NCBI GenBank assembly: GCA_963743045.1
Contig: CAVUOF010000002.1
Span: 108,993-172,992 of the forward strand
DNA: 64,000 nt
Reading direction: 5' to 3'
Source: an uncultured Acidobacteriota bacterium
GTDB taxonomy: Bacteria > Acidobacteriota > Blastocatellia > RBC074
Shown here: positions 1 to 64,000 of the stretch, one piece after another
How positions within the stretch are numbered: the first letter of the stretch is position 1
Layout: each line of letters begins with the position of its first letter
Notes under the pieces: model-generated
Databases searched by the model: none
What the model saw: the letters and a program-made list of their open reading frames with translations, nothing else
What the model was told of the DNA's origin: nothing
Program-made: the position numbers and the translations under genes

Positions 1-100
1 TGCGCAGCGTAACCTGCGGGGCTTGTGCGAAGACTCCGATGGCCAAGGCCATGCCTACAAGCGCAAAGCCCAGACATCTTGGCAAACTAGACATTTGCAT
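1..100 (-). CDS. partial secreted protein; only the N-terminal signal peptide is in the window, and the gene continues past the left edge
   Basis: Minus-strand ATG at 98-100 is preceded by a GGGGAG RBS. The translation MQMSSLPRCLGFALVGMALAIGVFAQAPQVTLR looks like a signal peptide. Confidence 0.3.
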   Translation of the reverse strand, partial: MQMSSLPRCLGFALVGMALAIGVFAQAPQVTLR

Positions 101-436
101 AACTCCCCTTAAACCGGTCTTTCTCTGTACCAACACCCACCTTGCAAACTACCGGCCAGAAGAGAATAGGCGCAACTTCAATCGGGTCATCCGGACAATT
201 CAATCAGCACGCGATTCTATGCTGCGGAATACTGCGGTACGCCTTAGCAAAACCGCACAACGGCGCGTTCTATGCATGTGCGTCTCGCACGGCGGGGTGA
301 CGCTCTGGATGCCGCTCTGAACCGAGAGCACACATTGAAGCGGCAATTTCCCCATTCTGCCCAATTGAGTGTGCAAGATCACCCAATCGGTTGCCGACAT
401 ACGCCTGGAGGCCACCAATAGTTGAACCGCCGAAGC

Positions 437-452
437 TGGCATATAGATTGCT
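437..452 (+). promoter_or_regulatory. sigma-54 type -24/-12 promoter TGGCATATAGATTGCT upstream of the Hsp20 gene
   Basis: Matches TGGCAC-N5-TTGCW with GG and GC exactly 12 nt apart, about 90 nt upstream of the ATG at 542. Confidence 0.6.
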
Positions 453-541
453 CGATAGTTGTAAGCCCATCACTGGCCAATGGCCGGTCAATAACAGGGT
501 CGCTTTAACAGCAAACGCCAGCAATGGAAAGGAAGGTAGTT

Positions 542-1066
542 ATGCAATCGAAGCAAGCGTTGGAAGCGAAGCAAACCTCCGCCCCAGGTCCGGTCTTTGT
601 CGGATCCGAAAAACTCTCTGAGCGGGCAGTAGAGTTTGCCCAGGCAATTGCCAGACGCGCTTACGAGTTCTTCGAGGGCCGTGGCCGAGCTCTGGGACAC
701 GATCTGGATGACTGGCTTCGCGCCGAATTCGAGTTGAATCGACGTGTTCCCCTGGAACTGAAGGACAACAACAATCAGTTGATCGTCCGCGCGGAAGTGC
801 CAGGCTTCAGGCCGGACGAAATCAAAGTCAGCGTCGAGCCAAATCAGATCATCATCAGCGGAAATACGGAGCAAAGGAAAGAAGGAGAGACGGCGAACGA
901 GGTCTTCTCCGAAATCCAGTCTAATCAATTCTGTCGCCGACTTGGTCTGCCCAAAGAGGTTGATCCTGCGACCGCAGTGGCGACGCTCAAGGACGGTATA
1001 CTAGAACTCACACTGACAAAAATAGCTGCCAGCACACCTACCGAGGTCGAAGTGAAGGTGGCTTAG
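542..1066 (+). CDS. Hsp20/alpha-crystallin small heat-shock protein with a DUF2934-like N-terminal motif
   Basis: ORF 524..1066. The ATG at 542 follows a GGAAAGGAAGG RBS. The alpha-crystallin core is LIVRAEVPGFRPDEIKVSVEPNQIIISG...ATLKDGILELTLTK. The N-terminal motif is IARRAYEFFEGRGRALGHDLDDWLRAE. Confidence 0.85.
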   Translation: MQSKQALEAKQTSAPGPVFVGSEKLSERAVEFAQAIARRAYEFFEGRGRALGHDLDDWLRAEFELNRRVPLELKDNNNQLIVRAEVPGFRPDEIKVSVEPNQIIISGNTEQRKEGETANEVFSEIQSNQFCRRLGLPKEVDPATAVATLKDGILELTLTKIAASTPTEVEVKVA

Positions 1067-1086
1067 CCGGCCGAGTGCCGGCTCTT
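1066..1086 (+). terminator. stem-loop after Hsp20 (GCCGGC-cgagt-GCCGGC followed by tcttg)
   Basis: Perfect 6-bp GC stem immediately after the stop codon. The T-tract is weak. Confidence 0.4.
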
Positions 1087-1377
1087 GCGGACTACACCGC
1101 GAATTTTGTAAGACGTCACCGCGCGTTAATGCTGTGCGAAGTCGTGGCGATGAGCACTTAAACCCTTGCCATCGCCATCGCCAGTGGTGAGGAAGCCTAC
1201 GAGGTTATCGACGCTGCGGATTCCTGTGACTGGAATGAACTGCGCGATGAGGTGGGCGATATCTTTATTAAGAGCTGGTTGGTTGCACGACACTCTTTCG
1301 GCGTGAGAACGAGTCAGCCGAACCTTGCAGAGTGACTCGATGCAACAGCATTTTGCCAGTCTTAAAGACGTCACCCT

Positions 1378-2731
1378 TTATTCGCTTCTCCCTCGGTTTC
1401 GGCCTTCGATCTGCCGAATCTTCAAATAGATAGCCGATAACGCCAAAGAGATCACAATGAGTGAGGCCGCCAGGCCTTTTCGCCTGAATTGAAGTTCGGC
1501 AAGAGCATCCAGTCCTGCTCGATTTGTTTTCTTAGCGACCTCCAGTCCCGGATTGACAGCCGCCCCAAAGAGTTCAGGAGAGAAGCTGTGAATGACGACG
1601 CGCGCGTTAATCAATTTGTCCCGAGCGTCTTTCAGCTCGAACAACGGCCGGCTTACCTCCATTCCTGCTCTGACTGCTCTATCAAGAACGTCCTGTGCTT
1701 CATCGATCTGTCTGGTCAACTGTTCCATCAGTCCGCGCATGCGTTCGGCCGCTTGATGGCCGGCGTCTCCCTGGGTGTGGCAAGTCATGCATTTAGAATT
1801 CTCTCCGGAGCCAAGCATGTCATCGCTTGGCGTTCGGATCTGCATGGTTGCTGTGACAGACCACGCAAGCGGCAAGTTTGGCTGCTTCAAATGGAGTTTT
1901 GTGCGGACTCTTCTGGAAGAGTTCGGACTGACGGCTGTGGCATGTTCCGCAAACGTTCGCGACTGAAGCCACGCCGGGCGGCGCCGCGCCGTGGTTGCCG
2001 TGGCAGTCGTTGCAGGTCGGAGCGGAAAGGTCCTGTTTCTTGAGCAGGGCCTCAGCGTGAACGCTGCCCATATATTTATGCACCTGGTCCGTCGGGATAC
2101 CATAGCTGCGCATATAGTCGGCATTCGCGTGGCATTGGCCGCAAGTCTGAGCGACGTTGGTTGGATAGACTGGCGCGTTGTTGTCGCTCACGGCCCGGAC
2201 TCCGTGAAAGCCGTGACAGCTTATGCAGGTTGCAGGCTTGGTATCGCCTTGCTTTATAAGCTTCCCATGAACGCTCGTGGCGTACTCCGCCTCCTGGTCC
2301 ACCCGCATCGCAGGATTGAACGTCTTCATAAATTCGGCATTGCTGTGGCACTTGCCACAAAACCCGGGTATAGCCTTCGGCGCCGGTTTCGCCACGAATC
2401 CCTTACGCGCATTCATGGCCAACTCCGGGTCGTCCTGGCTCGGGTCGCCACCATGGCAGTCAGCACAGGACAGACCGTGCTGTCGGTGAATGTCGTTCTG
2501 CATTGCCGCGACTGGTGCAGCCAGCTGGTCGCCCATCTGAGTGTGGCACTGGACACAGCTATCCTTGCCCTTCGATGAAGGAACCGCTGCCGCTTTCGGA
2601 ACCGTTTGACTCGCCCCAGTTTTTCCGACCGCCCACGGCGTAAGCAGCCACAGGGCGAGAATGGGCGCCAGCAGTTTGAGCTTTGTGTTACCCGCTCTTC
2701 GACCAACTTGATGAGGTTGACCACCTTCCAT
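1378..2731 (-). CDS. membrane-anchored multihaem cytochrome c (9 CXXCH motifs), frame-broken near 1830
   Basis: ORF 1820..2731 has a signal peptide and 8 CXXCH motifs (CVQCH, CADCH, CGKCH, CISCH, CGQCH, CNDCH, CGTCH, CVVCH). ORF 1378..2124 continues in another frame with CMTCH, a helical region and a C-terminal TM helix ([17 protein letters not shown]). Confidence 0.8.
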
Positions 2732-2743
2732 AAATGTGGCTGC

Positions 2744-3819
2744 CTAAACCAGGTACCCGACTACCGTCATGACCACTATATAAACAATGACGATCAACCC
2801 GATGACTGTGAAGACCGGACTCTTTGTCCCGCGAGCGGCCTTGCGGTCTAGAAAGGGAACCAGCAACCAGAAGAGGCCGCCGATGGCAAAAGCCGTGACG
2901 CCGAGCACGTCGCCATCAACAGGGCCGATCTTCGCCGGCAGAATCTTGAGCGTTTGGAACATGAAGACAAAGAACCACTCAGGCCTGATGCCCGCCGGCG
3001 CTGATGCAAACGGGTCGGCTTTCTCACCTAGTTCCCACGGGAAAATGGCGGCAAGAGCCGCAAGCACAGCAAGCGCGACAAGCCACCCCATGAGATCCCG
3101 CAGCAGGAAATTGGGTACGAACTTCATCGTCTTTAAGCTCTGCCCTTCCAATCCGGGCGGCACGCTCATGCCCTTTCGCTGTACAAGGAGCAGGTGAACG
3201 GAAGAGCAGGAAGGTAGTCAGCGCCGGCAGGACGGCGACATGAAATCCGTAAAATCGTGTCAATGTTGCTCCGGTCACATCATCGCCGCCCCGCAGGAAG
3301 CGCACGAGGAAGTGCCCGATCACGGGAACCACGCCGGCGATCTCCGTCCCAACCTTTGTCGCGAAGAAACGCAAGCTTGTTCCACGGCAGCAAGTACCCG
3401 CTGAAGCCGAATCCAAGAACGATGAACAACAACAGGACCCCGGTTACCCAGGTCAATTCACGCGGCGGGCGGTAGGCCTTCATCAAATAGACACTGAACA
3501 TGTGGACGAAGAGGGTTGCAATCATCAGGTTGGCCGACCAACTATGAATGGATCGAACCAGCCAGCCGAAGTGCACTTCGCCCATGATAAACTGCACGCT
3601 CTCAAATGCTTTTTCGGAGCTTGGCCGGTAATAAAGCAGGAGCAGCGCCCCGGTTACCACCTGCACCACGAACAGGAATAACGTCATCCCGCCGAAGTAA
3701 TACCAGATGCTATGTCGGTGCGAGGGGACCTCTTTCTTTCGTGCGAGCTCCGCCAGCGGCGTCAGGCCCAGACGATCATCGAGCCACGCCAATGTTCCCG
3801 TTCGCCGCATTGGTTCCAT
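2744..3819 (-). CDS. cytochrome b (b6-like N-terminal half fused to a subunit-IV-like C-terminal half), frame-broken near 3375 and 3195
   Basis: Three ORF pieces (3280..3819, 3024..3416, 2744..3169) join into a continuous cytochrome b. Recognisable segments are [57 protein letters not shown] and [10 protein letters not shown]. Confidence 0.85.
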
Positions 3820-3822
3820 CGC

Positions 3823-4272
3823 TCATCCCTTCGACACAACGATCTCGTCGCCACGAATGTTAACAAGGTACTGCTCGAGTGGTTTGGGAGGCGGACCGGC
3901 TATGTTCCTGCCATTCAGATCGTAGTGGCCATTGTGGCACGCACACCAGATGTCTTGCGAGTCGCTACGATACTGGACGGTGCATTGCAAGTGCGTGCAG
4001 GTTGCGGAGAATGCTCTGAACTCTCCATCGGGCGCCTTAACCAGGATGCCGGCCTTTGTGCCAAATTGAAAAATTTTCCCACTGTTCGGCTTCAGCTCGC
4101 TGACTTTTCCCGCTACAACAGTCGACTCCTGAGCTTCGGCGACCTCGGGTGGCACAAGGAATCGCACGATTGGGTACACAATCGAGATCAGAGTCGCGCC
4201 GAGGCTGGTGCCAAGAAGGTAGTTGATAAAATTGCGTCGTGGACCTACCGCCCTGGCAGTCTCTGGCGACAT
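3823..4272 (-). CDS. Rieske 2Fe-2S subunit
   Basis: Carries the CTHLQC and CACHNGH cluster-binding boxes and an N-terminal TM anchor, and abuts the cytochrome b start. Confidence 0.9.
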   Translation of the reverse strand: MSPETARAVGPRRNFINYLLGTSLGATLISIVYPIVRFLVPPEVAEAQESTVVAGKVSELKPNSGKIFQFGTKAGILVKAPDGEFRAFSATCTHLQCTVQYRSDSQDIWCACHNGHYDLNGRNIAGPPPKPLEQYLVNIRGDEIVVSKG

Positions 4273-4447
4273 ACGGCACCTCCTGAATATCGTCTGCAGC
4301 CTGATAGCCGTCGGTCAGTCCGATAGACTTTCACCGGAGCGGAATCTGCGTGAAGAACCGCAGGCGCCACTTTGGGGACGGCTGCACGCCAGCCTGGTAA
4401 CCTCGCATAGCGTGCAAAGGCCGAGCTTGATGACCTGCGAGCAACCG

Positions 4448-4834
4448 CTATTTCTTAAGCGTGCGAATGAACGCGACTATTTCACGGACCTGGTCGGCGC
4501 TCAGACTCGACCCAAAGGCGGGCATTTTGTCTTTGCCCTTTTGAATGATGTTGGACAGCTGGGCATCCGATAGCTTTTGCACTTCGGCAGACCCGAGAGC
4601 TTTTAGACCCATCTTCTTTCCGGTGGGCGTATTGCCACTGCCGTCAGCACCGTGGCAAATGGCGCACTTCGCTCGGAACGTTGCCTCGCCATCGAGCATT
4701 GCCGCGCGAACGACGGGTGCGTGCCCCGGAAGAAGAACCGCCGTTGCCAAAGCGGCGAACCCAAAGGCCGCCATCATTAACCTTTTCAGTTGGGTGGTAA
4801 CCATTTCAGTCAATCTCCTGTTCACCATTCTCAT
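4448..4834 (-). CDS. class I monohaem cytochrome c
   Basis: Signal/TM segment, a single CAICH motif and a distal KMPAF methionine motif. It is the first gene of the Rieske/cytochrome b operon. Confidence 0.8.
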   Translation of the reverse strand: MRMVNRRLTEMVTTQLKRLMMAAFGFAALATAVLLPGHAPVVRAAMLDGEATFRAKCAICHGADGSGNTPTGKKMGLKALGSAEVQKLSDAQLSNIIQKGKDKMPAFGSSLSADQVREIVAFIRTLKK

Positions 4835-5148
4835 GGATCCGAGCCAATTTTGAAGAAACCGTAGAGATTAGGGCGACAGTTGCGCCCCCGAAGAGTTTAT
4901 CGGAGAGCTGCCCAGTCGGATGAAGCTGATCATAACGCTCACAAAGGGTCAAGTGATTGACGATGAAGGCTGTGACTCCGCTTATCTGAATCTATACAGC
5001 AGCCGCTCAGATCGTTTTGATATAGTGCCGACGCCATGCCGGAGACTCGACAGCCCCATAGGGTGTGTGACGACCGGCGCATGGCCACTGAATTCTGGCT
5101 TTGGGGAATCTCAGAGGCCTGACCAGGCTCTACGAGGCGGAGTTCTCA

Positions 5149-6760
5149 TCAGCCTGTTTCTGCCGGGTCTCGCCGTCGGAGCCAATCGGTCGCCATTCGG
5201 GCAAGTGCCCAAAGACTGCCGGCAGTATCCATCGGAAGAGATTCATTGTCGTTCATTGCGCATTGAGGTACGCCCTTCGTCTGCTGCCGCAAGTAAATTT
5301 CCCAAGTGGCATCAGAAAGGCTGCCTCCACGCGCGGCGCGCTCGGCGAGCCTCTGCCGCACAAGTTCCGGCGCCAGCCGGCACTCGATCATTCTCCATTC
5401 GGCGCCAGAGACTCGCGCCATCTCGCGCACCATGGCTCTATCCTCGGCACGCTGAAAGGTGGCATCCAACACTACTGCGCCATCCTCACTGAGTCGTGTG
5501 CGCGCCCATTCGATCATCGTCTGGTAGGTCCGATGATTGGCTTCAGCGGTGTATACCCCTTGCCCATAGCTTGCAGGCTCCTTGGCCGGACCGAAGAGTG
5601 ATTGCCGAACGGCGTCGGCAGAAATCACGCGCAGCCCGAGCTCGCCCGCGACGGCTCGCGCCATCGACGTCTTTCCTGTGCCCGAAAGCCCCGTAACCGT
5701 GATGACCGTGGGCCGCCGCAACCGCGATGCGTACCGCCGCGCCAGCTCGAAAAACTGCCGCGCGCGCTCCGCCGCCGCGGCCTGTTCTTCTACGCTGAAT
5801 TCAGCCTCGTTCAGCCGGAAGCTAAGCACCTTGCCACGCACAAACGCGCGGTAACAGCGGTAGAACGGCAGCAGAGTGAAAAAGTCTTTGTCGCCGGCAC
5901 GTCGCTGGTAACTTTCAGTGAAGAAGTACCCGAGATCGGGCCGGCCTCGCACGTCCAGGTCCATCGCCAGGAAAGCCACTTCGCTCGCCACATCATCACA
6001 CCGGAACCGGTCGTTGAACTCGATGCAGTCGTAGATACAGATGGCATCATCCCTCACACAAATGCTCTCACAACGCACGTCGCCGTGCCCGTCAACGACG
6101 TGGCCTTCACGCACGCGTCGTTCGAATAGGTCGATCCTCGCCAGCCAGTCGTTCACCCATTCGCGAATTGATCGGAAGGTTGCGCCACTGATTGTGCGGC
6201 CGATGAAGGCTGTGGTCTGAGTGAAATTCTCTTCCCAGTTATGGCGAATCTCCGTTGGGCTGCCCCACTTTGCCACGTCAGGCGCGCGTCGGCAGCCCTA
6301 TGGAATTCGAACAGCCGGTCGGCGAGCGGTCAAGCATCGCTTCCGTCACTTCACCGCGAGCCACTAGTCGATCGAGCATTCGGTCGTCCGGCAGTCGTTT
6401 CATCCAGACGCAGTAGTCGACAAGCTTGCCAGCGCGGCCCGAAAATCGGATATGTCCGTCGACCTCGATTACGCTGCCGACGCCAATGTACGTGTCCGGG
6501 CAGAGGCGCCGATTCAAGCGTACTTCGTCTTCGCAGGCCCGTTGCCGCTTTTCTAACGTCGTATAATCGAGAAAGCCGAAATCAACCGGCTTTTTCAGCT
6601 TGACGACATGCTTGCGCCCTAAGAGCAGCACCGAGATGTGTGTCTGAATGACTTTGATCGGCAAGTCATCTGGCGCCCACTCCGGGGCGCAGCGTAGCTG
6701 CTCGATCATCGCCCACCACGACTTCAAATCGGTCTTTTCTTGCGCAGGCACTCCGCTCAC
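5149..6760 (-). CDS. bifunctional aminoglycoside-phosphotransferase-like / P-loop (AAA_33-like) ATP-binding protein, frame-broken twice near 6280-6310
   Basis: The N-terminal piece (ORF 6278..6760) contains IQTHISVLLLGRKHVVKLKKPVDFGFLDYTTLEKRQRACEDEVRLNRRL. The C-terminal piece (ORF 5149..6276) contains the Walker A VTGLSGTGKTS. A third frame supplies LADRLFEFHRAAD between the two pieces. Confidence 0.7.
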
Positions 6761-6775
6761 GAGTGTTCGCCTGTC

Positions 6776-7441
6776 TCAAAATAACGAAATCCTTAGATTG
6801 TCTCTGACGGCCACGACTCCCGGGGCATGGCTGACAGCGCCTACAATTGCCCGCTTCTCCTCCCATGAGTTAATCGAACCGGCGAGCGTTACCGTTCCAT
6901 CGTTCACCTTGACGTCAATGCGGTCAGCCTCGCGATCTGCACGCCGCTCGAGTGCATCCTCAATTACGAACTTTATGTCATTCGGGGCAACTTTCACTGG
7001 ATTGACGACCAGTTTGTTGGTTACACCACTGACGCCATCGCAAGTCGCGGATGGCTTTCTCTGCGTCTTCACGCTCGCTGAGATAGGTTACAGCACCTGT
7101 CAGTGTCACCCAGCCGTTCGCGACCGTCGAGCGAATCTGTTGATCGGGAACAAGCACGTTCCATTCGAGCGCCTCACGTACCGCTTGCGCAATCTCAGTG
7201 TCGGTTCGCGTAAAACTGCCGGTATTTGGACCTTGATGTCGTCGGCTACATCCAGCACGCCGCTTACGCGGTGCGCTGCCTCAAGTGCAGCCAGTTTCTT
7301 GGCGTAGCTGCTTACCGTGCCAGTAAGTGTGACGACTCCCTCATCCACTTCTACTCCAACTTCCGTCTCTTCGACGCGAGTATCCCAGCGTAGTTCCTTC
7401 AGGACATCGTGATGGATTTGTTCATCGGTTTTCGATCTCAT
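6776..7441 (-). CDS. BON-domain protein (OsmY-like, three BON repeats), frame-broken near 7230 and 7070
   Basis: The ATG at 7441 follows an AAGGAGG RBS. BON signatures repeat as VEVDEGVVTLTGTVSS, VANGWVTLTGAV and VKVNDGTVTLAGSINS. It is a paralog of 9230..9896. Confidence 0.8.
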
Positions 7442-7481
7442 AGCAGGTACCTCCTTTTTAAGAAACTGATCACCATTGAAT

Positions 7482-7497
7482 AGCAACCACCGTGCCG
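7482..7497 (-). promoter_or_regulatory. sigma-54 type promoter (reads CGGCACGGTGGTTGCT on the minus strand) upstream of the BON gene
   Basis: Correct GG-N10-GC spacing, about 40 nt upstream of the ATG at 7441. Confidence 0.65.
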
Positions 7498-7751
7498 TGA
7501 GAATCGGCTGCCGAAACCCCGCAATGAGGCGACGTTTGCTAAAGTTCTGCGGAACATTGCGCACCACCGGGTTGGGAGGTTGGGGATTACGCGCATTGCC
7601 AGTCGCTCGCAATTGGTGGTGCACTTCCATGAGCAGAATGTTGACATTCCACGCATTGGCTGAACTTGCCGGCAACCCGCCCAATATAAGGCGCCAGGTA
7701 AAGCAGGCTGATGTCGTTCGTCATCCCATAGAGTCAAGTCACACGGCAGGC

Positions 7752-8226
7752 TTATGCGTTAGGACGTACTGACGACGCCGCCCTGCGCCGCCGCCTTGCC
7801 ACTCCTTCTTCACCAGCGCAAGCAGAATCATCCCGACAATGAAGAAGACCCCAACTGAGAGCAATGCCGGACGCTGGCTGCCAGTCTGCCGCGAGACTCC
7901 CGAAGATCAGTGGGCCGAGAAAAGCCAGTGCCTTGCCTGCCACCCCCAGGAAGCCGGAAGAATTCCGCCGCCCGCTCCTTCGGCGTGAAGAGCGCAAACA
8001 GGCTGCGTGAGACAGATTGACACGAGCCTAGCCCGATGCCCGCCAGCGTGGCGACGACATAGAAACCGGCCTTGCTGGTCGTCAAGTACGCGCACCACTT
8101 GTGCTCTCCTTCAGACTGTCGTACGTCAAGCCTCTCTCTGACAGCTTCATATACTTGATGACTGAGCCGGCGCTTACATGTTGATGAACGTCTGCTTCGT
8201 ATAGCGCTTGTTTTCAGCATAGTCAT
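7752..8226 (-). pseudogene. C-terminal remnant of an MFS (UMF1/Atg22-like) transporter
   Basis: Only the last ~150 residues are recognisable (GIGLGSCQSVSRSLFALFTPKERAAEFF, then GFLGVAGKALAFLGPLIFG in another frame). There is no N-terminal half, and it abuts the stop of the upstream USP gene. Confidence 0.5.
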
Positions 8227-9126
8227 TTCTCTTCTGGGACGACCTCGACCGAGCAGGGCGCATGCGTAGCCACGTAGGACGAGACACTTCCGATCAGGAA
8301 GCGCTCTACGGCCCCCATTCCTCGGGCGCCAACGAAGATGCAGTCAGCTTCCCAGCTTTTTAGCTTCGCTGATCAGCAACTGGCGTGCGCCTTCATGTTT
8401 CATCACTTTGGAGACCTTCAACCCCGAACGCTTCAATCTCGCGACCGCCGTCTCGATCATTTCAGCCACTCGTGCCTTTTCTTCAGCGATCCACTCAGCC
8501 AGGACGGCGTTCGCGTAATCACCGTCGATTAGAGGAAGCACCGCAAAGCCGTTGACTATCCGTACCTCGCTCCGTTGCGGCCAATGGCGCGCGGCCACAG
8601 CTTTCACCGCCGCCTCGGCTCCCCGAGAGCCATCCACGCCTATGATCACGCGAACTGGCTTCCCCAACTCCTTCTCACGGCCACGCGCAATGCGCACGGT
8701 GCTGTGGGCTGCATGCAGCACTTTTTGCGAGACGCTGCCCAGCAGCAGACGTCCTAAGCCCGAACGTCCATGAGAGCCCAGGACGATCAAATCTGCCTTC
8801 AAGTTCTCTGCCCTTTCCAGAATCAGGCGCGCAGGAGATCCAGCCAGGGCCTCCGAATGAATCTTCCACTCAGGGAATGACGACTTCAGCAGGGCCTGCG
8901 CGCGCTGGGCGATCGCCAGAGCGTCTTTACCTCCCTGCTCCAGGTAGCTGGTGAATTTGGTTTCAACCATCCCCAAACTGCTCGGCAGGGGCATCCACTC
9001 CGTGTGAACCGACAAGATATGGACCTCAGTCTTTCTGGGAAGCCCAGCTCGTTTCAGGTCAGCCAGTGCTGCCTTGGCGCATTCTGATTCGTCATAGGCA
9101 ATCAGGATTTTCAACATGTCCGTCAC
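8223..9126 (-). CDS. tandem-domain universal stress protein, frame-broken near 8345
   Basis: [16 protein letters not shown] and [36 protein letters not shown] mark the first domain. A second USP domain continues in another frame as [37 protein letters not shown]. It aligns end to end with 29884..30804. Confidence 0.85.
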
Positions 9127-9229
9127 AGATCGCCCCTCGTCTCAGCTCTCAAGCGTAAAATTCGCTATTGCGAAAACGATTCGGCCCGATAACGTGATGG
9201 CCCCACGGATTCGTGACCGGTCAAATTCC

Positions 9230-9896
9230 TCAGATCGGCGAAATCGTGAGATGGTCTCTGACTAACACAACTCCCGGGGCATGGCTGACAGCGCCTACAA
9301 TTGCCCGCTTCTTCTCCCATGAATTGATCGACCCAGAGAGTGTTACCGTTCCATTGCTCACATTGACATCTATGCGATAAGCCTCACGATCAGCGCGTCG
9401 CTCGAGTGCGTTTTCAATTACCCTTCGTACAGTGGTGGGGCCAACGTCCATGGGATTGACCACCAGCTTGTTGACTACACCCCTGACGCCAAGCAAATTG
9501 CGGACCGCCCGCTCAGCGTCTTCACTCTCGCTCAGATAAGCCACGACGCCTTCCAGAGTTACCCAGCCATCCGCAACTGTGGAGCGAATCTGTTGATCGG
9601 GAATGAGCACGTTCCATTCGAGCGCTCCGCGGACCGCTTGAGCAATGTCGGTGTCGGTACGGAAAAGCCACATGGTATCTTCACCTGGATGTCGTTGGCC
9701 ACATCAAGCACGCCACTCACGCGGTGAGCTGCCTCCAATGCAGCCACTTTCTTTGCATAACTGCTTCACCGGTACCGGTAAGCGTGACGACGCCTTTATC
9801 TACCTCGACTCCGACTTCGGTTTCCTCGACTCGATTATCCCAGCGGAGTTCGTGCAGCACGTCATGATGAATTTGTTCATCGGTTCTTGATTTCAT
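9230..9896 (-). CDS. BON-domain protein, paralog of 6776..7441, frame-broken near 9775 and 9665
   Basis: The ATG at 9896 follows an AAAGGAGG RBS. The sequence MKSRTDEQIHHDVLHELRWDNRVEETEVGVEVDKGVVTLTG...SINSWEKKRAIVGAVSHAPGV aligns by eye with the other copy. Confidence 0.8.
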
Positions 9897-9966
9897 AGCA
9901 GGATCCTCCTTTGATCAAAGTGCTCGCCGGATGTAAGAGCAGCTGTTAGTGATGAGAATAAGGCAT

Positions 9967-10326
9967 TTAGACATTCGGGTGGACGACCTGAAGCGAGCTG
10001 ACCGGAGTAGTCACAAAGCGCTGGCCGTTGGAGCTGAACTCCATCCGAAGTCCGACTCCAAGCCAGCCGAGCTTGATCATCCAGCCTCCAAAGGTTGAGC
10101 CGTTCACGGTCGCATCAACAGGTTCCAAAAAGTGCTTGCCGCCCTTAAGAAGCACGTGCCCGGACTCTGGGTCGAGAAGTGATATCTCGTAGTCGCTATT
10201 GAGGGTGCTAGCGCATATCGTGTCGCTGGGCATCAGGGCGGACAACATCACACCCTCAAGCTTGTCGCTCCACTTGATTGCCTCATCCAATGTGCAGCAC
10301 TCCGGCGGATCGTATGTGGTAAACAT
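9967..10326 (-). CDS. hypothetical protein (119 aa)
   Basis: Intact ORF sitting directly between a sigma-54-like promoter and the BON/USP genes. I did not recognise any domain. Confidence 0.5.
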   Translation of the reverse strand: MFTTYDPPECCTLDEAIKWSDKLEGVMLSALMPSDTICASTLNSDYEISLLDPESGHVLLKGGKHFLEPVDATVNGSTFGGWMIKLGWLGVGLRMEFSSNGQRFVTTPVSSLQVVHPNV

Positions 10327-10401
10327 GGCGTTTTCGAGTCTTGACTCCGGCTAGCTTGTCAAGCACTCCTCCTTTCGATAAGATTCATCCGCTATCGTAC
10401 G

Positions 10402-10417
10402 CGCAATCGGTGTGCCC
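10402..10417 (-). promoter_or_regulatory. sigma-54 type promoter (reads GGGCACACCGATTGCG on the minus strand)
   Basis: Correct spacing, about 75 nt upstream of the ATG at 10326. It would drive the hypothetical-BON-USP gene string. Confidence 0.65.
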
Positions 10418-11078
10418 AGCGGACAGTTGGTCAGGCTGCGCATCGATCGTTATGGTTGCGAGCTCAGATTCAGAGTTGTTCAGATAGTTGATGCGCCGGT
10501 CCCCCCAGGTTCGCCGCGTTCTTAAACCATCAACTCTCGAAGGCGATCCTTGCTGCGATAGGAGTCAATCGCGAATCGAATACCGAAGACCTTCCATTCG
10601 TAGAACTACGCACCTCGTGGGGAATATTTCGCAAGAGCGTAAGCAGTTCTGTCATCGCCTTCGATGACATAAGCATGGGGGCCGTTTTTGAAACTGAGCG
10701 ATCGTAAGGGCTGGATACTCAGGTGACATCGCACTCCACTCACCTGATCATTCGTTGCGACATTGTGGATCTGACTCAGTGTCAATAATCTGGAACAATA
10801 GTTGCCCATGGCGATGCCGATCGGCAGACGATGGCGTTAGCCGGACGAGCGTGGTATCGGCTGTCCTGGCCGGTCGGCTTTACCGCGCAAGGACTCTGTG
10901 CAGAAGGTCGATTCAATCGTCGAACGAAGCGCCATGGCGCTGCATTCGGGAGCGACATCCGGGTACCTGTCGATCAACAAACAATCAAATTGATGATTAT
11001 CGCCATCAGGATCGGTCACCTTGTCGAGCCGACCGGTCATTAGCAACTGAGCCTCGCTCTCATCAGGTATAGGCAATT

Positions 11079-12170
11079 ATGCGGACTCTAAAGACTGGTC
11101 TCATCACAGCTTTCTTCTTAATGACTGTGACGATGCTTATCGCCCCAAAGTTCGTCGGCTTGACCGTGACGCTTGCTCAGGACACAGCTCCGACCAAGTC
11201 GGGCAACGGCTCCAAGCCAGCCAAGAACGCACCGCAAGCCAAAGATAACCAGCCGGTCGACGCAAGCCAGTACGTAGGCAGCAGCGCCTGTGCGGAATGC
11301 CACACCGACATCGCTGCGTTCTTCTCCGTCACTGCGCATCACAAGACTCTGGGCGGGAACAGACCGGTGGATTTGCAAGGGTGCGAGGCATGCCATGGCC
11401 CCGCCGGCAAACACATCGAGTATTACCAGACGGCGCAGAAATTGGTGAAGGAGGGCAAGGACGAGGAAGCCGGCAAGATGTACGCAGATGAAGCCAGGAG
11501 CGCTGCAGCCAAGATGCGCAGCTTTGGCAGTCTTTCGTCCGCCGCGGCATCCGCGGTTTGTCTCAAGTGTCACGAAGGCACCGAGGGCAAGAGTGGCGAA
11601 CGATTCAATTTCAGGCGGAGCGAACACTTCCGCCACGGCGTATCCTGCCTGGATTGCCACTCGTCGCATTCACCAAAGCGTACTGAATTCCTTCTGCGGG
11701 CTGCCGAACCGGACGGCTGTTACCAATGCCATGCCGAGCAGAAGACCTCTTTTGCGCGCCCGTTCCATCATAAAGTCCCTGAGGGTGGAATGAAGTGCTC
11801 TGATTGTCATAATCAGCACGGCGGCTTTTACGTCAAGCAACTGCGCACCTGGGCCAGCGGCGATATCAATTGCGTCAAGTGTCACACGGACAAGGCCGGC
11901 CCCTTCGTCTACGAGCATGCTCCGATCAAGATCGAGGGCTGTCAGGCCTGTCACACCCCGCATGGTTCAACCAACCCGCGGCTCCTGAAGCGCAATGAGA
12001 TCAGGTTCCTGTGCCTCGAGTGCCACTCAAATACGCCTGGGATTCCTGCCGACTCGGAGGGTCCGGCGACGCCGTCATTTCATAATCTCGCAACAACGCG
12101 GTTCCAGAACTGCACAACTTGTCACGCCATGATCCATGGCTCCAACGTCAACAATCGCTTCTTCCGCTAG
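11079..12170 (+). CDS. periplasmic decahaem cytochrome c, MtrA/DmsE/MtoA family
   Basis: Signal peptide plus exactly 10 CXXCH motifs in 363 aa. The C-terminus [16 protein letters not shown] is typical of the family. Confidence 0.9.
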
Positions 12171-12189
12171 GAAGAGGACGGAGGTTTAC

Positions 12190-14279
12190 ATGTCAGCAGG
12201 GCGCCACGTAGTCTGGAAGTCGTCCGGCATGATTGCCTTCCTGACTCTGCTCGTTATGGTCGCCGCGGACTCTCCCACGGCGGGGCAGAGTAGCGTTGAA
12301 AAAATCGAAACGTCTCAGCAAGCCAAGAACCCCATCGACAGCAGTATTCGTGCGCGCGAAGCAGTCCAGAAACCCAATGACACGCAGACACCCCCCGAGA
12401 CCGGGCGTGTGGCTGGCGATTATTCCTGGTCGTCATCAATGGAAGTCGGCTACAGATTCGTAGACAGCGGCGGGAGCCGTGACAAGTTCCTCTCAGACCT
12501 CTATCTCAAGGACGGGCTCAGGTTGCTTGATTTCCAGGCAGACGCTCGCTCGGTCTCTGGGCATGGCACATTCTTCGACTTTTTTCGTATGGACGTCACG
12601 AACGGTGGAGGTGACGCGAGCCAGTACTACTCCACTCGAATGGAGAAGGATCGCACTTATCGGTTCGATGCCTCATATCGCGTATTCAACTTCTACCGGT
12701 TTCTGCCGGCCGTTGCTCTCAACCAGCACAATCTCAACCTCGAACGCCGGGTCGGAGACTTCAATCTCAAGCTCTTCCCGCAACGCGCAGTAAGGGTCAA
12801 TTTCGGTTATTCGCGCAGTAGCTCAACCGGGCCATTCTTTACAACCTATGACTATGACCGCGACGAGTTTCCTATCAAAGGGAAGAGCCGCTGGGAATCC
12901 AACGATTATCGCGTGGGTGTGGATGGCACTTATCATCGCTGGGATTTCTTCCTCAGTGGGGTTTACAGGTACTTCAAGAACGATACGCAGTATTTCACAG
13001 GATCCTGGCACGCTCAATCTGGGCAACAATCCGTCACCCAACAGCAGCTTGACGTTCTTCAACCGCAACGACCCGGCGCGCGCCAAAGCCGGAGTACTGA
13101 CGGGGAGCATACATGGCAACATCACTCCCCGTTTTCATCTGGTTATCTCCGGGACTCACACCGAGGAGACGCCAGCGCCCCGAGCAGTTTGAACAGTCGG
13201 CCGGGACGTCGTCCTCCGGCTCCAAGGTCCTCTTCAACAACATCGTTAGCGACTATCACGTAAAGCGGCCGAGCACGCTTGTTGAAGCCGGAGCCACATA
13301 CGACATAACTGACCACATTTCGATCAACGATAGTTTCCGCTATTACACCTTCGACATCCGTGGAGATGTTGCTTCGCTGACGACAACCGTACGAACCCCG
13401 CAAAATGTCGCGCCGGTGGCAACGGCACGGGACAGCCAGCTGACAGACTACTCTTCGGTCTGGAATACACTTCAATTGCAGTTCAATTACGGTCGCAAGT
13501 TTTCAGCGAGCCTGGGCTGGCGGTTCACTCATCGCGACACAACACTCTCTCCTGCTACAACCGGGGACCCCCTCGAATCGGACACGCAGAATAACAACTC
13601 ATTTATTGGCGGCGTCCGCTATCGTCCTGTCAAGAGCGTGAGTCTGTTCTTCGATTATGAGAGAGGGGAGTCTGACAATGCGTTTGTCAGAGTCAACCCA
13701 CTCGACTTCCAGCGTGTGCGCATCCGTGCCAGTTTTCAAGCGAAACCGACGTTGCTTATCCACTCAACGTTTACCGCGACCGACACCACCAATCCAACTC
13801 CTCAGGTAAACAATGACGGCAATTTCCGGCAATTCTCGTTTTCCGCAGACTGGCAGCCGAAAGAGAAATTCTGGATAAGCGGCGGCTATAACTATGATTC
13901 TCTCTTCAACACCGCTGACATCCTCTTCTTCTTAAATAGTGTGCAGAACAATGGCAGGTCTGTCTATTATTCGCGCCAGCACGTTGTCTTCCTTGATTCA
14001 AGGTTTGCGTTGACAAATCGACTCGACCTCTTCCTCGTCTACCGTTACCTCAAGGATTCCGGTGCTCCTTCGTCGGTCGATGTTCCGCCGGGCCCCAATA
14101 ATTTCATCACGTCGTTTCCACTATTTCGCCACAATCCCGAGGCACGCATCGCATATCGGTTCAACGACCGCGTCACCGGAAATCTGAGCTATCGCCATTA
14201 CAGCTATAACGAAGAACTACAGAGCATTCAGGACTATCGTGCTAACATCTTCACCACCAGTTTGCGTTTCACTTTTTGA
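12190..14279 (+). CDS. outer-membrane beta-barrel porin, MtrB/MtoB/PioB-like, frame-broken near 13005 and 13165
   Basis: Signal peptide, about 696 aa of alternating Y/F/R-rich beta-strand pattern, and a C-terminal SLRFTF aromatic terminus. It lies immediately downstream of the decahaem gene. ORFs 12136..13263, 12848..13192 and 13113..14279 join to form it. Confidence 0.65.
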
Positions 14280-14285
14280 ATCAAC

Positions 14286-14661
14286 ATGGAGAAGACTATG
14301 AACTTAAGGACTCTGAGATTGAAGACAGCCTTGATCACGACAATTCCGGCGATCGCCCTGGTTATCGCAACCTGGTCCGCGAACGGAATACAGGCAGCCG
14401 GCTCGGCTGTCCAGGACGCTAAAGCGACATTCAACTCCAAGTGCGCATCCTGTCACGGACTCGATGGCGGCGCGGCGACTGCCAAGGGCAAGGAGCTCAA
14501 GATGAAGGATCTTCGTTCACCCGAGGTTCAGGGCATGTCCGACGACCAGCTGTACAAGGTAATCGCCAAGCGGCAAGGGTAAGATGCCACCATACGAGAA
14601 GAGCCTTGGCGCCGACACCTGCCATAAGCTGGTCGCTTATATTCGCAGCATGAAGAAATGA
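14286..14661 (+). CDS. class I monohaem cytochrome c (in the MtoD-like position), frame-broken at ~14571
   Basis: Signal peptide and CASCHG. Removing one C at 14571 restores KGKGKMPPYEKSLGADTCHKLVAYIRSMKK. Confidence 0.75.
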
Positions 14662-14686
14662 CTCTTACGATTAGCGAGGTAGCTGA

Positions 14687-15316
14687 ATGGCGGAAACATC
14701 GACAATTGTCGTCGGCGTTATTCTGGTCACAATCGCGCTGATTGCCTATCTGGTTCTTCGCCCATCAATCACGGCGACACGAGGCGGGAAGATTCTGGCT
14801 TTCGTTGCATTAATGGTCTTTCCCTTACTGGCAGGAACAATGGGCGCTGGCAAGCACCTTGAGCATTCGAAGACAACGCAGTTCTGTCTCTCCTGCCATG
14901 TCATGGAAGACTACGGGAAAAGCCTGCTCAGAGATGATCGGAGCTTCATTCCGGCAGTCCATTATCAAAACCACCTCGTGCCGCACGACAATGCCTGCTA
15001 TACGTGCCATACAACCTACGCGATGTATGGCGACATGCGGGCAAAGCTGCAGGGCCTGCGACACGTATACATTTACTACCTCGGGACCATTCCCCAGCCA
15101 ATCAAGCTCCGTGAGCCCTACAACAATCGCGAGTGCCTTCATTGCCACCTGGGTTCAAGATCGTTCGAAGAAGGCGCCACGCACAATCAGGATCCGCGGA
15201 CATTGCCTATGGTGAAGTCTAACCAGCTCGGCTGCACATCGAGCGGGTGTCACAACACCGTTCACAATGTTGCCGAATTGAAGGACGCGACCTTCTGGAA
15301 GGAGCCAGCACAATGA
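14687..15316 (+). CDS. NapC/NirT/CymA-like membrane-anchored multihaem quinol dehydrogenase
   Basis: N-terminal TM helices, then CLSCH, CYTCH and CLHCH plus a CX4CH (CTSSGCH). The motif spacing resembles the NapC/NirT family. Confidence 0.7.
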   Translation: MAETSTIVVGVILVTIALIAYLVLRPSITATRGGKILAFVALMVFPLLAGTMGAGKHLEHSKTTQFCLSCHVMEDYGKSLLRDDRSFIPAVHYQNHLVPHDNACYTCHTTYAMYGDMRAKLQGLRHVYIYYLGTIPQPIKLREPYNNRECLHCHLGSRSFEEGATHNQDPRTLPMVKSNQLGCTSSGCHNTVHNVAELKDATFWKEPAQ

Positions 15317-15513
15317 AGCCGGAACCCACCTGGCTGGAGAAGAGAATCCGCTTGGCTGGTGTTTTGCTTATCGCCGGACTACTGGTGGAACTCGTCACGC
15401 TGCACTGGTCGCATCCGGCGGCATTTCTCTTCTTTATGTTCTTTGGTGGGTCACTTATGGCGCTGGGGATCGCCATCTACCTCATATCTCTGGTCTCGAG
15501 GCACCACGTGTAG
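15313..15513 (+). CDS. small two-TM membrane protein
   Basis: Its ATG overlaps the NapC-like stop (ATGA). The sequence is hydrophobic: LAGVLLIAGLLVELV...FLFFMFFGGSLMALGIAIYLI. Confidence 0.4.
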   Translation: MKPEPTWLEKRIRLAGVLLIAGLLVELVTLHWSHPAAFLFFMFFGGSLMALGIAIYLISLVSRHHV

Positions 15514-15575
15514 CTTCGGGAAGGTTCACAAAGTCGCCACAGGCTCATTTATTTCATTGCTTTATTGTGCCACCT

Positions 15576-15718
15576 GTAGGGGCAGGGCTTGTCCCTGCCC
15601 GCCCCGTGCCGTCCGGCACGGGTAACAGTTTCAAGAACCCTTGCTACTTGAACTACAACCGATAATGGTTACCCGCGCCGGACGGCACGGGACGGGCAGG
15701 GACAAGCCCTGCCCCTAC
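15576..15718. repeat. palindromic REP-like element, family A (GTAGGGGCAGGGCTTGTCCCTGCCC...GGTAAC arms)
   Basis: Two ~51-bp inverted arms around a 40-bp spacer. A second copy is at 36542..36679. Confidence 0.8.
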
Positions 15719-15815
15719 AAGGTTGTCGGCGAGTGCGGCATTAGCGAGAGAGCATCCACGCTCTTACTACCCCGACTTCACTGACCAGGCATCTGGATAA
15801 TGTAGAATGTAGGAG

Positions 15816-17231
15816 ATGCCAAAAGACAAAGTACTCGTCGTCGATGACGACTCGGCTATCCGCTACACCTTGACCGAGGCACTGCGTGCCTGGGGCTACG
15901 AACCGCTGGATGCCCCCACGGTTGCAGCTGCCCTGGAAGCTTTTGATTCGGAGCAGCCTGCGGCGGTGTTGCAGGATATAAACCTGCCAGACGGATCCGG
16001 CCTCGACGCGCTCATCGAATACAAGAAGCGGCAGCCTCAGGCGATTGTCATTATCATCACCGGCGAAGTGAATCTTGATGCCACAATTGCGGCGTTGCGG
16101 GGTGGCGCGTACGACTTCATCAGCAAGCCCATCAGGCTCGCTGAACTCCAGGTCACAATCCGCAACGGTATCGAAGCCGGGAGACTCCGTCGCGAAGTCC
16201 GGTATTTGCGTCGCCATCAGGAAAAAAGGCTCAGCTTCGATCAAATCGTTGGCACATCCGAGTCAATGAATGAAATGATCACGCTGGCTAAGAAGATCTC
16301 GGCAAGCGAGGTATCGTCCGTGTTATTGATTGGTGAAAGCGGAACCGGCAAGGATGTTGTAGCCAAGGCCATACATTACGGCTCGCCGCGCGCGGATCAA
16401 CCCTTCGTTGCGATAAATTGTGCAGCTATACCCGGAACGCTGATCGAGACCGAACTCTTCGGTCACGAGAAGGGTGCTTTTACCGACGCTCGAGCAAAAA
16501 AGGAGGGTCTGTTCGAGCAAGCACAGGGCGGAACTTTCTTCCTGGACGAGATATCCTCACTCGAGCTGGGTCTCCAGGCAAAACTGCTGAGGGTGCTCGA
16601 GGAGGGAACATTCCGCCGAGTTGGCGGATTGAGGGACCTGCCACTCGATGTGCGGATAATAGCCGCGTCGAATCGAGACCTTAGACTTGACAGCGAGGCC
16701 GGGCGTTTTCGGCTGGACCTTTACTACCGGCTTTCGGTGATACAAATCGATCTGCCGCCGCTCCGCGAACGTGGCGACGACGTATTGCTACTGGCAAACT
16801 ACTACATCGCTCACTTCAGCGAACGCTTGAAAAAACGCGTCAGCAACCTGACGCCGGAGGTCGAGGATATATTCCGCCGGTACCATTGGCCTGGCAATGT
16901 CCGTGAACTGCGGAACGTCATCGAGCGGTTGATGATTCTGGAGGATTCAGATTCGATCACGGCGACCTGGCTGCCGCGCGACCTGATGAAACGAGACCAG
17001 GCTGCCAATATACCCACCGTCGTCGCTGCTGCGCCAACAACCCAAGGCGTGCCTCCGTCACTTCGATTGCCTGATGGCGGGATCAATCTCGAACAGCTCG
17101 AACTGGCACTGGTCAGACAGGCTCTTGAGAGAAGTGGCGGCAATCAAACGCGCGCTTCAGAATTGCTTGGAATCTCGCGCGATCAGCTCCGTTATCGTCT
17201 GAAGAAGATTGACGACTCGCTGGCGCAGTAG
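15816..17231 (+). CDS. sigma-54-dependent response regulator (REC + AAA+ + Fis-type HTH, NtrC family)
   Basis: Receiver domain, Walker A GESGTGK, GAFTDA loop, and the C-terminal [19 protein letters not shown]. Confidence 0.92.
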
Positions 17232-17332
17232 GACGAGCGACGGAAAGGGCGAGTGCGCATTTTTCCGCTCATCAACTCGCAAAATCACCCAGGACGCTCA
17301 AGTTCCTGGCTTTTAGTTTCAATTCTAAGGCG

Positions 17333-17348
17333 CGGCACAGGCATTGCT
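17333..17348 (+). promoter_or_regulatory. sigma-54 type promoter CGGCACAGGCATTGCT upstream of the tandem USP gene
   Basis: Correct spacing, about 50 nt upstream of the ATG at 17395. Confidence 0.65.
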
Positions 17349-17394
17349 CCTGCCCAGAGTGGAGGACATTGCGAGTCAAGCAATGTGAAAAGCA

Positions 17395-18342
17395 ATGCAA
17401 GAAGCAATGAAGATTCTGGTAGCCGTTGATGGTTCAGCGTGTGGCCTTGCGGCGGTCAAGGAAGCGGCTGGAACGCCCTGGCCTCGTGGAAGTCTGGTAA
17501 AGATTCTTTCAGTAATGACGGAGATGGGACCCGCCTCCCAATGGGCAATGCCGCTCCCGGCGGAGTACTTACGAGGAATTGCAGCGGGCCTGGGAAAATC
17601 GCTCCTTGGCGGCTATTACGCAGGCTCTGGCAGAGTTCGCGAAGATCGCTGGATCGCAGACGGAAACAATGTCAAAGATAGTCAAAGGCAATCCGAAGAC
17701 TGCGATCCTGGACGAGGCTGAACACTGGGGCGCAGATCTAATCATCCTGGGAACACACGGATACAACGTTCTCGAGAGGCTCTGGCTGGGTTCCGTTTCA
17801 CGTGCCGTAATAGCGCATGCGAAGTGCTCGGTTCACGTCGTGAGATGCGGTCGCGACCAGGCTGATCAGCCAAAGGGCAGGAGGATATTGCTCGCTATAG
17901 ATGGATCGGGATTCAGTGATATGGCGGTACCAGGAGATCGCCGAGCCGGCCGTGGCCGGCCGGAACCGAAATCAACCTGCTTTCCGTCGTAGAACTGCCG
18001 ACCACAACAACAGAGCTGTGGGCTATGCCGGAAACCTATTATTCACAACTGGAGGAGAGCGCAACCAGGCAGGCTAATGCAGCGATTGACCGAGCCGTTC
18101 AATCCTTCAACGCCGTCAAGCGCGAGGTACCTCTCACGCTGTCAACCGAGATAGTTGTCGGCCGTGCAACGGAGACGATCATGAATTCCGCTAAGTCGTG
18201 GGATGCTGATCTTGTTGTGCTCGGATCTCATGGAAAGCATGGGCTGGAGCGGTTTCTCCTGGGATCGGTCTCGCAGGATGTGGCTTACCACGCTCGCTGT
18301 TCAGTGGAGGTCGTCCGTCGCAAGAAGGTGCGAAGCCAATGA
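17395..18342 (+). CDS. tandem-domain universal stress protein, frame-broken at ~17580, ~17928 and ~17945
   Basis: Three ORF pieces join. Recognisable segments are MKILVAVDGS, DLIILGTHGYNVLERLWLGSVSRAVIAHAKCSVHVVR, ILLAIDGSGFS and DLVVLGSHGKHGLERFLLGSVSQDVAYHARCSVEVVR. Confidence 0.8.
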
Positions 18343-18351
18343 AGCCGGGCA

Positions 18352-18808
18352 ATGAGAAAGGATGCGATGCAGATTGGCCCACTCAAAGAGAACGATTCAC
18401 TGGCGATTCTCCGAAGAAGCAGTCTGGGGCGCCTCGGCTGCGTCGACCAAAACGCGCCATACGTAGTGCCGGTCAACTACCTCTTTGACGGCAAAGACAT
18501 TTACATTCATTCTTTGCCGGGTCGGAAGATTGATGCCATGCGAGCCAACTCCCGTGTCTGCTTTCAGGTAGATGAGATCACGGATGCGTTTCACTGGCGG
18601 AGTGTGATTGCCTTCGGAAATTACGAGGAAATCTCCGATCCGGAGACGCGGGAGAGCGATGTTGGGCAAACTCTTCACCCGGTTGCCGCATATGACACCG
18701 GTTGAAACCAGGATGACGCGAGGCATGAGCGAGATGATTCTCTTTCGCATCAAAGTAGGCACGATTACAGGAGTCGGCGAAGACTGGGGAGCAGGCGGAT
18801 CGGCCTGA
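18352..18808 (+). CDS. pyridoxamine 5'-phosphate oxidase family (flavin-binding split-barrel) protein, frame-broken near 18660
   Basis: Contains [56 protein letters not shown]...WRSVIAFG. The tail continues in ORF 18608..18808. Confidence 0.7.
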
Positions 18809-18927
18809 TTTGCATCGAGCGCGGCGAAAGATTCGCAAAGAACGCAAGACCACGAAACAGAGAATTACCGTTCTCCTTCGTGGTCCTGTGGTCTTTGGTC
18901 CACCATTCGCAGTTGCGTCTGATAGTT

Positions 18928-20478
18928 ATGGCAGATGATCAGCAGAACGCCGCGTCCTTGCGGATGAGTGAGGCCAGACTGGCCGGAATTGTCGCGTCGG
19001 CAATGGATGCAATCATCACTGTCGACGAGAGCCAGCGCATTGTCCTCTTTAATGCATCGGCCGAGAGAATCTTCCGCTGCCCGGCAAAGGACGCTTTAGG
19101 CCAGAGCCTGGACCGTTTTCTTCCGGACCGCTTTCGCATCGCACATCGCGAACACATCCGTGTATTCGGCGAGACGAACGTGACTCAGAGGACAATGGGA
19201 AGCGCGCGCACCCTTTACGGACTGCGTTCCGATGGCGAAGAGTTTCCGATCGAGGCCTCAATTTCACAAATTGACTCCGAAGGCCACAAGTTCTTCACCG
19301 CAATCGTCCGCGATATCAGCGAGAAGAAACGTCTCGAAGCCCAGTTCCTGCGGGCGCAGCGAATGGAGAGCATAGGCACTCTGGCCAGCGGTATCGCGCA
19401 TGATCTGAACAATGTGCTCTCTCCCATCCTGACCGCAATCGAGCTGCTGCAGATGCGCTTCACCGATGAAAGCAGCCAGCGCCTGCTCAACATCCTTCAG
19501 ACCAATGCCGTCCGCGGCGGCGAAATGATCAAGCAGGTGCTCTCGTTTGCGCGTGGTGCCGAAGGCAATTTCACACCCCTGCAACCGACACATCTGATCA
19601 AGGAGATCATTAAGATCCTCGCCGACACTCTGCCAAAACATATCGAGATCACCTTCTCGATTGATCCGGACTTGTGGCAGGTTTCCGGCGATGCGACTCA
19701 ACTGCACCAGGTTCTGATGAACCTCTGTATCAACGCGCGTGACGCGATGCCGCATGGCGGAAGCCTGCGGATCGAGGCAGAGAATGTTGAGATAGACGAA
19801 CACTCCGCGCGAATGGCAGTTGATGCCAAACCCGGAAAATACGTCTCTGTCGGAGTTGTTGACACCGGGCTCGGCATAGCCGAGCAGAATCTGAGCAAGA
19901 TCTTCGACCCATTCTTCACGACCAAGGACTATGGACAGGGGACAGGCCTGGGTTTATCGACTGTTGCCGGTATCGTTCGCAGCCACGGCGGCTTTCTGAA
20001 TGTCTACAGCGAAGTCGGCAGGGGTGCGAAATTCAAGGTCTACTTGCCGGCCATCCAATCGGCTGAGGCAACAGCCGCACGGTCAGTGCCGCACCAATTG
20101 CCCTCGGGCAACGGCGAAATGATTCTGGTCATTGACGATGAACATGCAATCCGGGAAGTTGCGAGGGAGATCTTGAACACCTTCGGCTATCAGGCTCTGA
20201 TTGCAAATGACGGTGCCGACGCGATTGCAGTCTTTGCTTCACACAAAGATCAGGTTCGTCTTGTGATAACGGACATGATGATGCCGTACATGGATGGCCC
20301 GGCTACGATACGAGCGCTGAGGAGGCTCGATCAGAGTGTCAGGATCATTGCCACCAGCGGGCTGAAGGCCGATGACAAGATGGCCGAAGCGTCGCAGCTA
20401 GGCGTTAAGACCTTTCTTCCGAAGCCGTACACTGCAGAGACTCTGTTAAACACGATAGCCGCTGTCTTGAAGGAATGA
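18928..20478 (+). CDS. PAS-domain hybrid sensor histidine kinase / response regulator
   Basis: PAS domain, H-box [10 protein letters not shown], HATPase N/G boxes, and a C-terminal receiver (ILVIDDE...DMMMPYMDG). Confidence 0.9.
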
Positions 20479-20491
20479 CCCTTATTCCGGG

Positions 20492-20723
20492 TCATACTCT
20501 ACGCGCGGTGACTCTGTGCGTGATTCGATGGTGCTCAGCAAACCACGCGTGGACGTGTGCCGCTTCCCCGGATAGCCACGAATAGAACAAGCCGGCAGCG
20601 AAAAGCAGGCCCGTCACCGCCACAATCTGAAGAGACAACACGATGAGCGGCAGCAAAAGCACAACCGCCAGCAACGCCGAGCAGAACCAGACCAACAAAT
20701 TCGATCACATCAACCCACCGCAT
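20492..20723 (-). CDS. small hydrophobic membrane protein, possibly frame-broken near 20690
   Basis: The ATG at 20723 follows a GTGAGGTGG RBS. The hydrophobic continuation lies in ORF 20492..20698. Confidence 0.3.
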
Positions 20724-20814
20724 GGTGCCCACCTCACTTTCTTAGGGTAATTCACCACCATAATCGACAATGGCAAGAAGTATGCCCGGAGACGTTTATA
20801 GGGCCCACCGGCTC

Positions 20815-20944
20815 AGTATGGAGTGCGGCGACTTGTCGCCGCTTTTGATTTAATTGCTGCAGCACTACGAGTTACAGGCTCGATTCTTCTTCGTCACTGC
20901 AGTAACTAAATCAAAAGCGGCGACAAGTCGCCGCACTCCATACT
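20815..20944. repeat. 130-bp MITE/REP-like element, family B (TIR AGTATGGAGTGCGGCGACTTGTCGCCGCTTTTG)
   Basis: About 33-bp terminal inverted repeats. A second full copy is at 57544..57672 and a partial copy lies at the window end. Confidence 0.85.
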
Positions 20945-21090
20945 CAATCAGTCGACGGCTTTCAACCGGCTGGCTTTCGGGGCCTGACCTGCTGCGTAAT
21001 GTTCCCCAGCCTCGAGAGGAATTTGCGCGGGAAAACCCACAGCGGGAGGATGATTTGGCAGGTTAGCAGGCGAAAGCGCAGCGCAACGGG

Positions 21091-21106
21091 TGGCACAGAG
21101 CTTGCC
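21091..21106 (+). promoter_or_regulatory. sigma-54 type promoter TGGCACAGAGCTTGCC upstream of the hemerythrin and citrate synthase genes
   Basis: Near-perfect consensus, 46 nt upstream of the ATG at 21151. Confidence 0.75.
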
Positions 21107-21150
21107 CCTCGACTGCTGACTAAGGCGTAAATCGAACGGAGTAAATTGTC

Positions 21151-21705
21151 ATGTCCTATCCGATACACACCCTGAAACATGAACACCGTGTCATCGAGCA
21201 GGCGCTTCGCGCTCTCGACGGAATATGCAAGAGGTTTGCAAGCGGAGAGCGGGTGCCCTCTGAAGCCCTTTCAGAGCTCCTCGAATTCATTCACACGTTC
21301 GCAGATGCCTTTCATCACGGGAAAGAAGAGCAACACTTCTTCCCGGCTCTGGAACGCAAGGGAATTGTTCGCCGGGGTGGGCCGCTCGAAGTGATGGAGC
21401 GCGAGCATGAAATTGAGCGGAGACTTGTGCGGGAGCTCGGACAGGACGTCAAGGCATACCAGACCTCAAGACCCGGGTCCTGGCAACACTTTGTCCAGAC
21501 CTCGACGCTCTTTATCGAGCTCCTGACAGGACACATCCAGAGAGAGGATCAGGTCCTTTTCCGCATTGCGGAAGCGATACTCGATGAGGCCGACAATGAA
21601 TACCTGAGCTCCGCTTTCAGAAATGCCGAAAAAGAGATCGGCCGCGGCGTGCTGGAAAATTGCGAACAAAAGGCAGCCGAACTCGAAAGGGCCTGGGCCG
21701 CATAG
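21151..21705 (+). CDS. hemerythrin-domain protein
   Basis: Carries the H..E / HH..EE / H...E metal-ligand pattern: LKHEHRVIE, FADAFHHGKEEQHFF, MEREHEIERRL, HIQREDQVLF. Confidence 0.8.
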   Translation: MSYPIHTLKHEHRVIEQALRALDGICKRFASGERVPSEALSELLEFIHTFADAFHHGKEEQHFFPALERKGIVRRGGPLEVMEREHEIERRLVRELGQDVKAYQTSRPGSWQHFVQTSTLFIELLTGHIQREDQVLFRIAEAILDEADNEYLSSAFRNAEKEIGRGVLENCEQKAAELERAWAA

Positions 21706-21714
21706 GAGATCGCC

Positions 21715-23025
21715 ATGAAGGAGACGCTTACAGTCACTGACAATCGGACCGGAAAGCAATATGAGCTGTCAATCGACAAAGGCACTATACGTGCCATGGA
21801 CTTGAGACAGATCAAGATGTCGGAAGGCGACTTCGGGCTGATGACCTATGACCCGGCCTTCACCAACACTGCCTCTTGCCGGAGCAGGATAACCTTCATC
21901 GATGGTGACAAAGGAATACTTCGTTATTGCGGATATCCGATCGAGCAGCTTGCCGAGCAGAGCACGTACCTTGAGGTTGCATACCTGGTCCTTCACGGGG
22001 AGCTGCCGACCGCGCAGCAACTGGAGGAGTGGACGTGGCATATCACGCATCACACCTTCATCCACGAAAACATCAAGAAATTCATGGATGGCTTTCACTA
22101 CGATGCGCACCCGATGGGCATGCTCGTGGGAACCGTAGGAGCTCTGTCAACTTTCTATCCGGATGCAAAGAGAATCTTCGTGGCTGAAGCGCGACGCAAG
22201 CAGGCCTATCGGCTGATCGCCAAGGTGGCCACGATTGCCGCGTTCGCCTACCGTCACAGCATCGGAATGCCGTACGCCTACCCGGATAACGATCTGAGCT
22301 TTACTGGCAACTTTCTCAACATGATGTTCAAGACCACAGAGCTCAAGTATCATCCGAACCCTGTCCTGGAACGGGCGCTGAATGTACTCTTCATTCTGCA
22401 CGCAGATCATGAGCAGAACTGCAGCACCAATGCCATGAGAAGCATCGGAAGCTCGCACGCCGATCCCTATTCCGCCGTAGCGGGTGCCGCAGCGGCCCTT
22501 TACGGCCCGCTGCATGGTGGCGCCAATGAGGCAGTGCTCCGCATGCTCAACGAGATTGGCTCTATTGGAAATGTCCCCGAATACGTTGATCGCGTAAAAA
22601 AGGGAGAGGTCCGGCTCATGGGCTTCGGCCACCGGGTCTACAAGAACTACGACCCGCGGGCCCGAATCATCAAGCAGGCCGCCCATGATGTCTTCGAAGT
22701 AACAGGAACCAACCCGGTACTCGAGATAGCGCTCGAGCTGGAGCGGATTGCTCTTGAAGACGAATACTTCATTAGTCGGAAGCTCTATCCGAACGTAGAT
22801 TTCTATTCAGGAATCATCTACCAGGCAATGAATTTCCCGGTGGACATGTTCCCGGTGCTCTTTGCCATCCCGCGGACTGCCGGCTGGGTCGCCCAGTGGG
22901 AGGAGATGTTGCTGGACAGTGAGCAGAAGATCGCTCGGCCACGTCAGATCTATCTGGGACACGGCCAACGGGATTATGTTCCTATAGAGGAGAGGCCCGC
23001 AAAAATGGATTCGGCGGCGGTTTAA
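21715..23025 (+). CDS. gltA: citrate synthase
   Basis: Carries the HADHEQNCST, LYGPLHGGANE and MGFGHRVYKNYDPRA signatures over the full length. Confidence 0.95.
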   Translation: MKETLTVTDNRTGKQYELSIDKGTIRAMDLRQIKMSEGDFGLMTYDPAFTNTASCRSRITFIDGDKGILRYCGYPIEQLAEQSTYLEVAYLVLHGELPTAQQLEEWTWHITHHTFIHENIKKFMDGFHYDAHPMGMLVGTVGALSTFYPDAKRIFVAEARRKQAYRLIAKVATIAAFAYRHSIGMPYAYPDNDLSFTGNFLNMMFKTTELKYHPNPVLERALNVLFILHADHEQNCSTNAMRSIGSSHADPYSAVAGAAAALYGPLHGGANEAVLRMLNEIGSIGNVPEYVDRVKKGEVRLMGFGHRVYKNYDPRARIIKQAAHDVFEVTGTNPVLEIALELERIALEDEYFISRKLYPNVDFYSGIIYQAMNFPVDMFPVLFAIPRTAGWVAQWEEMLLDSEQKIARPRQIYLGHGQRDYVPIEERPAKMDSAAV

Positions 23026-23104
23026 CGTCCGCTGCCGAGAATTGACGTCGCCGGGTCATCCTCACACCGCGCTGCATTCTTAACGCCACAGAGTTTCCAG
23101 TCTA

Positions 23105-25030
23105 ATGGGCGATCACAACGTTTCACAAGAACCATCCGAGCCGGAATCAAACGCCTTTATGAGGGCGCTTCTCAATGACCTTGCCGCGTTGGACCGGATG
23201 ATTGCGACCGGGCAGATCGAAAGCGGAATCCGGCGCATTGGCGCGGAGCAGGAGATGTTCCTGGTCGACCGCCATTTGCGCCCGCTCCCGGTTGCGGCTG
23301 AGGTCCTGAAACAAGCGGCAGATTCGAGGCTCACGACCGAGATCGGCAAGTTCAACCTGGAAGCCAACCTCTCACCCCAGCACTTCAGCAATGGCTGCCT
23401 TCGTGCCATGGAGCAGGAAATCGAGGAGCTCATTCGCATGGTTCGCGAGGCAGCCAACCTTTACGGGGCTGAAGTGTTGCTCACTGGAATTCTGCCGACA
23501 ATCAGGCAGTCTGATCTGACACTCGACAACCTGACCCACTCGCCGCGCTACCTGGAGCTCAACCGAACCATGAGCCGGCTGCGCCGAGGCAACTTCAGTG
23601 CATACATAAAGGGCCTCGATGAGCTCCAGGTCTGTCACGACAACATTATGTTGGAGTCGTGCTGCACCAGCTTTCAGGTTCATCTTCAGGTTGGCCCGCA
23701 GGAGTTCGTGCCCCTTTATAACCTTGCCCAGCTCATTACAGCACCGATCGTGGCGGCGGCAGCCAACTCGCCACTGTTGTTCGGTCATCGTTTGTGGCAC
23801 GAGACCCGGGTTGCGCTGTTCCAGCATTCCGTTGATGAACGTTCAAGCGCGCATCTGGCCCGCGGGCACCCGACACGCGTCAGCTTCGGCGAGAGGTGGC
23901 TCAAAGAATCTGTGCTCGAGATCTTCCGCGAAGAGATCGCCAGATTTCAGGTGGTCATCAGGACAAGGCTCGAAGAGGATCCGATGGCGGTACTGGCTCG
24001 CGGGGAAGCTCCCCGCCTCCTCGCCCTTCGATTGCACAACGGCACTGTCTGGCGCTGGAACCGGCCCTGCTATGGCGTCCCTGAATGGGCGTGGACATCT
24101 TCGCATCGAGATGCGTGCACTGCCGTCGGGTCCGACGGTTGCCGATGAGATGGCCAATGCAGCATTCTTCCTCGGCCTCATGTCTGCGCTGGACAAGGAA
24201 TACGGCGAGGTGTCCGGGTTGATGCCCTTCGATGACGCCAAGGACAACTTCTTCGCGGCGGCACGCTATGGGCTGAAAGCACAATTCACATGGGTCGATG
24301 GCAAACGCCACACGGCGTCCGGATTGATTCTCGATCACTTACTGCCGCTGGCTCGCAAGGGCCTCAGTCCGCCATTGATGGTGGCGATCACTACCTGGAC
24401 ACAATTGAGGAGCGAGTGCGCCGCGATCAGACAGGAGCGCAGTGGTCGCTGAAGTCGCTCGCTGCAATGGACGCACAAGGTACTGCCGATTCCCGTCACC
24501 GGGCACTGGCCAGAGCCATGCTCACAAACCAGCAGACGGGAGAGCCGGTCGCCCGCTGGGCAAAGGCCAGGTTGGAGGACGACCCCGAGCCGGGGCAAGG
24601 TTACCAGACCGTAAGCCAGTTCATGTCGACCGACCTCTTTACCGTGGGGCCTGACGACCTTGTTGACCTCGTGGCGAGTGTCATGGACTGGAGGCATATC
24701 AGGCATGTGCCGGTGGAGGATGATGAAGGCCGCCTGATCGGCTTGATATCACATCGCGACCTGTTGCGCCTGATGGCGCGTGGCCAGTCGAACCTCAACA
24801 ACACGCTGACGGTTCGGAATATTATGAGACTCAAGCCGGTGACGGTGACGGCTGAAACGTCGACCCTCGAAGCGATTGATGTCATGCGTCGCAACAAGGT
24901 TGGTTGCCTGCCCGTAGTCGATGGAGACCGTCTGGTGGGGATTGTCACCGCTTACGATTTTCTTGCGATTTCGGCCAGGCTTGTCGAGGAGCATCTCAAA
25001 GAGCGGTCAACGGTCGAGTGTGTCTACTGA
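23105..25030 (+). CDS. glutamate-cysteine-ligase family 2 (carboxylate-amine ligase) fused to a C-terminal CBS pair, frame-broken near 24079 and 24363
   Basis: [18 protein letters not shown] and [27 protein letters not shown] mark the ligase part. Two CBS motifs then follow in ORF 24290..25030. Confidence 0.8.
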
Positions 25031-25059
25031 GGCGCCTTCCGAACGGTGATTGGCATAGT

Positions 25060-25192
25060 ATGGCAGTGCGGCGACCCTGGGACGCGCGGGCGTCCCGCCC
25101 GCCATGACTTCGGCAGATAAGCTACTTCTCCAACATCATGCGGGCGAGACGCCCGCGGTCGGGCAGGGCCGCACTGCCCCTACATGGATCGA
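25060..25192. repeat. imperfect palindromic REP-like element between convergent genes
   Basis: About 50-bp arms (GGCAGTGCGGC..GCGGGCGTC..CGCCCGCCATGA and its imperfect complement) around a ~33-bp spacer. The ends resemble families A and B. Confidence 0.55.
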
Positions 25193-25193
25193 G

Positions 25194-26547
25194 TCACCGC
25201 TCAGCCTGCCCCTTGCCCTCGATTACCAGGAACCCTGTTTCGCCACCGCCGGAGGTGACATTGACGATCGGTGAGTCCGAGAGACGGACCATCGCACCGT
25301 TGACCCGACCACGAAAAATGAACGGGTTGGTATCAACAAACATTGGCTGGAAACTCCAGCCACGTGTATCGAAGATCGGAAACACCTCTGTCGGAAGATC
25401 AATAGCCTCCTGAACAACGTAGTCGCCCTTCAGAGCTGCTGAGAGCCGGGAGTCCCATTCAGCCTCACTCGAAGACCTCCCGAAATGGATGCCGCGGCCA
25501 CCATAGTCGTCATTCGGCTTCAGAATGAACCCTGCACGATACTTTCGAATGTAGTCCAGGAGGTCTATTGGTTGACCGCGGTAGATCGTCTTTCTCTCAG
25601 TCACCCGCCTCGTCCACGGAACGCAGCGAGCGATCACATCTCTCTCCCGGGACGTGAACAAGTTTTCGTGTCTCTGGTCGGTCAAGACTTCAAAAGCTGC
25701 CTTCTTGTGGAGCAGCTTGCAGCGAAAAGGATTGATCAGGCAAACATCGTGATTGGCATAGGCCTGGACCAGCGGATGAGTCTCGTCATAACGGTCGAGG
25801 AATTCGTGAATGATGATTCGTTTGTAAACGAGGTCGATTTCGAAATCCCCTTTCCGCAACCGCCCTCCGCTGTACTCCAGTTCATCCGGCGTGCAGATAA
25901 TGCTGGGAACGCCGCACGCCACAAAATTATTGCGTAGGAGGATGAATTCGCTTGCCGTGGGCAGCCCGGACCAGTCGACAATCGCGACATTCGGTGTGCC
26001 CTTTCCGCCCCATTCTCTATAAGTGGAAAGCAGGGCGCGCAAGAGTGCCGAAACAGGGCTGAACTGGCGCAAACGGTAGCGCTTCGCTGTAGTCTGAAGG
26101 GCGCGAAGCTCAAACAAAACAACATTAAGACCCGCCTGGTCTGTCAGGCTCGACGGATTCTCTGCATTGTATTCGACGAACTTGACGCCGTCCTCAATGA
26201 CAAACGCATCGAGCCTCGCGGTGACAGCCGCATGAGCGAATCCCGGGTCAATGCGAGCCAGGCGGAGTTCGGCATCGCGCAAACCGATCCGATCCATCAG
26301 GGACTCATCCCCCAAGGAGGGTAGGTAGCTTGGCGAAGGCTCCTGCAAGGACCTCAGCGGCCTGAGCGAGGTCGTCGTATTGTGCCCGGTTCAGGAAGTG
26401 CGGACGAAGCGCAATTCCCAATTCCCGGTCTCCGTATAGCAGGCCCTTGGCGCTCATACCTTCTTTCAGGCGGCCAAAAAGGTCTGCGGTAAGGCTCTCA
26501 TCCGCTGTCAGCAGATCGTGATATTCGGCAATTGCTCGATTGCGCAT
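25194..26547 (-). CDS. ATP-grasp superfamily ligase (glutathionylspermidine-synthase / circularly permuted ATP-grasp-like), frame-broken near 26320
   Basis: Contains [27 protein letters not shown] and VVQEAIDLP...FVDTNPFIF. The start was chosen at [13 protein letters not shown]. The family assignment is by pattern only. Confidence 0.55.
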
Positions 26548-26589
26548 AGCCAGTCCCAAGCCAGATGCGATTCGCTCGAAGCATGTGAG

Positions 26590-26605
26590 ATCAATTCTTA
26601 TGCCA
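26590..26605 (-). promoter_or_regulatory. weak sigma-54-like element (reads TGGCATAAGAATTGAT on the minus strand) upstream of the ATP-grasp gene
   Basis: Good -24 element and correct spacing, but the -12 element is TTGA rather than TTGC. It is conserved in the duplicated copy near 33275. Confidence 0.3.
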
Positions 26606-26638
26606 GGCCATGACGCCGCAAAGTATGCGATTCGCGTC

Positions 26639-26654
26639 TGGCACACCACGTGCT
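26639..26654 (+). promoter_or_regulatory. sigma-54 type promoter TGGCACACCACGTGCT upstream of the small Cys-containing protein
   Basis: Correct spacing, about 70 nt upstream of the ATG at 26725. An identical copy is at 33320..33335. Confidence 0.6.
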
Positions 26655-26724
26655 CGAGATAGTGTGAGAGGGCCGCTGCCAGGCGACTTTCCAGTAAGAA
26701 AATTAGTTTGGGGAGGTGATGGCC

Positions 26725-27078
26725 ATGTCAACGTCAACCGATGATCGCGATCTTTTGGAGGTTCTCAAATTCGAGCTCGATTTTGTAGATCAGGGCGGAT
26801 ACGGCCGTTCGGTTCGAACGCCATGGAAAAAGACCTCAACCTTTCAGGGCTCATTGAGTTGCATCAATTTCGGCGATCCCGAGCGAACTCATCCCTGCGA
26901 TCAATGTCAGTTGATGCAATTTGTGCCTCCTGGTGCCCGTTCCGAGGATGTTCCCTGTCACCACATTCCACTGGATGAGACAGGCAAGACAGTTGACCTG
27001 CTCGAGCAAAGAGGCAATCAGGAGGAAATTGAAGAATCCGTGAAAAAGTGGCTGCGCACGACGATTCGAGAGACTTGA
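26725..27078 (+). CDS. small conserved hypothetical Cys/His-containing protein (copy A)
   Basis: GGGGAGG RBS. It is a paralog of 33400..33789. The shared core is DDRDLLE.LKFELDF.DQGGYGRSVRTPWKKTS.FQGSLSCINFGDP.RT.PC.QCQLMQFVP...RSEDVPCHHIPLDETG. Its 3' end differs from copy B by a 1-nt indel at ~27066. Confidence 0.6.
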   Translation: MSTSTDDRDLLEVLKFELDFVDQGGYGRSVRTPWKKTSTFQGSLSCINFGDPERTHPCDQCQLMQFVPPGARSEDVPCHHIPLDETGKTVDLLEQRGNQEEIEESVKKWLRTTIRET

Positions 27079-27120
27079 GCAGGAACGCTCGGTTGGTTTG
27101 ACGCCACTCGATTGAGGCCG

Positions 27121-27150
27121 AAAAATTCCCCGCCCGAAGCGGGATTTTCC
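27121..27150 (+). terminator. imperfect stem-loop (AAAATTCCCCGC-ccgaa-GCGGGATTTTCC) after small protein A
   Basis: Hairpin with a U-rich 3' arm. A degenerate version occurs in the duplicated copy. Confidence 0.35.
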
Positions 27151-27195
27151 GCCGAGACCTGAAGGAATAAGCACAAGAAAACCAGTTAGATTGTC

Positions 27196-27971
27196 ATGGC
27201 CGTTCGAGCATTAGCTACAAGAACAAAAGACGAGATGGGCAACCTCTTGTCAGAGACGGCAGCCGGGCGGCGCGAGGCGGTCTTCCGCGTGCGCGGCGTT
27301 TCAAAGGTCTACCGCATGGGTGAGGTGAGGTTGGTTGCGCGCGGTTGACCTCGATCTTTACCGCGGCGAATTCGTCGTCATCCTGGGTCCGTCGGGGAGC
27401 GGAAAATCAACGCTGCTGAACATCATCGGCGGACTCGACATGCCGACTGGTGGTAAGGTCCATTTCTTAGACCACGACCTCACTGCTGCCGATGACCGAG
27501 GATTGACGCGCTTCCGGCGCGAGCACGTCGGCTTTGTCTTTCAATTCTACAATCTCATTCCGAGCCTGACGGCGTTGGAGAACGTGGAACTGGTGACGGA
27601 GCTGGCGGAACGTCCGATGTCTGCGGAAGAAGCCTTGCGGCTGGTCGGGTTGGGTGACCGTCTGCATCATTTCCCCGCGCAGCTTTCGGGCGGCGAGCAG
27701 CAGCGCGTAGCGATCGCGCGCGCGATCGCGAAGCGCCCGGACGTGCTGTTGTGCGACGAGCCGACCGGCGCACTCGATTATCCGACAGGCAAGCTGGTGC
27801 TCGAAGTGTTGGAACGGGTCAACCGCGAACTGGGCACGACCACGGTCGGTAATTACGCACAACGCCGCTATTGCCGCGATGGCTGACCGAGTGATCCGCC
27901 TGGGCAGTGGCCAGATCATCGAGACGCGCCGCAACGAAAAGAGGGCCAGCCCGGCTGAACTGGAGTGGTGA
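27196..27971 (+). CDS. ABC transporter ATP-binding protein (MacB/LolD/DevA type), frame-broken near 27335 and 27850
   Basis: Walker [10 protein letters not shown], signature [14 protein letters not shown], Walker [12 protein letters not shown]. The tail [19 protein letters not shown] lies in another frame. No permease gene is adjacent. Confidence 0.8.
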
Positions 27972-28324
27972 AGAAAATGCAACAGGTTTCGATTCCACTC
28001 GGCGTTGAGGAGCAGCGCGTCAACGTCATCGCGGATTTTGTGGGCGCCCCTGGACCGCTCGGCGACGGTTATCGCGTGGAGGCGCGGTTGGTTATATGGG
28101 AGGCGGATGACGTGCTGCGCACTCCTGCAAGCGCGCTCTACCGCAAAGGGCAAGGCTGGGGCGTGTTCGTAGTCGAGAATGGCCAGGCGCGCGAGCGCCA
28201 GGTCCAGATCGGCCACCGCACCGCCCTTGACGTTGAGGTTTTACACGGCCTCGACAAAGGCGCGGAGGTCATTCTTCATCCCAACAATCAAATCACAGAC
28301 GGTCTGCGCGTCAATGCACACTGA
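27965..28324 (+). pseudogene. C-terminal fragment of an HlyD/MacA-type periplasmic adaptor
   Basis: Only ~110 C-terminal residues are present (beta-barrel/MP domain pattern [49 protein letters not shown]). The N-terminal two-thirds are absent. Confidence 0.5.
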
Positions 28325-28333
28325 TCTGGCCAT

Positions 28334-28809
28334 CTACACCCTTTCACTTACTCCGCCCGCGCTGCGTCGGCGTACGATCTCGACCGAACACGGCGCGTGC
28401 GTAGCGACCGCCTGTGACACCGAACCGAGCGAGAAATCGTCGCAAGCCATGATCAGCCATGCGAGCCGACCACGATCAGATCGGCGCCCCACGTCTCAGC
28501 CTCGTCGAGAATCACGTCCTTGGCGCGACCGTCTTTAGTTTCGGTGATGACCTTGAGCTGTGCGACTGGGCTGGACTGAATGCGGCTCATCGCTCCTTCG
28601 ATTGCCGAATCTGCCTGTCCCTTTGCCATCTTCTCCACTTGCGAGTAGTAGCTGTCAGGCAGCGCCCAGGTCTCGGTCGTCGGCACGAAAGGCAGCTCAA
28701 TTGCAGAAATGATCTTCACCACGCTGCCTTCGGGCCAGGGTCGCTCGGCAACCGCGTCCGCCGCCGCTTTGCCATAGTCGGAGCCATCCACGGCCAATAG
28801 AATTCTCAT
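28334..28809 (-). pseudogene. single-domain universal stress protein disrupted by a 10-nt tandem duplication plus a 1-nt indel near 28420-28461
   Basis: MRILLAVDGSDYGKAAA...[10 protein letters not shown] is followed by the duplicated AGCCATG(atc)AGCCATG. After that, LRRFL and [20 protein letters not shown] fall in two other frames. Confidence 0.65.
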
Positions 28810-28854
28810 TGCGTCTCTCCTCTCAGGGTTCTTTGGAGCCAGGCCGATAGTAAG

Positions 28855-28870
28855 AGCAATGATCATACCG
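28855..28870 (-). promoter_or_regulatory. sigma-54-like promoter (reads CGGTATGATCATTGCT on the minus strand) upstream of the USP gene
   Basis: Correct GG-N10-GC spacing, 47 nt upstream of the ATG at 28809. The -24 element is GGTAT rather than GGCAC. Confidence 0.5.
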
Positions 28871-29033
28871 TTGCAAAAGATCATTGAAGGAGCTCATCGA
28901 AGATCTACTGGCAATCCCTCAAACAGACCAAGGAAATCAGATCAAAGCAGCGGGATTGCACATCTCCCCCAACCAACTTCGCTACCGCTTGAAGAAGATT
29001 GAAGGCATTCCTGTCACACATCAGGACAAGTAA
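28864..29033 (+). pseudogene. 3' remnant of a sigma-54 activator gene (Fis-type HTH only)
   Basis: The translation [41 protein letters not shown] matches the C-terminal HTH of the bEBP at 15816..17231. A stop codon lies immediately upstream, and the AAA+ and REC parts are absent. Confidence 0.65.
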
Positions 29034-29070
29034 GGCCGGCCACCGAGATTTGAGGATGATGGCCGGCCTT
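29032..29070 (+). terminator. 10-bp perfect inverted repeat AAGGCCGGCC...GGCCGGCCTT after the activator remnant
   Basis: Seen directly in the sequence. It has a 19-nt loop and no clear T-tract. Confidence 0.35.
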
Positions 29071-29168
29071 GGGGTGAGTTGGATGCAGTGATCCGGATTT
29101 TCGCTATCGAAGGCGCAACCCCGGACTACTGGATGCGCACGACCGTCGCCGATGGGTCGTGTGTGTGC

Positions 29169-29835
29169 TTATGGGACGATCTCGATTTGGTTCGTTACGG
29201 AAGTGACGCCGGGCGCGCCCCAAGCCGCATGCTGCGCCTCCAGCTTTTCCGCCCAGGATCGTACGGTGCCGGTCAAGGTCACTAACCCGTCGCGGGCCGT
29301 CACCCGGATGCGACGCGCATCCAACTCCGCGCTCCGCCGCAGCGCTTGCTCGATCTTCGTGTGCACGTCTAGCGGCGACACACATGGTTTGACCTCGATG
29401 TTGTTAGTGATGCCGCGCACGCCGAACAAATACCTGACGGTTCGCTCGGTGGCCTCTTTCTGGAAGCCCCAGTCCACTTTGCCTTCGAGTGTCAGCCAGC
29501 CGTTTTTCACTGATCACTTTGATTTCGTTGCTGGGCACGCTGACGTTACCCGAGAGCGCCTGCAACGCGGAGTTCGCGATCTCGGTGTCCGTTTGCTCGG
29601 AGAGCACCTTCACCTCGATGTCATTGGCCACGGCCTTGACGCCGTAAACACGTTTGGCGGCCTTCTCCGCGGCGATCTTGTCGGCGTAGGTCTCGACGTG
29701 GCCGGTGAGGGTAACCACACCATTCGCGGCCACAACGCCGATGTTATTTGACGGCACCGCCGGGTCATAATCGAGTTGGCGTTCGACGGCCTCACGTAAT
29801 TCTTTATCTAGATAATTTACTGTTTTTGATTGCAT
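29169..29835 (-). CDS. BON-domain protein (OsmY-like), frame-broken near 29510
   Basis: BON signatures are [47 protein letters not shown] and [19 protein letters not shown]. Confidence 0.8.
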
Positions 29836-29883
29836 AAAATCTCCTTTTTCCCCGCTAAAGGGGAGTGAGTGATTTTCGATACG

Positions 29884-30804
29884 TTAGACGTTTTCATAAT
29901 TTCCCCTGGCTTCTCTGACCACTTCGACTGAGCAATGCGCATGTGTGGCCACGAATGAAGAGACGCTGCCGATCAGGAACCGCTTGATGGCGCTCATCCC
30001 TCTTGCGCCGACAAAGATACAGTCCGCTCCCCAGCCCCTGGCTTCGCTGATCAGTGATTGGCGCGCGTCCTCCTCTTTCATCACTTTGGAGACCGTCAAT
30101 CCCGCGCCCTTCAATGTTCCGACTGCTTTCTCGATCGCTTCACCTACTCGCGCCCTTTCGTCGGCAATCCATTCCGCAACTGCGGTAGCCGCGTATTCAG
30201 AGCCGACAGGAGGAAGTACCGGAAAGCCGTTAACGATCCTTACCTCGCTCCCCTTCGGCCAATGTCGCGCGGCCACGGCTTTCACCGCTGCCTCCGCGCC
30301 CGCAGAGCCATCTACACCCACGATCAAGCGAATGGGGGTTGCAGGCTCTTCCAAACGGCCACGCGCAATGCGCACTGTGCTATGCGCCGCGTGCAGCACC
30401 TTCTGTGACACGCTGCCCAGGAACAGCCGGCCGAACGCGGAACGGCCATGTGATCCGACAACAATCAGATCAGTTTTCAATTCCTCAGCCCTGTTCAGAA
30501 TCCAGCCGGCCGGCGATCCTGTCGCGGTTTCCGCATGGACCTCCCATTCGGGGAAGGACGTCTTCAGTACCGCACCCGCGCGCCGGGCCGTCGCCAGAGC
30601 CGCCTTTTCCCACACCAGCATGGAATTCGGGAAGTCGGTCTTAACCATCCCATAACTAACCGGTGCTGGAATCCATTCCGCGTAAACCGACAACACGTGC
30701 GCTTCCGCTTTTCGCGGCAAGCCAGCTCGGCTCATATCCGCCAGTGCGGCTTGAGCGCAGGCCGATTCGTCATACGCAATCAGGATTTTCGTCTCGTCCC
30801 TCAT
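29884..30804 (-). CDS. tandem-domain universal stress protein (intact)
   Basis: 306-aa ORF with two USP domains. It is a paralog of 8223..9126. Confidence 0.9.
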   Translation of the reverse strand: MRDETKILIAYDESACAQAALADMSRAGLPRKAEAHVLSVYAEWIPAPVSYGMVKTDFPNSMLVWEKAALATARRAGAVLKTSFPEWEVHAETATGSPAGWILNRAEELKTDLIVVGSHGRSAFGRLFLGSVSQKVLHAAHSTVRIARGRLEEPATPIRLIVGVDGSAGAEAAVKAVAARHWPKGSEVRIVNGFPVLPPVGSEYAATAVAEWIADERARVGEAIEKAVGTLKGAGLTVSKVMKEEDARQSLISEARGWGADCIFVGARGMSAIKRFLIGSVSSFVATHAHCSVEVVREARGNYENV

Positions 30805-30930
30805 ACATTCTCTCCTTGAAAATGAGATGATGTGGCAGACAAAAATAAGCCTAACCGAACAAATCTCTCGATACGCTGCTCAGGGGCTTGAACGTTTATC
30901 CGCAAAGCAGCTTAATTCCAGTGGTCAAGC

Positions 30931-30946
30931 TGCAAGCGTTGTGCCG
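30931..30946 (-). promoter_or_regulatory. sigma-54 type promoter (reads CGGCACAACGCTTGCA on the minus strand) upstream of the USP-BON pair
   Basis: Correct spacing, about 130 nt upstream of the ATG at 30804. Confidence 0.6.
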
Positions 30947-31170
30947 CCTTAAAAGATGAGCAGCTAGCTACGTACAGCAATGTTTTGTGGCAAACGCAGG
31001 ATAAGCAGTGTGTTTTCACCCACCAGTTTTGGGCAAGATCGCACAGTGGTGAGTCATTTTCTTTCCTCCTGCCCAAGGCACCTGCCTTGGCTGCGACCCT
31101 TTGTTTGCAGCGATTGATGACCGGGGCGCAGTTGTTTTCAGAGTAAGTTCGACAACCAAGGAGGAAGGAT

Positions 31171-31376
31171 ATGAACAGAAGCACTCTATTTCTTGGAGGA
31201 ATCGGAATTGGAGCTGGGCTGATGTATTTGTTCGACCCGGACAAGGGCCGCGGCGGCGGGCGCTCGTTCGTTACGCGGCCAGCCATGCGATACACGTCAC
31301 CGGCCGGGCCATCGGGAAGACTTCGCGCGATCTCGGAAACCGCGCTCACGGGCTGGCGGCCGAAACTAATTTCTAA
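31171..31376 (+). pseudogene. N-terminal fragment of a BON-associated membrane protein, frame-broken near 31245
   Basis: MNRSTLFLGGIGIGAGLMYLFDPDKGR is followed in another frame by RRRALVRYAASHAIHVTGRAIGKTSRDLGNRAHGLAAE. No BON domain follows. Confidence 0.4.
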
Positions 31377-31529
31377 GCCGCGCCCGTCAATTGACGAGCA
31401 CCCAGGGCCAATTCTCCCAACTGCAGCCGGCGTTGAATTGAACCTTGAGCGCCTGGAGTCGAGAAACGGCTTCCGGATCGAAAGCAGAGTAGAACCAGGT
31501 CCGCCTGCTCCTCTTTTGGACCGCGACGA

Positions 31530-32627
31530 TTAAAGTCTGCGGTCATTTGCGACCGTGTCCTCTTCCACTGCGTTGTCGGTTTGGGCGCGTGTTTCTTCTC
31601 TGATCAACCTGAATAGGGCCTGAGCCAGCGCGAACGCGACCGGTCCGATGAAAAGCCCGCTGATGCCGAACGCCTGAACGCCGCCAAGCAGCGCAAAGAA
31701 CACGTACAGCGGATGAAGGCGTATCTGATCGCTGATCACCAGCGGCCTGATGACGTTATCAGCCGTCCCGACTATTCCCGCCCCCCATCCGAGCAGAATC
31801 AATCCTTTCAACAGGTGGCCATTGAGTGTCAGAATGATCGCCGCGGGGACCCAGACCACACCAGTGCCGACGAAGGGTATGAACGAGAAGATGGCGGCCG
31901 TCAATCCCCACAACACCGGCGATGGTAGTCCCAGAACCCAGAAGGCCAATCCCAGAAGCAGACCTTGAGTAAAGGCTACCGCCAGGACGCCATACATGCT
32001 TGCCTTGATCGTGCGGCTCATACCGTTTGTGAGTTTTTCAAGCTGCGCCGGACTCAAGGGGATGAGCACAGCCAGCCGACGCCTCAGCGCCCGGCCATCG
32101 CGGAAGAGATAAAACAGCGTGAAGAAGATGGTCACCGCCGCAACAACTAATGAAGTAAGCCCGCCAGCGACACCGGCGAGATGAGACAGTAGGAAGGCGC
32201 TCAACTGCTGTAACCTGACGACCAACTCGGCTCGCAGGTCAATCTGAGACAAGTCAACATACTGGCCCAGCCAGAGCCGCGCCCTCTCGGCCATTTGGAG
32301 CAAATTGGGAATGAATCCGCCCTCCTGCGCATTACTCGCGGTGAGTGATTGATAGATAGAGGATAGCTCGTTCCTCAATGCGACGCCGAGCAGGAATGCC
32401 GGAACGGTGATCGCCAGGAGCGCGCACAATGTTGAAAACAGTGCCGCCGCATTCTCATTGCGGACGAGCTTATGGAGCTTTGTGTGAATCGGATGAAAGA
32501 CAATCGCCAAGACTACAGCAAAAAATACCGGCTTCAGGAAAGGTCTGGCGATCAGGTAGCAGAACCATAAGATCACTGCGCTGATCGCGACGAGAAAGAT
32601 GATGGTCACTCGCGTCTTTTGATTCAT
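31530..32627 (-). CDS. AI-2E family (PerM/UPF0118) transporter
   Basis: 365 aa with about 8 TM segments and a family-typical C-terminal half (FIPFVGTGVVWVPAAI...IRPLVISDQIRLHPL). Confidence 0.85.
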   Translation of the reverse strand: MNQKTRVTIIFLVAISAVILWFCYLIARPFLKPVFFAVVLAIVFHPIHTKLHKLVRNENAAALFSTLCALLAITVPAFLLGVALRNELSSIYQSLTASNAQEGGFIPNLLQMAERARLWLGQYVDLSQIDLRAELVVRLQQLSAFLLSHLAGVAGGLTSLVVAAVTIFFTLFYLFRDGRALRRRLAVLIPLSPAQLEKLTNGMSRTIKASMYGVLAVAFTQGLLLGLAFWVLGLPSPVLWGLTAAIFSFIPFVGTGVVWVPAAIILTLNGHLLKGLILLGWGAGIVGTADNVIRPLVISDQIRLHPLYVFFALLGGVQAFGISGLFIGPVAFALAQALFRLIREETRAQTDNAVEEDTVANDRRL

Positions 32628-32876
32628 CTCATTTGCTGCAATGTCCGTTGTCAGCCAGCAGAATGCCGGTCACAGCATTCAAATCCCAAATCCGATTCCG
32701 AAAATGACACCAACCGAGCCGAGTGGGTGTCGTTTGACCTGATATTCGGCATCCTCAGTCAAGTCTTCCGCCGCGCGGAGGCCTTTTTGACCTCGCGTTT
32801 CGCCAGTTAATCTCACCCTCTTTCTTCTCAAAGCTAGTTGTCAATTAGAAGCGATAGCCTATCTGAGCACATTCGC

Positions 32877-33250
32877 TCAGTTCTCCATGGGTTCTGACAT
32901 TGGCTCGAGGGCTTTCGCTTCACCGGCCAGGTTTACGCTTGCTCGAAGGGACTCCTGTCTTCCCCAACGAGCTTCTGCTTGAGGTAGTTGCATCCTTCCC
33001 CTGAGGAGCAGTTCGCTGAAATGAATCAAGTCCACTTCCAGACCGTGCTTGCTTCGAAGGCAGCGCGGCTGATCTGGGCCGCAAGGGGGCGGCGAGCGGT
33101 GGGACAAAGCGCAATTCCCAATTCGCGGTCTCCGTATAACAGGCCGTTCGCACTCATACCTCTCTTCAGCCGGCCTAGGAATCTGCGGTAAGGCTGTCAT
33201 CCGCTGTCAGCAGATCGTGATATTCGGCAATTGCGCGATTGCGCATAGCC
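32877..33250 (-). pseudogene. decayed 5' fragment of a second ATP-grasp ligase gene, part of the segmental duplication
   Basis: Begins [16 protein letters not shown] like 25194..26547, then accumulates a 22-nt deletion, stops and frame changes. Confidence 0.5.
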
Positions 33251-33319
33251 AGTCCTGGAAGCATGTGACTCAATTCTTATGCCAGCCTAATGACGCCGAA
33301 AGGGATGCCCATTCGCGTC

Positions 33320-33335
33320 TGGCACACCACGTGCT
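33320..33335 (+). promoter_or_regulatory. sigma-54 type promoter TGGCACACCACGTGCT (duplicate of 26639..26654)
   Basis: Identical 16-mer, about 65 nt upstream of the ATG at 33400. Confidence 0.6.
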
Positions 33336-33399
33336 CCAATAGTGTGAGAGGGCGGATACCAGGCGACTTTCCAGTAAGAAATTTGGGGAGGTGATAGTC

Positions 33400-33789
33400 A
33401 TGTTAACGTTAGCCGATGATCGCGATCTTTTGGAGATTCTCAAATTCGAGCTCGACTTTATCGATCAGGGCGGATACGGCCGTTCGGTGCGAACGCCATG
33501 GAAAAAGACCTCTTCCTTTCAGGGCTCATTGAGCTGCATCAATTTCGGCGATCCCAGGCGAACTTATCCCTGCAATCAGTGTCAGTTGATGCAGTTTGTG
33601 CCTCTTAACGCCCGTTCCGAGGATGTTCCCTGTCACCATATTCCACTGGATGAGACAGGGAGGACAGTCGACACAATCGAGCAGAAAGCCAACCAGCAGG
33701 AGATTGAGGAATCCGTCAAAAACTGGCTGCGAACCACCATTCAGAGACTTGAGCAGGAACGCTCGGCCGGTTTGACGTCGCGCCGTTGA
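33400..33789 (+). CDS. small conserved hypothetical Cys/His-containing protein (copy B)
   Basis: Paralog of 26725..27078 with the same RBS and promoter context. Confidence 0.65.
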   Translation: MLTLADDRDLLEILKFELDFIDQGGYGRSVRTPWKKTSSFQGSLSCINFGDPRRTYPCNQCQLMQFVPLNARSEDVPCHHIPLDETGRTVDTIEQKANQQEIEESVKNWLRTTIQRLEQERSAGLTSRR

Positions 33790-33916
33790 GGACCCGGAAA
33801 ATTCCCCTATAGAGCGGGATTCTACGCACCCACCTGAACAGTAGCCGCAAGAAAGCGCACAGAGAGTTCCATGAGGTCTGTTATCTTTCACGTTCCGGTG
33901 ACCTATAATTGCTCTC

Positions 33917-34813
33917 GTGACCATCGAAGAGACTATTGCGGAGATAGCTGAGCAGCTCGCCGCCGAGACGGAGAATGGCACGATCGGGCACGCTGACAGT
34001 ACGAGTCTCGCAAGTTCGCTGCGGCAATTCTGCCTGGCCGTGAGGCCTGTGTTTGGGCTCGTGCCGTTCGAGTCTTCGGGGATTGCGACTGCATCCGCTG
34101 TGCAGCTCGGGACGGACTACGCTCGCCTCGGCTTGAGCGCTGAATCACTCTTTCGAACGTTTCGACGCCTGCGTGAGTTGATTGAAGAGGCGACAGCCGT
34201 CACGCCAGATGTGGATGAGCAGAAGAGACTCTACCAATCGATGGAGCAGCTGCTCGAGTGCGCCGTAGTCGCATACATCAACGAGCAGACCCACACACTG
34301 ACTGATAGAGCCCAGCGAGACTCGCTCACCTGGCTGCTCAACCGGTCGGCCTTCGACCTCTGCCTGCGCGACGAAGTGGAACGCGCCAGGCGATACTCTC
34401 GCGATCTGTCGCTCGTTCTCCTCGACATCGACCGCTTCAAGTCGGTCAATGACCTGCTCGGCCACCCTGCAGGAGACGAGGTTCTTTTAGCCGTGGCAGG
34501 AACTCTCAGTTCGTCGCTTCGCCACAGCGACCTGGCGTTCCGCTATGGCGGGGATGAATTTGCGGCAATCTGTCCCGAAACGCCCGGTAATGTCATCCAT
34601 GGACTGCTCGAGCGATTGGAATCGAAGCTTCGCCAGCGGTTCGCCGAGGCCAACCTGCGAGAGGAAGTGGGAATCAGCTGGGGCGTCTCGTCCTTTCCGG
34701 TAGATGCCGGCGACGTTGCCGGCATGATGCAAATCGCCGACCAGAGACTCTACGCCTGCAAGCATACTCACCACACGGCAGCATGCGTAGCCAATCCATC
34801 CTCAAACGCATAG
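33917..34813 (+). CDS. GGDEF-domain diguanylate cyclase
   Basis: Contains RDSLTWLLNRSAF, LLDIDRFKSVNDLLGHPAGD and FRYGGDEFA. Confidence 0.85.
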   Translation: MTIEETIAEIAEQLAAETENGTIGHADSTSLASSLRQFCLAVRPVFGLVPFESSGIATASAVQLGTDYARLGLSAESLFRTFRRLRELIEEATAVTPDVDEQKRLYQSMEQLLECAVVAYINEQTHTLTDRAQRDSLTWLLNRSAFDLCLRDEVERARRYSRDLSLVLLDIDRFKSVNDLLGHPAGDEVLLAVAGTLSSSLRHSDLAFRYGGDEFAAICPETPGNVIHGLLERLESKLRQRFAEANLREEVGISWGVSSFPVDAGDVAGMMQIADQRLYACKHTHHTAACVANPSSNA

Positions 34814-36525
34814 CTTCCGGCTACGAATGGTTTGTCCTTGTCGCCGGTTTCGTTGCACTGCTTGTTCTCATCTACATCGTTGGCTCGATCGCCACTTCGA
34901 GGCTCGAAGAGCTTCGCGGTGCGGCAAGCGACCGGAGCCAGGACTACAGTGAACGCCTCAAGTATGTGCTCAAGCTCCGGGAGTTGGCGGGACGGGCGGT
35001 CGCCGAAGCACGACTCTATTCGGCGACTGAGAGCCTCAGGGCGCGGGGGCCGGCCTTTCGCTCGTCGCTTTCCGAGGCGAGGACGGACCTGGAGGTGGAG
35101 CTGAGGGCCGGCCGGAAGCTGATTGCCGAGCGAACCACGCCACTCTCCAGCGACTATCGAGACGCTTTCAACAACGTCCAGCAGAGTGTCGATGGTCTCT
35201 GGCAACTCTATGACGATGGCGAGCCTCCTTACGACACGCTCTATGCTCAGCGCCAGCAGATAGAGCGAGCCACCGACAGACTGGTCAATGTCGTCCTCGG
35301 CGAAGGCCAGAATAATCTCGATGCACTCGTGAATATGCAGCAGGAAGCCGAGAACAGCATCGCGCGCGCACAATGGCGCGCGCTGATTGTCGGGCTGGCC
35401 GTGGCTGCCCTGACCCTCTCTTTGACCTACCGCCAGCTCGCTCAGCTCAAGCGCGCGAACATTCGAATTCAGGAGTCACAGGACTTCGCCCGGTCAGTCT
35501 TTGACAGCCAGACGAATGACGTACTGGTGACGAGCGACGAAGGCCAGATTCTCGCAGCCAATCTTTCATTTCAGAACCATTCGAATCTTCGCGAGTCACG
35601 AATTGCTTGGAAGAGATGTCGCACTGGCGCTGAGCCATCTGCCTCAGGTGGCCCACTTCGTACGGAAAGCAATTCAGGAGCGAGGCGATGACCGCAGCCA
35701 TCGTGACAGGATCGAAGCGATCACGGGTGATGAAGGCGAGACGCGGTTGCTCGACGTCTACATTTCCCCGCTGACACTTCCGGGCGGCGGGCGAGGCAGA
35801 GTAGTAACCCTGGTTGACGTTACCGAGGCTGAGCGGGCACGGGACGAGCTTCGGCGCAACAGGACTCTCTCGACCATTGGTCAATTGACGGCTCAGGTGG
35901 CACACGAGATCTACAATCCGCTGGGAGCGCTCAAGCTCAACCTCGAGGTGCTCGAGAGCAAGCTCGAAGGTAACGAGGAGGCTCAGCCGTCGTTGAGCCG
36001 GCTCAAGCGGAGTCTCGATCACCTCTCAGCGATCGTCATGGATACTGAAATACCTGACGCGTCCGCGAGCGCCGGAGAGGAGCGCCACCGACCTCAACAA
36101 AATCATGGATGAGGTCGATCGATCTGGCTGGTGACCGTCTTCTTACAAAGCACATCAATGTCGAGCGCAGGTATTCGAGCGATGGTGTGGTTGGTCAGTT
36201 TGACCAGTCTCAACTGCGCAAGGTCTTTTTGAACCTTCTGATAAACGCCATCGATGCGTCGCCGGAAATGGGGAGCGTCGAAATTCGAACTCAACCGAAT
36301 TCATCCGACCTTGCAGTGTCGATTGTCGATCATGGTGAAGGCATGTCACCGGAGACTCGGCGGCATCTCTTCGAGCCGTTCTATTCGACGAAGCAGCAAG
36401 GGACGGGGCTGGGGATGATGGTTGCGCAGGAGATCGTCAGTAAGCACAACGGCAGGATGGAGATTGAGAGCACCCTCGGGGCCGGAACGACGATTACGGT
36501 GGTGTTACCAAAAGACCTGACCTAA
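34783..36525 (+). CDS. membrane sensor histidine kinase (PAS + HisKA + HATPase), frame-broken near 35600 and 36060-36110
   Basis: Three ORF pieces join. It has an NtrB/AtoS-type H-box (AHEIYNPLGAL), the N box NLLINAIDA, and G boxes DHGEGM and GTGLGMM. Confidence 0.8.
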
Positions 36526-36541
36526 TCGGGCACTCGCCAAT

Positions 36542-36679
36542 GGTTACCGGCGCCGGACGGCCCGGGCGGGCAGGGACAAGCCCTGCCCCTACATCGTTGT
36601 CACGAATGCTGCACTCCGCGAACGACCATGTAGGGGCAGGGCTTGTCCCTGCCCGTCCCGCGCCGTCCGGCGCGGGTAA
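36542..36679. repeat. palindromic REP-like element, family A (second copy, arms in the opposite order)
   Basis: Shares GGCAGGGACAAGCCCTGCCCCTAC and GTAGGGGCAGGGCTTGTCCCTGCCC with 15576..15718. It lies between convergent genes. Confidence 0.8.
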
Positions 36680-36696
36680 TATTATCGATGACGGCC

Positions 36697-37245
36697 TTAA
36701 ACCGAGACGACTTCTATCTCAGGATCCACATCCTGGCGAAGCATCTGCTCGATGGCCATCAATGTCCCCGTCAGTGAACTTGGGCAACTTCCACAGGCGC
36801 CCTGATACCGAATCAGGAGCCGCTTCCCATCCATTCCGAGAATCTCAAGTCCGCCGCCATCTCCCGCAAGCCCCGGCCGGACTCGTTCATCGAGGAGCGC
36901 GTTGACCTTGTCAAGAAGCGGGTCTTCGCCAGGCTCCGGGAGTCGCGTCAGCGGCTCAGGCGCTGGAGCATCGAAAGTTGCCGGCGCCGACCGGATCGGC
37001 TCCGCAAGCTTCCGCAAAAGAGATTCCCAGCTGACTGCTTCATCCTTGTTGACCGTAATGAAGCGGTCCATGTAGAAGACTGACGTCACATCGCCGACGG
37101 CGAAGAGGGCAGAAGCGAGCGGATCGTCCTGGGCGGCCAGAGGCGAAGCAAAGGAACGCGACGTCCCATTTGTAATCGGGTCCTTGAGGATGAACTTGAT
37201 CGCGTTCGGATTGGGTGTGTATTCAATATCGGCTATTTTCGGCAT
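36697..37245 (-). CDS. Nfu/NifU-type iron-sulfur cluster scaffold (Nfu_N + NifU C-terminal domains)
   Basis: The ATG at 37245 follows a GGAGG RBS. Contains TPNPNAIKF, and CGSCPSS in the C-terminal domain. Confidence 0.85.
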
Positions 37246-37422
37246 ATCGGCCTCCACTACTGATTATAGCCGCAAAAGGCGCAAAACAACACTCGGTAGT
37301 CGCCTCGTCATCAGGGCACTGGCTGTGAAGACTGCTATCATATCACCGGAAGTCCGTTACTTCCGGCTACATAATGTTACTCTCGCCTCAAAAGTCAAGG
37401 ACAGTAAGGCCACTTCTCTACA

Positions 37423-38616
37423 ATGCAAAAAACTCGCAATCTGATTTGGCTGGCCATCGCGGTACTGGTTCAGCTTCCATGGATAATCCTTGCTCTTACG
37501 GGCGCCGGCCACGAAATGCTGGAGGAGCATCCGGCCCGAGTCTCCGTGCTCGCAGGCCTGACGATCATCGCGGCGGCATTTGTCCTCACCTGGGCGGCGG
37601 AGGTAGCAGAACGGGATATTCCCCGCTCTCTCGTGCTCATCGTGATTGCGCTGATCAGCGTCCTGCCCGAGTATGCGGTCGATCTTCACTTCGCCTGGCG
37701 AGCGGGCAAGGAACACGCCTACAAAGCCTACGCAGTAGCCAATATGACCGGCGCCAACAGACTTCTCATTGGTGTGGGCTGGGCGCTGGTAGCGGTCGTC
37801 TACTATTTCAAGTTTCGACGGAAGGAGATCCCGATCGATCGGTCGCAGGGCCTCGAACTCAGTCTGCTGCTGCTCGCAACGCTTTACTCCTTTCTCATCC
37901 CGCTCAAGGGCACGCTCTCCCTGATCGACGTGTTCGTCTTCTTTGCAATGTTTCTCTACTACGCGGGACGGGCTGCCCGGGGCGAGCGCCACGATGAAGC
38001 GCTCGAGGGCGTGGCAGGAATTATCGACCAGCTTGGACCGGCAGCTCGAAGGGTGGCGATGCTCCTGATGTTTCTCTTTGCTGGTTATGCAATCTGGCTT
38101 TCAGCAGAACCGTTTGCCGAGGGGCTTGTGGCAAGCGGAAAGCGTTATGGCATCGACGAGTTTCTGCTGGTCCAATGGCTGGCCCCATTAGCTTCAGAGT
38201 CGCCGGAAGCAGTGATCGCTGTGCTCTTCGCCTTCAAGGGGAAGGGCTCTACCGGAATCGGGGCGCTCATTTCATCCAAGGTCAACCAGTGGACGCTTTT
38301 GGTCGGGGCGATTCCCCTTGTCTATGCGATCTCGGCGGGAAGCCTCATCGGCATGGACCTCGACTCGAGACAGCGTGAGGAATTGCTGCTCACCTCGGCG
38401 CAGTCTTTGTTCGCGGCTGTGATTCTGTCAGACTTCCACTTCAGCCTGAAGGAGGCGACGATGCTCTTTGTCCTGTTTGTCGCCCAGTTCTTTTTTCCAC
38501 AGGAGAATGTGCGCTATGCCTTCAGCGCAGTATACATTTTGCTGGCTATCGGTCTGTTGTTCTGGTCGCAACCACGCCGCCAGACACTCTGGCGAGCCTT
38601 ACTTCTCAGGAGTTAG
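37423..38616 (+). CDS. Ca2+/cation antiporter (CaCA) family-like membrane protein
   Basis: 397 aa, polytopic, with two internally related halves ([10 protein letters not shown]... / [15 protein letters not shown]...). The family call is by pattern only. Confidence 0.6.
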
Positions 38617-38626
38617 GTGGTGGCAC

Positions 38627-41301
38627 ATGTCACAACTCTCGCATTGGACAATGACCGCGATGATCGCAGTTGTGCTGGGCTTCAGCCTCCTGCTTGCGCT
38701 ACCCGTGTTCCGAGCCGAACCTGAGGCTGCGGCTTCTATATCAGCTTCGGCAAATCCATCCCGTGAGCGAATCTCCTTCAACGCCGACTGGCGCTTTCAG
38801 AAGGGAAATCCCGGCCGGATTTGAGGGCCAGCTCTCCTACGACAAGATCAAAGGCTGGGTGACGTCGACCGGCTCGGATTTTGGAGCAAGCTCTTCGAGG
38901 CCCGCAGGAAATCCCGGCAGCGACGTTCCCTATGCGAAGCGCGATTTCAACGATGCCGCCTGGCGAAAGCTTAATCTGCCTCACGATTGGGGCATCGAAG
39001 GTCCGTTCGGCCAGGAGAATCCTGGCGAGACAGGCAAGCTGCCATGGTGGGGCGTCGCCTGGTACCGAAAGCACTTCACGGTGCGAGCCGACGAGAAAGA
39101 TCGACGCCTCTATCTCGACATTGATGGAGCCATGGCCTATGCGAGTGTCTGGCTCAACGGGCGGTTTGTCGGCGGATGGCCATACGGATATGCATCGTTC
39201 GAGCTCGACCTGACGCCTGAGATTGCTTTCGGCGGAGACAACGTCCTTGCCATCCGCCTCGACAATCCTCCCGATTCCTCGCGCTGGTATCCGGGCGGCG
39301 GGCTCTACCGGAACGTCTGGCTCGTCAAGACCTCTCCGATTCACATCGGCCATTGGGGAACCTATCTGACTACGCCGGAGGTGAGCGAGGCACAAGCGGT
39401 CGTCCATCTTAAGGAGACCGTCGAGAATCAATCCAATGGTGCCGCAGAGGTTTCGGTCAAGACAGAGATATACGAGATTGACGACAGAGGATCGAGGCTG
39501 AGGACGCCCTCGGCAGCGATTGCCACTACGGTCAGTATTGCCGCCGGCGGCCGCGAAGTACTGGATAGAAGCCTCAAAGTGGGCAGTCCAAAACTCTGGA
39601 GCACCAGGAGCCCCCATCTCTACAAGGCGGTAACGACAGTGGCGCGAGGCGGCGCGATACTCGATGAGTACGAGACCACGTTTGGGATTCGCACGATCAA
39701 GTTCGATGCGGATAAAGGATTCTTCCTCAATGGCGAGCTCGTCAGGATCAACGGCGTCTGCGATCACCATGACCTTGGCCCTCTGGGCTCGGCCCTAAAC
39801 CTGCGCGCGCTCGAGCGGCAGATCGAGATCCTCAAGGAGATGGGCGTCAATGCAATCAGGACAAGCCATAATCCGCCCGCGCCGGAGCTGCTCGATCTCT
39901 GTGATCGAATGGGCATCCTCGTCATGGACGAAGCATTCGACTGCTGGAAGCGAGGCAAGAAGAAGAACGACTATCACCTGCTGTTTGATGACTGGCACGA
40001 GAAGGACCTTCGAGCCCAGGTGCGTCGCGACCGCAATCACCCGAGCGTGATTCTCTGGAGTACGGGCAACGAGATTGGTGAGCAGCGCACACCCGAAGGT
40101 GCCGGTATCTCAAAGGATCTTGCGCGCATTGTCCACGAAGAGGATCCGACAAGGCCGTCAACCGCAGGATGCAATGACATCAACGCCGGATACAACGGAT
40201 TTCAGGCGACCGTCGATGTCTTCGGCTACAACTACAAGCCGGGTGAATACGGAAAATTCCGCGAGAAGAATCCCTCGATACCGCTCTATGCGAGCGAGAC
40301 TGCCTCATGCGTGAGCTCGCAGGGGCGAGTACTTCTTCCCGGTCACCGACAATCAGGACCAGGGCAAGGCCGATTTCCAGGTGAGCTCGTACGACCTCTA
40401 CGCGCCGCGCTGGGCGATGCCGCCGGACCGGGAATTCCGAGGACAGGACGAATTCCCGTTCGTCGCCGGCGAGTTCGTCTGGACTGGCTTCGACTATCTT
40501 GGTGAGCCGACGCCCTACGGCAGCGATGCGACCAATCTGCTCAATTTCTCTGATCCGGCTGAGCGAGCCCGAATGGCCAAAGAGCTGGAGGCGCTCGGCA
40601 AGATCAAGGTTCCGTCGCGCAGCTCATACTTTGGGATTGTGGATCTCTGCGGATTCAAGAAGGACCGCTTCTACATCTATCAGGCGCGCTGGCGACCAGA
40701 GCTGCCGATGGCGCATATCCTCCCGCATTGGAACTGGCCTGACAGGGTCGGCCAGGTTACGCCGGTACATGTCTATACCAGCGGCGACGAGGCAGAGCTC
40801 TTTCTCAATGGCCGTTCGCTTGGGAGAAAGAAGAAGGAGCGCCTTCAATACCGGCTGCGCTGGGACGATGTGAAGTACGAGCCGGGTGAGCTCAAAGTGG
40901 TCGCCTACAAGGACGGCAGGAAATGGGCCGAGGACGTCATGAGAACGGCGGGCCCTGCGGCGAAGCTCTTGTCGGCTGCCGACCGCTCGACGATTGGCGC
41001 GGACGGCAGCGACCTCTCCTTCATCACAGTCACCGTAGCCGATGCCAGAGGCATCCTCGTGCCGCGCTCGAAGAACAGGCTCAGCTTCGAGGTCAGCGGT
41101 CCGGGCGAGATCGTGGCCGTCGACAATGGCGATGCTACGAGCCACGAGTCGTTTCAGTCGAAAGAACGCAACGCCTATAACGGGCTCTGCCTTGTGATTG
41201 TCAGGTCGATAGCCGGCAAGCCTGGAAAGATCCGGCTGACTGTGAAATCTCCCGGACTGGCAGCCTCGTCGGTGACGATCGCAACCGAACGCTCACATTG
41301 A
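38627..41301 (+). CDS. glycoside hydrolase family 2 (beta-galactosidase-like), frame-broken near 38815 and 40320
   Basis: Signal peptide, then FNADWRF, WYRKHF, NAIRTSHNPP, WSTGNE and FVWTGFDYLGEP. Confidence 0.85.
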
Positions 41302-41386
41302 ATATCGTGCCGCAGGCTGTCCAGCCTGCGGCAGTTCTTGCTATGGCTCGCTTAATCTCAAGTGGCCATCGCGCGCAAAGGCTCCC

Positions 41387-44073
41387 TCACGCCTTCTCAA
41401 GGCGCACTGCCGTGACTTTGTACTCCGGCGCGCCCGTAAACCGGTCACGATGCGGGCTGGTAACGCGGTTCAGAAACACATCCGCAGTGTGAAAGGTGGC
41501 AAAGAGCTCGCCTGGTTTGATAACGGAACTCAACTTGAGCGGGAGAACCGCTTCACCGTGGCGGCTTCGCACTCGCACTCGCTCACCGTCCTCAAAGCCC
41601 AATGCCGTCGCGTCGCCGCGAGAGATATCCAAACAGTCTTCCGGCCGCAACACCCTGTTCCTCGTGCGCATAGTCATGGTACCGGCATTGAACTGATGCA
41701 GAGTCCTGCCAGTTACGAGCAGGAACGGATAGTTTGCGTTGGTTGTCTCGGGTGTCGGCGCGTACGTCGATGCACCGGAGCGCAGCGCGCTCGCCTGTCG
41801 GGAATCTTTCTGCATGAAGCACCTGAGTCCCGGGATGATCCTCTCCTGGGCAAGGCCATTGCAGGCCGGCCCGTTCAATGCGTGGATAGGTGATACCTCG
41901 GCCTGCTTTCCACACGGCACGCACCTCGTCCCAGATCTCCTCCGGCGTGCGAAAATCAAAGAACTGCTCCTTGCCCATGGCTCGTGCGATGGCACAGATG
42001 ATTTCCCAGTCCGGCTTCGATTCTCCCAGGGGATCGATGACTTTGCGGACACGCTGGATTCGCCGCTCGGCGTTCATGAAGGTTCCGTCCTTCTCGAAGG
42101 ATGAGGCGGCTGGGAGAAAGACGTGGCCGAACTCGCGTGCCGTCTCGTTGAGAAACATGTCCTGGACGATCACCAACTCAAGCGCTCCAAGGGCGCGCCG
42201 CGTGGCATGTGCGTTCGCATTCGTCAAGAACACATCGTATCCAATGGCCCAGAGTCCTTTGAGGCTCCCTTGCTCTGCCGCATCCATCATCTGCATGCAG
42301 ATTGAGACCATTCCCTGCAGGCACGTCTGCGCGCCAGACGCTGGAAATCGAACTCCGGCCGTCAGCAAGAGAAACGGATCCGGTCAGATGCCCTGGATCA
42401 CAGCCCATGTGCGCGGCACCCTGGACGTTGTTCTGACCTCGCAACGGATTGATTCCCGTTCCCGGTTTGCCGACATTGCCAGTGAGCAGCGCAAGGTTGA
42501 CTAAGCACATCACACCTTCCGTGCCTTGCGTGTGTTCAGTCATCCCCAGGCCGTGAACGCTCAAGGCCGGCCTGGCAGTAGCATACATCCGTGCGGCCTG
42601 ACGAATCGCGCTCGGCTCGACTCCGCAGATGCTCGCCGTCTTTTCCGGAGCATATTGACGGACGAACTCGCGAAACTCATCCCAGCCGGCGAGGCGTTCC
42701 TGCACGAATGCGTCGTCCTGGAGGTGCTCCTCCACTATCGTGCAAGCCATTGCATTGAGCAGTGGTACGTTCGTCCCCGGGCGAAGCTGAAGGTGAATAT
42801 CTGCGTAATCGGCGAGCTCGATCCGGCGCGGATCGATGACGATCAGATGAGAGCCTCGCAGGGCTGCCTGTTTGATGCGCGCGCCGACAATCGGATGATT
42901 CTCGGTCGTGTTGGTGCCGCAGACGAGGATCGTCAGAGCACGCTCGATGTCATCGAACGAGTTGGTCGCTGCGCCTGTGCCGAGCATTGACTTCATGGCA
43001 ACAGCGGTCGGGGCATGGCAAACGCGCGCGCAGCAATCAACGTTGTTGGTTGCGAGAACAACGCGTGCGAACTTTTGGGCCAGATAGTTCTCTTCATTCG
43101 TGGCTCGCGCCGAACCGAGCACGCCGATACTGTCAGGCCCATTCCGCTCGACAATAGACCGCATCCGCTCGGCGGTGAAAGAGATCGCTTCTTCCCACGA
43201 GGCGCGGCGCCACTCGCCATCCTCGCGAATCATCGGCGTGGTCACCCGATCATTGGCATAGACGAACTCGAAGCTGTAGCGGCCTTTCACGCAAAGGTGT
43301 CCCTTGCTCACCGGGGCGCCGAGCGAGGGTTTGATCCCGACAATTCGTTGTTCGCGGGTGCCGACCTCCATCTCGCACCCGGTGCCGCAGTAGGCACAGG
43401 TCGTCCTGGTCCATTCCAGAGGTGTCCCGAGCGAAAGCAGGGATTGGTCTTCGAGTGCTCCGGTCGGACAGGTGTCCACGCAGGCGCCACAACTGACACA
43501 GGAACTTTCAAGCAACGTAGTTCTCGAGTCGGGCACGATCATTGTCTCAACGCCACGGTTCAATGTTTCCCACACGAACTGTCCCTGCACCTCACGGCAA
43601 ATCCGCACGCAGCGGTAACAGTAAATACATCGTGACATGTCTACGTGAATGTAAGGATGCGAATCGTCAATGATAGTCGGGTCAGTAGCGCCACGGCAGT
43701 GGTGATCGAGCCCATAGGCGCGCAGGTAGCGGTGAAACGGCTTTTCGGCGAATTGTTGTTGCGGTTCGGCCGGATATCGCTGAGCCAGCATGCTCAGCAA
43801 CCCGCGCCGCTCGTCTTCGAGCTCGGCTGTATGCGTTTCAATCTCCATGCCGTCGGCAAGCGGAGTGGTACAGGCGGTGACCGGACCTGGCCTGCCCGCC
43901 ACCTGCACGAGACACAATCGGCACTGACCGCAAGGCGCGAGACGCTCGTCGTGGCAAAGCGTGGGTACCTCAATCCCAATCGCCTGCAGACCGTCAAGGA
44001 TTGTCATCCCCTCGGTGAACTCATGTTCCTGATGGTTGATTGAGACTCGAAGATATGCCGGTTTTGAGAACAC
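41387..44073 (-). CDS. formate dehydrogenase alpha subunit (2Fe-2S / 4Fe-4S / molybdopterin; cysteine type), frame-broken near 42310 and 41760
   Basis: N-terminal ferredoxin motifs (CGQCRLC, CIYCYRCVRIC, CVSCGACVDTCP, CAYCGTGC), the active-site region CCARVCHAP, and the C-terminal PEYKVTAVRLEKA. The GTG start at 44073 follows a GGAGGG RBS. Confidence 0.88.
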
Positions 44074-44117
44074 GATCCCTCCAGGCAGCTCGAATCTCGA
44101 TGCGTTGCTTGAGAACG

Positions 44118-44597
44118 CTAGGCGCTCGCCGAGAGGGCACAACCATGGTGCTCACAAATGGCTTTGTAAGTATTGACAACATCGGCGTACGAAAGCTCCG
44201 TTTTCCCGCCAGCGGCCTTGCTCTCCCGAGCCTCAATCGTGATGTCATTCATCGAGAGAATGCCCTGCAGTACGCCATCTCGATCGACAACCGGGAGCCG
44301 TCGAACTTTATTCTCTCTCAGGGTGACGAGCGCGGACTCAATGTCATCGTCCAGAGCGCAGGAATAAACCTGCCCCGAAACTACTTCGGCGACACTGATT
44401 TCAGACGGTAACTGATTCCTGGTCGCGGCGGCGATGGCAATATCTCGGTCGGTAATCATGCCAACCACTTTGCCTTCTTTGTCCGTCACCGCGAGTACGC
44501 CACAATCGTTCTCCCACATTAGCCCTCCCGCAACCGCCAGGTTGGTGTCTGGCGAGCAGGACTTGACGCTTCCGGTCATTAAGTCTTGAACTTTCAT
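44118..44597 (-). CDS. CBS-pair domain protein
   Basis: Two CBS motifs in 159 aa, with an AAGGAGG RBS. It lies directly upstream of the formate dehydrogenase gene. Confidence 0.85.
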   Translation of the reverse strand: MKVQDLMTGSVKSCSPDTNLAVAGGLMWENDCGVLAVTDKEGKVVGMITDRDIAIAAATRNQLPSEISVAEVVSGQVYSCALDDDIESALVTLRENKVRRLPVVDRDGVLQGILSMNDITIEARESKAAGGKTELSYADVVNTYKAICEHHGCALSASA

Positions 44598-44646
44598 ATT
44601 TCCTCCTTGGCCCTGGTCTTTTCAGCAGATAGCACTGGTAGTGAAG

Positions 44647-44662
44647 AGCAATGGCCGTGCCG
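44647..44662 (-). promoter_or_regulatory. sigma-54 type promoter (reads CGGCACGGCCATTGCT on the minus strand) upstream of the CBS-formate dehydrogenase operon
   Basis: Near-consensus match, 50 nt upstream of the ATG at 44597. Confidence 0.7.
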
Positions 44663-44815
44663 GAGATACTCCCCTACTTTATAGGCGAACCTCAAGTATA
44701 TTGGGTAAAATTACTGCACTTTGCGGGATAGCACGCAACGACCGAACGCCTCAGCCAGTCGTGTTGTAATAGCCGCGTCCCGCGCGCATAAGCAAGATCG
44801 CCGCTCGGAACGTTC

Positions 44816-44831
44816 CGGCACATGTCTTGCT
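44816..44831 (+). promoter_or_regulatory. sigma-54 type promoter CGGCACATGTCTTGCT upstream of the NDH-2/SQR-like gene
   Basis: Near-consensus match, about 110 nt upstream of the ATG at 44940. A weaker tandem match, TGGTATGTCAGCTGC, lies at 44836..44850. Confidence 0.7.
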
Positions 44832-44939
44832 CCACTGGTATGTCAGCTGCGCCGGGAATAAACTGGACTTCGACGGCATACTGCTTCAGCTGCGAGACGC
44901 ATGCGCGTGCGCGGCGGTGAATAATTAGAGGTAGAAGTA

Positions 44940-46093
44940 ATGGCCAACGTGCTCGTACTTGGGCGGTGGTTTCGGCGGTCTGGTCGCGGCCGAGTCGTTG
45001 GCCAGGAGACTGGGACCCGCCCACCAGGTAATCCTGGTCTCACGCGACTGGGAGTTCATATTCTACCCGGCGCTGGTGCGGGTGGCCTTTGGCCGATGCG
45101 CTCCGGCGGATGTCCTTTACGACCTCCGGCTGGCATTGAGCTCACGCGGCATCGACTTTGTGCAAGCAGAGATCGTCTCTCTCGATCCGGATGCGCATCA
45201 GGTCATCATCGCCGACGGAGCCGGAGAGCGCAGATTGGCCTATGACTACGTCGTTTTCGCATTGGGCCGCCGGCTGGCGATTGACGATGTTCCTGGCTTC
45301 GCGAACGCTCACCATCTCCTGACAGTCGCCGAAGCCTTGAAGTTCGGCAAGGCGATCGAAGGTTTTCGACGGGGGCACGCGGTAATCGGCTATTGTCCGG
45401 AGGCCCGGCTGGCTGTGCCAGTCTATGAAACGGCCTTCGCGTTGGATCGCTTGCTCAGAGACCATGGCGACCGTCAACGAACGGCGATCACAATCATCGC
45501 TCCCGGAGCCATGGGCGAACTGTTGGGAGGCGAGACAGTGACGCCTGGTCTCCGGAGTGCCCTGGAGCAACGCTCGATCGAGTTTGTTTCTGATTTCCGG
45601 GTCAATTCGGTGACTGCCGCAGAAGTTCGACCGGAGACGGGCCAGTGTCTCGGCTACGATCTGCTCATGCTGATTCCACCGTTCAAAGGGCCAGCTTCAA
45701 CAGGTTACGCAGCAATCGCAGACGCAGACGGCTACATCAGGGTGGATGGGCACCTTCGCGCCACCGGCGCTGACCGAATATATGCTGTTGGCGACGCCGT
45801 GAACCTGCCAGGGCCAAAGATGGGTCATATGGCGGTGCTGCAAGGCGAGGTTGCGGCTGCCAATATCGCCTCCGAGGTTGCTGGCGGCAGTCCGGTTGCA
45901 CATTACGATCACGAATTGATGCTCGTCATTGATGAAGGCGAAGCGAGTTCAATCTACCTCTACAAAGAGTTGGGTCAGGAAGGCGACGCTGAGATGCAGC
46001 AGGGCCGATTTTGGACATTGGGCGAAACAAGTGCACCAAAGGTATTGGACGCGGTTACATTCTCTCGGACAGATCGAACCGTTCGACGAGTGA
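44940..46093 (+). CDS. FAD-dependent pyridine nucleotide-disulfide oxidoreductase (NDH-2 / sulfide:quinone oxidoreductase-like), frame-broken near 44965 and 46015
   Basis: Contains MANVLVLG-GGFGGLVAAE (Rossmann GxGxxG) and IYAVGDAV. The C-terminal WAKQVHQRYWTRLHSLGQIEPFDE lies in another frame. Confidence 0.8.
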
Positions 46094-46370
46094 TGGTCGA
46101 CGTGTCCGGCGATTCCACAGGAAATGCCGTTTATCCTGCTGGACGGCTATGAAGAGCACGCGACCGCGCGCTCCCAGTACTGGATTCGGCGTCCTGATTG
46201 GGCCGCCTGCGAAATCGAGCTACTGCACGGCTAGTGGTCGAAACTAGCCCGGTTCTGGTAGCGTACGCGTCCCGCGTGCTACTGCGCGAATCGCTATCTG
46301 GCAGATCAAGTCGCCGCAAACTCCATACGGAGCAGGCTGGGCGACCTGATGGCACAGTACCTCTAAGGTT

Positions 46371-47250
46371 TCAATCTCCATGCTTCCAGGGATCTTTTAT
46401 CTCGAGATGACCGTGGGTCACGCCCGTCACGGGGTTGAACATATGCTGGACCGCCGGCAGCGAGCTGCGCTCGAACTCTCCGACGGTCCCGAAGAACGCG
46501 ATTCTGCCTTTTTCAAGCAGGCAGACATGCACCCCGGCCTGCCAGCCTGACGAACGCACCACACAGGCACTCCCCTGGTCATGACGCGCGCTATGGCCGG
46601 CAAGGTATGGGATTTCGTGCAGCGCTTTGGTCACATAGAGAGAAGAGGTGCGATACAAATCCCGCGCCCGGATAATCAAGTCAAGTACCTGGCGTGCATT
46701 GATCGGATCAAGCCCCGATGTCGGCTCGTCAAAGAGCATGATCGAAGGCCAGCCGATGAGAGCGCGAGCCAATTCGAGCCGTCGCTTCATGCCGCCGGAC
46801 AGTTCTTCGGCTTGCTTGTCCTGTTCGTCCTGCAATCCGACGAAAGTCAGCACTTCGACGACAGCACTCTCGATCTTGTCCTCAGGCCAATCGCGGTCTT
46901 CGAGACGATACGCCGCATTCTCATAAACGGATTTTCCGGTGAAGATCGAATTCTCCTGAAAAACCATGCCCATTGTCTCACGTCTCAACGCAAGCAACTG
47001 GAGATACTCCATCCGCGTGATGTCCTTGCCATTGATCAGAACTTCGCCCTCATCAGGCCGCAACAGCCCGAGAGCAATTCGAAGCAGCACCGATTTCCCG
47101 GAGCACGAGTCTCCGGTGATGCAGATCATTTCGCCGGTATGCAGGACAAAGCTGACCTTCTGCAACGCGCAAATGTCATCAAAGCTGATTGAGACTTCGC
47201 GGAATTCAATGGCCGGGGTGGTGATGATACGGCGTGCGATTCATTATGTC
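46371..47250 (-). CDS. ABC transporter ATP-binding protein (MlaF/Ttg2A-like); no partner permease is in the window and the start is uncertain
   Basis: Atypical Walker A GDSCSGKS, signature LSGGMKRRLELARAL, Walker B MLFDEPTSGLD. Confidence 0.65.
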
Positions 47251-47376
47251 CTCTCACAGTCACGCAACCACTCAGCCGCCGTTTTGCCTGAGGCAGCCAG
47301 CATCGCGCTAGTACAGATGTCTCGTTGGCATCGTAACCAAATGCATTGAATTCACTGCTTATTGCGCCGGCCGCTC

Positions 47377-49910
47377 TCATCGGGCTATTCCGGTGCCGAG
47401 CGCAACCCTTCGACCATCTTCAGCCATTTCGAAATCGTGGCTTTTGCCATAAAGACGCCGTTTGACTACCTCAGCCATAGCGAGATAGAGAATCACCATG
47501 AGCGTAATGATGGCGAGCAGCAGAAGCGGTGGTCTCACAAAACCGAGCACACCCGCCAGAGGCGTGAACGGCAGTATCACCCCAACGGCCACCGCCGCCG
47601 TGGTGCTGATGACGAGGGCTCTGCTCGGCCTGCTTCGCCATGGAATACCGCGGGTGCGGATGATCAGGATGACCAGGGTCTGCGTGGCCAGCGATTCAAT
47701 GAACCAGCCGGTGCGGAACAATTCCGCGCCTGCCTTGAGGCCAAAGATCAGAACGCCGAAGGTAAGGAAATCGAAGATCGAGCTCACGAGCCCCATCCAG
47801 ATCATATAACGGCGGATCACTGCCACGCTCCATTTCTTCGGCTTTTGCAGGTAATCAATATCTACGCGGTCGCCGGGAATGGTCACCTGGGAAGCATCGT
47901 AGAGCAGATTGTTGAGCAGAATCTGCGGTGGCAACATCGGGAGGAACGGGAGAAATAACGAAGCCCCGGCCATGCTGAACATATTGCCGAAGTTTGACGA
48001 TGTACCCATCAGAATATATTTCATTATGTTGGCGAATGTGCGGCGACCTTCAATGATGCCGTCGTGGACCACATGGAGCGATTTCCGCAAAAGAATCAGG
48101 TCGGCTGCCTCACGCGCCACATCGACGGCCGAATCTACTGACAGGCCGACGTCAGCCGTCCTCAGCGCCGGTGCATCATTTATTCCGTCGCCCGAGGTAG
48201 CCCACTGCGTGGCCTGAGGCCTGCAGCGCCTCGATGATCCGGCGTTTCTGGTCGGGAGTAACACGGGCAAAGATGGTGTTCTGCTGAACGACCCGCGGCA
48301 GCGCTTCGTCTAATGTTTTTCCCAGCGTTTCACCGGTAATCACACCGCGCACTTCGAGCCCGACTTCTTCGCAAACCTTTCGCGTGACGATCTCATTGTC
48401 ACCGGTCAAAACCTTGACCTCCACCGCGTCTCGTTTGAGCGCATGCAATGTGGCAGTGGCGGATTTCTTTGGCGGGTCGAGAAAAGCACCGAATCCGAGA
48501 AAGACCAGGTTCCGTTCATCAGCATAGGTTAAAATGATCCTGCTCTTCTTCAGAAACATCCCGATATGCGATTCCGAGCACACGGTAGCCGTCATGACAG
48601 AGCGCACTGAAGGTGGCGTTGTAGCGTTGCCTGGTCAACTCATCCAGAGGCTGCCTGACACCGCCATGCTCCCACTCGTTGCAGACTGTGAGGATTGCTT
48701 CCGGCGCTCCCTTGGAGATCAGCAGGGTACGCCCTTCGCCACGGAGGACAACCGACAACCGCCGGCGCGTGAAGTCGAATGGGATTTCGTCAACCTTGGC
48801 GTAGCAGGGTAATGCTGCGTGCTCGTGCCGCAGAATTGCCTCATCGAGGGGACTACGCAAGCCGGTCTGATGCGTCGCGTTGAGCAGCGCGAAGAAGAGC
48901 ACTCGATCGTCTTCTGCTCCATCCAGATCGACATGCCTATCAAGTGTGACGGCACCTTCGGTCAGCGTCCCGGTCTTGTCGGTACAAATTACGTCTATGC
49001 TGCCGAGGTCTTCAATCGCGCCAAGCCGTTTGACGATGACGTGTTTCTTTACCAGCCGTATCGCACCGTGGGCGAGCGTCACCGAAATAATCATCGGCAG
49101 CATTCCTGGAGTCAGTCCGACCGCCAGCGCAATGGCGAACAGAAACGAATCGAGCGCATTTCGATGAAAGGAGATGTTGACGAGGAAAACGAAGAGGACC
49201 AGGAAAACGACGACCCTGACGACAAACAAGCCAAACCGGCGCATGCCGCGTTCAAATGCAGTTTCAGGAGGAGCCTCGCTTAGCGTTCGAGCCAGCTGCG
49301 CGAATTGCGTAGTCACACCAGTCCGCGTGATCTCGACGAGAGCCTCTCCGCTCGTCACGTTGGTGCCGAGAAAGACGAGTCGGTCGTTTTCATTGAGAGC
49401 CGCCGGCATCTTCTCTACCGGAAACGACTCACCGGTAAATGCCGCCTGGTCCACAAAGAAATCCTTCGCTTCGACGACTTGCCCGTCTGCGGGCACGAGG
49501 TCGCCGACGGTCAGTTGCACGAGGTCTCCGGGAACTACTTCGCGGGCGGGAATCTCCCGAGCCTTCCCGTCGCGAACGACCGTGGCGCGCAACCCGACTG
49601 TCTGGCGCAGCCGCTCTGCAGCCTTTCCCGAACGACGCTCCTGAACGAAATCGAGTGTCACACTCAGCAGAATAATCAGCGTGATAATCGCCGCATTGGT
49701 CGTTTCACCAACGAAGCCCGAAACCGCGCTGGCGGCGAGAAGTATCAGGACAAGCGGATTGAGGAAGTGGGAAAGAAACTGAAGAGTCCCGCTCTTCGCC
49801 TTCCTTGGAGAGAGCTCATTGGCCCCGTGTACCGCCAATCGGCGTGCAGCCTCACTTGACGAGAGGCCGACTTGATGAGCGCCGGGATGTGGACCCGTGA
49901 TAGCCGCCAT
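47377..49910 (-). CDS. mgtA: magnesium-importing P-type ATPase (MgtA-like), frame-broken near 48560 and 48200
   Basis: Contains CTDKTGTLTEG and GDGINDAPALRTADVGLSV, plus the MgtA-type C-terminal PFLPMLPPQILLNNLLYDASQVTIPGDRVD. Three ORF pieces join. Confidence 0.8.
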
Positions 49911-49996
49911 AAGCTTCAGCTTTAACCTTGAGTCTATCCGGTCTATGCTTTGGACTACCATTTGGCAACCTGCGCCGACCAGATGCAATAGCGATC

Positions 49997-52476
49997 ATGA
50001 CACCCCTCCAGGGAACGACAACCGGTCTCACCAGTCAGGAAGCGCTGATTGCGCTGAGAAAGCACGGTCCCAACACTCTCCCGGCCACGCCGCCCACAAC
50101 CATCTGGCAACGATTCCTGCGCCAGTTCAGTAGTCCGCTGATTTATGTGCTGCTTTTCGCCCTCGCAGCAGATGTTGCTATCTGGCTCAGTGAGGGGGCG
50201 CCCGGATTGCCGGTCGACTCGATCGCTATCGCCATGATTCTTGTCCTCAATGCGGGTCTCGGAGTCTATCAGGAGAGCAAGTCGGAAGCGGCACTAGAGA
50301 GACTCAAGGACATGACGCTGCCCCTTGTCTGGGTTATGCGCGATGGGAGGCTTCAGCATCTGCCGGCGGCGGACCTTGTACCGGGCGATGTCGTACGCAT
50401 GGAGGCGGGCGATCGAGTTCCCGCTGACGGCAGGCTGATCGAAGCGGAAGCGGCCATGATCGACGAGTCTGTTGTGAGCGGTGAATCGGTGCCCGTCGAG
50501 AAGGGCGAAGGCGACGAACTCTTCAGCGGCACATTGCTGGTTCGGGGCAGAGTCTATTTTGAGGTCAGTCGCACGGGTGAAGAGAGCACCATGGGAAGGC
50601 TGGCCCTCATGATAGGCAGGCTGGAAGTCGAGCCGACCCCGCTCGAACGGAGGCTCCGGAAATTCGCCGGACAGATAGCCCGCGTCGTCCTTTGCCTGAC
50701 AGTCGTGATCGCCATCGGCGGACTCCTGGTGGAAGGCATTCAGCGCCTCAGCCACATCTTTCTCTTTGCAGTGGCGCTGGCCGTAGCTGCCATACCGGAG
50801 GGATTGCCAGCCGTGCTGACTCTCACACTTTCGCTCGGCCTTGAACGGATGGCGAAGCGTAAAGCAGTCGTTCGGCGCCTCAGTGCCGTAGAGGCTCTTG
50901 GTTCCGTAACCGTGATCGCCACAGACAAGACCGGCACGCTGACTGAAAACAGGATGTTCGTCAAGGATATTGACAGCCCGCACTCGGAGCTGGCTTTGAA
51001 AGCGGCGGTCCTGGCGAACGATGCTGATCGAGCATCCGGCGCCGGCGATCCCCTGGAACTGGCTCTGCTTGATTACGCCGTGAGCCGGGGCATGGCTCCC
51101 GACGGTCTGCTCCGCGAGAATCCGCGCATCAGCAGCCGTCCGTTCACGAGCTCACTGAAGTTCATGCGCGTCACCGTCGAACAGGACGGCTCCCCGGTAA
51201 GCTTCCTGAAGGGTGCGCCCGAAGTGATTCTCGAGAGAAGCCTTCTTTCGACTGAGGAGCGCCGCTTGTGGGATGAGAAGGCCGACAGTTACGCGCGGGA
51301 GGGTTTCCGCGTACTGGCACTCGGGCAATGTAAAGGCGAAGGCGACCACAACGCCCAATTCCTCGGACTGGTGCTGTTGTGGGATCCACCGCGGCCCGGA
51401 GGTACCCGAAGCGGTCAGGCGCGCACAGGAGGCAGGCATTCGCGTATTGATGGTGACCGGTGATCATCCGGCTACAGCACTCGCCGTGGCTCACGAAGTC
51501 GGCATCGTGACCGGTCGTGTCCTGACCGGAAAAGAGATGGAGGCAATGACCTCTGAAGAGTTGCGCGAGGCGATCACGGTGACCAATGTCTATGCGCGAG
51601 CGGCACCCGAACACAAGTTACGCCTGGTTGATGCGCTCAAGCAGAATGGTGAGATCGTAGCCATGACCGGCGACGGAGTAAATGATGCACCCGCACTCAA
51701 GCGTTCCGACGTCGGGGTGGCAATGGGTCAGCGCGGAAGTGAGGTATCGCGCGAGGTCGCTGATCTCGTCTTAATGGACGACAACTTCGCCACCATAGTC
51801 TCGGCAGTCGAGGAAGGGCGTAATATCTACGAGAACATTCAAAAGTTCATCCGCTTCCTCTTTTCGACAAACCTGGCCGAGACGCTGATCGTCGTGGGAG
51901 GCGCCTTCGGAGCCGCAGCTCTCCGGATTACGTGATGAAACCGGTGCGGTCATGCTTCCGTTGACAGCTGTTCAACTGCTCTGGGTCAATCTGATCACGG
52001 ACGGGCCGCCTGCATTGGCGCTGAGCCTGGATCGGGATCCTGGAGTCATGAAGCAAGCGCCTCGCGACCCGAAATCGAGGCTGCTCGATCGAGAATCCCT
52101 GCGCTTCGTGGTGGCTACGGGTTGCATCACGGCGGCAATAGGGGGCGGGCTGCTGGTTGGAATGCCTCGCACGGGATTCACACTCATGCAAACGCGTACG
52201 GCAATCTTTCTTGTGGCAACCATCGCCCAGTTGCTCTATGTCTATCCGGCAAGGCGGAGCCGAACTGCGACTGGGTCTAACGGAGCACTGCATGCGGTTG
52301 TAGTCCTTTGCGTGGTTCTTCAAGTGCTGACAGTGGTGATGCCGAGTCTGCGTAGCCTTCTTGGGCTGGAATCAGTCAATTCGGCGACAGCGTTGATCGT
52401 AGCCGGAGCCATACTACTGAGTTGGGCCGGCGCCGAAGCCTATCGCTTTTTTGCAGACCGGCTTCCCGCGCACTGA
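49997..52476 (+). CDS. cation-transporting P-type ATPase (type IIA / Ca2+-like), frame-broken near 51399 and 51925
   Basis: Contains ATDKTGTLTENRM, MVTGDHPATA, MTGDGVNDAPALKRSDVGVAMG and LLWVNLITDGPPALAL. Confidence 0.85.
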
Positions 52477-52715
52477 AAGTGCGCGCGGATATTAGCCGGT
52501 GGTGAAACCACCGGTACCAGTCAGTCCCATCATCGCGCCCCGAAAGGGCGCCGGCCTGAAATCGAAAACGTATGCAATTTCGTAAGGACTCAATACAATC
52601 AACGAAATGCGTTTCGTGAATCTGTCCAGCGACCCTCCAGGGCGCAGCATCTTCGGTGGACTTTTTATCCGGTGGTTTCACCACCGGCTAATATCCGCGC
52701 GCACTTTCAGTGCGC
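52468..52715. mobile_element. 248-bp MITE-like element with perfect 47-bp terminal inverted repeats
   Basis: The left arm GCGCACTGAAAGTGCGCGCGGATATTAGCCGGTGGTGAAACCACCGG is the exact reverse complement of 52669..52715. No ORF with transposase features is present. Confidence 0.75.
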
Positions 52716-52778
52716 AGGACTAAATGCATGCCACGCGTGACTGACAGGGCCGCTCTGAGAAGATCGGATGACAAGTTA

Positions 52779-55546
52779 ATGAGTACAACGAGATCCAACA
52801 GCACTGAGCCGGCCCACGACATCCTCCGTCCCTCACATCGGCCACTCGACTTCTTCTTTTCACCGCGCACGGTGGCCGTCATCGGCGCCACTGAAAAGAC
52901 GGGAAGCGTCGGCCGCACCATCCTCTGGAACCTGATCAGCAGTCCCTTCGGCGGCACCGTGTTTCCTGTGAACCTGAAGGGCAGGAACGTCCTGGGAATC
53001 AAGTCCTATCGGAGCATTGCGCGAGGTTCCGGAACCCGTCGACCTCGCGGTAATTGTCACGCCCGCGGCCACTGTTCCGGCCCTGATTGGCGAATGCGGG
53101 GATGCAGGCGTCAAAGCCTCGATCATCATCTCGGCAGGATTCAAAGAGAGCGGCCCTGAGGGGAAATCGCTCGAGCGGCAGGTGCTCGACCAGGGTCGGC
53201 GTAGCTCGATGCGTATCATAGGCCCAAACTGTCTTGGAGTGATGAGCCCGCTGACAGGCCTCAATGCGACGTTCGCAGCAGGCATTGCGCGGGCTGGAAA
53301 CGTGAGCTTCATCAGTCAAAGCGGCGCGCTTTGCACGGCAATACTTGACTGGAGTCTCTCGGCGAATATCGGATTCAGCGCCTTCGTGTCGGTTGGCTCA
53401 ATGCTTGATGTCGGATGGGCTGATCTCATCTACTACTTCGGCGACGATCCGCGAACCAAAAGCATCGTTATCTACATGGAGACCATTGGTGATGCGCGGG
53501 CCTTCTTGTCGGCAGCGCGCGAGGTTTCCCTGACAAAACCCATCATTGTGATTAAGGCCGGACGGACGGTGGAGGCTGCGAAGGCCGCCGCTTCTCACAC
53601 CGGATCACTTGCGGGCAGTGATGAGGTGCTCGACGCCGCTTTCAGGCGCTGCGGCGTCTTGCGTGTCAGCAATATCGCCGATGTCTTCTATATGGCAGAG
53701 ATTCTGGCCAAGCAGCCACGACCCAAGGGACCCCGGCTGACCATCGTGACCAACGCCGGAGGCCCAGCCGTTCTGGCGACGGACGAGCTGATTGCCAACG
53801 GCGGTCATCTGGCCGACTTGTCTGGCGAGACGATGACGGAGCTGAACAGTTTCCTTCCGATGCACTGGAGTCATGCCAATCCCATCGACATCCTCGGCGA
53901 CGCCGGATCCGGCAACCTACGCGAAGACTGTCGAGGTCCTTGCGAGCGATGCCAACAGCGATGGGATACTTGTCATCCTCACTCCTCAGTCCATGACCGA
54001 CCCGACTCAGACGGCCGAGCAGCTTACGCACTATGCCAGGCTTCCAGGCAAACCAATTCTCACAAGCTGGATGGGAGGGGCCGGCGTTGCAGCAGGCGAG
54101 GCCATACTCAATCGCGCCGGCATTCCAACCTTCCCGTATCCCGATGCCGCCGCCCGCGCGTTCAACTATATGTGGCGCTATAGCGACGCCCTGCGGAGAC
54201 TCTATGAGACACCAAGCTTGCCCGCTGAGGAGGACGAAGACTACTCAAATCGGACTATCGTAAGGGAGATCATTCAGCAGGCCCGCAAGTCGGGACGCAC
54301 GCTTCTGACCGAGAGTGAGTCCAAGCGGATACTCAATCTCTACAGTATCCCTACCGTTGAGACTCATGTGGCGGCAAGCGAAAACGCGGCTGTCGTGTCG
54401 GCCGATGAAATCGGCTACCCGGTTGTGCTCAAGCTATATTCGGAGACTGTCACACATAAGACCGACGTCGGGGGCGTCAAGCTCAACCTGCGTGATGCCG
54501 AATCCGTTCGTGCGGCCTACCGTGAAATTGAATCTGCTGTCCGAGACCGCGTGGGGGTAGAGCATTTCCAGGGCGTCACGGTGCAACCGATGATCACGCT
54601 TGAGGGCTACGAGCTGATCATTGGCAGCAGCATTGACCCTCAGTTCGGCCCCGTGCTGCTCTTTGGCTCGGGCGGTCAACTAGTGGAGGTTTTTAAGGAC
54701 CACGCTCTTGCCTTGCCTCCGCTCAACTCGACGCTGGCCCGGCGAATGATGGAGCAGACTCGCATTTTTGCTGCGCTTCGAGGTGTCCGCGGTCGCAAAC
54801 CCATCGATCTTGAGAAGTTAGAGGGCCTGCTGGTTCGCTTCAGCGCTTTGGTGGTTGAACAACCGTGGATCAGAGAGATTGACATCAATCCCCTGCTCGC
54901 GTCGCCTGAGTCATTGATCGCACTCGACGCACGGATTGTCGTGCACGGCTCCGAATTGAGTGAAGAACAATTGCCCAGGTCGGCAATTCGTCCTTATCCA
55001 ACTCAGTACGCAAGCGCATGGAGATTGAAGGATGACACCCCGGTAATGATTCGCCCCATTCGTCCGGAGGACGAACCGCTCATGGTCAGGTTCCACGAAG
55101 CGTTGTCGGAACAGAGCGTCTACTGGCGTTACTTCTATCCCATGAAACTCCCCCAGCGCGTCGCCCACGACCGGCTGCAGAGGATCTGTTTCATCGACTA
55201 TGATCGCGAAATGGCGCTTGTTGCCGAACATCGCCTTCCGACCGGGGAACGCCAGATAGTTGCGGTCGGCCGTTTAAGCAAGTCGCATGACGACAACGAA
55301 GCTGAGTTTGCGATCCTGATCAGTGATCAATTCCAACGACAGGGATTGGGGACAGAAATGCTCAAACGCGTAGTAGCCGTCGGGCGCCATGAGGGGCTGC
55401 GGCGAATAGTTGGAAGTATACTGCCGGACAATCAGGGAATGCAGAAGGTGTCCAGGGCTGTGGGTTTCTCACTTCGCACTGATATGGATGAGCACCTGGT
55501 AAAAGCAGAACTCACCCTCCAAGTCGATCGTCCGGCGGCAACCTGA
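52779..55546 (+). CDS. ADP-forming acetyl-CoA synthetase-like / GNAT acetyltransferase fusion (Pat-type protein acetyltransferase architecture), frame-broken near 53017 and 53898
   Basis: Contains the CoA-binding [15 protein letters not shown], the succinyl-CoA-synthetase-like IIGPNCLG, an ATP-grasp part ([23 protein letters not shown]) and a C-terminal GNAT motif ([13 protein letters not shown]). Confidence 0.85.
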
Positions 55547-55594
55547 ACATCTCTATCGTATGAAGATGGATGATTTCGCCGGTCTCAGGATTGA

Positions 55595-55738
55595 CTTTCA
55601 GCCGCGATATTGTAGCTCCCTTCCCGAGTGACGTAACCTTCGCTTTCCAGTTCGATTACTCGCTGATGGAAAGCATCCGAGCCCCATTCACGGACGATGA
55701 CCAATTCATCCTGTGCAGATACTGTCATAAAATAGGGC
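55595..55738 (-). CDS. small hypothetical protein (47 aa as read; possibly ~75 aa if a frame break near 55600 is repaired)
   Basis: Translation MTVSAQDELVIVREWGSDAFHQRVIELESEGYVTREGSYNIAAE. A shifted frame continues as [16 protein letters not shown]. The ORF is below the length cutoff of the supplied track. Confidence 0.3.
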
Positions 55739-55959
55739 CCTCCCGCCCGGCGAAAGTGGGAATACGAAATTCAATTGCTGGGCTCCCCCGCCGCAGGGGC
55801 GGCTCGCGAGCCGCCCCACGTGGCAATCACTTGCAAGTTCCAGGCCGTGCAAAATGGCCGTACTTTCCTCGACCTCTCAATGCAGTTCTGCGAGATTTTG
55901 CGCAAACTCAGGGGCAAAAGTGGGGAACTTTGCGTGTTGTCCAACTTGAAAGGACCAAA

Positions 55960-57503
55960 ATGAGCTTATCAGTCTTGCTTTCCGCGCTTGCGTTGGCGGC
56001 TAGCGCGCTCGTATCGCAATCCGACCTGAGTGGATACTGGGTTCTGCGGGTGCCCAGGGCAAACGGCGACGGTACCTTCCAGGAGACCTTCTTCGAACTG
56101 AAACAGAGCGGCGAAGAGGTGACCGGCCGTCAGCTCGTAGGGCAACGGGAACTTCCGATAACCGAAGGTGTGTTCAAAGACGGCACTCTCCACTTCGTCC
56201 TGACACCACCGGGACGCGGAGCGGGCGCGGCCCCGCTTCGACTGGTCTATGAAGGCAAGCTTGCGCCCGACGGCAGTTTCTCGCTGACGAGCACCGGTCG
56301 AGGGCCGGCTCCGATCACCGGGAGGTTCGAGCGGAGCAGCAAGCAGGCGGCACTGCCGGCTCCGCTACCGTTGCCGGCTCTGCACAACGTTCCCGACAAC
56401 GGCCTCGTTCGCACGCCACCGATGGGTTGGAACAGCTGGAACAAGTTCGCTGGGAGGGTTGCGGACGCTGACGTCCGCGGCATGGCGGATGCCATGGTGG
56501 CGAGTGGCATGCCAGGGCGGGCTATGTATACGTCAACATCGACGACACTTGGGAGGGCCAGTCGCGCGATGCAAACGGCAATATAACAACCAACAAGAAG
56601 TTTCCCGACATGAAGGCGCTCGCCGATTACGTGCATTCGAAGGGTCTGAAGATCGGCATCTATTCATCACCGGGACCAAAGACCTGCGCCGGCTATGAGG
56701 CGAGTTACGGTCACGAAGAACAGGACGCGAAGCAGTTCGCAGCGTGGGGATTCGACTATCTGAAGTATGACTGGTGCAGCGCAGGCAATATCTATAAGGA
56801 CGAGGACATGCAGGCCGTCTACCAGAAGATGGGCGATGCTCTTCTCAAGGCCGGACGCCCGATCGTCTACAGCTTGTGTCAATACGGTCGCAGCGAGGTC
56901 TGGAAATGGGGCGGCAAGGTGGGCGGCAATCTCTGGCGCACTACGGGCGATATTCGAGATGCCTGGCAGTCACTTGATCAGATAGGTTTTGGGAGGCGAG
57001 TCCCTGGAGAGCGAACGCAGCTCGATATCGCCGCAGCGATGAAGCCCGGGCAGTTCAATGATCCTGACATGCTCGAGATCGGCAACGGCGGGATGACGGG
57101 CGATGAATACCGTCTGCATATGAGCCTGTGGGCTCTACTGTCAGCTCCCCTGCTGGCCGGAAACGATCTTCGCACGATGACCGAAGAGATCAAGAGCATC
57201 CTCATGAATACGGAGGTGATTGCGGTCGATCAGGACAAGGCCGTCAATCCACCAAAGAAGATCTCGGAGGAAGGCACCTCGATCGTCATTGCCAAGACTC
57301 TTGCTGATGGTTCGACTGCCGTTGGCCTCTTCAATCGCGGTGATAATGCCGCGCACATTTCGGTCAGCTGGTCGAGCCTGGGTATCAGTGGCCGGAGGCC
57401 AAAGGTCCGCGATCTGTGGCAGCACAAGGCTGTGGAAGTCTCAGGTGACAGCTTCACGGCTTCTGTGCCTAAGCATGGCGTCGTAATGCTGCGCGTTTCA
57501 TAA
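55960..57503 (+). CDS. glycoside hydrolase family 27 alpha-galactosidase with an N-terminal extra domain, frame-broken near 56510
   Basis: Signal peptide, then PPMGWNSWN, YVNIDDTW, LKYDWC and DMLEIGNGGMT. Confidence 0.85.
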
Positions 57504-57543
57504 TCGCGAGGCGGCAGTAACAGTGAAGCGCGGCGACCGGTTC

Positions 57544-57672
57544 AGTATGGAGTGCGGCGACTTGTCGCCACTTTTGCGTTAGTTACTGCAGGATTCTGGT
57601 TTACACGCCGATTCTTCTTCATCACTGCAGTCACTAAACCAAAAGCGGCGACAAGTCGCCGCACTCCATACT
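57544..57672. repeat. 130-bp MITE/REP-like element, family B (second copy)
   Basis: Same TIRs and the same internal ATTCTTCTTC.TCACTGCAGT core as 20815..20944. It lies between convergent genes. Confidence 0.85.
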
Positions 57673-57774
57673 AAGCAAGTCGGGCGCACTTGAAACGCGG
57701 CTCTCCTAGTCACGACTGGCGGAGGCCGAGCACGTTTTCGATTTCTTGATGGCGACGGTGATCGTGTTGGCGTC

Positions 57775-59455
57775 TCACGCGAATGCCAAAGCGAGCAGCG
57801 ATGCGAGGCTGACAATGTCGGCTACAAGCCGCGTCGTTGTTCGGGTCCAGACAAGTTCAATCTGGTGCTCACCGGCCGGGACATCAACACGAACGAGTCC
57901 GCTCGGTCTTGCCGGCGCTGCGGGCACCGAAGTCCCATCAATCCGCGCCTCCCAGCCCGGAAACCATGCAATCGAAAACTCCGCGGTCCAGGGTGTCGCA
58001 GCTTTGACGTTCCCTGACCAGTTGACGGGCGTCCGCTCCGATTGCCGCACGTCTGCCTCGCCGGAGACGACCCGGATTGGACGTGGATCGTAAACTGGCT
58101 TCTCTTCCGTCCAGCGAGGGGTATACTCGGCGGCCGTCGTAACCTCCACTCCACGTGAGGCAATCTGTTGTGGAGTCCAGAGCGCAAGGTCGATGTCGTC
58201 AAACTGCTTCGGCTGCATATGAGCAAGATTGGGCACGATCAATAGTGCCATGGCTGCCACATAGCCTGTCACTCGCAGGCGCGGCATTGAGCTCAATAAT
58301 GGTCCCAGCGCCGCCACGACCAGCGCAATGCAAACCGCCGCAGGCGCAAGCAATCGCCATGGAAACTCGACGAATCGCAGTAGTGGCGCATGGTCCCAGA
58401 ACCATACCGCGTCCTGAAGCGTGAGAATGCAAAAGACCAGAGCACTGATGGCCAAAGAAGCGAAGCCATCGCCGATCGCCGGCCACAGGCTTGCGCGCCG
58501 TCCAGATCCCCGCAATGAGTGCCAGCAGTAGATGGCTCCAACCCACGGCAAAGGACATTCCATCCTGATCACCCGCGACGGAGATTCCATAACCCCAGGG
58601 CGAATAGAACAGCTGGTGCAGGTAGACGAAATGGTTGGAGTAATTCAGATATCCCTGGAGCAGACGGTCCAGGTGCACTGAGTCGCGTTCAACCAGCGCC
58701 GGAATCCAGATAAACGCGCCCAGTCCGAGTCCGGCCAGCCAGGCCAATGCCTGTCGACTCAAGACGCTCCATGACCCAGCAACCCATGCGGTAACGCAAA
58801 TGTAGGCAAGCAGCAACGGAGTGAAGAACAGGGCGCTCGCATTGTGACTGAGGAGGACGCCGGCGTACGAGGCAGCTCCAAGCAGGAGGTATCCCACTCG
58901 CTCAGGGCGTTTGGCGTAAGCGCCGAACCCATACATTGCGAACGCGAAGAATGGGAATGCGGCAAACTCCGCGAGGTCGGACCGGACGTAGAGGTTGACG
59001 CTGAAATAGGGGGCGTAAAGGTACGCGGCCGCAGCCAGCCATCCTCCTCCGTCGCCGAAATGCAGGCGGCCCAGGAGAAACATTCCCAAAGCCGAAGCCA
59101 GCACCAGGACTACACACGCGAGGTTGAGCGCGGTGATGAAATCGAATCCCAAGATGTGCCAGAGCTCACCCGCGTAATAGATCATCGGCGGGTTAAAGAG
59201 AAACAGGGGCTGTCCTGTTCCCCGGCTCAAGTCGGGTGCCCACTTCGGAAAGAGAACGCCACTCGAAATGTTCTGATGAAACTCCACCATCCGCGGGAAG
59301 TATTCGAATGCGTCGTGACCGTCAGGAAGAGCCGAGGTAAATAGCGAGATGCAAACCGGAATTGATAACAGCAGAAGACCGGCTCCAACGCATGCGCGGC
59401 GCCGGGCCGTCGGGCTGGCTATCGTCTCAAAGGTAAGGATGGGCCAACCGGACAT
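57775..59455 (-). CDS. large polytopic membrane protein, GT-C-like / PTPS-related (COG5617-like) putative glycosyltransferase with a C-terminal extracytoplasmic domain, frame-broken near 58480
   Basis: Contains FPKWAPDLSRGTGQPLFLFNPPMIYYAGELW, followed by many TM helices. The C-terminal soluble domain ends with a TM helix. The family call is by pattern only. Confidence 0.6.
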
Positions 59456-61566
59456 GAAAATCGCGGTACTCGGCGACTCCCATGAGTACCGCCCCAAGTA
59501 ATCCGAAGATAGCCAGGAAGAACTTCCACCTTCCAGGCTCATACCGAAGGAGAACTGCATGACGCCCTGCAGTCAACGGCACGCCGACAAAGCCGGGTGA
59601 AAGCATAACCGTCTGCTCGGCGTGTCCGTCGACATATGCCTTCCATTTCGGATGCCAGGTCATTCGGAAGAGCGCAAATCCTGGGTGCACAGCCTGCAAC
59701 TGCGCCTCATAGGTCTCGCCATCCTGATGCTCGCTCTCAACAGTCCCCGCAATAGACCCGGAAGGCGGAGACGGTAAATTGTCGTCAGCAGAAAGCCGAA
59801 GCAGACCGGAAGGCACATAGCCGGAAAGCGTGAGCAATAGGTGTTGTTTCCGGGCCACCCAATCGCTCTGAAGCCAGCGATCGTTCACCTCATAGAAATT
59901 GCGCCGGGTGATGAGAATTGCAGCCGGCGCGTCGACTACATCGAAGTATCCGGTGCCGGGAGCATCGAAGACCGTAACCGGACCAATCTCCTTACGCGGT
60001 GCAAGGAATCCGGGCAGAGTTTGCCGCTGAAGGGGCCACTACGGAGCGGACATTGAAGAGACGATAGTGGTCAGGTTCCCATTCGTTGAACCGGACCATG
60101 ACGTCTCCGGTCAGCGCCATCGAATGGTAGAGGAAGGCGACAGCCGGCACATGCGCTCTGCTCAAGAACGCGTAGAACGGTACATCGCCAATCTTGAATG
60201 ATCCTCCCCACGAGGCTGCAAGACCCGCGTAAGCCCGGCCTCCATGCGTCTGAAGATCGGCGATTGCGCCGTCCACCGATGCTCGTTCCGATGCAAACGC
60301 TGTGAGATTCCTTCGACCCCATGAGTCATTGTTGGAGAGAAACCGGCCGCGTTCGCGAAACGCCGGGTAGAGGAGCACGGCCGTTATCAGGATTGCTGCT
60401 ATGGCTCGCCTTGTCCCGAGGAGCGCGCGCCAGATAGCCGCCAGCCCGAAGGCACCCAGCAGGACAAGGAAGACATGAACAGCGCCGATTGTGCGGTGCA
60501 GCTGCAAGTCGGGTGTTGCTCCAAGCAGCTCGAGTGCAGGCCCCCAGAAGGGTCGCCCGAAGTAGACGAGAATCCAGAATATTGCTCCCGCGGCTACGAA
60601 GAGCTGCGCGCGCCGGAAGGTCCCCGAGCGCCAGGCCCAGAGTGTTGCGCCGATGCCCAGAAGGACGAGAAGCGAGAGCACCGGCAGACGGCCGTGATCG
60701 AGGAGCTCGCCGGTGAAGAGCCACGCCAGAATCTGGCCGGCTCCAAATGAATCCCACTTCCAGACCGATTCCCACCGGCTGTGATTGATGATGCCGACAT
60801 CCGCGAGCATCGGCACCAGCTCCCACGCCACGAGCAAAAAAGTCACCACGCCCACAAAGACCAGACGCCTTGCTCGAGTCACAAGAGTAGCTCTCTCGTC
60901 CGGGATTACCGCGAGCAGGCAGATCGTCAGTGCGGCCATGTAGCCGTAGATAAAATTGCTGAGGAACGCCAGCGCCACGAGGACGCCCGTAAGCGCGAGA
61001 TGGCGGCCACTCGGGAGAGCACGGAATGCCAGTCCGATCGACAGAAGGAAGAAGTGAGTGGCGATCGCCTGGGTGAAGAGGCCGCTCCCAGCCCACAGGT
61101 AACTTCCATATTCGATGCCGTAGAGGAAGTTTGTCGAGATCAAAGGTGAGAGCAATGCCGCGGCCGCGGCCTCGAGCGGCGAGAACCTCATCAGGCGTGC
61201 CGTGACAAAGAATGTCAACGGGAGAAGCGCCACGGAGAGATATCGGACCCAGACAAAGACCGTCATCAGCGTGACGGTCTTGCCGAGACAAAAGTAGACA
61301 AGCGCTACCAGGCCGTGCGCGAGTGGTTGATAGGTCCGAAGTACCGGATACCCGAATGACCACTCGGGCGACCATGAATCAAGGCCACTTGAACCTCGCT
61401 CGATGGCTCGCACCATGCTGTCGACAAGGGTGAAGTGGAAGACGTTATCGTTGAGGTCGACACGACTAATCAGAAGTTCGGGTGATAAGGCGAGAAGATT
61501 TACGACGAGAATAGCAAGCAGGAGAGTGAATGAGACAAGCTCTTCGCGAGAGGGCTTCGATTGCAA
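59427..61566 (-). CDS. second large polytopic GT-C-like membrane protein with a C-terminal beta-rich domain, frame-broken near 60020; the start (TTG at 61566) is uncertain
   Basis: More than 10 TM segments. The C-terminal WHPKWKAYVDGHAEQTVMLSPGFVGVPLTAGRHAVLLRYEP resembles the tail of the neighbouring protein (WFPGWEARIDGTSVP...VPAGEHQIELVW). Its 3' end overlaps the next gene's ATG by 29 nt. Confidence 0.6.
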
Positions 61567-61660
61567 GGGTGCTTGACGACGTGAGGTGTTGATGCCAGAA
61601 AACGAACGACCTGTCAGACTTCTTTCCGCGATGCAAAGGGCCGGACCGTAAATGCCACGG

Positions 61661-62718
61661 CTATGAGATAGGGCCCGGTGGTCCAGTTGGCCCGGCTGGT
61701 CCAACCGGTCCTGCAATTCCGGATACTCCGGTCGGACCCGAAGGCTCCAGTGGGTCCAACCGGTCCTGTTGGTCCTGTCGGACCCGATGCCCCCGAGGGC
61801 CCTAAAGGACCGGACGGCCCGCTCGGACCCGCAACTCCTTGAACTCCGAATGTTCCGCTCGGACCCGAAGGTCCAGTGGGTCCAACCGGTCCTGTTGGCC
61901 CTGTCGGACCCGATGCCCCAGAGGGCCCTAAAGGACCGGACGGCCCGCTCGGACCCGCAACTCCTTGAACTCCGAATGTTCCGCTCGGACCCGAAGGTCC
62001 AGTGGGTCCAACCGGTCCTGTTGGTCCTGTCGGACCCGATGCCCCCGAGGGCCCTGAAAGGACCGGACGGCCCGCTCGGACCCAGAGGCCCGGACGGTCC
62101 AGTCGCGCCACTCGCTCCAGCTAATCCTGACGGTCCTATCAATCCGACGGGTCCTGTCGATCCTTGAGCCCCGGTTGCTCCCGACCCGCCCAGCGCGCCG
62201 AGCGATCCTGTGAAGCCTGATGGTCCCATTGCTCCCCGCGCACCGGAAACTCCGCTTGCACCTGCCGGACCCGCCACGATAGGAGATCTGCCTTTGGGCC
62301 CCTGTGCTCCACTCGGCCCGCTCGAGCCTTCTGGCCCCAGCACCCCGATAACGACGAATGAGTTTACGGAGTGGGCTGGGTCGCAGTCCTCCAAGACCAC
62401 ACGGTAGGTTCCAGAATTGTTTGCGATTGTGTCGTCGATCTGAGCCGTGACCAGGGTATCTGTAAAGGTGATCACCGGCTGCGACACGCCGCCGACGAAA
62501 ATTGTGGGTGTTGCGCAACCAATGCCCGCGGTGAGGTTCATCCCGATAATTTGGAGCTGCGCGGGTTGAACATCGGTGATCAAGCGGATGTTGGTAATAA
62601 TTGGTTGCGTGTCGGTTGCCGACACACCTACTACGCTCACAGGGGTGAGAGCCAGAGTCAACACGCAAAGCGTAAGCCCGACTCTGCGCAACCACGAATC
62701 ATGAAGATGAGGCGACAT
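61661..62718 (-). CDS. secreted IPT/TIG-like + collagen triple-helix-repeat protein (copy 1), frame-broken by 1-nt insertions near 62056 and 61745
   Basis: Signal peptide, an ~85-aa Ig-like domain ([26 protein letters not shown]...[10 protein letters not shown]), then a long Gly-X-Y array. Repairing both insertions gives the ending GPPGPIS. Confidence 0.8.
61728..62100. repeat. about 3 tandem copies of a 126-bp (42-aa) Gly-X-Y unit inside collagen-like gene 1
   Basis: The unit encodes [42 protein letters not shown]. Copies are almost identical at the DNA level. Confidence 0.85.
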
Positions 62719-62749
62719 TCGTCTCAAGGATAATCGCCCTAGGGTGTTA

Positions 62750-63853
62750 TTAGGGTCCAGCCGGTCCTGTTGCTCCCGTAGCTCCAGTCGCTCCGGCCGA
62801 CCCGATTGGTCCTGTTGGTCCCGTCGGACCTGTTGCCCCCGAGGGCCCCGACGGGCCAGACGGCCCGAATGGACCCGCAGCTCCCTGCAGTCCGATTGCT
62901 CCGCTCGGACCCGAAGGTCCAGTGGGTCCAACCGGTCCTGTTGGCCCTGTCGGACCCGATGCCCCCGAGGGCCCTAAAGGACCGGACGGCCCGCTCGGAC
63001 CCGCAACTCCTTGAACTCCGAATGTTCCGCTCGGACCCGAAGGTCCAGTGGGTCCAACCGGTCCTGTTGGTCCTGTCGGACCCGATGCCCCCGAGGGCCC
63101 TAAAGGACCGGACGGCCCGCTCGGACCCGCAACTCCTTGAACTCCGAATGTTCCGCTCGGACCCGAAGGTCCAGTGGGTCCAACCGGCCCTGTTGGTCCT
63201 GTCGGACCTGGTCCTCCCGAAGGCCCTGAAGGACCCTGTGGTCCGGTAGGCCCGCTGGCGCCAGTTGGTCCCGAGGGTCCCGTCGCCCCCAGCGCTCCCA
63301 GGGCGCCCGCCGGACCCGTGCCGCCTGTCGGGCCTGTCGCACCCGTCGGACCTGAGGGTCCCAGCTCTCCAAAAGCTCCTGTCGGACCTTTCGGCCCCGG
63401 TACAAGGATCGGCTTGGCCGCAGGCCCGGTTGGTCCCGACGGTCCGCTTGGCCCCTCAGGACCCTGGTCTCCGATGACGACGATGAAGTCAGCTGTGTGG
63501 GCCGCATCACAATCCTGCAGAACCACGCGATACGTTCCGGGACTGTTGGCGATTGAGGCGTCGACTTGAGCCGCTATAAGGGTATCCGTGAAGGTTATGA
63601 TCGGGAGCGACACGCCGTTCAAAATGATGGACGGCATGGTGCAACCGTTGTCGCCGGTAAGATTCGTTCCGATCAGCTGGAGCTGGGCGGGCTGAACACT
63701 CGTGATCAGTCGGCTGATGTTAATGACCGGTTGCGCGTCGGCGTGGGCACTCAAGGTACTAACAGGCGCAAGGACCGGCGCAATAGCCACAACAACGGCG
63801 CACAGAAGGGCTCGCATCGTGCCCAACCGGGCACGAGGATGAACCTGGGGCAT
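62750..63853 (-). CDS. secreted IPT/TIG-like + collagen triple-helix-repeat protein (copy 2, intact)
   Basis: The ATG at 63853 follows a GAGGA RBS. Signal peptide ends ...STLSAHA. Contains the same Ig-like domain and about 75 Gly-X-Y triplets, and ends GPAGP. Confidence 0.85.
62901..63205. repeat. about 2.4 tandem copies of the same 126-bp Gly-X-Y unit inside collagen-like gene 2
   Basis: The units at 62901-63026 and 63027-63152 are near-identical to each other and to those in gene 1. Confidence 0.85.
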
Positions 63854-63980
63854 GGGGTCCTCAGTGAGAACAAAGAGCGAAGACACTTCGCGTTTTCGCA
63901 CGCAGCGCTGATACTTCTATCAGCCAGCGCAGTACCTGTCAAGATTCCTGGCGTCTTGCGTCACTGCAACGGGAGCAATT

Positions 63981-64000
63981 TGGAGTGCGGCGACCTGTCG
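63981..64000. repeat. partial family-B REP/MITE end at the window edge
   Basis: TGGAGTGCGGCGACCTGTCG matches the family-B TIR with one mismatch. It is truncated by the end of the window. Confidence 0.55.

Follow-up and report, generated by a model that had tools for sequence, protein, structure and literature searches.

Frame breaks in an acidobacterial metagenome-assembled genome are very probably consensus errors of the assembly

Many genes in the window (the whole stretch of 64,000 nt from an uncultured Acidobacteriota bacterium that was analyzed here) are interrupted by small indels that shift the reading frame. The location and the sign of these indels are observed directly, as are their spread throughout the genome, essential genes included, and their absence from near-identical independent assemblies. 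Judged from the sequence, the frame breaks are very probably consensus errors of the assembly and not mutations of the organism. A preliminary description of the window had already interpreted them as assembly indel noise. This reading is supported by the damage to essential genes, the lack of stop codons, the steady identity across the breaks, the near-identical contigs that are devoid of the extra bases and the separate damage seen in other few-contig assemblies of the family.

The breaks in the window were localized by frameshift-aware protein-to-DNA alignment (DP), using intact orthologs from short-read relatives as references. This check, which had been suggested in the preliminary description, returned 43 frame events in 38 genes (39,106 aligned nt, 1.10 events per kb). 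Thirty of these are insertions and seven are deletions of one base; four are deletions and two are insertions of two bases. A single-edit scan of the junctions (300-nt windows) fails where two breaks, or a break and a gene end, are close to each other, and DP was used instead. When intact ORFs from short-read relatives were compared with the window by tblastn, 21 genes showed a total of 30 collinear frame switches. Thirteen events beyond those from DP were added upon use of further references and of the Gly-X-Y repeat phase of the second collagen-like gene. For 11 of the added events, near-identical metagenome contigs served as references (GH2, ACS/GNAT, GH27, YfhO-like and small genes). The window total is thus ca. 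56 events, of which ca. 45 are well supported and ca. 12 are weak (Table 1). About 80% of them are +1 events (one extra base), and about 20% are -1 events. The originally estimated number of 40-45 breaks is right to slightly low. Each indel shifts the reading frame, so that gene callers report two to four overlapping ORF fragments per gene. In agreement with the initial impression that two-thirds of the long genes are split, breaks are present in 11-12 of the 17 DP-aligned genes that are 1 kb or longer.

Three junctions had been specified at the outset. The extra C at position 14571 is exact. At position 62056, an extra T is found in CCTTTCAGG, and its deletion brings back the collagen repeat. 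For the third junction (a G at ca. 53898), comparison with two near-identical contigs shows that the extra base is a T at 53908, and that the restored sequence is ILGDAGPATYAK, not ILGDADPATYAK.

Table 1. Genes of the window with frame breaks. Coordinates are those of the window; L019, L059, L060, L070 and L071 are handles of reference sequences.
Feature	Coordinates	Strand	Events and evidence
HSP20 gene	528..1063	+	possible event ~538-541, weak, N-terminal
Multiheme cytochrome c gene	1399..2581	-	+1 near 1843; DP against L019 ortholog, Pfam of reference
Cytochrome b gene	2750..3786	-	extra bases near 3369, 3200; 80% aa identity once frames are followed
AAA_33-domain protein gene	5167..6772	-	net +1 within 6289-6324
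BON-domain gene	6779..7441	-	-1 near 7224, +1 near 7037
MFS/ATG22-like C-terminal fragment	7783..8091	-	1-3 shifts, weak
Universal stress protein (USP) gene	8226..9114	-	extra base near 8355
BON-domain gene	9242..9896	-	two -1 events, near 9766, 9665
728-aa outer-membrane-barrel-like gene (MtrB-like in the preliminary description)	12154..14276	+	extra bases near 12991, 13169
Class I cytochrome c gene	14238..14658	+	extra C at 14571
Tandem-USP gene	17389..18324	+	extra bases near 17560, 17930, 17943
PNPOx-like gene	18258..18787	+	extra base near 18658; 18354 uncertain
Citrate synthase gene	21609..22995	+	possible paired events 21685/21714, N-terminal extension, weak
CBS-domain protein gene	23105..25000	+	+1 near 24080, -1 near 24367
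470-aa conserved gene	25218..26547	-	+1-type shift near 26325
ABC-transporter ATPase gene	27277..27968	+	shifts near 27334, 27845
USP gene	28370..28851	-	extra bases near 28455, 28430
BON-domain gene	29178..29808	-	extra base near 29514
Two short matches	32632..33246	-	frame switches near 32682, 33179; weak, tblastn only
Sensor histidine kinase gene	35371..36510	+	extra bases near 35590, 36044, 36117
GH2 beta-galactosidase (GalB-like) gene	38670..41301	+	extra C at 40319/40320; Pfam/NCBIfam halves in two frames; base absent from L059 (94.7% identical)
Formate dehydrogenase alpha (FdhA) gene	41390..44052	-	extra C 42297, extra A 41767; both absent from L059 (96.8% identical)
Pyridine-nucleotide-disulfide oxidoreductase gene	44940..46063	+	extra base near 46015; 44958 uncertain
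P-type cation ATPase gene	47437..49868	-	extra bases 48525, 48191; both absent from L060 (92%), gene intact there, 856 aa
Second P-type (Ca2+-type) ATPase gene	50015..52443	+	extra bases 51395, 51917; absent from L060, gene intact there, 825 aa
Acetate-CoA ligase/GNAT fusion gene	52779..55540	+	extra bases 53021, 53908 (T); absent from L071 (91% DNA identity) and L070, intact 921/914 aa
Small conserved gene	55527..55932	-	extra C at 55595/6; 55732, 55838 weaker
GH27 alpha-galactosidase gene	55960..57500	+	one missing base 56511/2 (GG->G)
YfhO-like membrane protein gene	57784..59663	-	extra bases near 59429, 58452/58453
152-aa gene	59663..60120	-	extra bases near 60021, 59807/59808
Second collagen-like gene	61660..62695	-	Gly-X-Y phase jumps +1 at 62056 (extra T), again near 61735

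Parts of the window could be compared with three independent public metagenome contigs, L059 (Logan, 96.8/94.7% identity), L060 (JGI, 92.2%) and L071 (JGI, 91.0%). All ten predicted junctions that are covered by these contigs (positions 42297, 41767, 40319, 48191, 48525, 51395, 51917, 53020, 53908 and 55595) are single extra bases found only in the window, and the covered genes stay in one frame in all three contigs. The other differences from the window are substitutions, 3-nt indels and pairs of gaps that compensate each other, along with a small number of single-base differences, which lie in intergenic DNA or at the ends of genes. The contigs, being 91-97% identical, are not from the same strain, so that, taken alone, they would be compatible with lineage-specific mutations. 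In L059, the gene for FdhA has one in-frame TAG, at the glutamine of the conserved GQNNVQG, where the window has CAG. Disrupted alleles, or errors, thus exist in other data too. This bears on the possibility that most breaks are errors while a real minority (<10%) represents genuine strain-level frameshift or pseudogene alleles that entered the consensus. Natural populations do carry some disrupted accessory genes, and several of the weak events are located in poorly conserved N-termini. However, no break can be distinguished from the background process, and each of the ten junctions covered by near-identical contigs turned out to be an extra base of the window. We consider such a minority unlikely.

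The breaks occur throughout the genome, which comprises 4.78 Mb in 33 large contigs and has a marker completeness of 78%. This was analyzed with an intrinsic frame caller (5th-order Viterbi), which finds ca. 40-45% of the homology-supported breaks and calls several real genes non-coding, and was therefore applied only to relative rates versus controls. With this caller, 1432 frame switches were obtained (3.74 per 10 kb coding), compared to 0.50 per 10 kb coding in control sequence from relatives (436 kb coding sequence, 545 kb DNA), a 7.5-fold higher rate with the identical detector. The ratio of +1 to -1 switches is 992:440 genome-wide versus 6:16 in the controls. A comparison with the rest of the assembly had been proposed together with the original interpretation; the same defect is seen on all 33 contigs.

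Essential genes are among those affected. The genome has a single copy of rpoB (C22:140481-144867), which contains at least ten single-base insertions within 1.3 kb (142635-143932) and is 85% identical to its orthologs once the frames are followed. In ten relatives, rpoB is an intact ORF of 1454-1504 aa. Two breaks are found in nuoG, one in nuoF and one in nuoD. The 16S gene carries one unique 1-nt insertion that is missing in same-family relatives; this fits the error rate but is statistically weak. The set of intact genes had initially been described as the outcome of a random Poisson process. For the window itself this is borne out (15 genes without breaks versus 14.7 expected; dispersion test, p=0.017), but the breaks are overdispersed genome-wide (variance/mean 2.3 in 20-kb bins). 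Contigs C13 and C19 each begin with a hot spot, and rpoC has no break in 4.3 kb, versus ten in 1.3 kb of rpoB.

Similar damage is found in other assemblies. Relatives with many contigs (short-read-like) are without such frameshifts, while members of the family with few contigs are damaged in other essential genes. One few-contig relative (G003) has frameshifts in rpoC (four events), in a 243-aa gene of L1 length and in a 194-aa gene beside rpoB, and also holds a 1.2-kb stretch of homopolymer junk. As it is error-ridden itself, it was dropped as reference for the rpoB region, and two other genomes (G008 and G005) were used. In another few-contig relative (G007), rpoB is in at least six pieces.

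The indels might also be true mutations, reflecting real, recent and massive pseudogenization, with the genome decaying as it would in a lineage that is dying out or has newly become host-restricted. Many genes are indeed broken throughout the genome, the marker completeness is low, and the strain difference of the comparison contigs leaves room for mutations of the lineage. Nevertheless, this is very improbable. A sole rpoB with at least ten frameshifts, in addition to broken nuoD, nuoF and nuoG, is incompatible with a living cell. Neutral decay should yield stop-creating substitutions at least as often as indels. The preliminary description had noted the near-absence of in-frame stop codons; there is none in 12,978 codons inside the DP alignments, and none in the extra genes either, so that 45-56 frameshifts face no nonsense codon in ca. 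13,000 codons. This count was restricted to DP alignments, since shadow-frame ORFs of the relatives otherwise obscure it. Constraint is not relaxed past the breaks, since the amino acid identity to orthologs is steady across the segments of FdhA (72/73/69%) and of the ATPase (68/70/78%), and similar for another set of segments before and after breaks (71/82/67%). Large deletions were not seen in the 38 DP-aligned genes, and the like damage in unrelated few-contig assemblies affects different genes. In pseudogene-rich genomes such as those of Mycobacterium leprae and Sodalis-type symbionts, nonsense codons, deletions and frameshifts are mixed, and essential genes are spared. The genome analyzed here resembles these in the large share of interrupted genes and in the recognizable fragments, but it differs in having only frameshifts, without any stop, and in having rpoB and nuo genes hit.

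The sequence context of the indels is inconspicuous. No motif is shared by the 26 insertions that were localized at the DNA level (at most 0.22 bit per column), and the inserted base adjoins an identical base in only nine of these. There is no link to homopolymers, such as is typical of nanopore, 454 or Ion Torrent errors, for either +1 or -1 events, as the maximum run length near the switches equals that at random coding positions. The errors would therefore be of the random-insertion subtype. Runs of at least 5-6 nt are about 2-fold rarer in this genome than in relatives; no link of this depletion to the breaks was found.

Programmed +1 frameshifting of the prfB/RF2 type depends on a slippery or stop-codon context that is conserved, with sites kept among orthologs. 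Pervasive recoding would mean that the extra bases are real and that the cell passes over them, whether by efficient +1 ribosomal frameshifting, through transcriptional slippage or with the help of quadruplet decoding. It would account for the one sign (+1) of ca. 80% of the events and for proteins that, as in the prfB/RF2 case, read through perfectly when a single extra base is skipped, but its probability is practically nil: unlike in prfB/RF2, a slippery or stimulatory motif is absent at the 26 exactly localized sites and the sites are not conserved in the 91-97% identical contigs or in any relative, ca. 20% of the events are -1, intergenic DNA and the 16S rRNA, where decoding is irrelevant, have single-base discrepancies too, and even the highest frameshifting efficiency known would yield hardly any full-length product from ten sites in 1.3 kb of rpoB. 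That the DNA itself contains the extra bases, be it in a Blastocatellia lineage with very efficient, context-independent +1 decoding or in one caught in wholesale genome inactivation, is extremely unlikely overall.

For consensus errors as the origin of the breaks, the following scenario may be outlined. The genome would be a long-read-type metagenome-assembled genome with an unpolished or incompletely polished consensus, platform and pipeline being what we infer from the assembly itself. About one base per kb would be wrong through a single-nucleotide indel, with ca. 80% of these being spurious extra bases that fall at random, irrespective of the sequence around them. Local clusters would reflect stretches of low read support, an extra assumption that is needed to explain the overdispersion, as seen for rpoB and rpoC. 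Assembly indels as such had been correctly recognized in the preliminary description, but the process is strongly insertion-biased, lacks a homopolymer link and is overdispersed rather than strictly Poisson. In nanopore data, homopolymer deletions are the usual expectation. The insertion bias and the missing homopolymer link are not the textbook nanopore signature and count against consensus errors.

For contigs from long-read metagenomes, a raw rate of 6 such errors per kb has been reported, which short-read polishing lowered to 1.2 per kb, together with a depressed CheckM completeness (Arumugam et al. 2019, Microbiome 7:61, PMC6469205). As in those assemblies, conserved genes are cut by single-base indels, homology resumes in another frame, and full-length proteins are recovered by frameshift-aware protein alignment. 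The rate found here (ca. 1.1 per kb aligned) is similar to that after polishing (versus 6 per kb unpolished), and completeness is likewise low (78%) despite the contiguity of the assembly (33 contigs). In contrast to errors of that type, ca. 80% are insertions, there is no homopolymer link, and events are locally clustered (rpoB, starts of C13 and C19).

The breaks are very probably an artefact to be corrected and no biological novelty. The genome serves as species representative. It probably carries ca. 3,000 frame-breaking indels, as extrapolated from the 1,432 intrinsic calls at a sensitivity of ca. 40-45%. The finding is of practical value, since it calls for caution with all gene calls made for this genome. 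Truncated gene calls are already present in public protein collections (e.g., P0121, a 488-aa fragment of the 825-aa ATPase). Long ORFs may be chimeras; the 979-aa ORF at 59992-62931 joins the 5' part of the second collagen-like gene to the following gene across a spurious open stretch. The marker completeness is under-estimated. A frameshift-aware alignment has to come first whenever pseudogenes or split genes, overlapping ORFs, novel short proteins or odd gene ends are claimed for this genome.

The frame breaks in the window are most probably an assembly artefact and not a biological feature. This agrees with the preliminary description, which had read them as assembly indel noise. Four independent lines of comparative sequence evidence support this reading: the breakage of essential genes (rpoB and nuo genes), the mutation spectrum (no nonsense codons), independent contigs (ten of ten junctions) and a dependence on assembly type.

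The genome studied (G000; 4.78 Mb in 33 contigs, 78% marker completeness, 2% contamination) falls, by the names of its homologues, in class Blastocatellia of Acidobacteriota. A six-frame ORF list of the window (C2:108993-172992) shows many overlapping same-strand ORFs in differing frames. ORFs from syntenic stretches of seven relatives in the same family, all many-contig and short-read-like, were used as references. Their comparison to the window (tblastn) returned 30 collinear frame switches across 21 genes. A frameshift-aware alignment against homologs, as the preliminary description had proposed, was run with a purpose-written protein-to-DNA dynamic programme akin to diamond -F or GeneWise. 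Over 39,106 aligned nt of 38 genes, it placed 43 frame events, a rate of 1.10 per kb. Of these, 30 are one-base insertions and 7 one-base deletions, with the remainder being "del2" (4) and "ins2" (2). The near-absence of in-frame stops was borne out, with none among the 12,978 aligned codons of the window. The region at 52.4-62.7 kb and the GH2 gene lack DNA-level relatives; here, single domains (Pfam, NCBIfam) are divided between neighbouring ORFs, and public metagenome contigs served as full-length references. In total, the window has about 56 events, which confirms the breaks as an observation. Support is good for about 45 of them and weak for about 12 (N-termini, a gene fragment, or the pair of short matches at 32682 and 33179). 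By type, about 45 are +1 (an extra base) and about 11 are -1.

The gene names previously assigned match the references (cytochrome b, FdhA, two P-type ATPases, GH2, GH27, ACS/GNAT, histidine kinase, USPs and BONs). The junction placed at 14571 is exact, and that at 62056 is an extra T. A third break, attributed to a G at ~53898, is real, but two near-identical contigs show the additional base to be a T at 53908.

Positions of frame breaks referenced to metagenome contigs, found by repeat phase, or covered by independent contigs
Feature	Window position	Change	Reference
GH2	40320 (40319 in contig comparison)	extra base	metagenome contig
ACS/GNAT	53021 (53020 in contig comparison) and 53908	extra bases	metagenome contig
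small gene	55596 (55595 in contig comparison), plus two weak events		metagenome contig
GH27	56512	deletion	metagenome contig (sole deletion in this set)
YfhO-like gene	59429 and 58453		metagenome contig
152-aa gene	60021 and 59807		metagenome contig
second collagen-like gene	62056 and ~61735	two +1 jumps in Gly-X-Y phase	
covered junctions	42297, 41767, 40319, 48191, 48525, 51395, 51917, 53020, 53908, 55595	extra window base	L059/L060/L071

Three independent public contigs closely match the window and represent other strains: L059 (SRR3507923_56201, a Logan contig of SRR3507923; 96.8% and 94.7% identity over 4.4 kb), L060 (JGI contig Ga0669113_0014757; 92.2%, 5.1 kb) and L071 (JGI contig Ga0673049_0098087; 91.0%, 3.1 kb). 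They carry intact genes for GH2, both ATPases and ACS/GNAT. At every predicted junction that they cover (10 of 10), the window has exactly one extra base. The remaining within-gene differences are substitutions, 3-nt indels and compensated gap pairs. A small minority of truly disrupted alleles may be hidden among mostly erroneous breaks, but we regard this as rather unlikely.

FdhA is in a single frame in L059, a short-read contig, yet has an in-frame TAG at a site other than the window breaks. This codon (L059:2302-2304) replaces the conserved glutamine of GQNNVQG, which is CAG in the window (42435 region). It is either a real nonsense allele of that population or a contig error. Single-base differences from the contigs with 91-92% identity also occur in intergenic regions and at gene ends (49961, 49996, 52478, 52557, 52565 and 52664). 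These fit a context-blind error process, although natural intergenic indels are possible there.

Real genome decay would leave essential genes intact, but in G000 the only rpoB locus (contig C22:140481-144867) is split. Alignment to the genes from two relatives (G008 and G005) revealed at least 10 insertions of a single base, all within 142635-143932, and no single-base deletion. If the shifts in frame are traced, the encoded protein is stop-free and has 85% identity to its orthologs; ten relatives have an intact rpoB (1454-1504 aa). Such a gene cannot be compatible with a living cell. Also broken are nuoG, nuoF and nuoD. No such damage affects the initial 2.1 kb of rpoB or any of the 4.3 kb of rpoC. 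The 1.3-kb cluster is a local concentration of errors and suggests that read support is very low there. Neutral decay is expected to produce many stop-creating substitutions, as judged from mutation spectra in general. The window has no nonsense codon versus about 45-56 frameshifts, and identity holds 3' of the breaks (e.g., 72/73/69% for FdhA segments). Decay is thus very improbable.

An artefact is also favoured over pervasive recoding by the sequence context of the breaks. Within 80 nt of a switch, the longest homopolymer measures 3.4-3.5 nt, equal to that at random coding positions. DNA alignment fixed the exact base of 26 insertions; only 9 of these have an identical neighbouring base, and no column of their aligned contexts exceeds 0.22 bit. 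The sites thus share neither a slippery sequence nor any other signal, and the chance of pervasive recoding is negligible. Homopolymers of at least 5-6 nt are about half as frequent per Mb in G000 as in short-read relatives of similar G+C, and 8-mers are at a quarter of their level. This depletion, for which no link to the frame breaks was found, may reflect compression in the consensus or a genuine trait of the lineage.

The rest of the assembly, a comparison also proposed previously, is affected as well. An intrinsic caller (5th-order periodic Markov/Viterbi, trained on G000) was used to detect same-strand switches with the upstream frame still open. It reported 1432 switches on all 33 contigs (3.74 per 10 kb coding), versus 0.50 per 10 kb in control sequence (436 kb coding from relatives, 545 kb DNA). 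The ratio of +1 to -1 switches is 992:440 in G000 versus 6:16 in the control. Because the caller recovers only 23 of about 50 homology-supported window events, G000 would, by rough extrapolation, carry about 3,000 indels. A random Poisson distribution, as claimed previously, holds roughly within the window (15 unbroken genes versus 14.7 expected; dispersion test p = 0.017) but not genome-wide (variance/mean 2.3 in 20-kb bins). Hot spots with 13-21 switches per 10 kb, 4-5x the genome average, are found in the first 20 kb of contig C13 and the first 35 kb of C19. Possible causes are low coverage at the contig ends, strain-variable DNA or repetitive giant genes. The 16S rRNA gene (C18:109921) has one unique inserted A (GGCTT[A]ATCAAG), absent from all four 16S genes compared, including same-family relatives. 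This is probably the same error process in an RNA gene, and lends minor support to an artefact.

Different essential genes are hit in the two other few-contig genomes of the family. G007 (30 contigs, 82% completeness) has rpoB in at least 6 pieces. G003 (50 contigs) has 4 events in rpoC and one each in two short genes adjoining rpoB (243 aa, L1-length, and 194 aa). The compared relatives in 130-490 contigs are clean in these genes. Thus, the defect follows assembly type, not lineage. G003 also contains a ~1.2-kb block that consists almost wholly of long runs of C, G and A, the longest being G51 (G003:C43 ~53,546-54,700; 8546-9700 of the stretch L013). This insert is plainly junk from sequencing or assembly, in a public genome that serves as a species representative.

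Long-read metagenome contigs are reported to have 1.2 errors per kb after short-read polishing and 6 per kb when unpolished, with CheckM performing poorly on such data (PMC6469205). The 1.1 per kb of the window resembles the polished value. A long-read-type consensus would keep about one spurious base per kb, and more where local read support is poor; each would shift the frame, and gene callers would then output fragments. The error profile of G000 is insertion-biased and homopolymer-independent, and we attribute it to no named platform or polisher.

Misleading gene calls result from the breaks. In view of the two Gly-X-Y phase jumps seen in the second collagen-like gene, the window's longest ORF (979 aa, 59992-62931, minus strand) is a three-piece chimera and not a gene. 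It joins the 5' part of the collagen-like gene, GC-rich DNA that is only spuriously open, and the following gene (GT-C/YfhO neighbourhood), which lies in the same frame. The deposited 488-aa protein P0121 (49928-51460, plus strand) is the N-terminal fragment of an 825-aa P-type ATPase, and this fragment already forms its own cluster in a large protein collection. The frame breaks are of low discovery value, but call for serious caution with everything else found in this genome.

Follow-up and report, generated by a model that had tools for sequence, protein, structure and literature searches.

A 64-kb stretch of DNA from an uncultured bacterium of the Blastocatellia (hereafter the window, meaning the whole stretch analyzed) carries eleven sequences resembling sigma-54 promoters in front of stress and redox genes. 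Are these sequences genuine promoters, and do they answer to one activator? Acidobacteria rank among the most abundant bacteria in soil, and little is known of their gene regulation; Blastocatellia are a common and abundant soil lineage within them. A literature search found no published work tying together sigma-54, USPs and Acidobacteria.

Sigma-54 elements are concentrated in front of genes

The initial annotation had listed eleven 16-mers of the TGGCAC-N5-TTGC type, placed 45-130 nt before start codons. All are present on the strand and at the position given below, each once except TGGCACACCACGTGCT, which occurs in two copies, at 26639 and 33320. The GG-N10-GC spacing is exact at 11/11 sites, and start codons follow at 40-127 nt, each preceded by a Shine-Dalgarno-like sequence. 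The gene annotations also hold (Hsp20, BON, USP, PNPOx, hemerythrin, citrate synthase, GCS2/CBS, CBS, FdhA-like and SQR-like Pyr_redox_2).

437..452, + strand: sigma-54 element TGGCATATAGATTGCT (16.1 bits), 71 nt before an Hsp20/DUF2934 gene (524-1066)
7482..7497, - strand: sigma-54 element CGGCACGGTGGTTGCT, heading a four-gene operon (BON 7106-7441, BON 6776-7072, hypothetical 6278-6760, AAA_33 kinase-like 5149-6276)
10402..10417, - strand: weak sigma-54 element GGGCACACCGATTGCG (9.35 bits), before a hypothetical gene (119 aa, 9967-10326), then BON (9230-9673) and USP (8344-9126)
17333..17348, + strand: sigma-54 element CGGCACAGGCATTGCT, before a tandem USP (17395-18342, broken into three ORFs in the window) and PNPOx (18352-18705)
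21091..21106, + strand: sigma-54 element TGGCACAGAGCTTGCC, before hemerythrin (21151-21705), with citrate synthase (21715-23025) and GCS2/CBS (23105-25030) further on
26639..26654, + strand: sigma-54-like element TGGCACACCACGTGCT, before a 120-aa Cys-containing protein (26716-27078)
28855..28870, - strand: non-consensus sigma-54-like element CGGTATGATCATTGCT, 45 nt before a USP (28453-28809)
30931..30946, - strand: sigma-54 element CGGCACAACGCTTGCA, before a tandem USP (29884-30804) and BON (29404-29835)
33320..33335, + strand: duplicate of the 26639 element, before a paralogue (33391-33789)
44647..44662, - strand: sigma-54 element CGGCACGGCCATTGCT, before a CBS pair (44118-44597) and an FdhA-like gene (41592-44142, split)
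44816..44831, + strand: sigma-54 element CGGCACATGTCTTGCT, before a Pyr_redox_2 gene (SQR-like/NDH-2-like, 44959-46152) whose true start is probably later than annotated

Since 26639 and 33320 are copies within a duplicated segment of ~0.7 kb (26402-27117 and 33102-33791, 86-97% identical), the eleven promoters amount to ten independent sites. Scored with an approximate sigma-54 matrix of our own, ten of the listed elements reach 12.9-16.1 bits and 10402 reaches 9.35 bits. The consensus is poorly matched at 10402 and 28855 (GGTAT), and 26639/33320 have GTGC at -12.

We compared the sites with shuffled and non-facing sequence, along the lines proposed in the initial annotation, and they exceeded both. 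At a threshold of 12.9 bits the whole window holds 13 matches, against 2.75 +/- 1.6 in 200 dinucleotide shuffles (largest 9). Ten of the 13 fall in 5,894 gene-facing intergenic positions and three in the other 122,076 (69-fold; Fisher 1e-11), a comparison in which three gene starts had been corrected with the site positions already known. Intergenic DNA not facing any gene contains only one match in 16,514 positions, and coding sequence holds three equally good matches, at 21781, 22420 and 58547. A match at 15353 (TGGCTGGTGTTTTGCT, 14.6 bits), 448 nt before the activator gene, was left out of the count because its -24 region is atypical and no gene start is nearby. Beyond 45 kb of the window, the matrix scan found no high-scoring intergenic site. 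The gene rpoN is absent from the 64-kb window.

The local density had originally been called unusual on the grounds that well-studied bacteria have only tens of sigma-54 promoters in a genome. This yardstick is weak, as enhancer-binding protein numbers differ widely between bacteria, with 37 in Desulfovibrio vulgaris and many in Myxococcus (PMC4641369).

A dyad lies upstream of most promoters

Inspection by eye had revealed no common activator site. Motif discovery on the upstream regions, which had been suggested as a check, uncovered a shared 16-bp dyad with the consensus TGCGGAAnnTTCCGCA, 50-200 nt upstream of the -24/-12 element at at least five promoters (437, 7482, 10402, 17333 and 21091), with weaker versions at 44647/44816 and 30931. 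It is often paired with a second, weaker site ending in CCCA, 20-33 bp nearer the promoter. No convincing shared dyad was found upstream of 26639/33320 and 28855, which may answer to another activator.

339-354 and 369-386, strand unassigned: candidate sites AGCGGCAATTTCCCCA and GTGTGCAAGATCACCCAA at the Hsp20 promoter, with a matrix match at 222-239 (- strand)
7547..7564, - strand: dyad GTGCGCAATGTTCCGCAG, 51 nt upstream of the 7482 -24 element, the best in the window (23.7 bits), with one mismatch to the palindrome
10617..10634, - strand: dyad TTGCGAAATATTCCCCAC, ~200 nt upstream of the 10402 element
17254-17268 and 17277-17291, + strand: tandem candidate sites S1 TGCGCATTTTTCCGC and S2 TCGCAAAATCACCCA, between the activator and USP genes
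20992..21009, + strand: dyad CTGCGTAATGTTCCCCAG, 83 nt upstream of the 21091 element
31029-31046 (- strand) and 31006-31023 (+ strand): weaker dyad-like pair CTGTGCGATCTTGCCCAA and CAGTGTGTTTTCACCCAC at the 30931 promoter
44721-44738 and 44701-44718, - strand: dyad-like pair TTGCGTGCTATCCCGCAA and TGCAGTAATTTTACCCAA, common to the divergent promoters 44647/44816

The de novo search on the upstream regions returned GTGCGCAATATTCCGCA with a log-likelihood of 64.3, against a largest value of 63.8 in 80 control sets. As this beats the controls only narrowly, we put weight on leave-one-out tests and on conservation. When each promoter was left out in turn and compared with 447 control blocks, 0/447 controls matched 7482, 10402 or 21091, and p was ~0.011 for 437 (222 site), 0.058 for 44647/44816 and 0.067 for 30931. 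The test failed for 26639/33320 (p 0.17), 28855 (p 0.81) and 17333 (p 0.16), the last of these although it is phylogenetically conserved. Across the window the pattern TGCGNNNTNTTCCSC occurs just four times, each time upstream of a listed sigma-54 site and in identical orientation. The palindrome with up to three mismatches has 13 matches where 4.7 are expected, and 5/13 lie upstream of listed sites.

The window encodes an NtrC-type activator and a haem-PAS hybrid kinase

15816..17231, + strand: complete NtrC-type activator (REC, Sigma54_activat, HTH_8)
18880..20478, + strand: hybrid histidine kinase (FixL-type haem-PAS, HisKA, HATPase_c, C-terminal REC), the proposed sensor
28884-29033, + strand: HTH remnant of a second activator

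The initial annotation had described both a complete activator and the remnant of another. Pfam matches bear out the former (Response_reg 2.8e-21, Sigma54_activat 8e-66, HTH_8 1.8e-14); the latter is present, but its position needed correction and it faces away from the USP gene. The sigma-54-contacting GAFTGA loop is the variant GAFTDA in the window activator and in 120/120 orthologues, and GAFTDA is listed among the variants thought to retain activity (PMC4641369). We propose this activator as the candidate binder of the dyad.

AtoC, NtrC, PEP-CTERM PrsR and ZraR have the same REC, AAA+ and HTH_8 architecture, and the window activator scores below the curated NCBIfam cut-off for each of them (AtoC 419/714, NtrC 407/559, PEP-CTERM 391/503), so that we do not file it as AtoC or NtrC. 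Its neighbors are unrelated to acetoacetate or nitrogen metabolism. Orthologues carry the JGI label 'AtoC'. An exact-sequence look-up of the activator gave no match, and a contig scan with it returned only relatives of at most 48% identity from many phyla, none of them carrying the dyad close to a sigma-54 match.

The kinase PAS domain matches the FixL structure 8js5 (E 6.6e-19) and also the DosP haem domain. The haem histidine is His89 in 9/9 orthologues, and Arg110 is kept in the 6/6 that cover it. The domain is thus predicted to bind haem, and a FixL-type haem-PAS with an invariant haem histidine suggests an oxygen or redox signal. The kinase is not filed as FixL because its NCBIfam FixL score, 172 bits, is below the curated cut-off of 850, though it may work in a FixL-like way. 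No Hpt protein for the hybrid kinase is in view.

The promoter module is conserved in Blastocatellia

The cassette of activator, tandem USP, PNPOx and PAS hybrid kinase is kept in Blastocatellia contigs. In the closest of these the activator is 91% identical, and synteny is the same through hemerythrin and citrate synthase. We aligned the gap between the activator and USP genes from 16 related Blastocatellia loci, whose coding DNA is 64-83% identical: S1, S2 (~22 bp apart, center to center) and CGGCAC-N5-TTGC are invariant or nearly so. In a close relative (L208) the divergent CBS/SQR-like promoters 44647 and 44816 are kept as footprints, with an identical 44647 element, CGGCACATGCCTTGCC at 44816 and a conserved dyad-like block. 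In L082, the orthologue of the USP gene behind 28855 (62% identical) is preceded by TGGCATCGGGATTGCA, 44 nt from its start, and homologues of the 119-aa protein downstream of 10402 have both dyad and promoter in four loci (L091, L095, L135, L137). Among these confirmations, L137, L082, the L208 footprints and L210/L211 were not chosen by pattern.

A metagenome scan for the dyad plus promoter, covering spacings of 48-78 nt only and therefore missing modules like 21091 (83 nt) or 10402 (~200 nt), showed a spacing peak at 63/64 nt (26/80, binomial 3e-12). The genes downstream include tandem USP, PNPOx, 119-aa homologues, APH+AAA_33, CMD, Crp/Fnr and M50-CBS. Since the pattern was built from the window's own sites, recovery of orthologues speaks for conservation, not independence. 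The picture also has gaps. Activator orthologues in L081 and L086 are without an adjacent USP cassette, no promoter was found directly upstream of the BON homologues in L105, which are probably internal operon genes, and SQR-like homologues (~59% identity) stand in differing contexts, with no site in L209.

Altogether, positional enrichment and conservation in relatives support the reading of these promoter-like sequences as real, mostly conserved sigma-54 promoters.

A candidate circuit and its alternatives

We consider it likely that this is a real sigma-54 promoter cluster and that most of it forms one enhancer-dependent stress regulon under the two-component system encoded among its genes. 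The single regulon envisaged by the initial annotation thus fits most sites, which share the dyad, and does not extend convincingly to 26639/33320 and 28855. In the proposed mechanism, the kinase would sense oxygen, another haem ligand or redox state through its haem-PAS domain, with low oxygen as the presumed signal, and would phosphorylate the NtrC-family activator. The activator would then oligomerize on the 16-bp dyad, often together with the CCCA-ending site, and its ATP hydrolysis would open the closed complex of the sigma-54 holoenzyme. Predicted targets are Hsp20, several BON and USP proteins, PNPOx, hemerythrin, citrate synthase and GCS2/CBS, as well as the CBS protein with FdhA, the SQR-like flavoprotein, the AAA_33 kinase and small proteins of unknown function. 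The kinase gene may be co-transcribed. Because the best-conserved of the target promoters is that of the activator-USP-PNPOx-kinase cassette, the kinase is probably under feedback from its own system.

Other explanations were weighed. The promoters could be real and belong to several unrelated activator regulons, their clustering reflecting a sigma-54-rich lineage and a stress-gene island. The missing dyad at 26639/33320 and 28855, the second-activator remnant and the good sigma-54 matches without a dyad in related loci (e.g., L082 and L086) would all fit, as would the many enhancer-binding proteins that soil bacteria can have (PMC4641369). We nonetheless find this unlikely, given that a specific dyad in the same orientation is common to at least five promoters and that other genomes, too, have the dyad-plus-promoter module in front of these gene families. 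That the matches are accidental, GG-N10-GC turning up by chance in GC-rich intergenic DNA, and have no promoter function is largely refuted and highly improbable: while the matrix is approximate and coding sequence yields its three equal matches, the gene-facing enrichment, the excess over shuffles and the exact conservation of elements inside otherwise diverged intergenic DNA all argue against it.

The dyad might instead be bound by another regulator, such as a Crp/Fnr-family protein, a repressor or a nucleoid protein. Binding by the adjacent activator is deduced from sequence, Crp/Fnr-family genes lie near or downstream of modules in relatives, and the dyad is unlike the proven NmpR site. 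Against this, the layout is typical of enhancers, both in its distance from the -24 element and its strict pairing with sigma-54 promoters; the tandem sites are about two helical turns apart, as in enhancers, and in at least 16 loci the activator gene has the best-conserved copy of the dyad right beside it. Another binder therefore seems improbable to us, and we retain the adjacent activator as the candidate.

Relation to known hypoxia and dormancy systems

The closest characterized system is NmpRSTU of Myxococcus, from which the sensor and site differ here. In Myxococcus xanthus, the NtrC-like NmpR was experimentally proven to act from tandem sites at a sigma-54 promoter; its hypoxia-induced regulon includes CBS, USP and hemerythrin targets, receives input from a haem-based oxygen sensor and extends to its own operon (PMC11841059). 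The window likewise combines an NtrC-type regulator, sigma-54 promoters and upstream tandem dyads, here read from sequence, and its targets include a CBS protein, USP and hemerythrin. Nmp, however, uses the globin-coupled kinase NmpU, which feeds a multi-step relay through NmpT and NmpS, whereas we find a single FixL-type haem-PAS hybrid kinase and, across the window, none of the globin-coupled type. NmpR recognizes GCGCA-N5-TGCGC, its sites being separated by 14-15 bp; the dyad here is GCGGAA-N2-TTCCGC, at ~22 bp center to center. The phylum also differs, and the target set here further includes Hsp20, BON, PNPOx, citrate synthase, FdhA and the SQR-like protein; a cbb3 oxidase was not found in it. 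With a PAS-type kinase and a different dyad half-site and spacing, we do not assign the locus to NmpRSTU.

The sensor recalls FixL of the FixL-FixJ(-FixK) systems of rhizobia and Caulobacter: it is a haem-PAS kinase that keeps the proximal histidine and the Arg220 equivalent, with FixL as its best solved-structure match. In some relatives a Crp/Fnr-family gene downstream of the module recalls FixK. FixJ is a LuxR/NarL-type regulator acting with sigma-70, whereas the kinase's partner here is a sigma-54 AAA+ activator.

The DosR/DevR hypoxia and dormancy regulon of Mycobacterium is rich in USPs and also contains Hsp20 (HspX), the CBS-pair protein Rv2626c, PNPOx-like proteins and the APH/AAA-like Rv2004c, and a USP is encoded in the regulator's operon. 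DosR itself is of the NarL type and works at sigma-70 promoters, with the GAF-haem sensors DosS and DosT. The resemblance to DosR/DevR, and to OsdR of Streptomyces, is one of regulon content only, the regulators having no sequence relationship. Because the content of the regulon parallels the DosR and NmpR hypoxia regulons, it suggests convergent selection of one protective gene set under different kinds of regulator.

We put forward tentatively, at somewhat short of even confidence, that the window represents a Blastocatellia-wide low-oxygen/dormancy regulon based on an undescribed pairing, in which a FixL-type haem-PAS hybrid kinase works with an NtrC-type sigma-54 activator that recognizes GCGGAA-N2-TTCCGC. 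The analysis offers a concrete circuit of sensor, activator, predicted binding site and about ten operons, which could explain how slow-growing Acidobacteria cope with oxygen levels that fluctuate or pass into a resting state. With its specificity, the dyad-plus-promoter module can be sought directly in metagenomes, so regulon membership could be mapped across uncultured relatives and, if the proposal is true, the predicted cis-code would let the regulon be read from metagenomes. Its gene content would then have converged with the DosR and NmpR regulons, and the same problem would have been solved independently a third time.

Probable sigma-54 promoters upstream of stress and redox genes

All eleven 16-mers proposed by the initial annotation as sigma-54 (-24/-12) promoters (437, 7482, 10402, 17333, 21091, 26639, 28855, 30931, 33320, 44647 and 44816) are present at the stated positions, and downstream of each come a Shine-Dalgarno-like sequence and, at 40-127 nt, a start codon. 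They amount to ten independent sites, because 26639 and 33320 sit in a duplicated ~0.7 kb segment. Scored with a matrix that we approximated from published consensus frequencies, ten sites reached 12.9-16.1 bits and the site at 10402 reached 9.35 bits; the consensus quality claimed for the set did not extend to 10402 and 28855 (GGTAT), which are weak matches.

The window holds 13 matches of at least 12.9 bits vs 2.75 ± 1.6 in dinucleotide-preserving shuffles (n = 200). The 5,894 gene-facing intergenic positions, defined as lying 20-200 nt before a gene on the same strand, contain ten of the 13 vs three in the other 122,076 (69-fold, Fisher 1e-11), an enrichment somewhat inflated by the correction of three gene starts with the sites already known and far too large to come from that correction. 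Intergenic DNA not facing a gene contains only one such match, and the matrix scan found no intergenic match of this score between 45 and 64 kb. Given the excess over shuffles and the gene-facing enrichment, coding and random sequence do not yield such matches at similar density, and this check does not refute the promoter reading. A further match, TGGCTGGTGTTTTGCT at 15353-15368 (+), scores 14.6 bits and lies 448 nt 5' of the activator gene; relatives have a 65-aa ORF at this place, and it is probably not a promoter.

A shared dyad upstream of most promoters

A common activator site had escaped inspection by eye, and motif search found one at most promoters. Trained on the 260 nt that precede each -24 element, expectation-maximisation converged on GTGCGCAATATTCCGCA; its best matches anywhere in the window are found 59-209 nt before the proposed promoters, nearly all in the same orientation. 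The motif likelihood (64.3) was higher, by a narrow margin, than that of every control set (80 sets, shuffled or random; mean 53, s.d. 3.5, largest 63.8). More telling is a leave-one-out comparison with 447 control blocks, in which the tested promoter was excluded from training: no block matched the scores of 7482, 10402 and 21091, values were 0.011 for 437, 0.058 for 44647 and 0.067 for 30931, and 17333, 26639 and 28855 were not significant. The simple pattern TGCGNNNTNTTCCSC occurs four times in 128 kb (both strands), each time upstream of a proposed site, with gaps of 52, 65, 84 and 202 nt. The palindrome TGCGGAANNTTCCGCA, clearest in sequences of other genomes, matches the window 13 times with up to three mismatches (4.7 ± 2.3 expected); five of these matches are upstream of proposed sites, including 339-354 before Hsp20.

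Palindrome-like matches also occur 34 nt apart in the multihaem cytochrome gene region, at 1902-1917 (three mismatches) and 1936-1951 (two mismatches), and the window scan found no sigma-54 match near this pair. A large inverted repeat at 20815-20944 (48-nt arms, 96% complementary, 34-nt loop) separates the dyad of the hemerythrin promoter from a small ORF; it may be a terminator, the relic of a mobile element or a structured RNA.

Conservation in related loci

The activator has orthologues at 71-91% identity that are assigned by their sources to Blastocatellia or Acidobacteria. On contigs that encode them, the activator is grouped with a tandem USP (~315 aa), PNPOx and a PAS hybrid kinase in a conserved cassette, and the closest contig also matches the window in its flanking cytochrome genes and in the pairing of hemerythrin with citrate synthase. 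We aligned the activator-to-USP intergenic region of 16 loci whose coding DNA is just 64-83% identical to the window, and three blocks were invariant or nearly so.

Conserved features of the cassette
15816-17231, activator: REC, Sigma54_activat and HTH_8 domains (Pfam)
S1, conserved block: TTGCGGATTTTTCCGC
S2, conserved block ~22 nt downstream of S1: TCGTAATTTTCCCCA
Sigma-54 element, conserved block: CGCGGCAC-N5-TTGC
18880-20478, kinase: PAS-HisKA-HATPase-REC hybrid

Since S1, S2 and the element are conserved to this degree, 17333 is the best-supported promoter, although it was not significant in the leave-one-out comparison. Its 5' leader (17361-17393) carries a conserved AGGAGG and then a 7-8 bp hairpin, at the same position in 11 related loci (ACATTGC...GCAATGT in the window, CGTTGCG...GCGACG elsewhere, with compensatory changes at two base pairs), which might control translation or be part of an N-terminal extension of the USP. 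In contig L208, which encodes a 94% identical SQR-like protein, the divergent CBS/SQR arrangement is kept; its intergenic DNA is rearranged except for the dyad pair and the -24/-12 element on either side of it. The sites are best read as real, mostly conserved sigma-54 promoters.

We then searched metagenome contigs with TGCGNNNTNTTCCSC-N(48-78)-GGCACNNNNNTTGC and recovered at least 120 stretches. The dyad-promoter gap was 63 or 64 nt in 26 of the 80 matches listed (~5 expected under uniform spacing, binomial 3e-12). Genes downstream among the matches listed encode tandem USPs (at least 11), PNPOx, an APH+AAA_33 protein, a CMD/AhpD-like protein (at least about seven loci), Crp/Fnr regulators, an M50-CBS protease, DUF6920, a Zn-dependent alcohol dehydrogenase and an MFS transporter, and three contigs (L091, L095, L135) have homologues of the window's 119-aa protein (9967-10326). 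As the pattern was derived from the window's own sites, these matches show conservation and regulon breadth, not independent discovery. Other cases were not pattern-selected: L137 encodes a homologue with 58% identity to the 119-aa protein and has AGGCACGTTTATTGCA 55 nt before its start; L082 has an orthologue of the USP at 28453-28809 with TGGCATCGGGATTGCA 44 nt before its start (45 nt in the window); and in L210 and L211 palindrome and promoter stand upstream of a PAS-kinase/SQR operon and of three further genes.

The base preceding GG, canonically T, is mostly C or A: eight of the 11 window sites have C or G there, and the counts for the 63/64-nt metagenome class are C13/A12/T1. A non-T base at -26 may be a lineage or regulon peculiarity. 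Crp/Fnr-family genes lie downstream of or beside dyad-plus-promoter modules in four loci (L104, L150, L081, L082), which by analogy hints at a two-tier cascade like FixLJ-FixK.

Target genes

Pfam agreed with the gene annotations first proposed.

Predicted targets
Hsp20 with DUF2934
Five BON proteins and five USP genes
PNPOx, hemerythrin, citrate synthase and GCS2/CBS
CBS pair and FdhA-like molybdoenzyme
Pyr_redox_2 flavoprotein (JGI label sulfide:quinone oxidoreductase)
AAA_33/zeta-like kinase
Several proteins without known family

The duplicated segment (26402-27117 and 33102-33791, 86-97% identity) holds a promoter and a 120-132-aa protein without known family. Many genes that are single and intact in relatives are split here across two or three ORFs in different reading frames, which suggests assembly indel errors or widespread pseudogenes.

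Split genes
17395-18342, tandem USP (311-319 aa in relatives)
2744-3819, 12136-14279, 23105-25030, 38670-41301 and 41592-44142, further spans
Examples with intact size in relatives: cytochrome b (357 aa), a 693-aa protein, GCS2-CBS (629 aa), GH2 glycosidase
FdhA (872 aa, intact in L208)

Respiratory genes flank the regulon at 1378-4834 and 11079-15316 (multihaem cytochrome c, Rieske/cytochrome b, NapC/NirT-like, cbb3-type cytochrome c). In the closest relatives these genes keep their synteny with the activator, and they may form a respiratory module tied to the same physiology.

A candidate haem-sensing two-component system

The sigma-54-contact loop of the activator (residues 220-225) reads GAFTDA instead of GAFTGA, as in 120 of 120 closest orthologues; this variant is regarded as functional and is known from Desulfovibrio DVU2106 (PMC4641369). 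The best solved-structure matches of the kinase PAS domain are the haem-binding PAS of FixL (8js5, E 6.6e-19) and E. coli DosP. Both its proximal histidine and its Arg220 equivalent align with those haem domains and are invariant in the orthologues covering them (His 9/9, Arg 6/6), which supports, without proving, oxygen or another haem ligand as the signal. The activator reached no curated NCBIfam equivalog, and the kinase fell below the NCBIfam FixL cut-off.

In the proposed circuit, the kinase would be switched on by low oxygen or a related haem signal and would phosphorylate the activator; the latter would then assemble on S1/S2 and drive open complexes at the sigma-54 promoters, with putative positive feedback through the cassette. 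Because most promoters share the activator site, they probably form one regulon under this adjacent system, as initially proposed; 26639/33320 and 28855 may instead belong to another activator. The HTH remnant of a second activator is indeed present and, as a correction, lies on the + strand: 28884-29033 encodes a C-terminal HTH_8 fragment of a sigma-54 activator that adjoins the 28855 element, with no AAA+ domain upstream of it.

Relation to known systems

Our literature search found no paper on such a system in Acidobacteria. The mechanism is ordinary, but for a soil lineage that is abundant and poorly studied it offers a first stress circuit that can be tested. The mycobacterial DosR regulon has similar content under an unrelated type of regulator. 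Among experimentally defined systems, NmpRSTU of Myxococcus xanthus (PMC11841059) comes closest; the window's predicted system is similar to it in its NtrC-like regulator, candidate tandem activator sites and putatively autoregulated sigma-54 promoter, and in having a CBS protein, USP and hemerythrin among its predicted targets; Nmp induction by hypoxia would parallel the low-oxygen signal that we infer here. However, NmpRSTU belongs to another phylum, its sensor is globin-coupled with a multi-step relay, and its site, GCGCA-N5-TGCGC, is unlike the one described here (PMC11841059).

Follow-up and report, generated by a model that had tools for sequence, protein, structure and literature searches.

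Do the stress and dormancy genes gathered on one stretch of DNA from a soil acidobacterium form a single regulon, and if so, to what does it respond? The window analysed here is a stretch of 64,000 nucleotides from an uncultured Acidobacteriota bacterium (GCA_963743045.1 CAVUOF010000002.1:108993-172992), whose gene inventory the first-pass annotation had likened to the DosR dormancy regulon of Mycobacterium tuberculosis, with control apparently passed to sigma-54. Judging from the sequence, we consider it quite probable that the source is an acidobacterium of class Blastocatellia and that its stress and dormancy island is arranged as one sigma-54 regulon linked to oxygen. Since these genes are clustered behind sigma-54 promoters that share one activator site, with a haem-type kinase adjacent, the island would probably represent a low-oxygen programme.

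Genes, promoters and a common upstream site

A search of the window for the sigma-54 pattern TGGCACN5TTGCW, allowing at most one mismatch, gave nine matches against 2.41 expected, a number reached in none of 100 shuffles, and all nine precede a gene and are correctly oriented to it. An upstream activator site (UAS) was found de novo by EM motif discovery followed by a PWM scan; it is a 16-nt palindrome, TGCGnAAnnTTnCGCA, common to at least seven of the window's promoters at 50-100 nt upstream, and the window has 14 PWM matches that score 13 bits or more, against 1.5 in shuffles. The dormancy- and hypoxia-type gene set listed in the first-pass annotation was recovered by Pfam largely where it had been placed, including Hsp20, CBS pairs, PNPOx, BON proteins, hemerythrin and a formate-dehydrogenase-type enzyme.

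An alpha-crystallin Hsp20 with an N-terminal DUF2934 (524-1066, + strand; Pfam HSP20 E 1.3e-18) is preceded by the promoter TGGCATATAGATTGCT (437-452, +) and the UAS TGTGCAAGATCACCCA (370-385, +; 15.7 bits), and orthologous Hsp20 genes at the loci L157 and L161 have TGGCACATAGGTTGCA together with a UAS. A BON-BON-kinase unit would be read from the promoter CGGCACGGTGGTTGCT (7482-7497, -), whose UAS TGCGCAATGTTCCGCA (7548-7563, -) matches the palindrome perfectly, with 0 mismatches, and the composite pattern of UAS plus promoter matches 7482-7563. Two BON genes (7106-7441, with its start codon at 7441, and 6776-7072; both -) are followed, as the last gene of the unit, by a kinase-like protein with an AAA_33 P-loop domain, of the Rv2004c type (5149-6760, -), which by frame analysis is split by two frameshifts near 6277-6400. 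The name given earlier to this protein, APH-like/P-loop, agrees with the JGI name of its intact orthologues of 519-561 aa ('aminoglycoside phosphotransferase family enzyme/predicted kinase'), but Pfam detects AAA_33 only.

The adjoining unit (8226-10326, -) encodes a 119-aa unknown protein (9967-10326), two BON proteins (9717-9896 and 9230-9673) and a frameshifted tandem USP (8226-9126), and its BON-BON block duplicates the segment 6785-7457 at 78-85%. A candidate promoter for it, GGGCACACCGATTGCG (10401-10417, -), and an alternative candidate, CTGGAACAATAGTTGCC (10790-10806, +), each have two mismatches and are weaker than the rest; these sites are distant (about 170-215 nt) from their UAS, TGCGAAATATTCCCCA (10618-10633, -), which scores 20.2 bits and lay outside the PWM training set. 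The alternative candidate faces a cluster of multihaem cytochrome, beta-barrel protein (frameshifted), cytochrome c and NapC/NirT genes (11079-15316, +; Pfam), a possible member of the regulon.

Ahead of the operon at 17395-20478 (+), which consists of a frameshifted tandem USP (17395-18342), a truncated PNPOx (18352-18705) and a kinase (18880-20478), stand two tandem UAS copies (17254-17269 and 17276-17291, +) and the promoter CGGCACAGGCATTGCT (17333-17348, +). This promoter is conserved in L081 and L082 as CGGCACACACATTGCT, and the arrangement of tandem UAS and promoter in L081 and L085. The next genes, for hemerythrin (21151-21705), citrate synthase, a GCS2 ligase and a CBS-pair protein (24290-25030), lie on a single strand as a putative operon (21151-25030, +), with the promoter TGGCACAGAGCTTGCC (21091-21106, +) ahead of hemerythrin and the UAS TGCGTAATGTTCCCCA at 20993-21008 (+). 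The unit at 28340-30804 (-) comprises a tandem USP (29884-30804), a frameshifted BON protein (29107-29835) and a frameshifted single-domain USP (28340-28884), and is preceded by the promoter CGGCACAACGCTTGCA (30931-30946, -) and two UAS copies (31007-31022 at 12.2 bits and 31030-31045 at 15.3 bits, both -). The earlier count of five USP genes, four of them tandem, thus has to be lowered, as tblastn gives four loci, namely the three tandem genes and the one single-domain gene placed above.

A divergent control region (44647-44831) holds a promoter on each strand (44647-44662, -; 44816-44831, +) with two UAS copies between them (44702-44737). To its left, a CBS-pair gene (44118-44597, -) overlaps the start of a split gene for a formate-dehydrogenase-type molybdoenzyme (41390-44142, -), and to its right lies a flavoprotein of the SQR/NDH-2 superfamily (44959-46152, +; Pfam Pyr_redox_2). 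The latter had been called NDH-2-like, but is nearer to type III SQR (PDB 3H8I, E 1.7e-31) than to NDH-2 (E 1e-7). A gene for a Cys/His-rich protein of ~125 aa carries its sigma-54-like promoter, TGGCACACCACGTGCT (26639-26654, +), within the segment 26639-27078 (+), and a second copy lies at 33320-33789; the promoters at 26639 and 33320 are identical, and no strong UAS was found at either copy in the window. In L182 the Cys/His-rich homologue and a multihaem cytochrome diverge from a canonical UAS common to both, the homologue having a -24/-12 element of its own. As for the Ca-type P-type ATPase of the first-pass annotation, the type was confirmed, but there are two divergent P2A ATPases rather than one (47377-49911, -; 49997-52476, +; both frameshifted; best PDB matches LMCA1, SPCA and SERCA), and they are neighbours only, not genes behind sigma-54 promoters, the 86-nt region between them containing no -24/-12 element and no UAS.

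Recurrence of the composite site

Promoter and UAS are kept together in related genomes and in metagenomes ahead of the same gene families, which bears out the conservation that the first-pass annotation had proposed to check. The composite pattern has at least 120 metagenome matches at no fewer than 107 distinct loci, and none in 80 unrelated activator loci. The positions that the pattern leaves free lean to the palindrome (position 16 A 67%, position 7 A 78%, position 14 G 74%), and the total length of the composite peaks at 82-84, 94-95 and 104-106 nt, which amounts to helical phasing. Behind it in the metagenomes are genes for BON proteins (9), PNPOx (4), multihaem cytochromes (4, directly behind it in L106, L112, L131 and L182), CBS proteins (3), Crp/FNR regulators (3) and USP (2), as well as Hsp20, ribonucleotide reductase, a FixI-type ATPase (L128), PFOR and Rnf. 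CBS orthologues follow the composite in L173, L177 and L195, and an M50-CBS protease of the Rv2625c type follows a sigma-54 promoter in L085. The commonest metagenome target is a secreted protein of ~130 aa with no known function, and at a minimum of 11 loci the composite is followed by this protein and then by a citrate synthase that shares 77-79% identity with the window's own. One UAS at seven or more promoters of the window, together with its phased recurrence at 107 or more loci with the same families, would be very unlikely without a common regulator.

The activator and the putative haem-PAS kinase

The sole NtrC-type sigma-54 activator in the window (15816-17231, +; REC, AAA+ with GAFTDA, HTH_8) gives the Pfam hits Response_reg, Sigma54_activat (E 8e-66), AAA_lid_14 and HTH_8, has D54 and the motifs GESGTGKD (Walker A) and GAFTDA, and has orthologues of 72-91% identity that are labelled Blastocatellia; rpoN is not in the window. 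The locus thus combines the domains of an NtrC-type activator, promoters with the -24 GG and -12 GC above chance, and a shared palindromic UAS at 50-100 nt. We predict that the palindrome is an activator site, and its pairing with this activator is proposed from their adjacency. The activator-USP-PNPOx-kinase order is conserved among relatives, with USP-PNPOx-kinase kept in the P0001 contig, L081, L085 and L117, and L195, whose activator is 65% identical, brings together CBS, activator, kinase, USP, an orthologue of the flavoprotein and a homologue of the 119-aa gene, so that both of these cluster with regulon genes there.

The kinase at 18880-20478 (+) is a hybrid histidine kinase of PAS-HisKA-HATPase-REC architecture (Pfam), and its PAS is a putative FixL-type haem O2 sensor domain. 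It matches FixL by phmmer with E 3e-18; 13 of its 14 PDB matches are haem domains of FixL or EcDOS/DosP, the remaining one being labelled only 'multi-sensor histidine kinase'; and the window's sequence, like those of five orthologues (L117, L141, L085, L081 and L082), retains the proximal His of FixL (BjFixL H200) and the Arg that contacts O2 (R220). That a FixL-type haem PAS keeps its proximal His is an independent argument for oxygen being the signal. Because this hybrid kinase carries a receiver of its own at the C-terminus, phosphoryl transfer might require additional partners. The proposal that a sigma-54 activator and a PAS kinase control the island thus gains in silico support from the enriched promoters, the common palindromic UAS and their conservation.

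Proposed regulation and its alternatives

It can be envisioned that the haem-PAS hybrid kinase becomes activated once O2 leaves its haem and phosphorylates the adjacent activator, which would then bind TGCGnAAnnTTnCGCA in one or two copies, 50-100 nt upstream of each -24/-12 element and always on the same side of the helix, and would remodel the sigma-54 RNA polymerase at eight to ten promoters. The output would comprise Hsp20, three tandem and one single-domain USP, several BON proteins, two CBS-pair proteins, PNPOx, the SQR/NDH-2-type flavoprotein, hemerythrin (perhaps with citrate synthase and GCS2), the formate-dehydrogenase-type enzyme and the Rv2004c-type kinase/P-loop protein, probably also a multihaem-cytochrome conduit, and the kinase itself as a positive feedback. 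The role of such a programme would presumably be survival of hypoxia or energy limitation.

The same regulon could instead serve general stress (desiccation, osmotic stress, starvation or stationary phase), with a PAS that senses redox, NO, CO or another ligand, or is haem-free. BON, Hsp20, USP and CBS proteins are generic proteins of stress and energy status, the first three equally typical of osmotic, desiccation and stationary-phase responses, and the commonest metagenome target is the secreted unknown protein; moreover, Arg206 and His214 of BjFixL are not conserved in the kinase PAS, and the more distant L195 kinase is without the proximal His. Nevertheless, we regard this reading as unlikely, because the best PDB matches of the PAS are O2-sensing haem domains and both the ligand His and the O2-contacting Arg are kept, because the targets elsewhere are typical of low O2 (Crp/FNR, FixI/CcoI-type ATPase, ribonucleotide reductase, PFOR, Rnf, multihaem cytochromes and hemerythrin), and because the analogous regulon of Myxococcus xanthus is induced by hypoxia. 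It is also on record that Acidobacterium capsulatum at 0.1 uM O2 strongly induces usp genes as well as a two-component kinase.

Still less credible is the notion that there is no single programme at all, the stress genes having been gathered by chance or recombination under several unrelated activators, with a superficial likeness to DosR. The island is indeed plastic, with the block 5149-9896 missing from the closest relative and duplications within it; L083 has the activator without USP neighbours; the two promoters of the Cys/His-rich genes lack a UAS; and no NCBIfam equivalog reached the cut-off that would connect any member to a DosR protein. What opposes this notion is the palindrome common to at least seven promoters of the window and the recurrence of the phased composite, with the same downstream families, at its many distinct loci. 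A single oxygen-linked sigma-54 regulon remains the reading that we prefer.

About 20 genes in the window are split by frameshifts, which are evenly spread inside and outside the island, a signature of indel errors in long-read assembly, and they are probably assembly errors. That the island is decaying, its frameshifts real and most of its genes pseudogenes, is highly improbable, for while the split genes include three of the four USP, PNPOx, the kinase/P-loop gene, both ATPases and the formate dehydrogenase, housekeeping genes beyond the island are frameshifted as well (bc-complex cytochrome b, GH2 glycosidase, Pat-type acetyltransferase and beta-barrel protein), their orthologues are intact in a 91%-identical relative, and the same 375-aa truncated ORF is the sole record of its sequence.

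Comparison with known systems

The full consensus of the Dev box, the site of DosR/DevR, is the palindrome GGGACT-N-AGTCCC. With GGGACT reported as its half-site (PMC3177182), a search of the window for GGGACN4GTCCC with at most one mismatch gave four matches against 2.2 expected, all intragenic. The overlap claimed with the DosR regulon stands for the protein families and some architectures, but stays at family level, with no Dev boxes. On the basis of the published membership (PMC3177182), the two have in common an alpha-crystallin (HspX), tandem USPs, a CBS pair, a P2A ATPase (CtpF), flavin/nitroreductase-like proteins and a kinase/P-loop protein of the Rv2004c type beside USP genes. Rv2623 is the top PDB match of a tandem USP of the window, with an E of only 8e-10, and Rv2626c ranks sixth among the PDB matches of the CBS pair (E 1e-10). 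Rv1812c, which had been offered as a further parallel, is reported to be without a Dev box, not hypoxia-induced and not DevR-dependent (PMC3177182). Both systems would have a haem sensor kinase, putative by sequence in the window, but DosS and DosT sense through GAF-haem and the window's kinase would do so through PAS-haem, and no GAF domain is among the window's Pfam hits. Likewise, the DosR regulator is of NarL/GerE type and works with sigma-70, whereas that of the window is an NtrC-type AAA+ protein working with sigma-54, and the earlier observation that a DosR/NarL regulator is lacking held, no further regulator with a GerE/NarL-type or other HTH being detected by Pfam in any ORF of the window.

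The FixL-FixJ-FixK cascade shares with the window the FixL-type PAS with proximal His and Arg220 and the HisKA/HATPase core, and the Crp/FNR regulators and FixI-type ATPase directly behind the composite in metagenome relatives echo FixK and fixGHIS. However, FixL is partnered by FixJ, of NarL type, and no such cognate regulator was found by Pfam in any ORF of the window, where the partner would be an NtrC-type sigma-54 activator and the kinase a hybrid with a C-terminal receiver. The FixL cascade targets cbb3 oxidase or nif/fix genes, whereas the targets in the window are mostly stress proteins, and no cbb3 oxidase is found there. In the lxa island of Burkholderia cenocepacia, ~50 genes needed for anoxic survival, an aerobe likewise combines six USPs, an alpha-crystallin, a cation ATPase, ribonucleotide reductase and two-component systems, and its authors had already remarked on the overlap with DosR (PMC3721108). 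The motif of lxa (TGA-N6-TCA) resembles that of Anr/FNR, its regulators belong to the CRP family and sigma-54 has no part in it (PMC3721108), in contrast to the window, where the FNR/Anr box TTGAT-N4-ATCAA with one mismatch gave five matches against 1.5 expected, all in coding sequence and none ahead of a gene of the island.

The closest described system is NmpRSTU of Myxococcus xanthus (2025), a soil aerobe, in which a haem-based sensor kinase pathway leads to an NtrC-like response regulator, NmpR, and to a hypoxia-induced regulon of CBS protein, USP, hemerythrin and P-type ATPase, whose sigma-54 promoters have a pair of GC-rich palindromes as enhancer sites (PMC11841059). CBS, USP and hemerythrin genes are placed in the same manner in the window, the ATPase only in L128 (FixI-type). 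The two differ in the sensor, which in Myxococcus is the protoglobin kinase NmpU acting via a separate hybrid kinase, NmpS, and in the window a single hybrid kinase with a putative FixL-type haem PAS, with no globin or protoglobin domain found by Pfam. They also differ in the spacing and inner bases of the site (GCGCA-N5-TGCGC for NmpR, TGCG-N8-CGCA with an AA/TT core in the window), in phylum, and in that BON, Hsp20 and tandem USP genes are far more prominent in the window's regulon. The claim of novelty thus holds for the lineage, the literature searched having yielded no description of an oxygen-type sigma-54 island from Acidobacteriota (class Blastocatellia), but because a closely similar oxygen regulon of sigma-54 and NtrC type is already published for Myxococcus xanthus, the idea is new for this lineage and not in kind. 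Considering these comparisons, the Blastocatellia island is probably a low-oxygen survival programme whose predicted build resembles that of Myxococcus rather than that of the tuberculosis bacillus.

Gene content and sequence quality

Pfam scans covered every called ORF and then every remaining ORF of the window, and each family listed by the first-pass annotation was recovered, with corrections of number and kind. Where five USP genes had been counted, four of them tandem, we find four USP loci, three tandem and one single-domain. The P-type ATPase is of the P2A Ca-type as proposed, with two divergent genes rather than one, and the flavoprotein likened to NDH-2 is present, its closest kin being type III SQR-like enzymes. 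Of the "APH-like/P-loop" protein the P-loop half stands; the reconstructed protein gave no APH domain in Pfam and no kinase-fold match in the PDB, and the "APH-like" label goes back to an HGD motif and to the names that JGI gives to intact orthologues of 519-561 aa. The remark that a DosR/NarL-type regulator is absent held as well: Pfam on all window ORFs shows no NarL/GerE-type regulator and no HTH regulator besides a single NtrC-type activator. None of the island proteins reached the cut-off of an NCBIfam family, and Rfam and tRNA scans of the window returned no RNA genes.

About 20 window genes are broken into consecutive ORFs in differing frames (2744-3819, 5149-6760, 8226-9126, 12136-14279, 17395-18705, 28340-29835, 34783-36525, 38670-41301, 41390-44142, 47377-52476, 53017-55546 and 55570-57503). 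The split island genes are three of the four USP genes, the genes for PNPOx, the kinase/P-loop protein (two frameshifts inside ~100 nt) and formate dehydrogenase, and both P-type ATPase genes; cytochrome b, a 693-aa beta-barrel protein, a second histidine kinase, a GH2 glycosidase and a Pat-type acetyltransferase are split too. The frameshifts could be read as pseudogenes, but housekeeping and island genes are hit alike, and in the closest relative, whose activator is 91% identical, the same genes stand unbroken and in the same order on one contig; they are thus probably indel errors that arose in long-read assembly. The gene-level annotation of the sequence record therefore requires correction for frameshifts. 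The G+C content is 54-63%, with no compositional break.

Sigma-54 promoters and a shared upstream site

A search for TGGCACN5TTGCW with at most one mismatch gave nine matches against 2.41 expected, a number reached by 0/100 shuffles, and all nine have a gene downstream in the correct orientation. Those on the forward strand precede Hsp20 (437), the tandem USP-PNPOx-kinase operon (17333), hemerythrin (21091), the two copies of a Cys/His-rich small protein (sigma-54-like promoters at 26639 and 33320) and the flavoprotein (44816), while those on the reverse strand precede a BON-BON-kinase/P-loop unit (7482), a tandem USP-BON-USP unit (30931) and a CBS-formate dehydrogenase unit (44647). A weaker tenth candidate at 10401-10417 (-) lies before a unit of a 119-aa protein, two BON proteins and a tandem USP. 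A sigma-54 promoter was sought at the P-type ATPases and none was found, and we class these genes as neighbours of the regulon.

EM motif discovery on the upstream regions yielded a 16-nt element, TGCGnAATnTTcCSCA, present once or twice, 55-100 nt 5' of the -24 element, and predicted to be an upstream activator site (UAS). A PWM scan of the window gave 14 matches of at least 13 bits, compared with 1.5 in shuffles. An untrained 20-bit UAS, at 10618, separates the 119-aa unit from a multihaem cytochrome operon, and a pair of UAS at 44702-44737 is flanked by divergent promoters and could serve both. Conservation of the promoters in relatives had been named as a check, and the UAS and promoter of the USP operon are indeed kept in two other Blastocatellia genomes; one of these, L085, has additional sigma-54 promoters, which precede an M50-CBS protease and a USP gene. 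For genome scans the composite of UAS and promoter would be written as TGCGnAAnnTTnCGCA, then 50-100 nt, then YGGCAC-N5-TTGCW.

A FixL-type kinase and an NtrC-type activator

The activator gene (15816-17231(+)) encodes the phospho-acceptor Asp, Walker A, GAFTDA and a Fis-type HTH, and its product is the presumed binder of the 16-nt site. Its orthologues are 72-91% identical, the named ones coming from Blastocatellia, Blastocatellales, Chloracidobacterium or "Acidobacteria" MAGs, which places the window in an acidobacterium of the class Blastocatellia. A Geobacter-like origin, at first suggested by the multihaem cytochromes, was rejected in view of these orthologues. A scan of genome contigs with the activator gave only paralogues (at most 48% identity), without synteny. 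Last in the USP-PNPOx operon is the kinase gene (18880-20478(+)), whose product has a PAS-HisKA-HATPase-REC arrangement in Pfam; searched against the PDB, its PAS domain scores best with haem domains, those of FixL (E 3e-18 to 1e-14) and of EcDOS/DosP. The equivalents of BjFixL His200, the proximal haem ligand, and of the O2-contacting Arg220 are kept in the window and in loci L117, L141, L085, L081 and L082; those of Arg206 and His214 are not conserved in the aligned PAS domains, and the proximal His is absent from the kinase of the distant locus L195. In FixL the deoxy form is the active kinase, and by analogy the deoxy form of the window kinase would be the active state. We infer that oxygen is the signal for the regulon and that its output favours survival. 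The enriched promoters, the shared UAS and the adjacent activator and PAS kinase all favour the proposal that control would be exerted by a sigma-54 activator with a PAS kinase.

The composite element in metagenomes

The pattern TGCGNAWNNTTNCSC-N{50,80}-YGGCACN5TTGCW had at least 120 matching loci in the metagenome collection, 107 of them distinct, and zero matches in ~1.4 Mb of unrelated activator loci. Among the matches listed, positions left free or half-free in the pattern complete a palindrome (A in 67% at position 16, A in 78% at position 7, G in 74% at position 14), and the total length of the composite peaks at 82-84, 94-95 and 104-106 nt, a helical periodicity. Chance matches would show neither the palindrome completion nor the length periodicity.

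The first downstream genes, 95 of them unique among the matches listed, were classed by Pfam and clustering: 28/95 encode a secreted ~130-aa protein without known function, 9/95 BON, 4/95 each PNPOx and multihaem cytochromes, 3/95 each CBS and Crp/FNR regulators, and 2/95 USP. Other genes behind the composite encode Hsp20, a 601-aa ribonucleotide reductase, a FixI/CcoI-type ATPase, PFOR and Rnf. In L195, where the activator is merely 65% identical, genes for CBS, activator, kinase, USP, flavoprotein and the 119-aa protein are clustered. From the conserved composite, the downstream families and the L195 clustering it follows, judging by sequence, that the predicted regulon is real and conserved, with the gene content that the first-pass annotation described.

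Crp/FNR-family regulators lie directly behind the composite, or beside USP or ATPase genes, in relatives (loci L133, L163 and L197; L085 7943-8074; L086 2309-2611; L208 4238-5541). This placement suggests a two-tier cascade reminiscent of FixLJ-FixK; the window itself has neither a Crp/FNR gene nor an FNR box.

Uncharacterised proteins, cytochromes and citrate synthase

A segment of ~700 nt is duplicated at 26402-27117 and 33102-33791 (86-100% identity), with the sigma-54-like promoter TGGCACACCACGTGCT the same in both copies and a gene for a Cys/His-rich ~125-aa protein in each. The protein has 1707 homologues at 63-94% identity, invariant C46, C58, C61, C78, H79 and H80, a GGYGRSVRTPW motif and no Pfam family; the mean pLDDT of its AlphaFold2 model, 60, is too low for a fold search. 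In loci L182, L207 and L208 its gene adjoins multihaem cytochrome clusters and Crp/FNR genes. Divergent from the first copy is a frameshifted gene for an ATP-grasp-like protein (25194-26649(-); faint GSP_synth/ATPgrasp_ST matches), and 32877-33200 preserves a remnant of this arrangement.

The secreted ~130-aa protein, the commonest product encoded behind the composite among the matches listed, has no Pfam match (loci L089, L095, L107, L113, L136, L142, L154, L166, L181, L202 and others). Its gene is usually followed, among the matches listed, by a citrate synthase orthologue, which in at least 11 loci is 77-79% identical to that of the window, where hemerythrin stands in place of the ~130-aa gene. 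The 119-aa protein (9967-10326(-)), with its candidate sigma-54 promoter upstream, is likewise conserved and without a family; its gene lies beside a bc complex in the closest relative and beside the flavoprotein in L195.

At 10618-15316, directly upstream of the activator gene, a multihaem cytochrome, a beta-barrel protein, a cytochrome c and NapC/NirT form a porin-cytochrome-like cluster with the strong UAS at its 5' side, and in other loci the composite promoter precedes similar clusters. This arrangement suggests hypoxia-induced extracellular electron transfer; both the multihaem cytochrome cluster and the citrate synthase may belong to the regulon.

Island plasticity and other elements

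The contig of the closest relative is syntenic elsewhere but lacks the block 5149-9896 (kinase/P-loop, four BON, tandem USP). Within this block 6785-7457 is duplicated at 9239-9912 (78-85%), and its USP segment 8363-8662 has a counterpart at 30041-30340 (77%); duplication appears to be how the island grows. An orphan C-terminal Fis-type HTH remnant of another sigma-54 activator, without an AAA+ domain, sits between USP and BON genes at 28881-29010(+). Three families of long, near-perfect intergenic palindromes, REP- or MITE-like with arms of 37-58 nt, occur at 15575-15731 and 36564-36679, at 20804-20964, 57524-57683 and 63966-64000, and at 52464-52719; the activator gene has one of these palindromes just 5' of it, and a second separates the kinase gene from the hemerythrin UAS. 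At 59992-63901(-) the window encodes two large proteins with collagen-triple-helix repeats, which have a DNA period of 126 nt in seven copies 61-100% identical to the reference copy.

Discussion

Acidobacteriota are dominant in many soils, difficult to culture and regarded as aerobes, and Blastocatellia and related groups are among the commonest of these soil "aerobes". Anoxic episodes are frequent in soil aggregates, and how acidobacteria survive them is poorly understood. The proposal that a DosR-type dormancy or hypoxia gene set lies here under sigma-54 is supported at the sequence level, its inventory confirmed with the corrections described. We put forward more tentatively, as a possibility somewhat short of probable, a class- or phylum-wide O2-limitation regulon of Acidobacteriota by which the cells would "persist and respire extracellularly". 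In it a FixL-type haem-PAS hybrid kinase would have an NtrC-type sigma-54 activator as its partner, and not FixJ or DosR, with a conserved phased palindrome as the link, and the regulon would switch on dormancy-type chaperones and USPs, multihaem-cytochrome/porin conduits, a second Crp/FNR regulatory tier, a dedicated citrate synthase, and the secreted ~130-aa and Cys/His-rich ~125-aa proteins, both highly conserved.

The proposed circuit is testable in its sensor, activator, predicted 16-nt site and promoter grammar, and its target list can be scanned in any acidobacterial genome or metatranscriptome. Two protein families, both abundant and uncharacterised, also emerge from the analysis as candidate hypoxia effectors. 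One dormancy tool-kit would stand under at least three unrelated control logics, namely DosR/sigma-70, FNR/Anr and NtrC/sigma-54.

Compared with the DosR system, the window has no DosR/NarL regulator, GAF kinases or Dev boxes (searches for DosR (Dev) and FNR boxes were both negative for the island genes), and the likeness of its proteins is one of family and architecture. Rv1812c, which the first-pass annotation had cited as a DosR-regulon member, is not DevR-dependent (PMC3177182). With FixLJ the window has the sensor type in common, but its partner is NtrC-type. The lxa locus of Burkholderia cenocepacia is similar in gene content, whereas its motif, which is FNR-type (PMC3721108), is absent 5' of the window island genes. 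The closest match is NmpRSTU of Myxococcus xanthus, published in 2025, in which a haem kinase is linked to the NtrC-like NmpR; the system acts at sigma-54 promoters, and its targets under hypoxia are a CBS protein, a USP, a hemerythrin and a P-type ATPase (PMC11841059). The two differ in sensor (protoglobin plus relay, as against FixL-type PAS), in site (GCGCA-N5-TGCGC, as against TGCG-N8-CGCA), in breadth of regulon and in phylum. For Acidobacteriota the literature searched describes no such system, and the nearest published precedent is Acidobacterium capsulatum, in which, under a regulator left unnamed, usp genes and a two-component kinase are induced at nanomolar O2 (PMC11636273).

What the first reader, a model, noticed from the sequence alone, without database searches (positions are those of the whole stretch)
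11079..15513. Complete MtoAB/PioAB-style porin-cytochrome electron conduit with its own quinol dehydrogenase
Four or five co-directional, tightly packed genes make up this cluster:
- a signal-peptide decahaem protein (10 CXXCH, MtrA/DmsE-type C-terminus);
- a roughly 696-aa beta-barrel ending in ...SLRFTF;
- a monohaem class I cytochrome c;
- a NapC/NirT/CymA-like membrane cytochrome (3 CXXCH plus one CX4CH);
- a small 2-TM protein.

No extracellular MtrC/OmcA-type decahaem is present. The composition therefore matches the mtoA-mtoB-mtoD-cymA arrangement reported for Sideroxydans (Fe(II) oxidation) rather than the Shewanella mtrCAB arrangement. If the host really is an acidobacterium-like organism, this would predict extracellular electron exchange: iron oxidation, or reduction of iron or humics.
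Basis: partly seen in the sequence, partly recalled or inferred. Interest (0 to 1): 0.7.

Follow-up and report, generated by a model that had tools for sequence, protein, structure and literature searches.

The report
Acidobacterial MtrAB-type outer-membrane electron conduit
This is a five-gene operon for a cytochrome-in-a-barrel "wire" that carries electrons across the outer membrane of a soil acidobacterium (class Blastocatellia); it is a divergent member of the known MtrAB/MtoAB/PioAB kind, and its barrel has gone unannotated because standard family models miss it.

Summary
Window 11079-15513 (+) carries five tightly packed genes:
- a signal-peptide decahaem (10 CXXCH) that passes the curated MtrA/DmsE-family cut-off;
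- a 695-aa Cys-free barrel ending SLRFTF;
- a class I monohaem cytochrome c;
- a NapC/NirT-family tetrahaem (3 CXXCH plus a conserved CX4CH);
- a 66-aa two-helix membrane protein.

The barrel matches no Pfam or NCBIfam MtrB/PioB model. Even so, profile-profile comparison with true MtrB/PioB proteins gives 99.4% probability (E 2e-21) over nearly its full length, while reversed controls give about 1.5%. An AlphaFold model of an intact, 77%-identical homologue matches Shewanella MtrB best (TM 0.65-0.69; other barrels 0.47 or less).

Decahaem-then-barrel order is kept in all 48 related Blastocatellia/Pyrinomonadaceae loci that include upstream DNA.

Caveats:
- The barrel (two sites) and the monohaem gene (one site) are broken by single-base insertions. 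Such frameshifts occur window-wide, so assembly error is more likely than decay.
- The decahaem forms its own acidobacterial clade, equidistant from MtrA, DmsE and PioA-like proteins.
- The direction of electron flow (Fe(II)/humic oxidation or Fe(III)/humic reduction) cannot be read from sequence.

Verdict: a new member of a known kind, of moderate interest.

The parts
11079..12170 (+). Gene A: periplasmic decahaem c-type cytochrome with a signal peptide, MtrA/DmsE family
   Evidence: 10 CXXCH. NCBIfam TIGR03508 scores 242 bits against a cut-off of 192.2. Shewanella baltica MtrA (6r2q_A) matches at E 3e-30. Identity to Photobacterium MtrA is 30%, E 3e-33. An identical protein, P0107, is on a 177-kb NCBI/ENA contig.
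12190..14279 (+). Gene B: outer-membrane beta-barrel, 695 aa after repair, a remote MtrB/PioB homologue. It is interrupted by two single-base insertions.
   Evidence: The repaired ORF has no Cys and ends SLRFTF. It aligns full length with intact homologues. AF2 and Foldseek place MtrB as the best match. hhalign against the MtrB/PioB family gives 99.4%. There is no direct Pfam or NCBIfam MtrB_PioB hit.
12994..12998 (+). Frameshift site 1 in the barrel gene: an extra base in ...TATTTC-A-CAGGAT..., shifting frame 1 to frame 2
   Evidence: Three-frame translation and alignment with homologues reading NDTQYF-QDPGT. 42 related barrel ORFs give colinear tblastn segments in the two frames. Deleting base 12997 restores the frame.
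13166..13170 (+). Frameshift site 2 in the barrel gene: an extra base in ...GAGGAG-A-CGCCAG..., shifting frame 2 to frame 0
   Evidence: Homologues read THTEER..EQFEQ across the junction. Deleting base 13169 restores the frame.
14286..14661 (+). Gene C: periplasmic class I monohaem cytochrome c, 124 aa after repair, with one single-base insertion near 14571
   Evidence: It has CASCH and a downstream GKGKMPPY stretch. Pfam Cytochrome_CBB3 and Cytochrom_C match. The best PDB matches are Kuenenia c-552 (E 4.5e-11) and CcoP. A homologue follows the barrel in many related loci.
14687..15316 (+). Gene D: inner-membrane NapC/NirT/NrfH-family tetrahaem cytochrome with two N-terminal membrane helices, a candidate quinol/quinone oxidoreductase
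   Evidence: Pfam PF03264 scores 38 bits against a cut-off of 24.1. The NrfH model matches at E 2.7e-11, below its cut-off. All four motifs, including CLSCHVM and the CX4CH, are invariant in 12 sequences. Two hydrophobic helices are predicted.
15313..15513 (+). Gene E: 66-aa membrane protein with two helices, translationally coupled to D through an ATGA overlap
   Evidence: Conserved at 66-83% identity directly after D in 10 related loci, with a shared LVEL..WSHP..AFLFF core. It matches no Pfam or NCBIfam family.

Best explanation
The five genes form one operon that encodes an electron path through the whole cell envelope.

**Proposed path.** The decahaem (A) is exported to the periplasm and threads into the 26-strand-type barrel (B), as MtrA does in MtrB. 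Its last haem therefore reaches the cell surface. On the periplasmic side it exchanges electrons with the small class I cytochrome c (C). C in turn connects to the membrane-anchored NapC/NirT-type tetrahaem (D, with its small partner E), which exchanges electrons with the quinone pool. C could also connect to the nearby Rieske/cytochrome b complex or to an oxidase.

**What the missing surface cytochrome implies.** No surface multihaem cytochrome is encoded, so the outside partner is probably a soluble or colloidal redox species: Fe(II), chelated Fe(III), or humic quinones. A bulk mineral is less likely.

**Shown versus inferred.**
- Shown: the family identity of A, B, C and D, the MtrB-like fold and homology, and the conserved gene linkage.
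- Inferred: complex formation, operon expression, quinone coupling, and the direction of flow.

**Direction.** I slightly favour electron uptake (oxidation of extracellular Fe(II) or reduced humics, as in the Sideroxydans Mto pathway), at about 45%. Outward respiration onto Fe(III) or humics under oxygen limitation stands at about 40%.

**Frameshifts.** The three frameshifts are most likely assembly errors, so the host's real operon is probably intact.
For: **Component identities.**
- A passes the curated MtrA/DmsE decahaem cut-off and matches MtrA of the solved Mtr complex.
- B: an AF2 model of a 77%-identical intact homologue has pLDDT 87.9. Its best PDB match is MtrB at TM 0.65/0.69, against 0.47 or less for all other barrels. 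Profile-profile homology to bona fide MtrB/PioB proteins is 99.4%, E 2.4e-21, nearly full length, with reversed controls at about 1.5%.
- D passes Pfam NapC/NirT, and its four haem motifs are invariant.

**Gene linkage.**
- Decahaem immediately upstream of the barrel in 48 of 48 related loci that have upstream DNA.
- C follows the barrel in many loci, and D plus E follow C in 10-12 loci.
- The closest relative's contig has the same A-B-C-D-E order, all intact.
- In other relatives the same A-B core sits next to ImcH-like or CbcL-like inner-membrane cytochromes instead of D-E. This shows the core is routinely paired with a quinone-linked module.

**Frameshifts look like errors.** About 12 frameshift events lie scattered over the 27 kb of the window that has homologue coverage. 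They include cytochrome b, Usp and other unrelated genes.

**Uptake lean.** There is no MtrC-type gene. A His/Met class I cytochrome is in the operon. The component list parallels the Mto cluster, MtoA, MtoB, MtoD/PmcA, ImoA (PMC13390432).
Against: - No experiment or expression data exist for this lineage.
- The barrel scores nothing against Pfam PF11854 or TIGR03509, whereas true members score 400-590 bits. Membership is therefore remote.
- The A-B complex could not be modelled.
- C shows no specific similarity to MtoD: only generic class I cytochromes appear among the 60 PDB matches shown, of 78 in total.
- D has no detectable solved relative by sequence, and its single-sequence model failed.
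- Evidence against the uptake lean: NapC/NirT enzymes usually oxidise quinol. The ImcH/CbcL-like partners in relatives are associated with outward transfer in Geobacter. Crp/Fnr regulators sit beside the cluster in 21 loci, and the Usp/hemerythrin/BON neighbours here suggest low-oxygen induction.
- MtoA/PioA do not form function-specific clades in published trees (PMC8805035).
- If the frameshifts are real, the barrel and gene C are dead.
Confidence: 0.8

Rival explanations
1. The anatomy is the same, but the operon serves outward respiration. Quinol is oxidised by D-E, and electrons pass through C and A-B to extracellular Fe(III) chelates, Mn or humic substances when oxygen runs short.
For: - NapC/NirT-family proteins are typically quinol dehydrogenases (family knowledge; Pfam hit).
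- Relatives pair the same core with ImcH-like and CbcL-like cytochromes.
- Crp/Fnr regulators flank the cluster in 21 loci.
- The window's neighbours are Usp, BON, hemerythrin and a PAS histidine kinase.
- Acidobacteriota porin-cytochrome clusters are transcribed in anoxic peat (bioRxiv 10.64898/2026.05.27.727921).
Against: - There is no surface multihaem reductase in the window.
- The operon's periplasmic carrier is a His/Met class I cytochrome, a type that is usually high-potential and is unusual in outward pathways (inference).
- The component list mirrors the Mto uptake cluster.
Confidence: 0.4
2. The cluster is a decaying relic. The three frameshifts are real mutations, so the barrel and the monohaem cytochrome are not made, and the conduit is non-functional in this organism.
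For: - Three frameshifts fall within 1.6 kb of the operon.
- The public assembly itself carries the break, because the identical 388-aa C-terminal fragment P0016 is a called protein.
Against: - Frameshifts of the same kind are spread across the whole window, at roughly one per 2 kb of homologue-covered DNA. They hit housekeeping-type genes such as cytochrome b, Usp and a NuoG-like gene.
- Outside the three single-base sites, the coding sequence is 88% identical to an intact relative with no stop codons.
- All three are one-base insertions.
Confidence: 0.1
3. It is a DmsEF-type conduit that feeds an extracellular non-haem reductase (DMSO, iodate or similar) rather than exchanging electrons with iron or humics.
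For: The best-scoring curated family is named "DmsE family decaheme", and DmsE is as similar to A as MtrA is (115 against 113 bits).
Against: - A genuine dmsEFAB locus has a TAT-signal molybdopterin subunit, an Fe-S subunit and a chaperone right after the barrel.
- Nothing of the sort follows the barrel in the window or turns up as a conserved neighbour in the 51 related loci.
- The only molybdopterin ORF in the window is a NuoG/formate-dehydrogenase-like gene 28 kb away on the other strand.
Confidence: 0.03
4. The barrel is an ordinary porin or transporter, and the decahaem is a purely periplasmic electron carrier. Their adjacency would then have no mechanistic meaning.
For: The barrel matches no curated MtrB/PioB model and gives only weak generic OMP_b-brl hits.
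Against: - The pairing is invariant in 48 of 48 loci.
- Homology to MtrB/PioB is significant over the full length, with clean controls.
- The structural match is specific to MtrB.
Confidence: 0.03

Closest known systems
Mto cluster of Sideroxydans lithotrophicus ES-1 (slit_2494-2498: MtoD, MtoA, MtoB, ImoA/CymA-ES, PmcA)
   Same: The component list matches: decahaem, barrel, monohaem periplasmic cytochrome c, and an inner-membrane tetrahaem cytochrome, with no MtrC-type surface cytochrome.
   Different: - The decahaem sits in a separate acidobacterial clade, about 30% identical to MtrA, DmsE and PioA-like references.
- The barrel is only a remote homologue (11% identity in hhalign).
- There is one monohaem gene rather than two, and it has no specific MtoD similarity.
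- D has an extra N-terminal helix, a CX4CH fourth site and a small partner, E.
- The gene order differs.
- The host is presumably a heterotrophic acidobacterium.
PioAB(C) of Rhodopseudomonas palustris TIE-1
   Same: A decahaem plus barrel with no surface cytochrome. Homologues in Acidobacteria have been noted in a similarity-network study (PMC10654088).
   Different: - There is no HiPIP (PioC).
- The barrel is 695 aa, whereas PioB-sized barrels are about 750-810 aa and hit TIGR03509 at more than 400 bits.
- A has no long PioA-type N-terminal extension.
MtrCAB of Shewanella (solved complex, PDB 6R2Q)
   Same: MtrA is the best solved relative of A, and MtrB is the best structural match of the barrel model. 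The decahaem-then-barrel gene order is the same.
   Different: - There is no MtrC.
- There is no N-terminal CXXC motif in the barrel. It has no cysteine at all, whereas the MtrB-family consensus shows CxxC.
- The barrel fails the Pfam and TIGRFAM models.
GSU2203 (OmcK) / GSU2204 pair of Geobacter sulfurreducens
   Same: - A scores 215 bits on the GSU2203 decahaem model.
- The barrel family recurrently gives weak hits (E 1e-5 to 1e-6) to the GSU2204 model. That model is itself described as an MtrB/PioB-family barrel (PMC13188914).
- Bona fide MtrB/PioB proteins hit the same model weakly too.
   Different: - Both scores fall far below the curated cut-offs (325 and 350 bits).
- GSU2204-family proteins carry a CXXCH and sometimes selenocysteine, whereas this barrel has no Cys.
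Mtr-like porin-cytochrome clusters reported in other Acidobacteriota (for example "EET2" in Bryobacterales peat MAGs)
   Same: The same phylum, the same idea of sequence-divergent Mtr-like conduits, and synteny conserved across MAGs (bioRxiv 10.64898/2026.05.27.727921).
   Different: - A different class (Blastocatellia rather than Terriglobia).
- Those clusters were selected for having extracellular multihaem cytochromes, which this one lacks.

Membership tests
MtrAB/MtoAB/PioAB porin-cytochrome conduits | Periplasmic decahaem cytochrome of the MtrA/DmsE family (TIGR03508) | tested here: met
   242 bits against a cut-off of 192.2. Controls: MtrA 322, DmsE 333, a PioA-like protein 258 bits. 10 CXXCH.
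MtrAB/MtoAB/PioAB porin-cytochrome conduits | Barrel recognised by the curated MtrB/PioB models (Pfam PF11854, NCBIfam TIGR03509) | tested here: not met
   There was no hit at E<=1 for the repaired barrel, for intact homologue P0002 or for 9 distant relatives. Positive controls score 406-590 bits.
MtrAB/MtoAB/PioAB porin-cytochrome conduits | Barrel homologous to MtrB/PioB at superfamily level | tested here: met
   hhalign of the family profile (73 sequences) against 25 PF11854 proteins gives Prob 99.4%, E 2.4e-21, 572 columns. Reversed-sequence controls give 1.3-1.5%, E 0.035.
MtrAB/MtoAB/PioAB porin-cytochrome conduits | Large (about 26-strand) barrel fold like MtrB | tested here: met
   AF2 of the 77%-identical intact homologue gives pLDDT 87.9, pTM 0.79 and 26-28 strand elements. 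The Foldseek top hit is 6r2q_B at TM 0.65/0.69, with the next hits at 0.47 or less.
MtrAB/MtoAB/PioAB porin-cytochrome conduits | Decahaem gene directly upstream of, and co-directional with, the barrel gene | tested here: met
   The gap is 19 nt in the window. The order is kept in 48 of 48 related loci with upstream DNA.
MtrAB/MtoAB/PioAB porin-cytochrome conduits | Cytochrome physically inserted in the barrel, with transmembrane electron transfer | not testable with these tools
   No multimer or haem-aware modelling, and no experiment, was available.
MtrAB/MtoAB/PioAB porin-cytochrome conduits | Intact reading frames | tested here: not met
   There are two single-base insertions in B and one in C. 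Frameshifts are window-wide, which points to assembly error.
Mto-type (MtoAB/PioAB) as opposed to MtrCAB-type | Absence of an MtrC/OmcA-type outer-surface decahaem in the cluster | tested here: met
   The only multihaem ORFs in the 64-kb window are A, D and the multihaem gene beside the Rieske/cyt b genes. A control mtrCAB locus shows MtrC directly upstream.
Mto-type (MtoAB/PioAB) as opposed to MtrCAB-type | Decahaem groups phylogenetically with MtoA/PioA | tested here: inconclusive
   In a small NJ tree, the acidobacterial decahaems form their own clade. Bit scores are 110-115 to MtrA, DmsE and two decahaems partnered with PioB-sized barrels.
Mto-type (MtoAB/PioAB) as opposed to MtrCAB-type | Monohaem carrier orthologous to MtoD or PmcA | tested here: inconclusive
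   C is a class I cytochrome c. The 60 PDB matches shown, of 78, are c-552, CcoP, c6 and bc1 cytochrome c proteins, and no MtoD entry is among them. PmcA was not available.
DmsEFAB extracellular reductase systems | DmsA/DmsB-type molybdoenzyme genes following the barrel | tested here: not met
   These genes are absent from the window cluster and from the conserved neighbours of relatives. They are present in control locus L055.
NapC/NirT/NrfH/CymA tetrahaem quinol dehydrogenases (gene D) | Pfam PF03264 match, membrane anchor, four haem sites | tested here: met
   PF03264 scores 38 bits against a cut-off of 24.1. Two N-terminal helices are predicted. There are 3 CXXCH plus a CX4CH, all invariant, and the first site is CXXCHxM as in NrfH.
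NapC/NirT/NrfH/CymA tetrahaem quinol dehydrogenases (gene D) | Equivalog-level identity with NrfH, NapC, TorC or CymA/ImoA | tested here: not met
   NrfH scores 43.7 bits against a cut-off of 134, and NapC/NirT scores 35.4 against 310.6. There was no solved relative by sequence.
Geobacter Pcc (OmbB-OmaB-OmcB type) | Octahaem periplasmic and dodecahaem surface cytochromes flanking the porin | tested here: not met
   The haem counts are 10, 1 and 4, and there is no surface cytochrome.

The most novel reading that the evidence does not exclude
Blastocatellia are abundant soil bacteria usually regarded as aerobic heterotrophs. Under this reading they use the surface-cytochrome-less conduit, its high-potential-type monohaem cytochrome and the neighbouring Rieske/cytochrome b complex to take up electrons from extracellular Fe(II) or reduced humic substances. 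That would be an unrecognised lithotrophic or mixotrophic iron/humic-oxidising capacity spread across a whole acidobacterial class. It would also be invisible to current iron-gene annotation, because the barrel is always called hypothetical.
Probability: 0.25. Interest if true: 0.7.

Novelty: new member of a known kind. Interest (0 to 1): 0.38.

Why it matters
**An annotation gap.** The barrel half of this conduit is labelled "hypothetical protein" in every public record seen. It scores nothing against the models that annotation pipelines and iron-gene tools rely on: TIGR03509 is the MtrB model named by FeGenie, and the barrel gives no hit to it. These genomes therefore show a lone "DmsE family decaheme" rather than a porin-cytochrome pair.

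**The family is large.**
- More than 100 protein clusters at 90% identity.
- 2,509 representatives at 50% identity with E<=1e-3.
- 51 species-level genomes, nearly all titled Blastocatellia, Pyrinomonadaceae or Acidobacteriota.

**Consequence.** Recognising the pair would add a widespread soil lineage to the organisms predicted to exchange electrons with iron or humic substances. It would also give a clean natural series for comparison, in which one outer-membrane core is swapped between NapC-type, ImcH-like and CbcL-like inner-membrane modules.

**Limit.** This is not a new principle. Mtr-like conduits in Acidobacteria have been noted since 2013-2014 and again in 2023 and 2026.

Tried and rejected
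1. **Direct family scans of the barrel.** Pfam and NCBIfam scans of the barrel fragments, the repaired barrel, an intact homologue and 9 distant relatives gave no MtrB_PioB hit. Searching the family profile against PDB sequences gave no MtrB hit at E<=10. A comparison of the profile with a single MtrB sequence was weak, at Prob 17%. Only the comparison of two family profiles resolved the question.
2. **Sigma-54 promoter.** A candidate TGGAACAATAGTTGC sits at 10791. The pattern is not enriched in the window (42 matches against 32.5 expected) and is absent upstream of the decahaem in 31 of 34 relatives. I dropped it as a link to the downstream sigma-54 response regulator.
3. **Sigma-70 promoter and terminator scan of 10300-15900.** Nothing rose above the shuffled expectation in a useful position.
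4. **Single-sequence AlphaFold of D.** pLDDT was 40.8, and only the two membrane helices were confident. It was unusable for fold search.
5. **PDB sequence search with D.** No relative was found.
6. **Look-up of the window's own contig through P0016.** It is not on record. The window's genome is also not among the GTDB representatives scanned, so the source organism is inferred only from relatives.
8. **Rejected idea.** I first took the 684-707-aa 11-haem proteins next to the barrel in some relatives for missing MtrC-like surface cytochromes. They carry a C-terminal FdnI-type membrane b-cytochrome domain, so they are CbcL-like inner-membrane proteins.

Full report
**1. What is in the sequence**

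Window 11079-15513 holds five co-directional genes on the + strand.

Gene A (11079-12170, 363 aa) has exactly ten CXXCH motifs. It has 13 further histidines and an N-terminal hydrophobic signal segment.

The barrel gene is not one ORF in this assembly. The reading frame moves from frame 1 to frame 2 near 12997, and from frame 2 to frame 0 near 13169. Intact homologues of 693-702 aa align with the window through all three frames. Removing one base at each site gives a 695-aa product with no stop, no cysteine and the terminal ...SLRFTF.

Gene C (14286 to about 14661) carries CASCH. It is also frameshifted near 14571. Repair restores a 124-aa class I cytochrome c with a GKGKMPPY stretch.

Gene D (14687-15316) has CLSCH, CYTCH, CLHCH and CTSSGCH. 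Gene E is best read as 15313-15513, 66 aa with two hydrophobic helices, and its ATG overlaps D's stop codon.

Spacing between genes is 19, 6, about 25 and -4 nt, which fits a single operon. Simple promoter and terminator scans added nothing.

Across all six frames of the window, the only other ORF with several haem motifs is a gene at 1378-2743 on the minus strand. So there is no MtrC/OmcA-type gene.

**2. Are the frameshifts real?**

I used ORFs from related loci as tblastn queries and looked for colinear matches in different frames. These turned up at about 1800-1925, 3181-3237, 3355-3380, 12935-12987, 14572-14579, 18657, 26300, 33178, 41760, 42296 and 53021. That is roughly one per 2 kb of the 27 kb that has homologue coverage.

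Other genes are broken too:
- Cytochrome b is in three pieces and the adjacent multihaem gene in two.
- The Usp gene at 17395-18342 is in three pieces. It is a single 314-aa gene on the closest relative's contig.

The breaks are present in the public assembly, because the 388-aa C-terminal barrel fragment exists as a called protein, P0016. All three breaks in the cluster are single-base insertions in otherwise well-conserved coding sequence. Assembly error is therefore the likelier cause. Real decay of just this operon is unlikely (about 10%).

**3. Family identity of each component**

*Gene A.* It passes NCBIfam TIGR03508, "DmsE family decaheme", at 242 bits against a cut-off of 192.2. It scores 215 bits on the GSU2203 model, whose cut-off is 325. 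Its best solved relative is chain A of the Shewanella baltica Mtr complex, 6r2q_A, at E 3e-30. It is 30% identical to a Photobacterium MtrA. Hundreds of homologues in Blastocatellia MAGs are annotated "DmsE family decaheme c-type cytochrome".

*The barrel.* It has no Pfam or NCBIfam family beyond weak generic OMP hits. This holds for the fragments, the repaired protein, the intact homologue P0002 and nine distant relatives. Every public copy seen is "hypothetical protein".

To test remote homology I needed true MtrB/PioB sequences. A tblastn of A against plasmid records found an unannotated mtrCAB locus in Photobacterium. Its barrel scores 510 bits on PF11854 and 551 on TIGR03509. Searching with that barrel gave 69 PF11854 proteins, from which I aligned 25 diverse ones.

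hhalign of the acidobacterial family profile (73 sequences) against this MtrB/PioB profile gives:
- probability 99.4%, E 2.4e-21, over 572 columns that span nearly the whole of both barrels;
- 1.3-1.5%, E 0.035, when either profile is reversed.

An AlphaFold2 model of P0002 built with that alignment has mean pLDDT 87.9, pTM 0.79 and 26-28 strand elements. Foldseek against the PDB ranks MtrB (6r2q_B) first, with TM-scores 0.65/0.69. All following hits are 22-strand TonB-dependent receptors at 0.47 or less.

The recurring weak hits of this family to the GSU2204 model fit the same picture. That model is described as an MtrB/PioB-family barrel (PMC13188914), and bona fide MtrB/PioB proteins hit it weakly too.

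Conclusion on the barrel: it is a distant branch of the MtrB/PioB superfamily that the curated models do not reach.

*Gene C.* The repaired protein matches only generic class I cytochromes c: Kuenenia c-552 at E 4.5e-11, then CcoP, c6 and bc1 cytochrome c. No MtoD entry is among the 60 matches shown.

*Gene D.* It passes Pfam PF03264, NapC/NirT (38 bits against 24.1). It stays far below the equivalog cut-offs for NrfH, NapC and TorC. In 12 sequences from the window and relatives, all four haem sites are invariant, including CLSCHVM (an NrfH-like CXXCHxM) and the CX4CH. D has two N-terminal helices rather than one.

*Gene E.* It has no family but is well conserved next to D.

**4. Conservation and context**

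A scan of one genome per GTDB species found 51 loci encoding the barrel. Most are titled Blastocatellia, Pyrinomonadaceae, Aridibacter or Acidobacteriota. A minority of automated MAG records carry other names.

In every one of the 48 loci that has upstream DNA, the decahaem gene lies directly upstream of the barrel. A class I cytochrome follows the barrel in many loci. D follows C in 12 loci, and E follows D in 10.

The contig of the closest intact relative has the same order. It continues with the same sigma-54 response regulator, Usp, PNPOx-like protein, PAS histidine kinase, hemerythrin and citrate synthase as the window. On its other side it has the same cytochrome c, Rieske, cytochrome b and multihaem set that the window carries at 1378-4834 (-).

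Other relatives lack D-E. Instead they place different genes next to the same core:
- 6-7-haem proteins of about 510-540 aa with an NrfH-like domain (ImcH-like);
- 11-haem proteins of about 700 aa with a C-terminal FdnI-type b-cytochrome domain (CbcL-like);
- a 5-haem NrfB-like protein;
- Crp/Fnr regulators.

So the outer-membrane core is habitually coupled to an inner-membrane quinone-linked cytochrome, but the module varies. This supports a functional link between D-E and A-B in the window.

**5. Mto, Mtr or Dms?**

I obtained reference decahaems from four real loci:
- mtrCAB (L052);
- Shewanella dmsEFAB (L055), with TAT molybdoenzyme, Fe-S subunit and chaperone after the barrel;
- two loci with PioB-sized barrels and no MtrC (L053, L054).

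A is equally distant from all four, at 110-115 bits and 29-31% identity. In a small NJ tree the acidobacterial proteins form their own clade.

The DmsEF reading fails on context, because no reductase genes follow the barrel here or in relatives. The Mto-like label therefore rests on gene content: decahaem, barrel, monohaem cytochrome and inner-membrane tetrahaem, with no surface cytochrome. These are the components of slit_2494-2498 in Sideroxydans (PMC13390432).

Published trees already show that MtoA/PioA are not function-specific clades, and that MtrCAB can run in both directions (PMC8805035). [quoted passage not shown]

**6. Mechanism and direction**

The best-supported reading is a trans-envelope electron path. 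The decahaem sits inside the barrel, the class I cytochrome acts as periplasmic carrier, and D-E forms the quinone-linked membrane terminus.

Points favouring uptake:
- the lack of a surface cytochrome;
- a His/Met class I carrier in the operon;
- the neighbouring Rieske/cytochrome b complex;
- the parallel with the Mto cluster.

Points favouring export:
- the usual quinol-oxidising role of NapC/NirT proteins;
- the ImcH/CbcL-like modules in relatives;
- Crp/Fnr regulators and a stress or low-oxygen gene neighbourhood;
- reports of Acidobacteriota porin-cytochrome clusters expressed in anoxic peat.

I put uptake at about 45% and export at about 40%. No sequence test available here separates them.

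**7. Novelty**

Several papers already point in this direction:
- MtrA-type decahaems in Acidobacteria were noted in 2013 (PMC3669403).
- PioA/PioB homologues in Acidobacteria were noted in 2023 (PMC10654088).
- Mtr-like conduits in Bryobacterales were described in a 2026 preprint.
- A 2018 survey found no CymA homologues in Acidobacteria (PMC6295460). This is consistent with D being a divergent NapC/NirT member.

I found no paper in the searchable library that describes this Blastocatellia cluster.

It is therefore a new, divergent member of a known kind. The practical point is that its barrel escapes current annotation.

Noticed in passing
window, whole length (for example about 1800-1925, 3181-3237, 3355-3380, 18657, 26300, 33178, 41760, 42296, 53021): Frameshifts are scattered through many unrelated genes, at roughly one per 2 kb of homologue-covered DNA. 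The three inspected closely are single-base insertions that are not in long homopolymers. This looks like an error-prone assembly, so any ORF-based reading of the window needs frame repair.
   Followed up: partly
window 1378-4834 (-): A Rieske/cytochrome b complex is encoded here: a class I cytochrome c (4448-4834), Rieske (3823-4272), cytochrome b (2744-3819, in three pieces) and a multihaem c-type subunit of about 450 aa with 9 CXXCH in the two pieces (1378-2731). The same set lies beside the porin-cytochrome cluster in the closest relative, and 9-haem homologues lie near it in several others. It may be the conduit's inner-membrane partner.
   Followed up: partly
window 15816-23025 (+), and 8344-9673 (-): This is a stress or low-oxygen-type neighbourhood, syntenic with the closest relative. 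It holds a sigma-54 response regulator, Usp (in three pieces), a PNPOx-like protein, a PAS-HisKA-receiver kinase, hemerythrin and citrate synthase. Another Usp and a BON-domain protein lie upstream. One-mismatch matches to the -24/-12 consensus sit just upstream of the Usp gene (17333) and the hemerythrin gene (21091).
   Followed up: partly
related loci, for example L004 11181-14778, L020 10609-14430, L018 10715-12250, L045 10064-11680: Relatives place ImcH-like proteins (NrfH-like domain, 6-7 haems) and CbcL-like proteins (11 haems plus an FdnI-type b-cytochrome domain) next to the same decahaem-barrel core, where the window has the NapC-type D-E pair. A Crp/Fnr regulator sits nearby in 21 loci. 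The inner-membrane partner therefore looks modular.
   Followed up: partly
L054 3901-8971: In an unrelated genome, a decahaem and a 751-aa bona fide MtrB/PioB barrel are followed by a ferric-reductase/NOX-type flavocytochrome (Ferric_reduct, FAD and NAD binding domains) and a cytochrome b5. That is an unusual inner-membrane partner for a porin-cytochrome pair.
   Followed up: no
L004, L009, L011, L013, L015, L017, L018, L021, L049, L051 (record titles): Several MAG records that carry this clearly acidobacterial-type cluster are titled "uncultured Heliobacteriaceae", "Heliomicrobium", "Clostridia" or "Chloracidobacterium". These look like unreliable automated names.
   Followed up: no
window 58000-62931: A stretch with strong AT skew (about +0.2) coincides with a 979-aa minus-strand ORF (59992-62931) that has a collagen-like triple-helix repeat match.
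   Followed up: no
window 48519-51463: Two divergently oriented ORFs, 48519-49988 (-) and 49928-51463 (+), each encode only the N-terminal half of a P-type cation ATPase. They are probably further victims of frameshifts.
   Followed up: no
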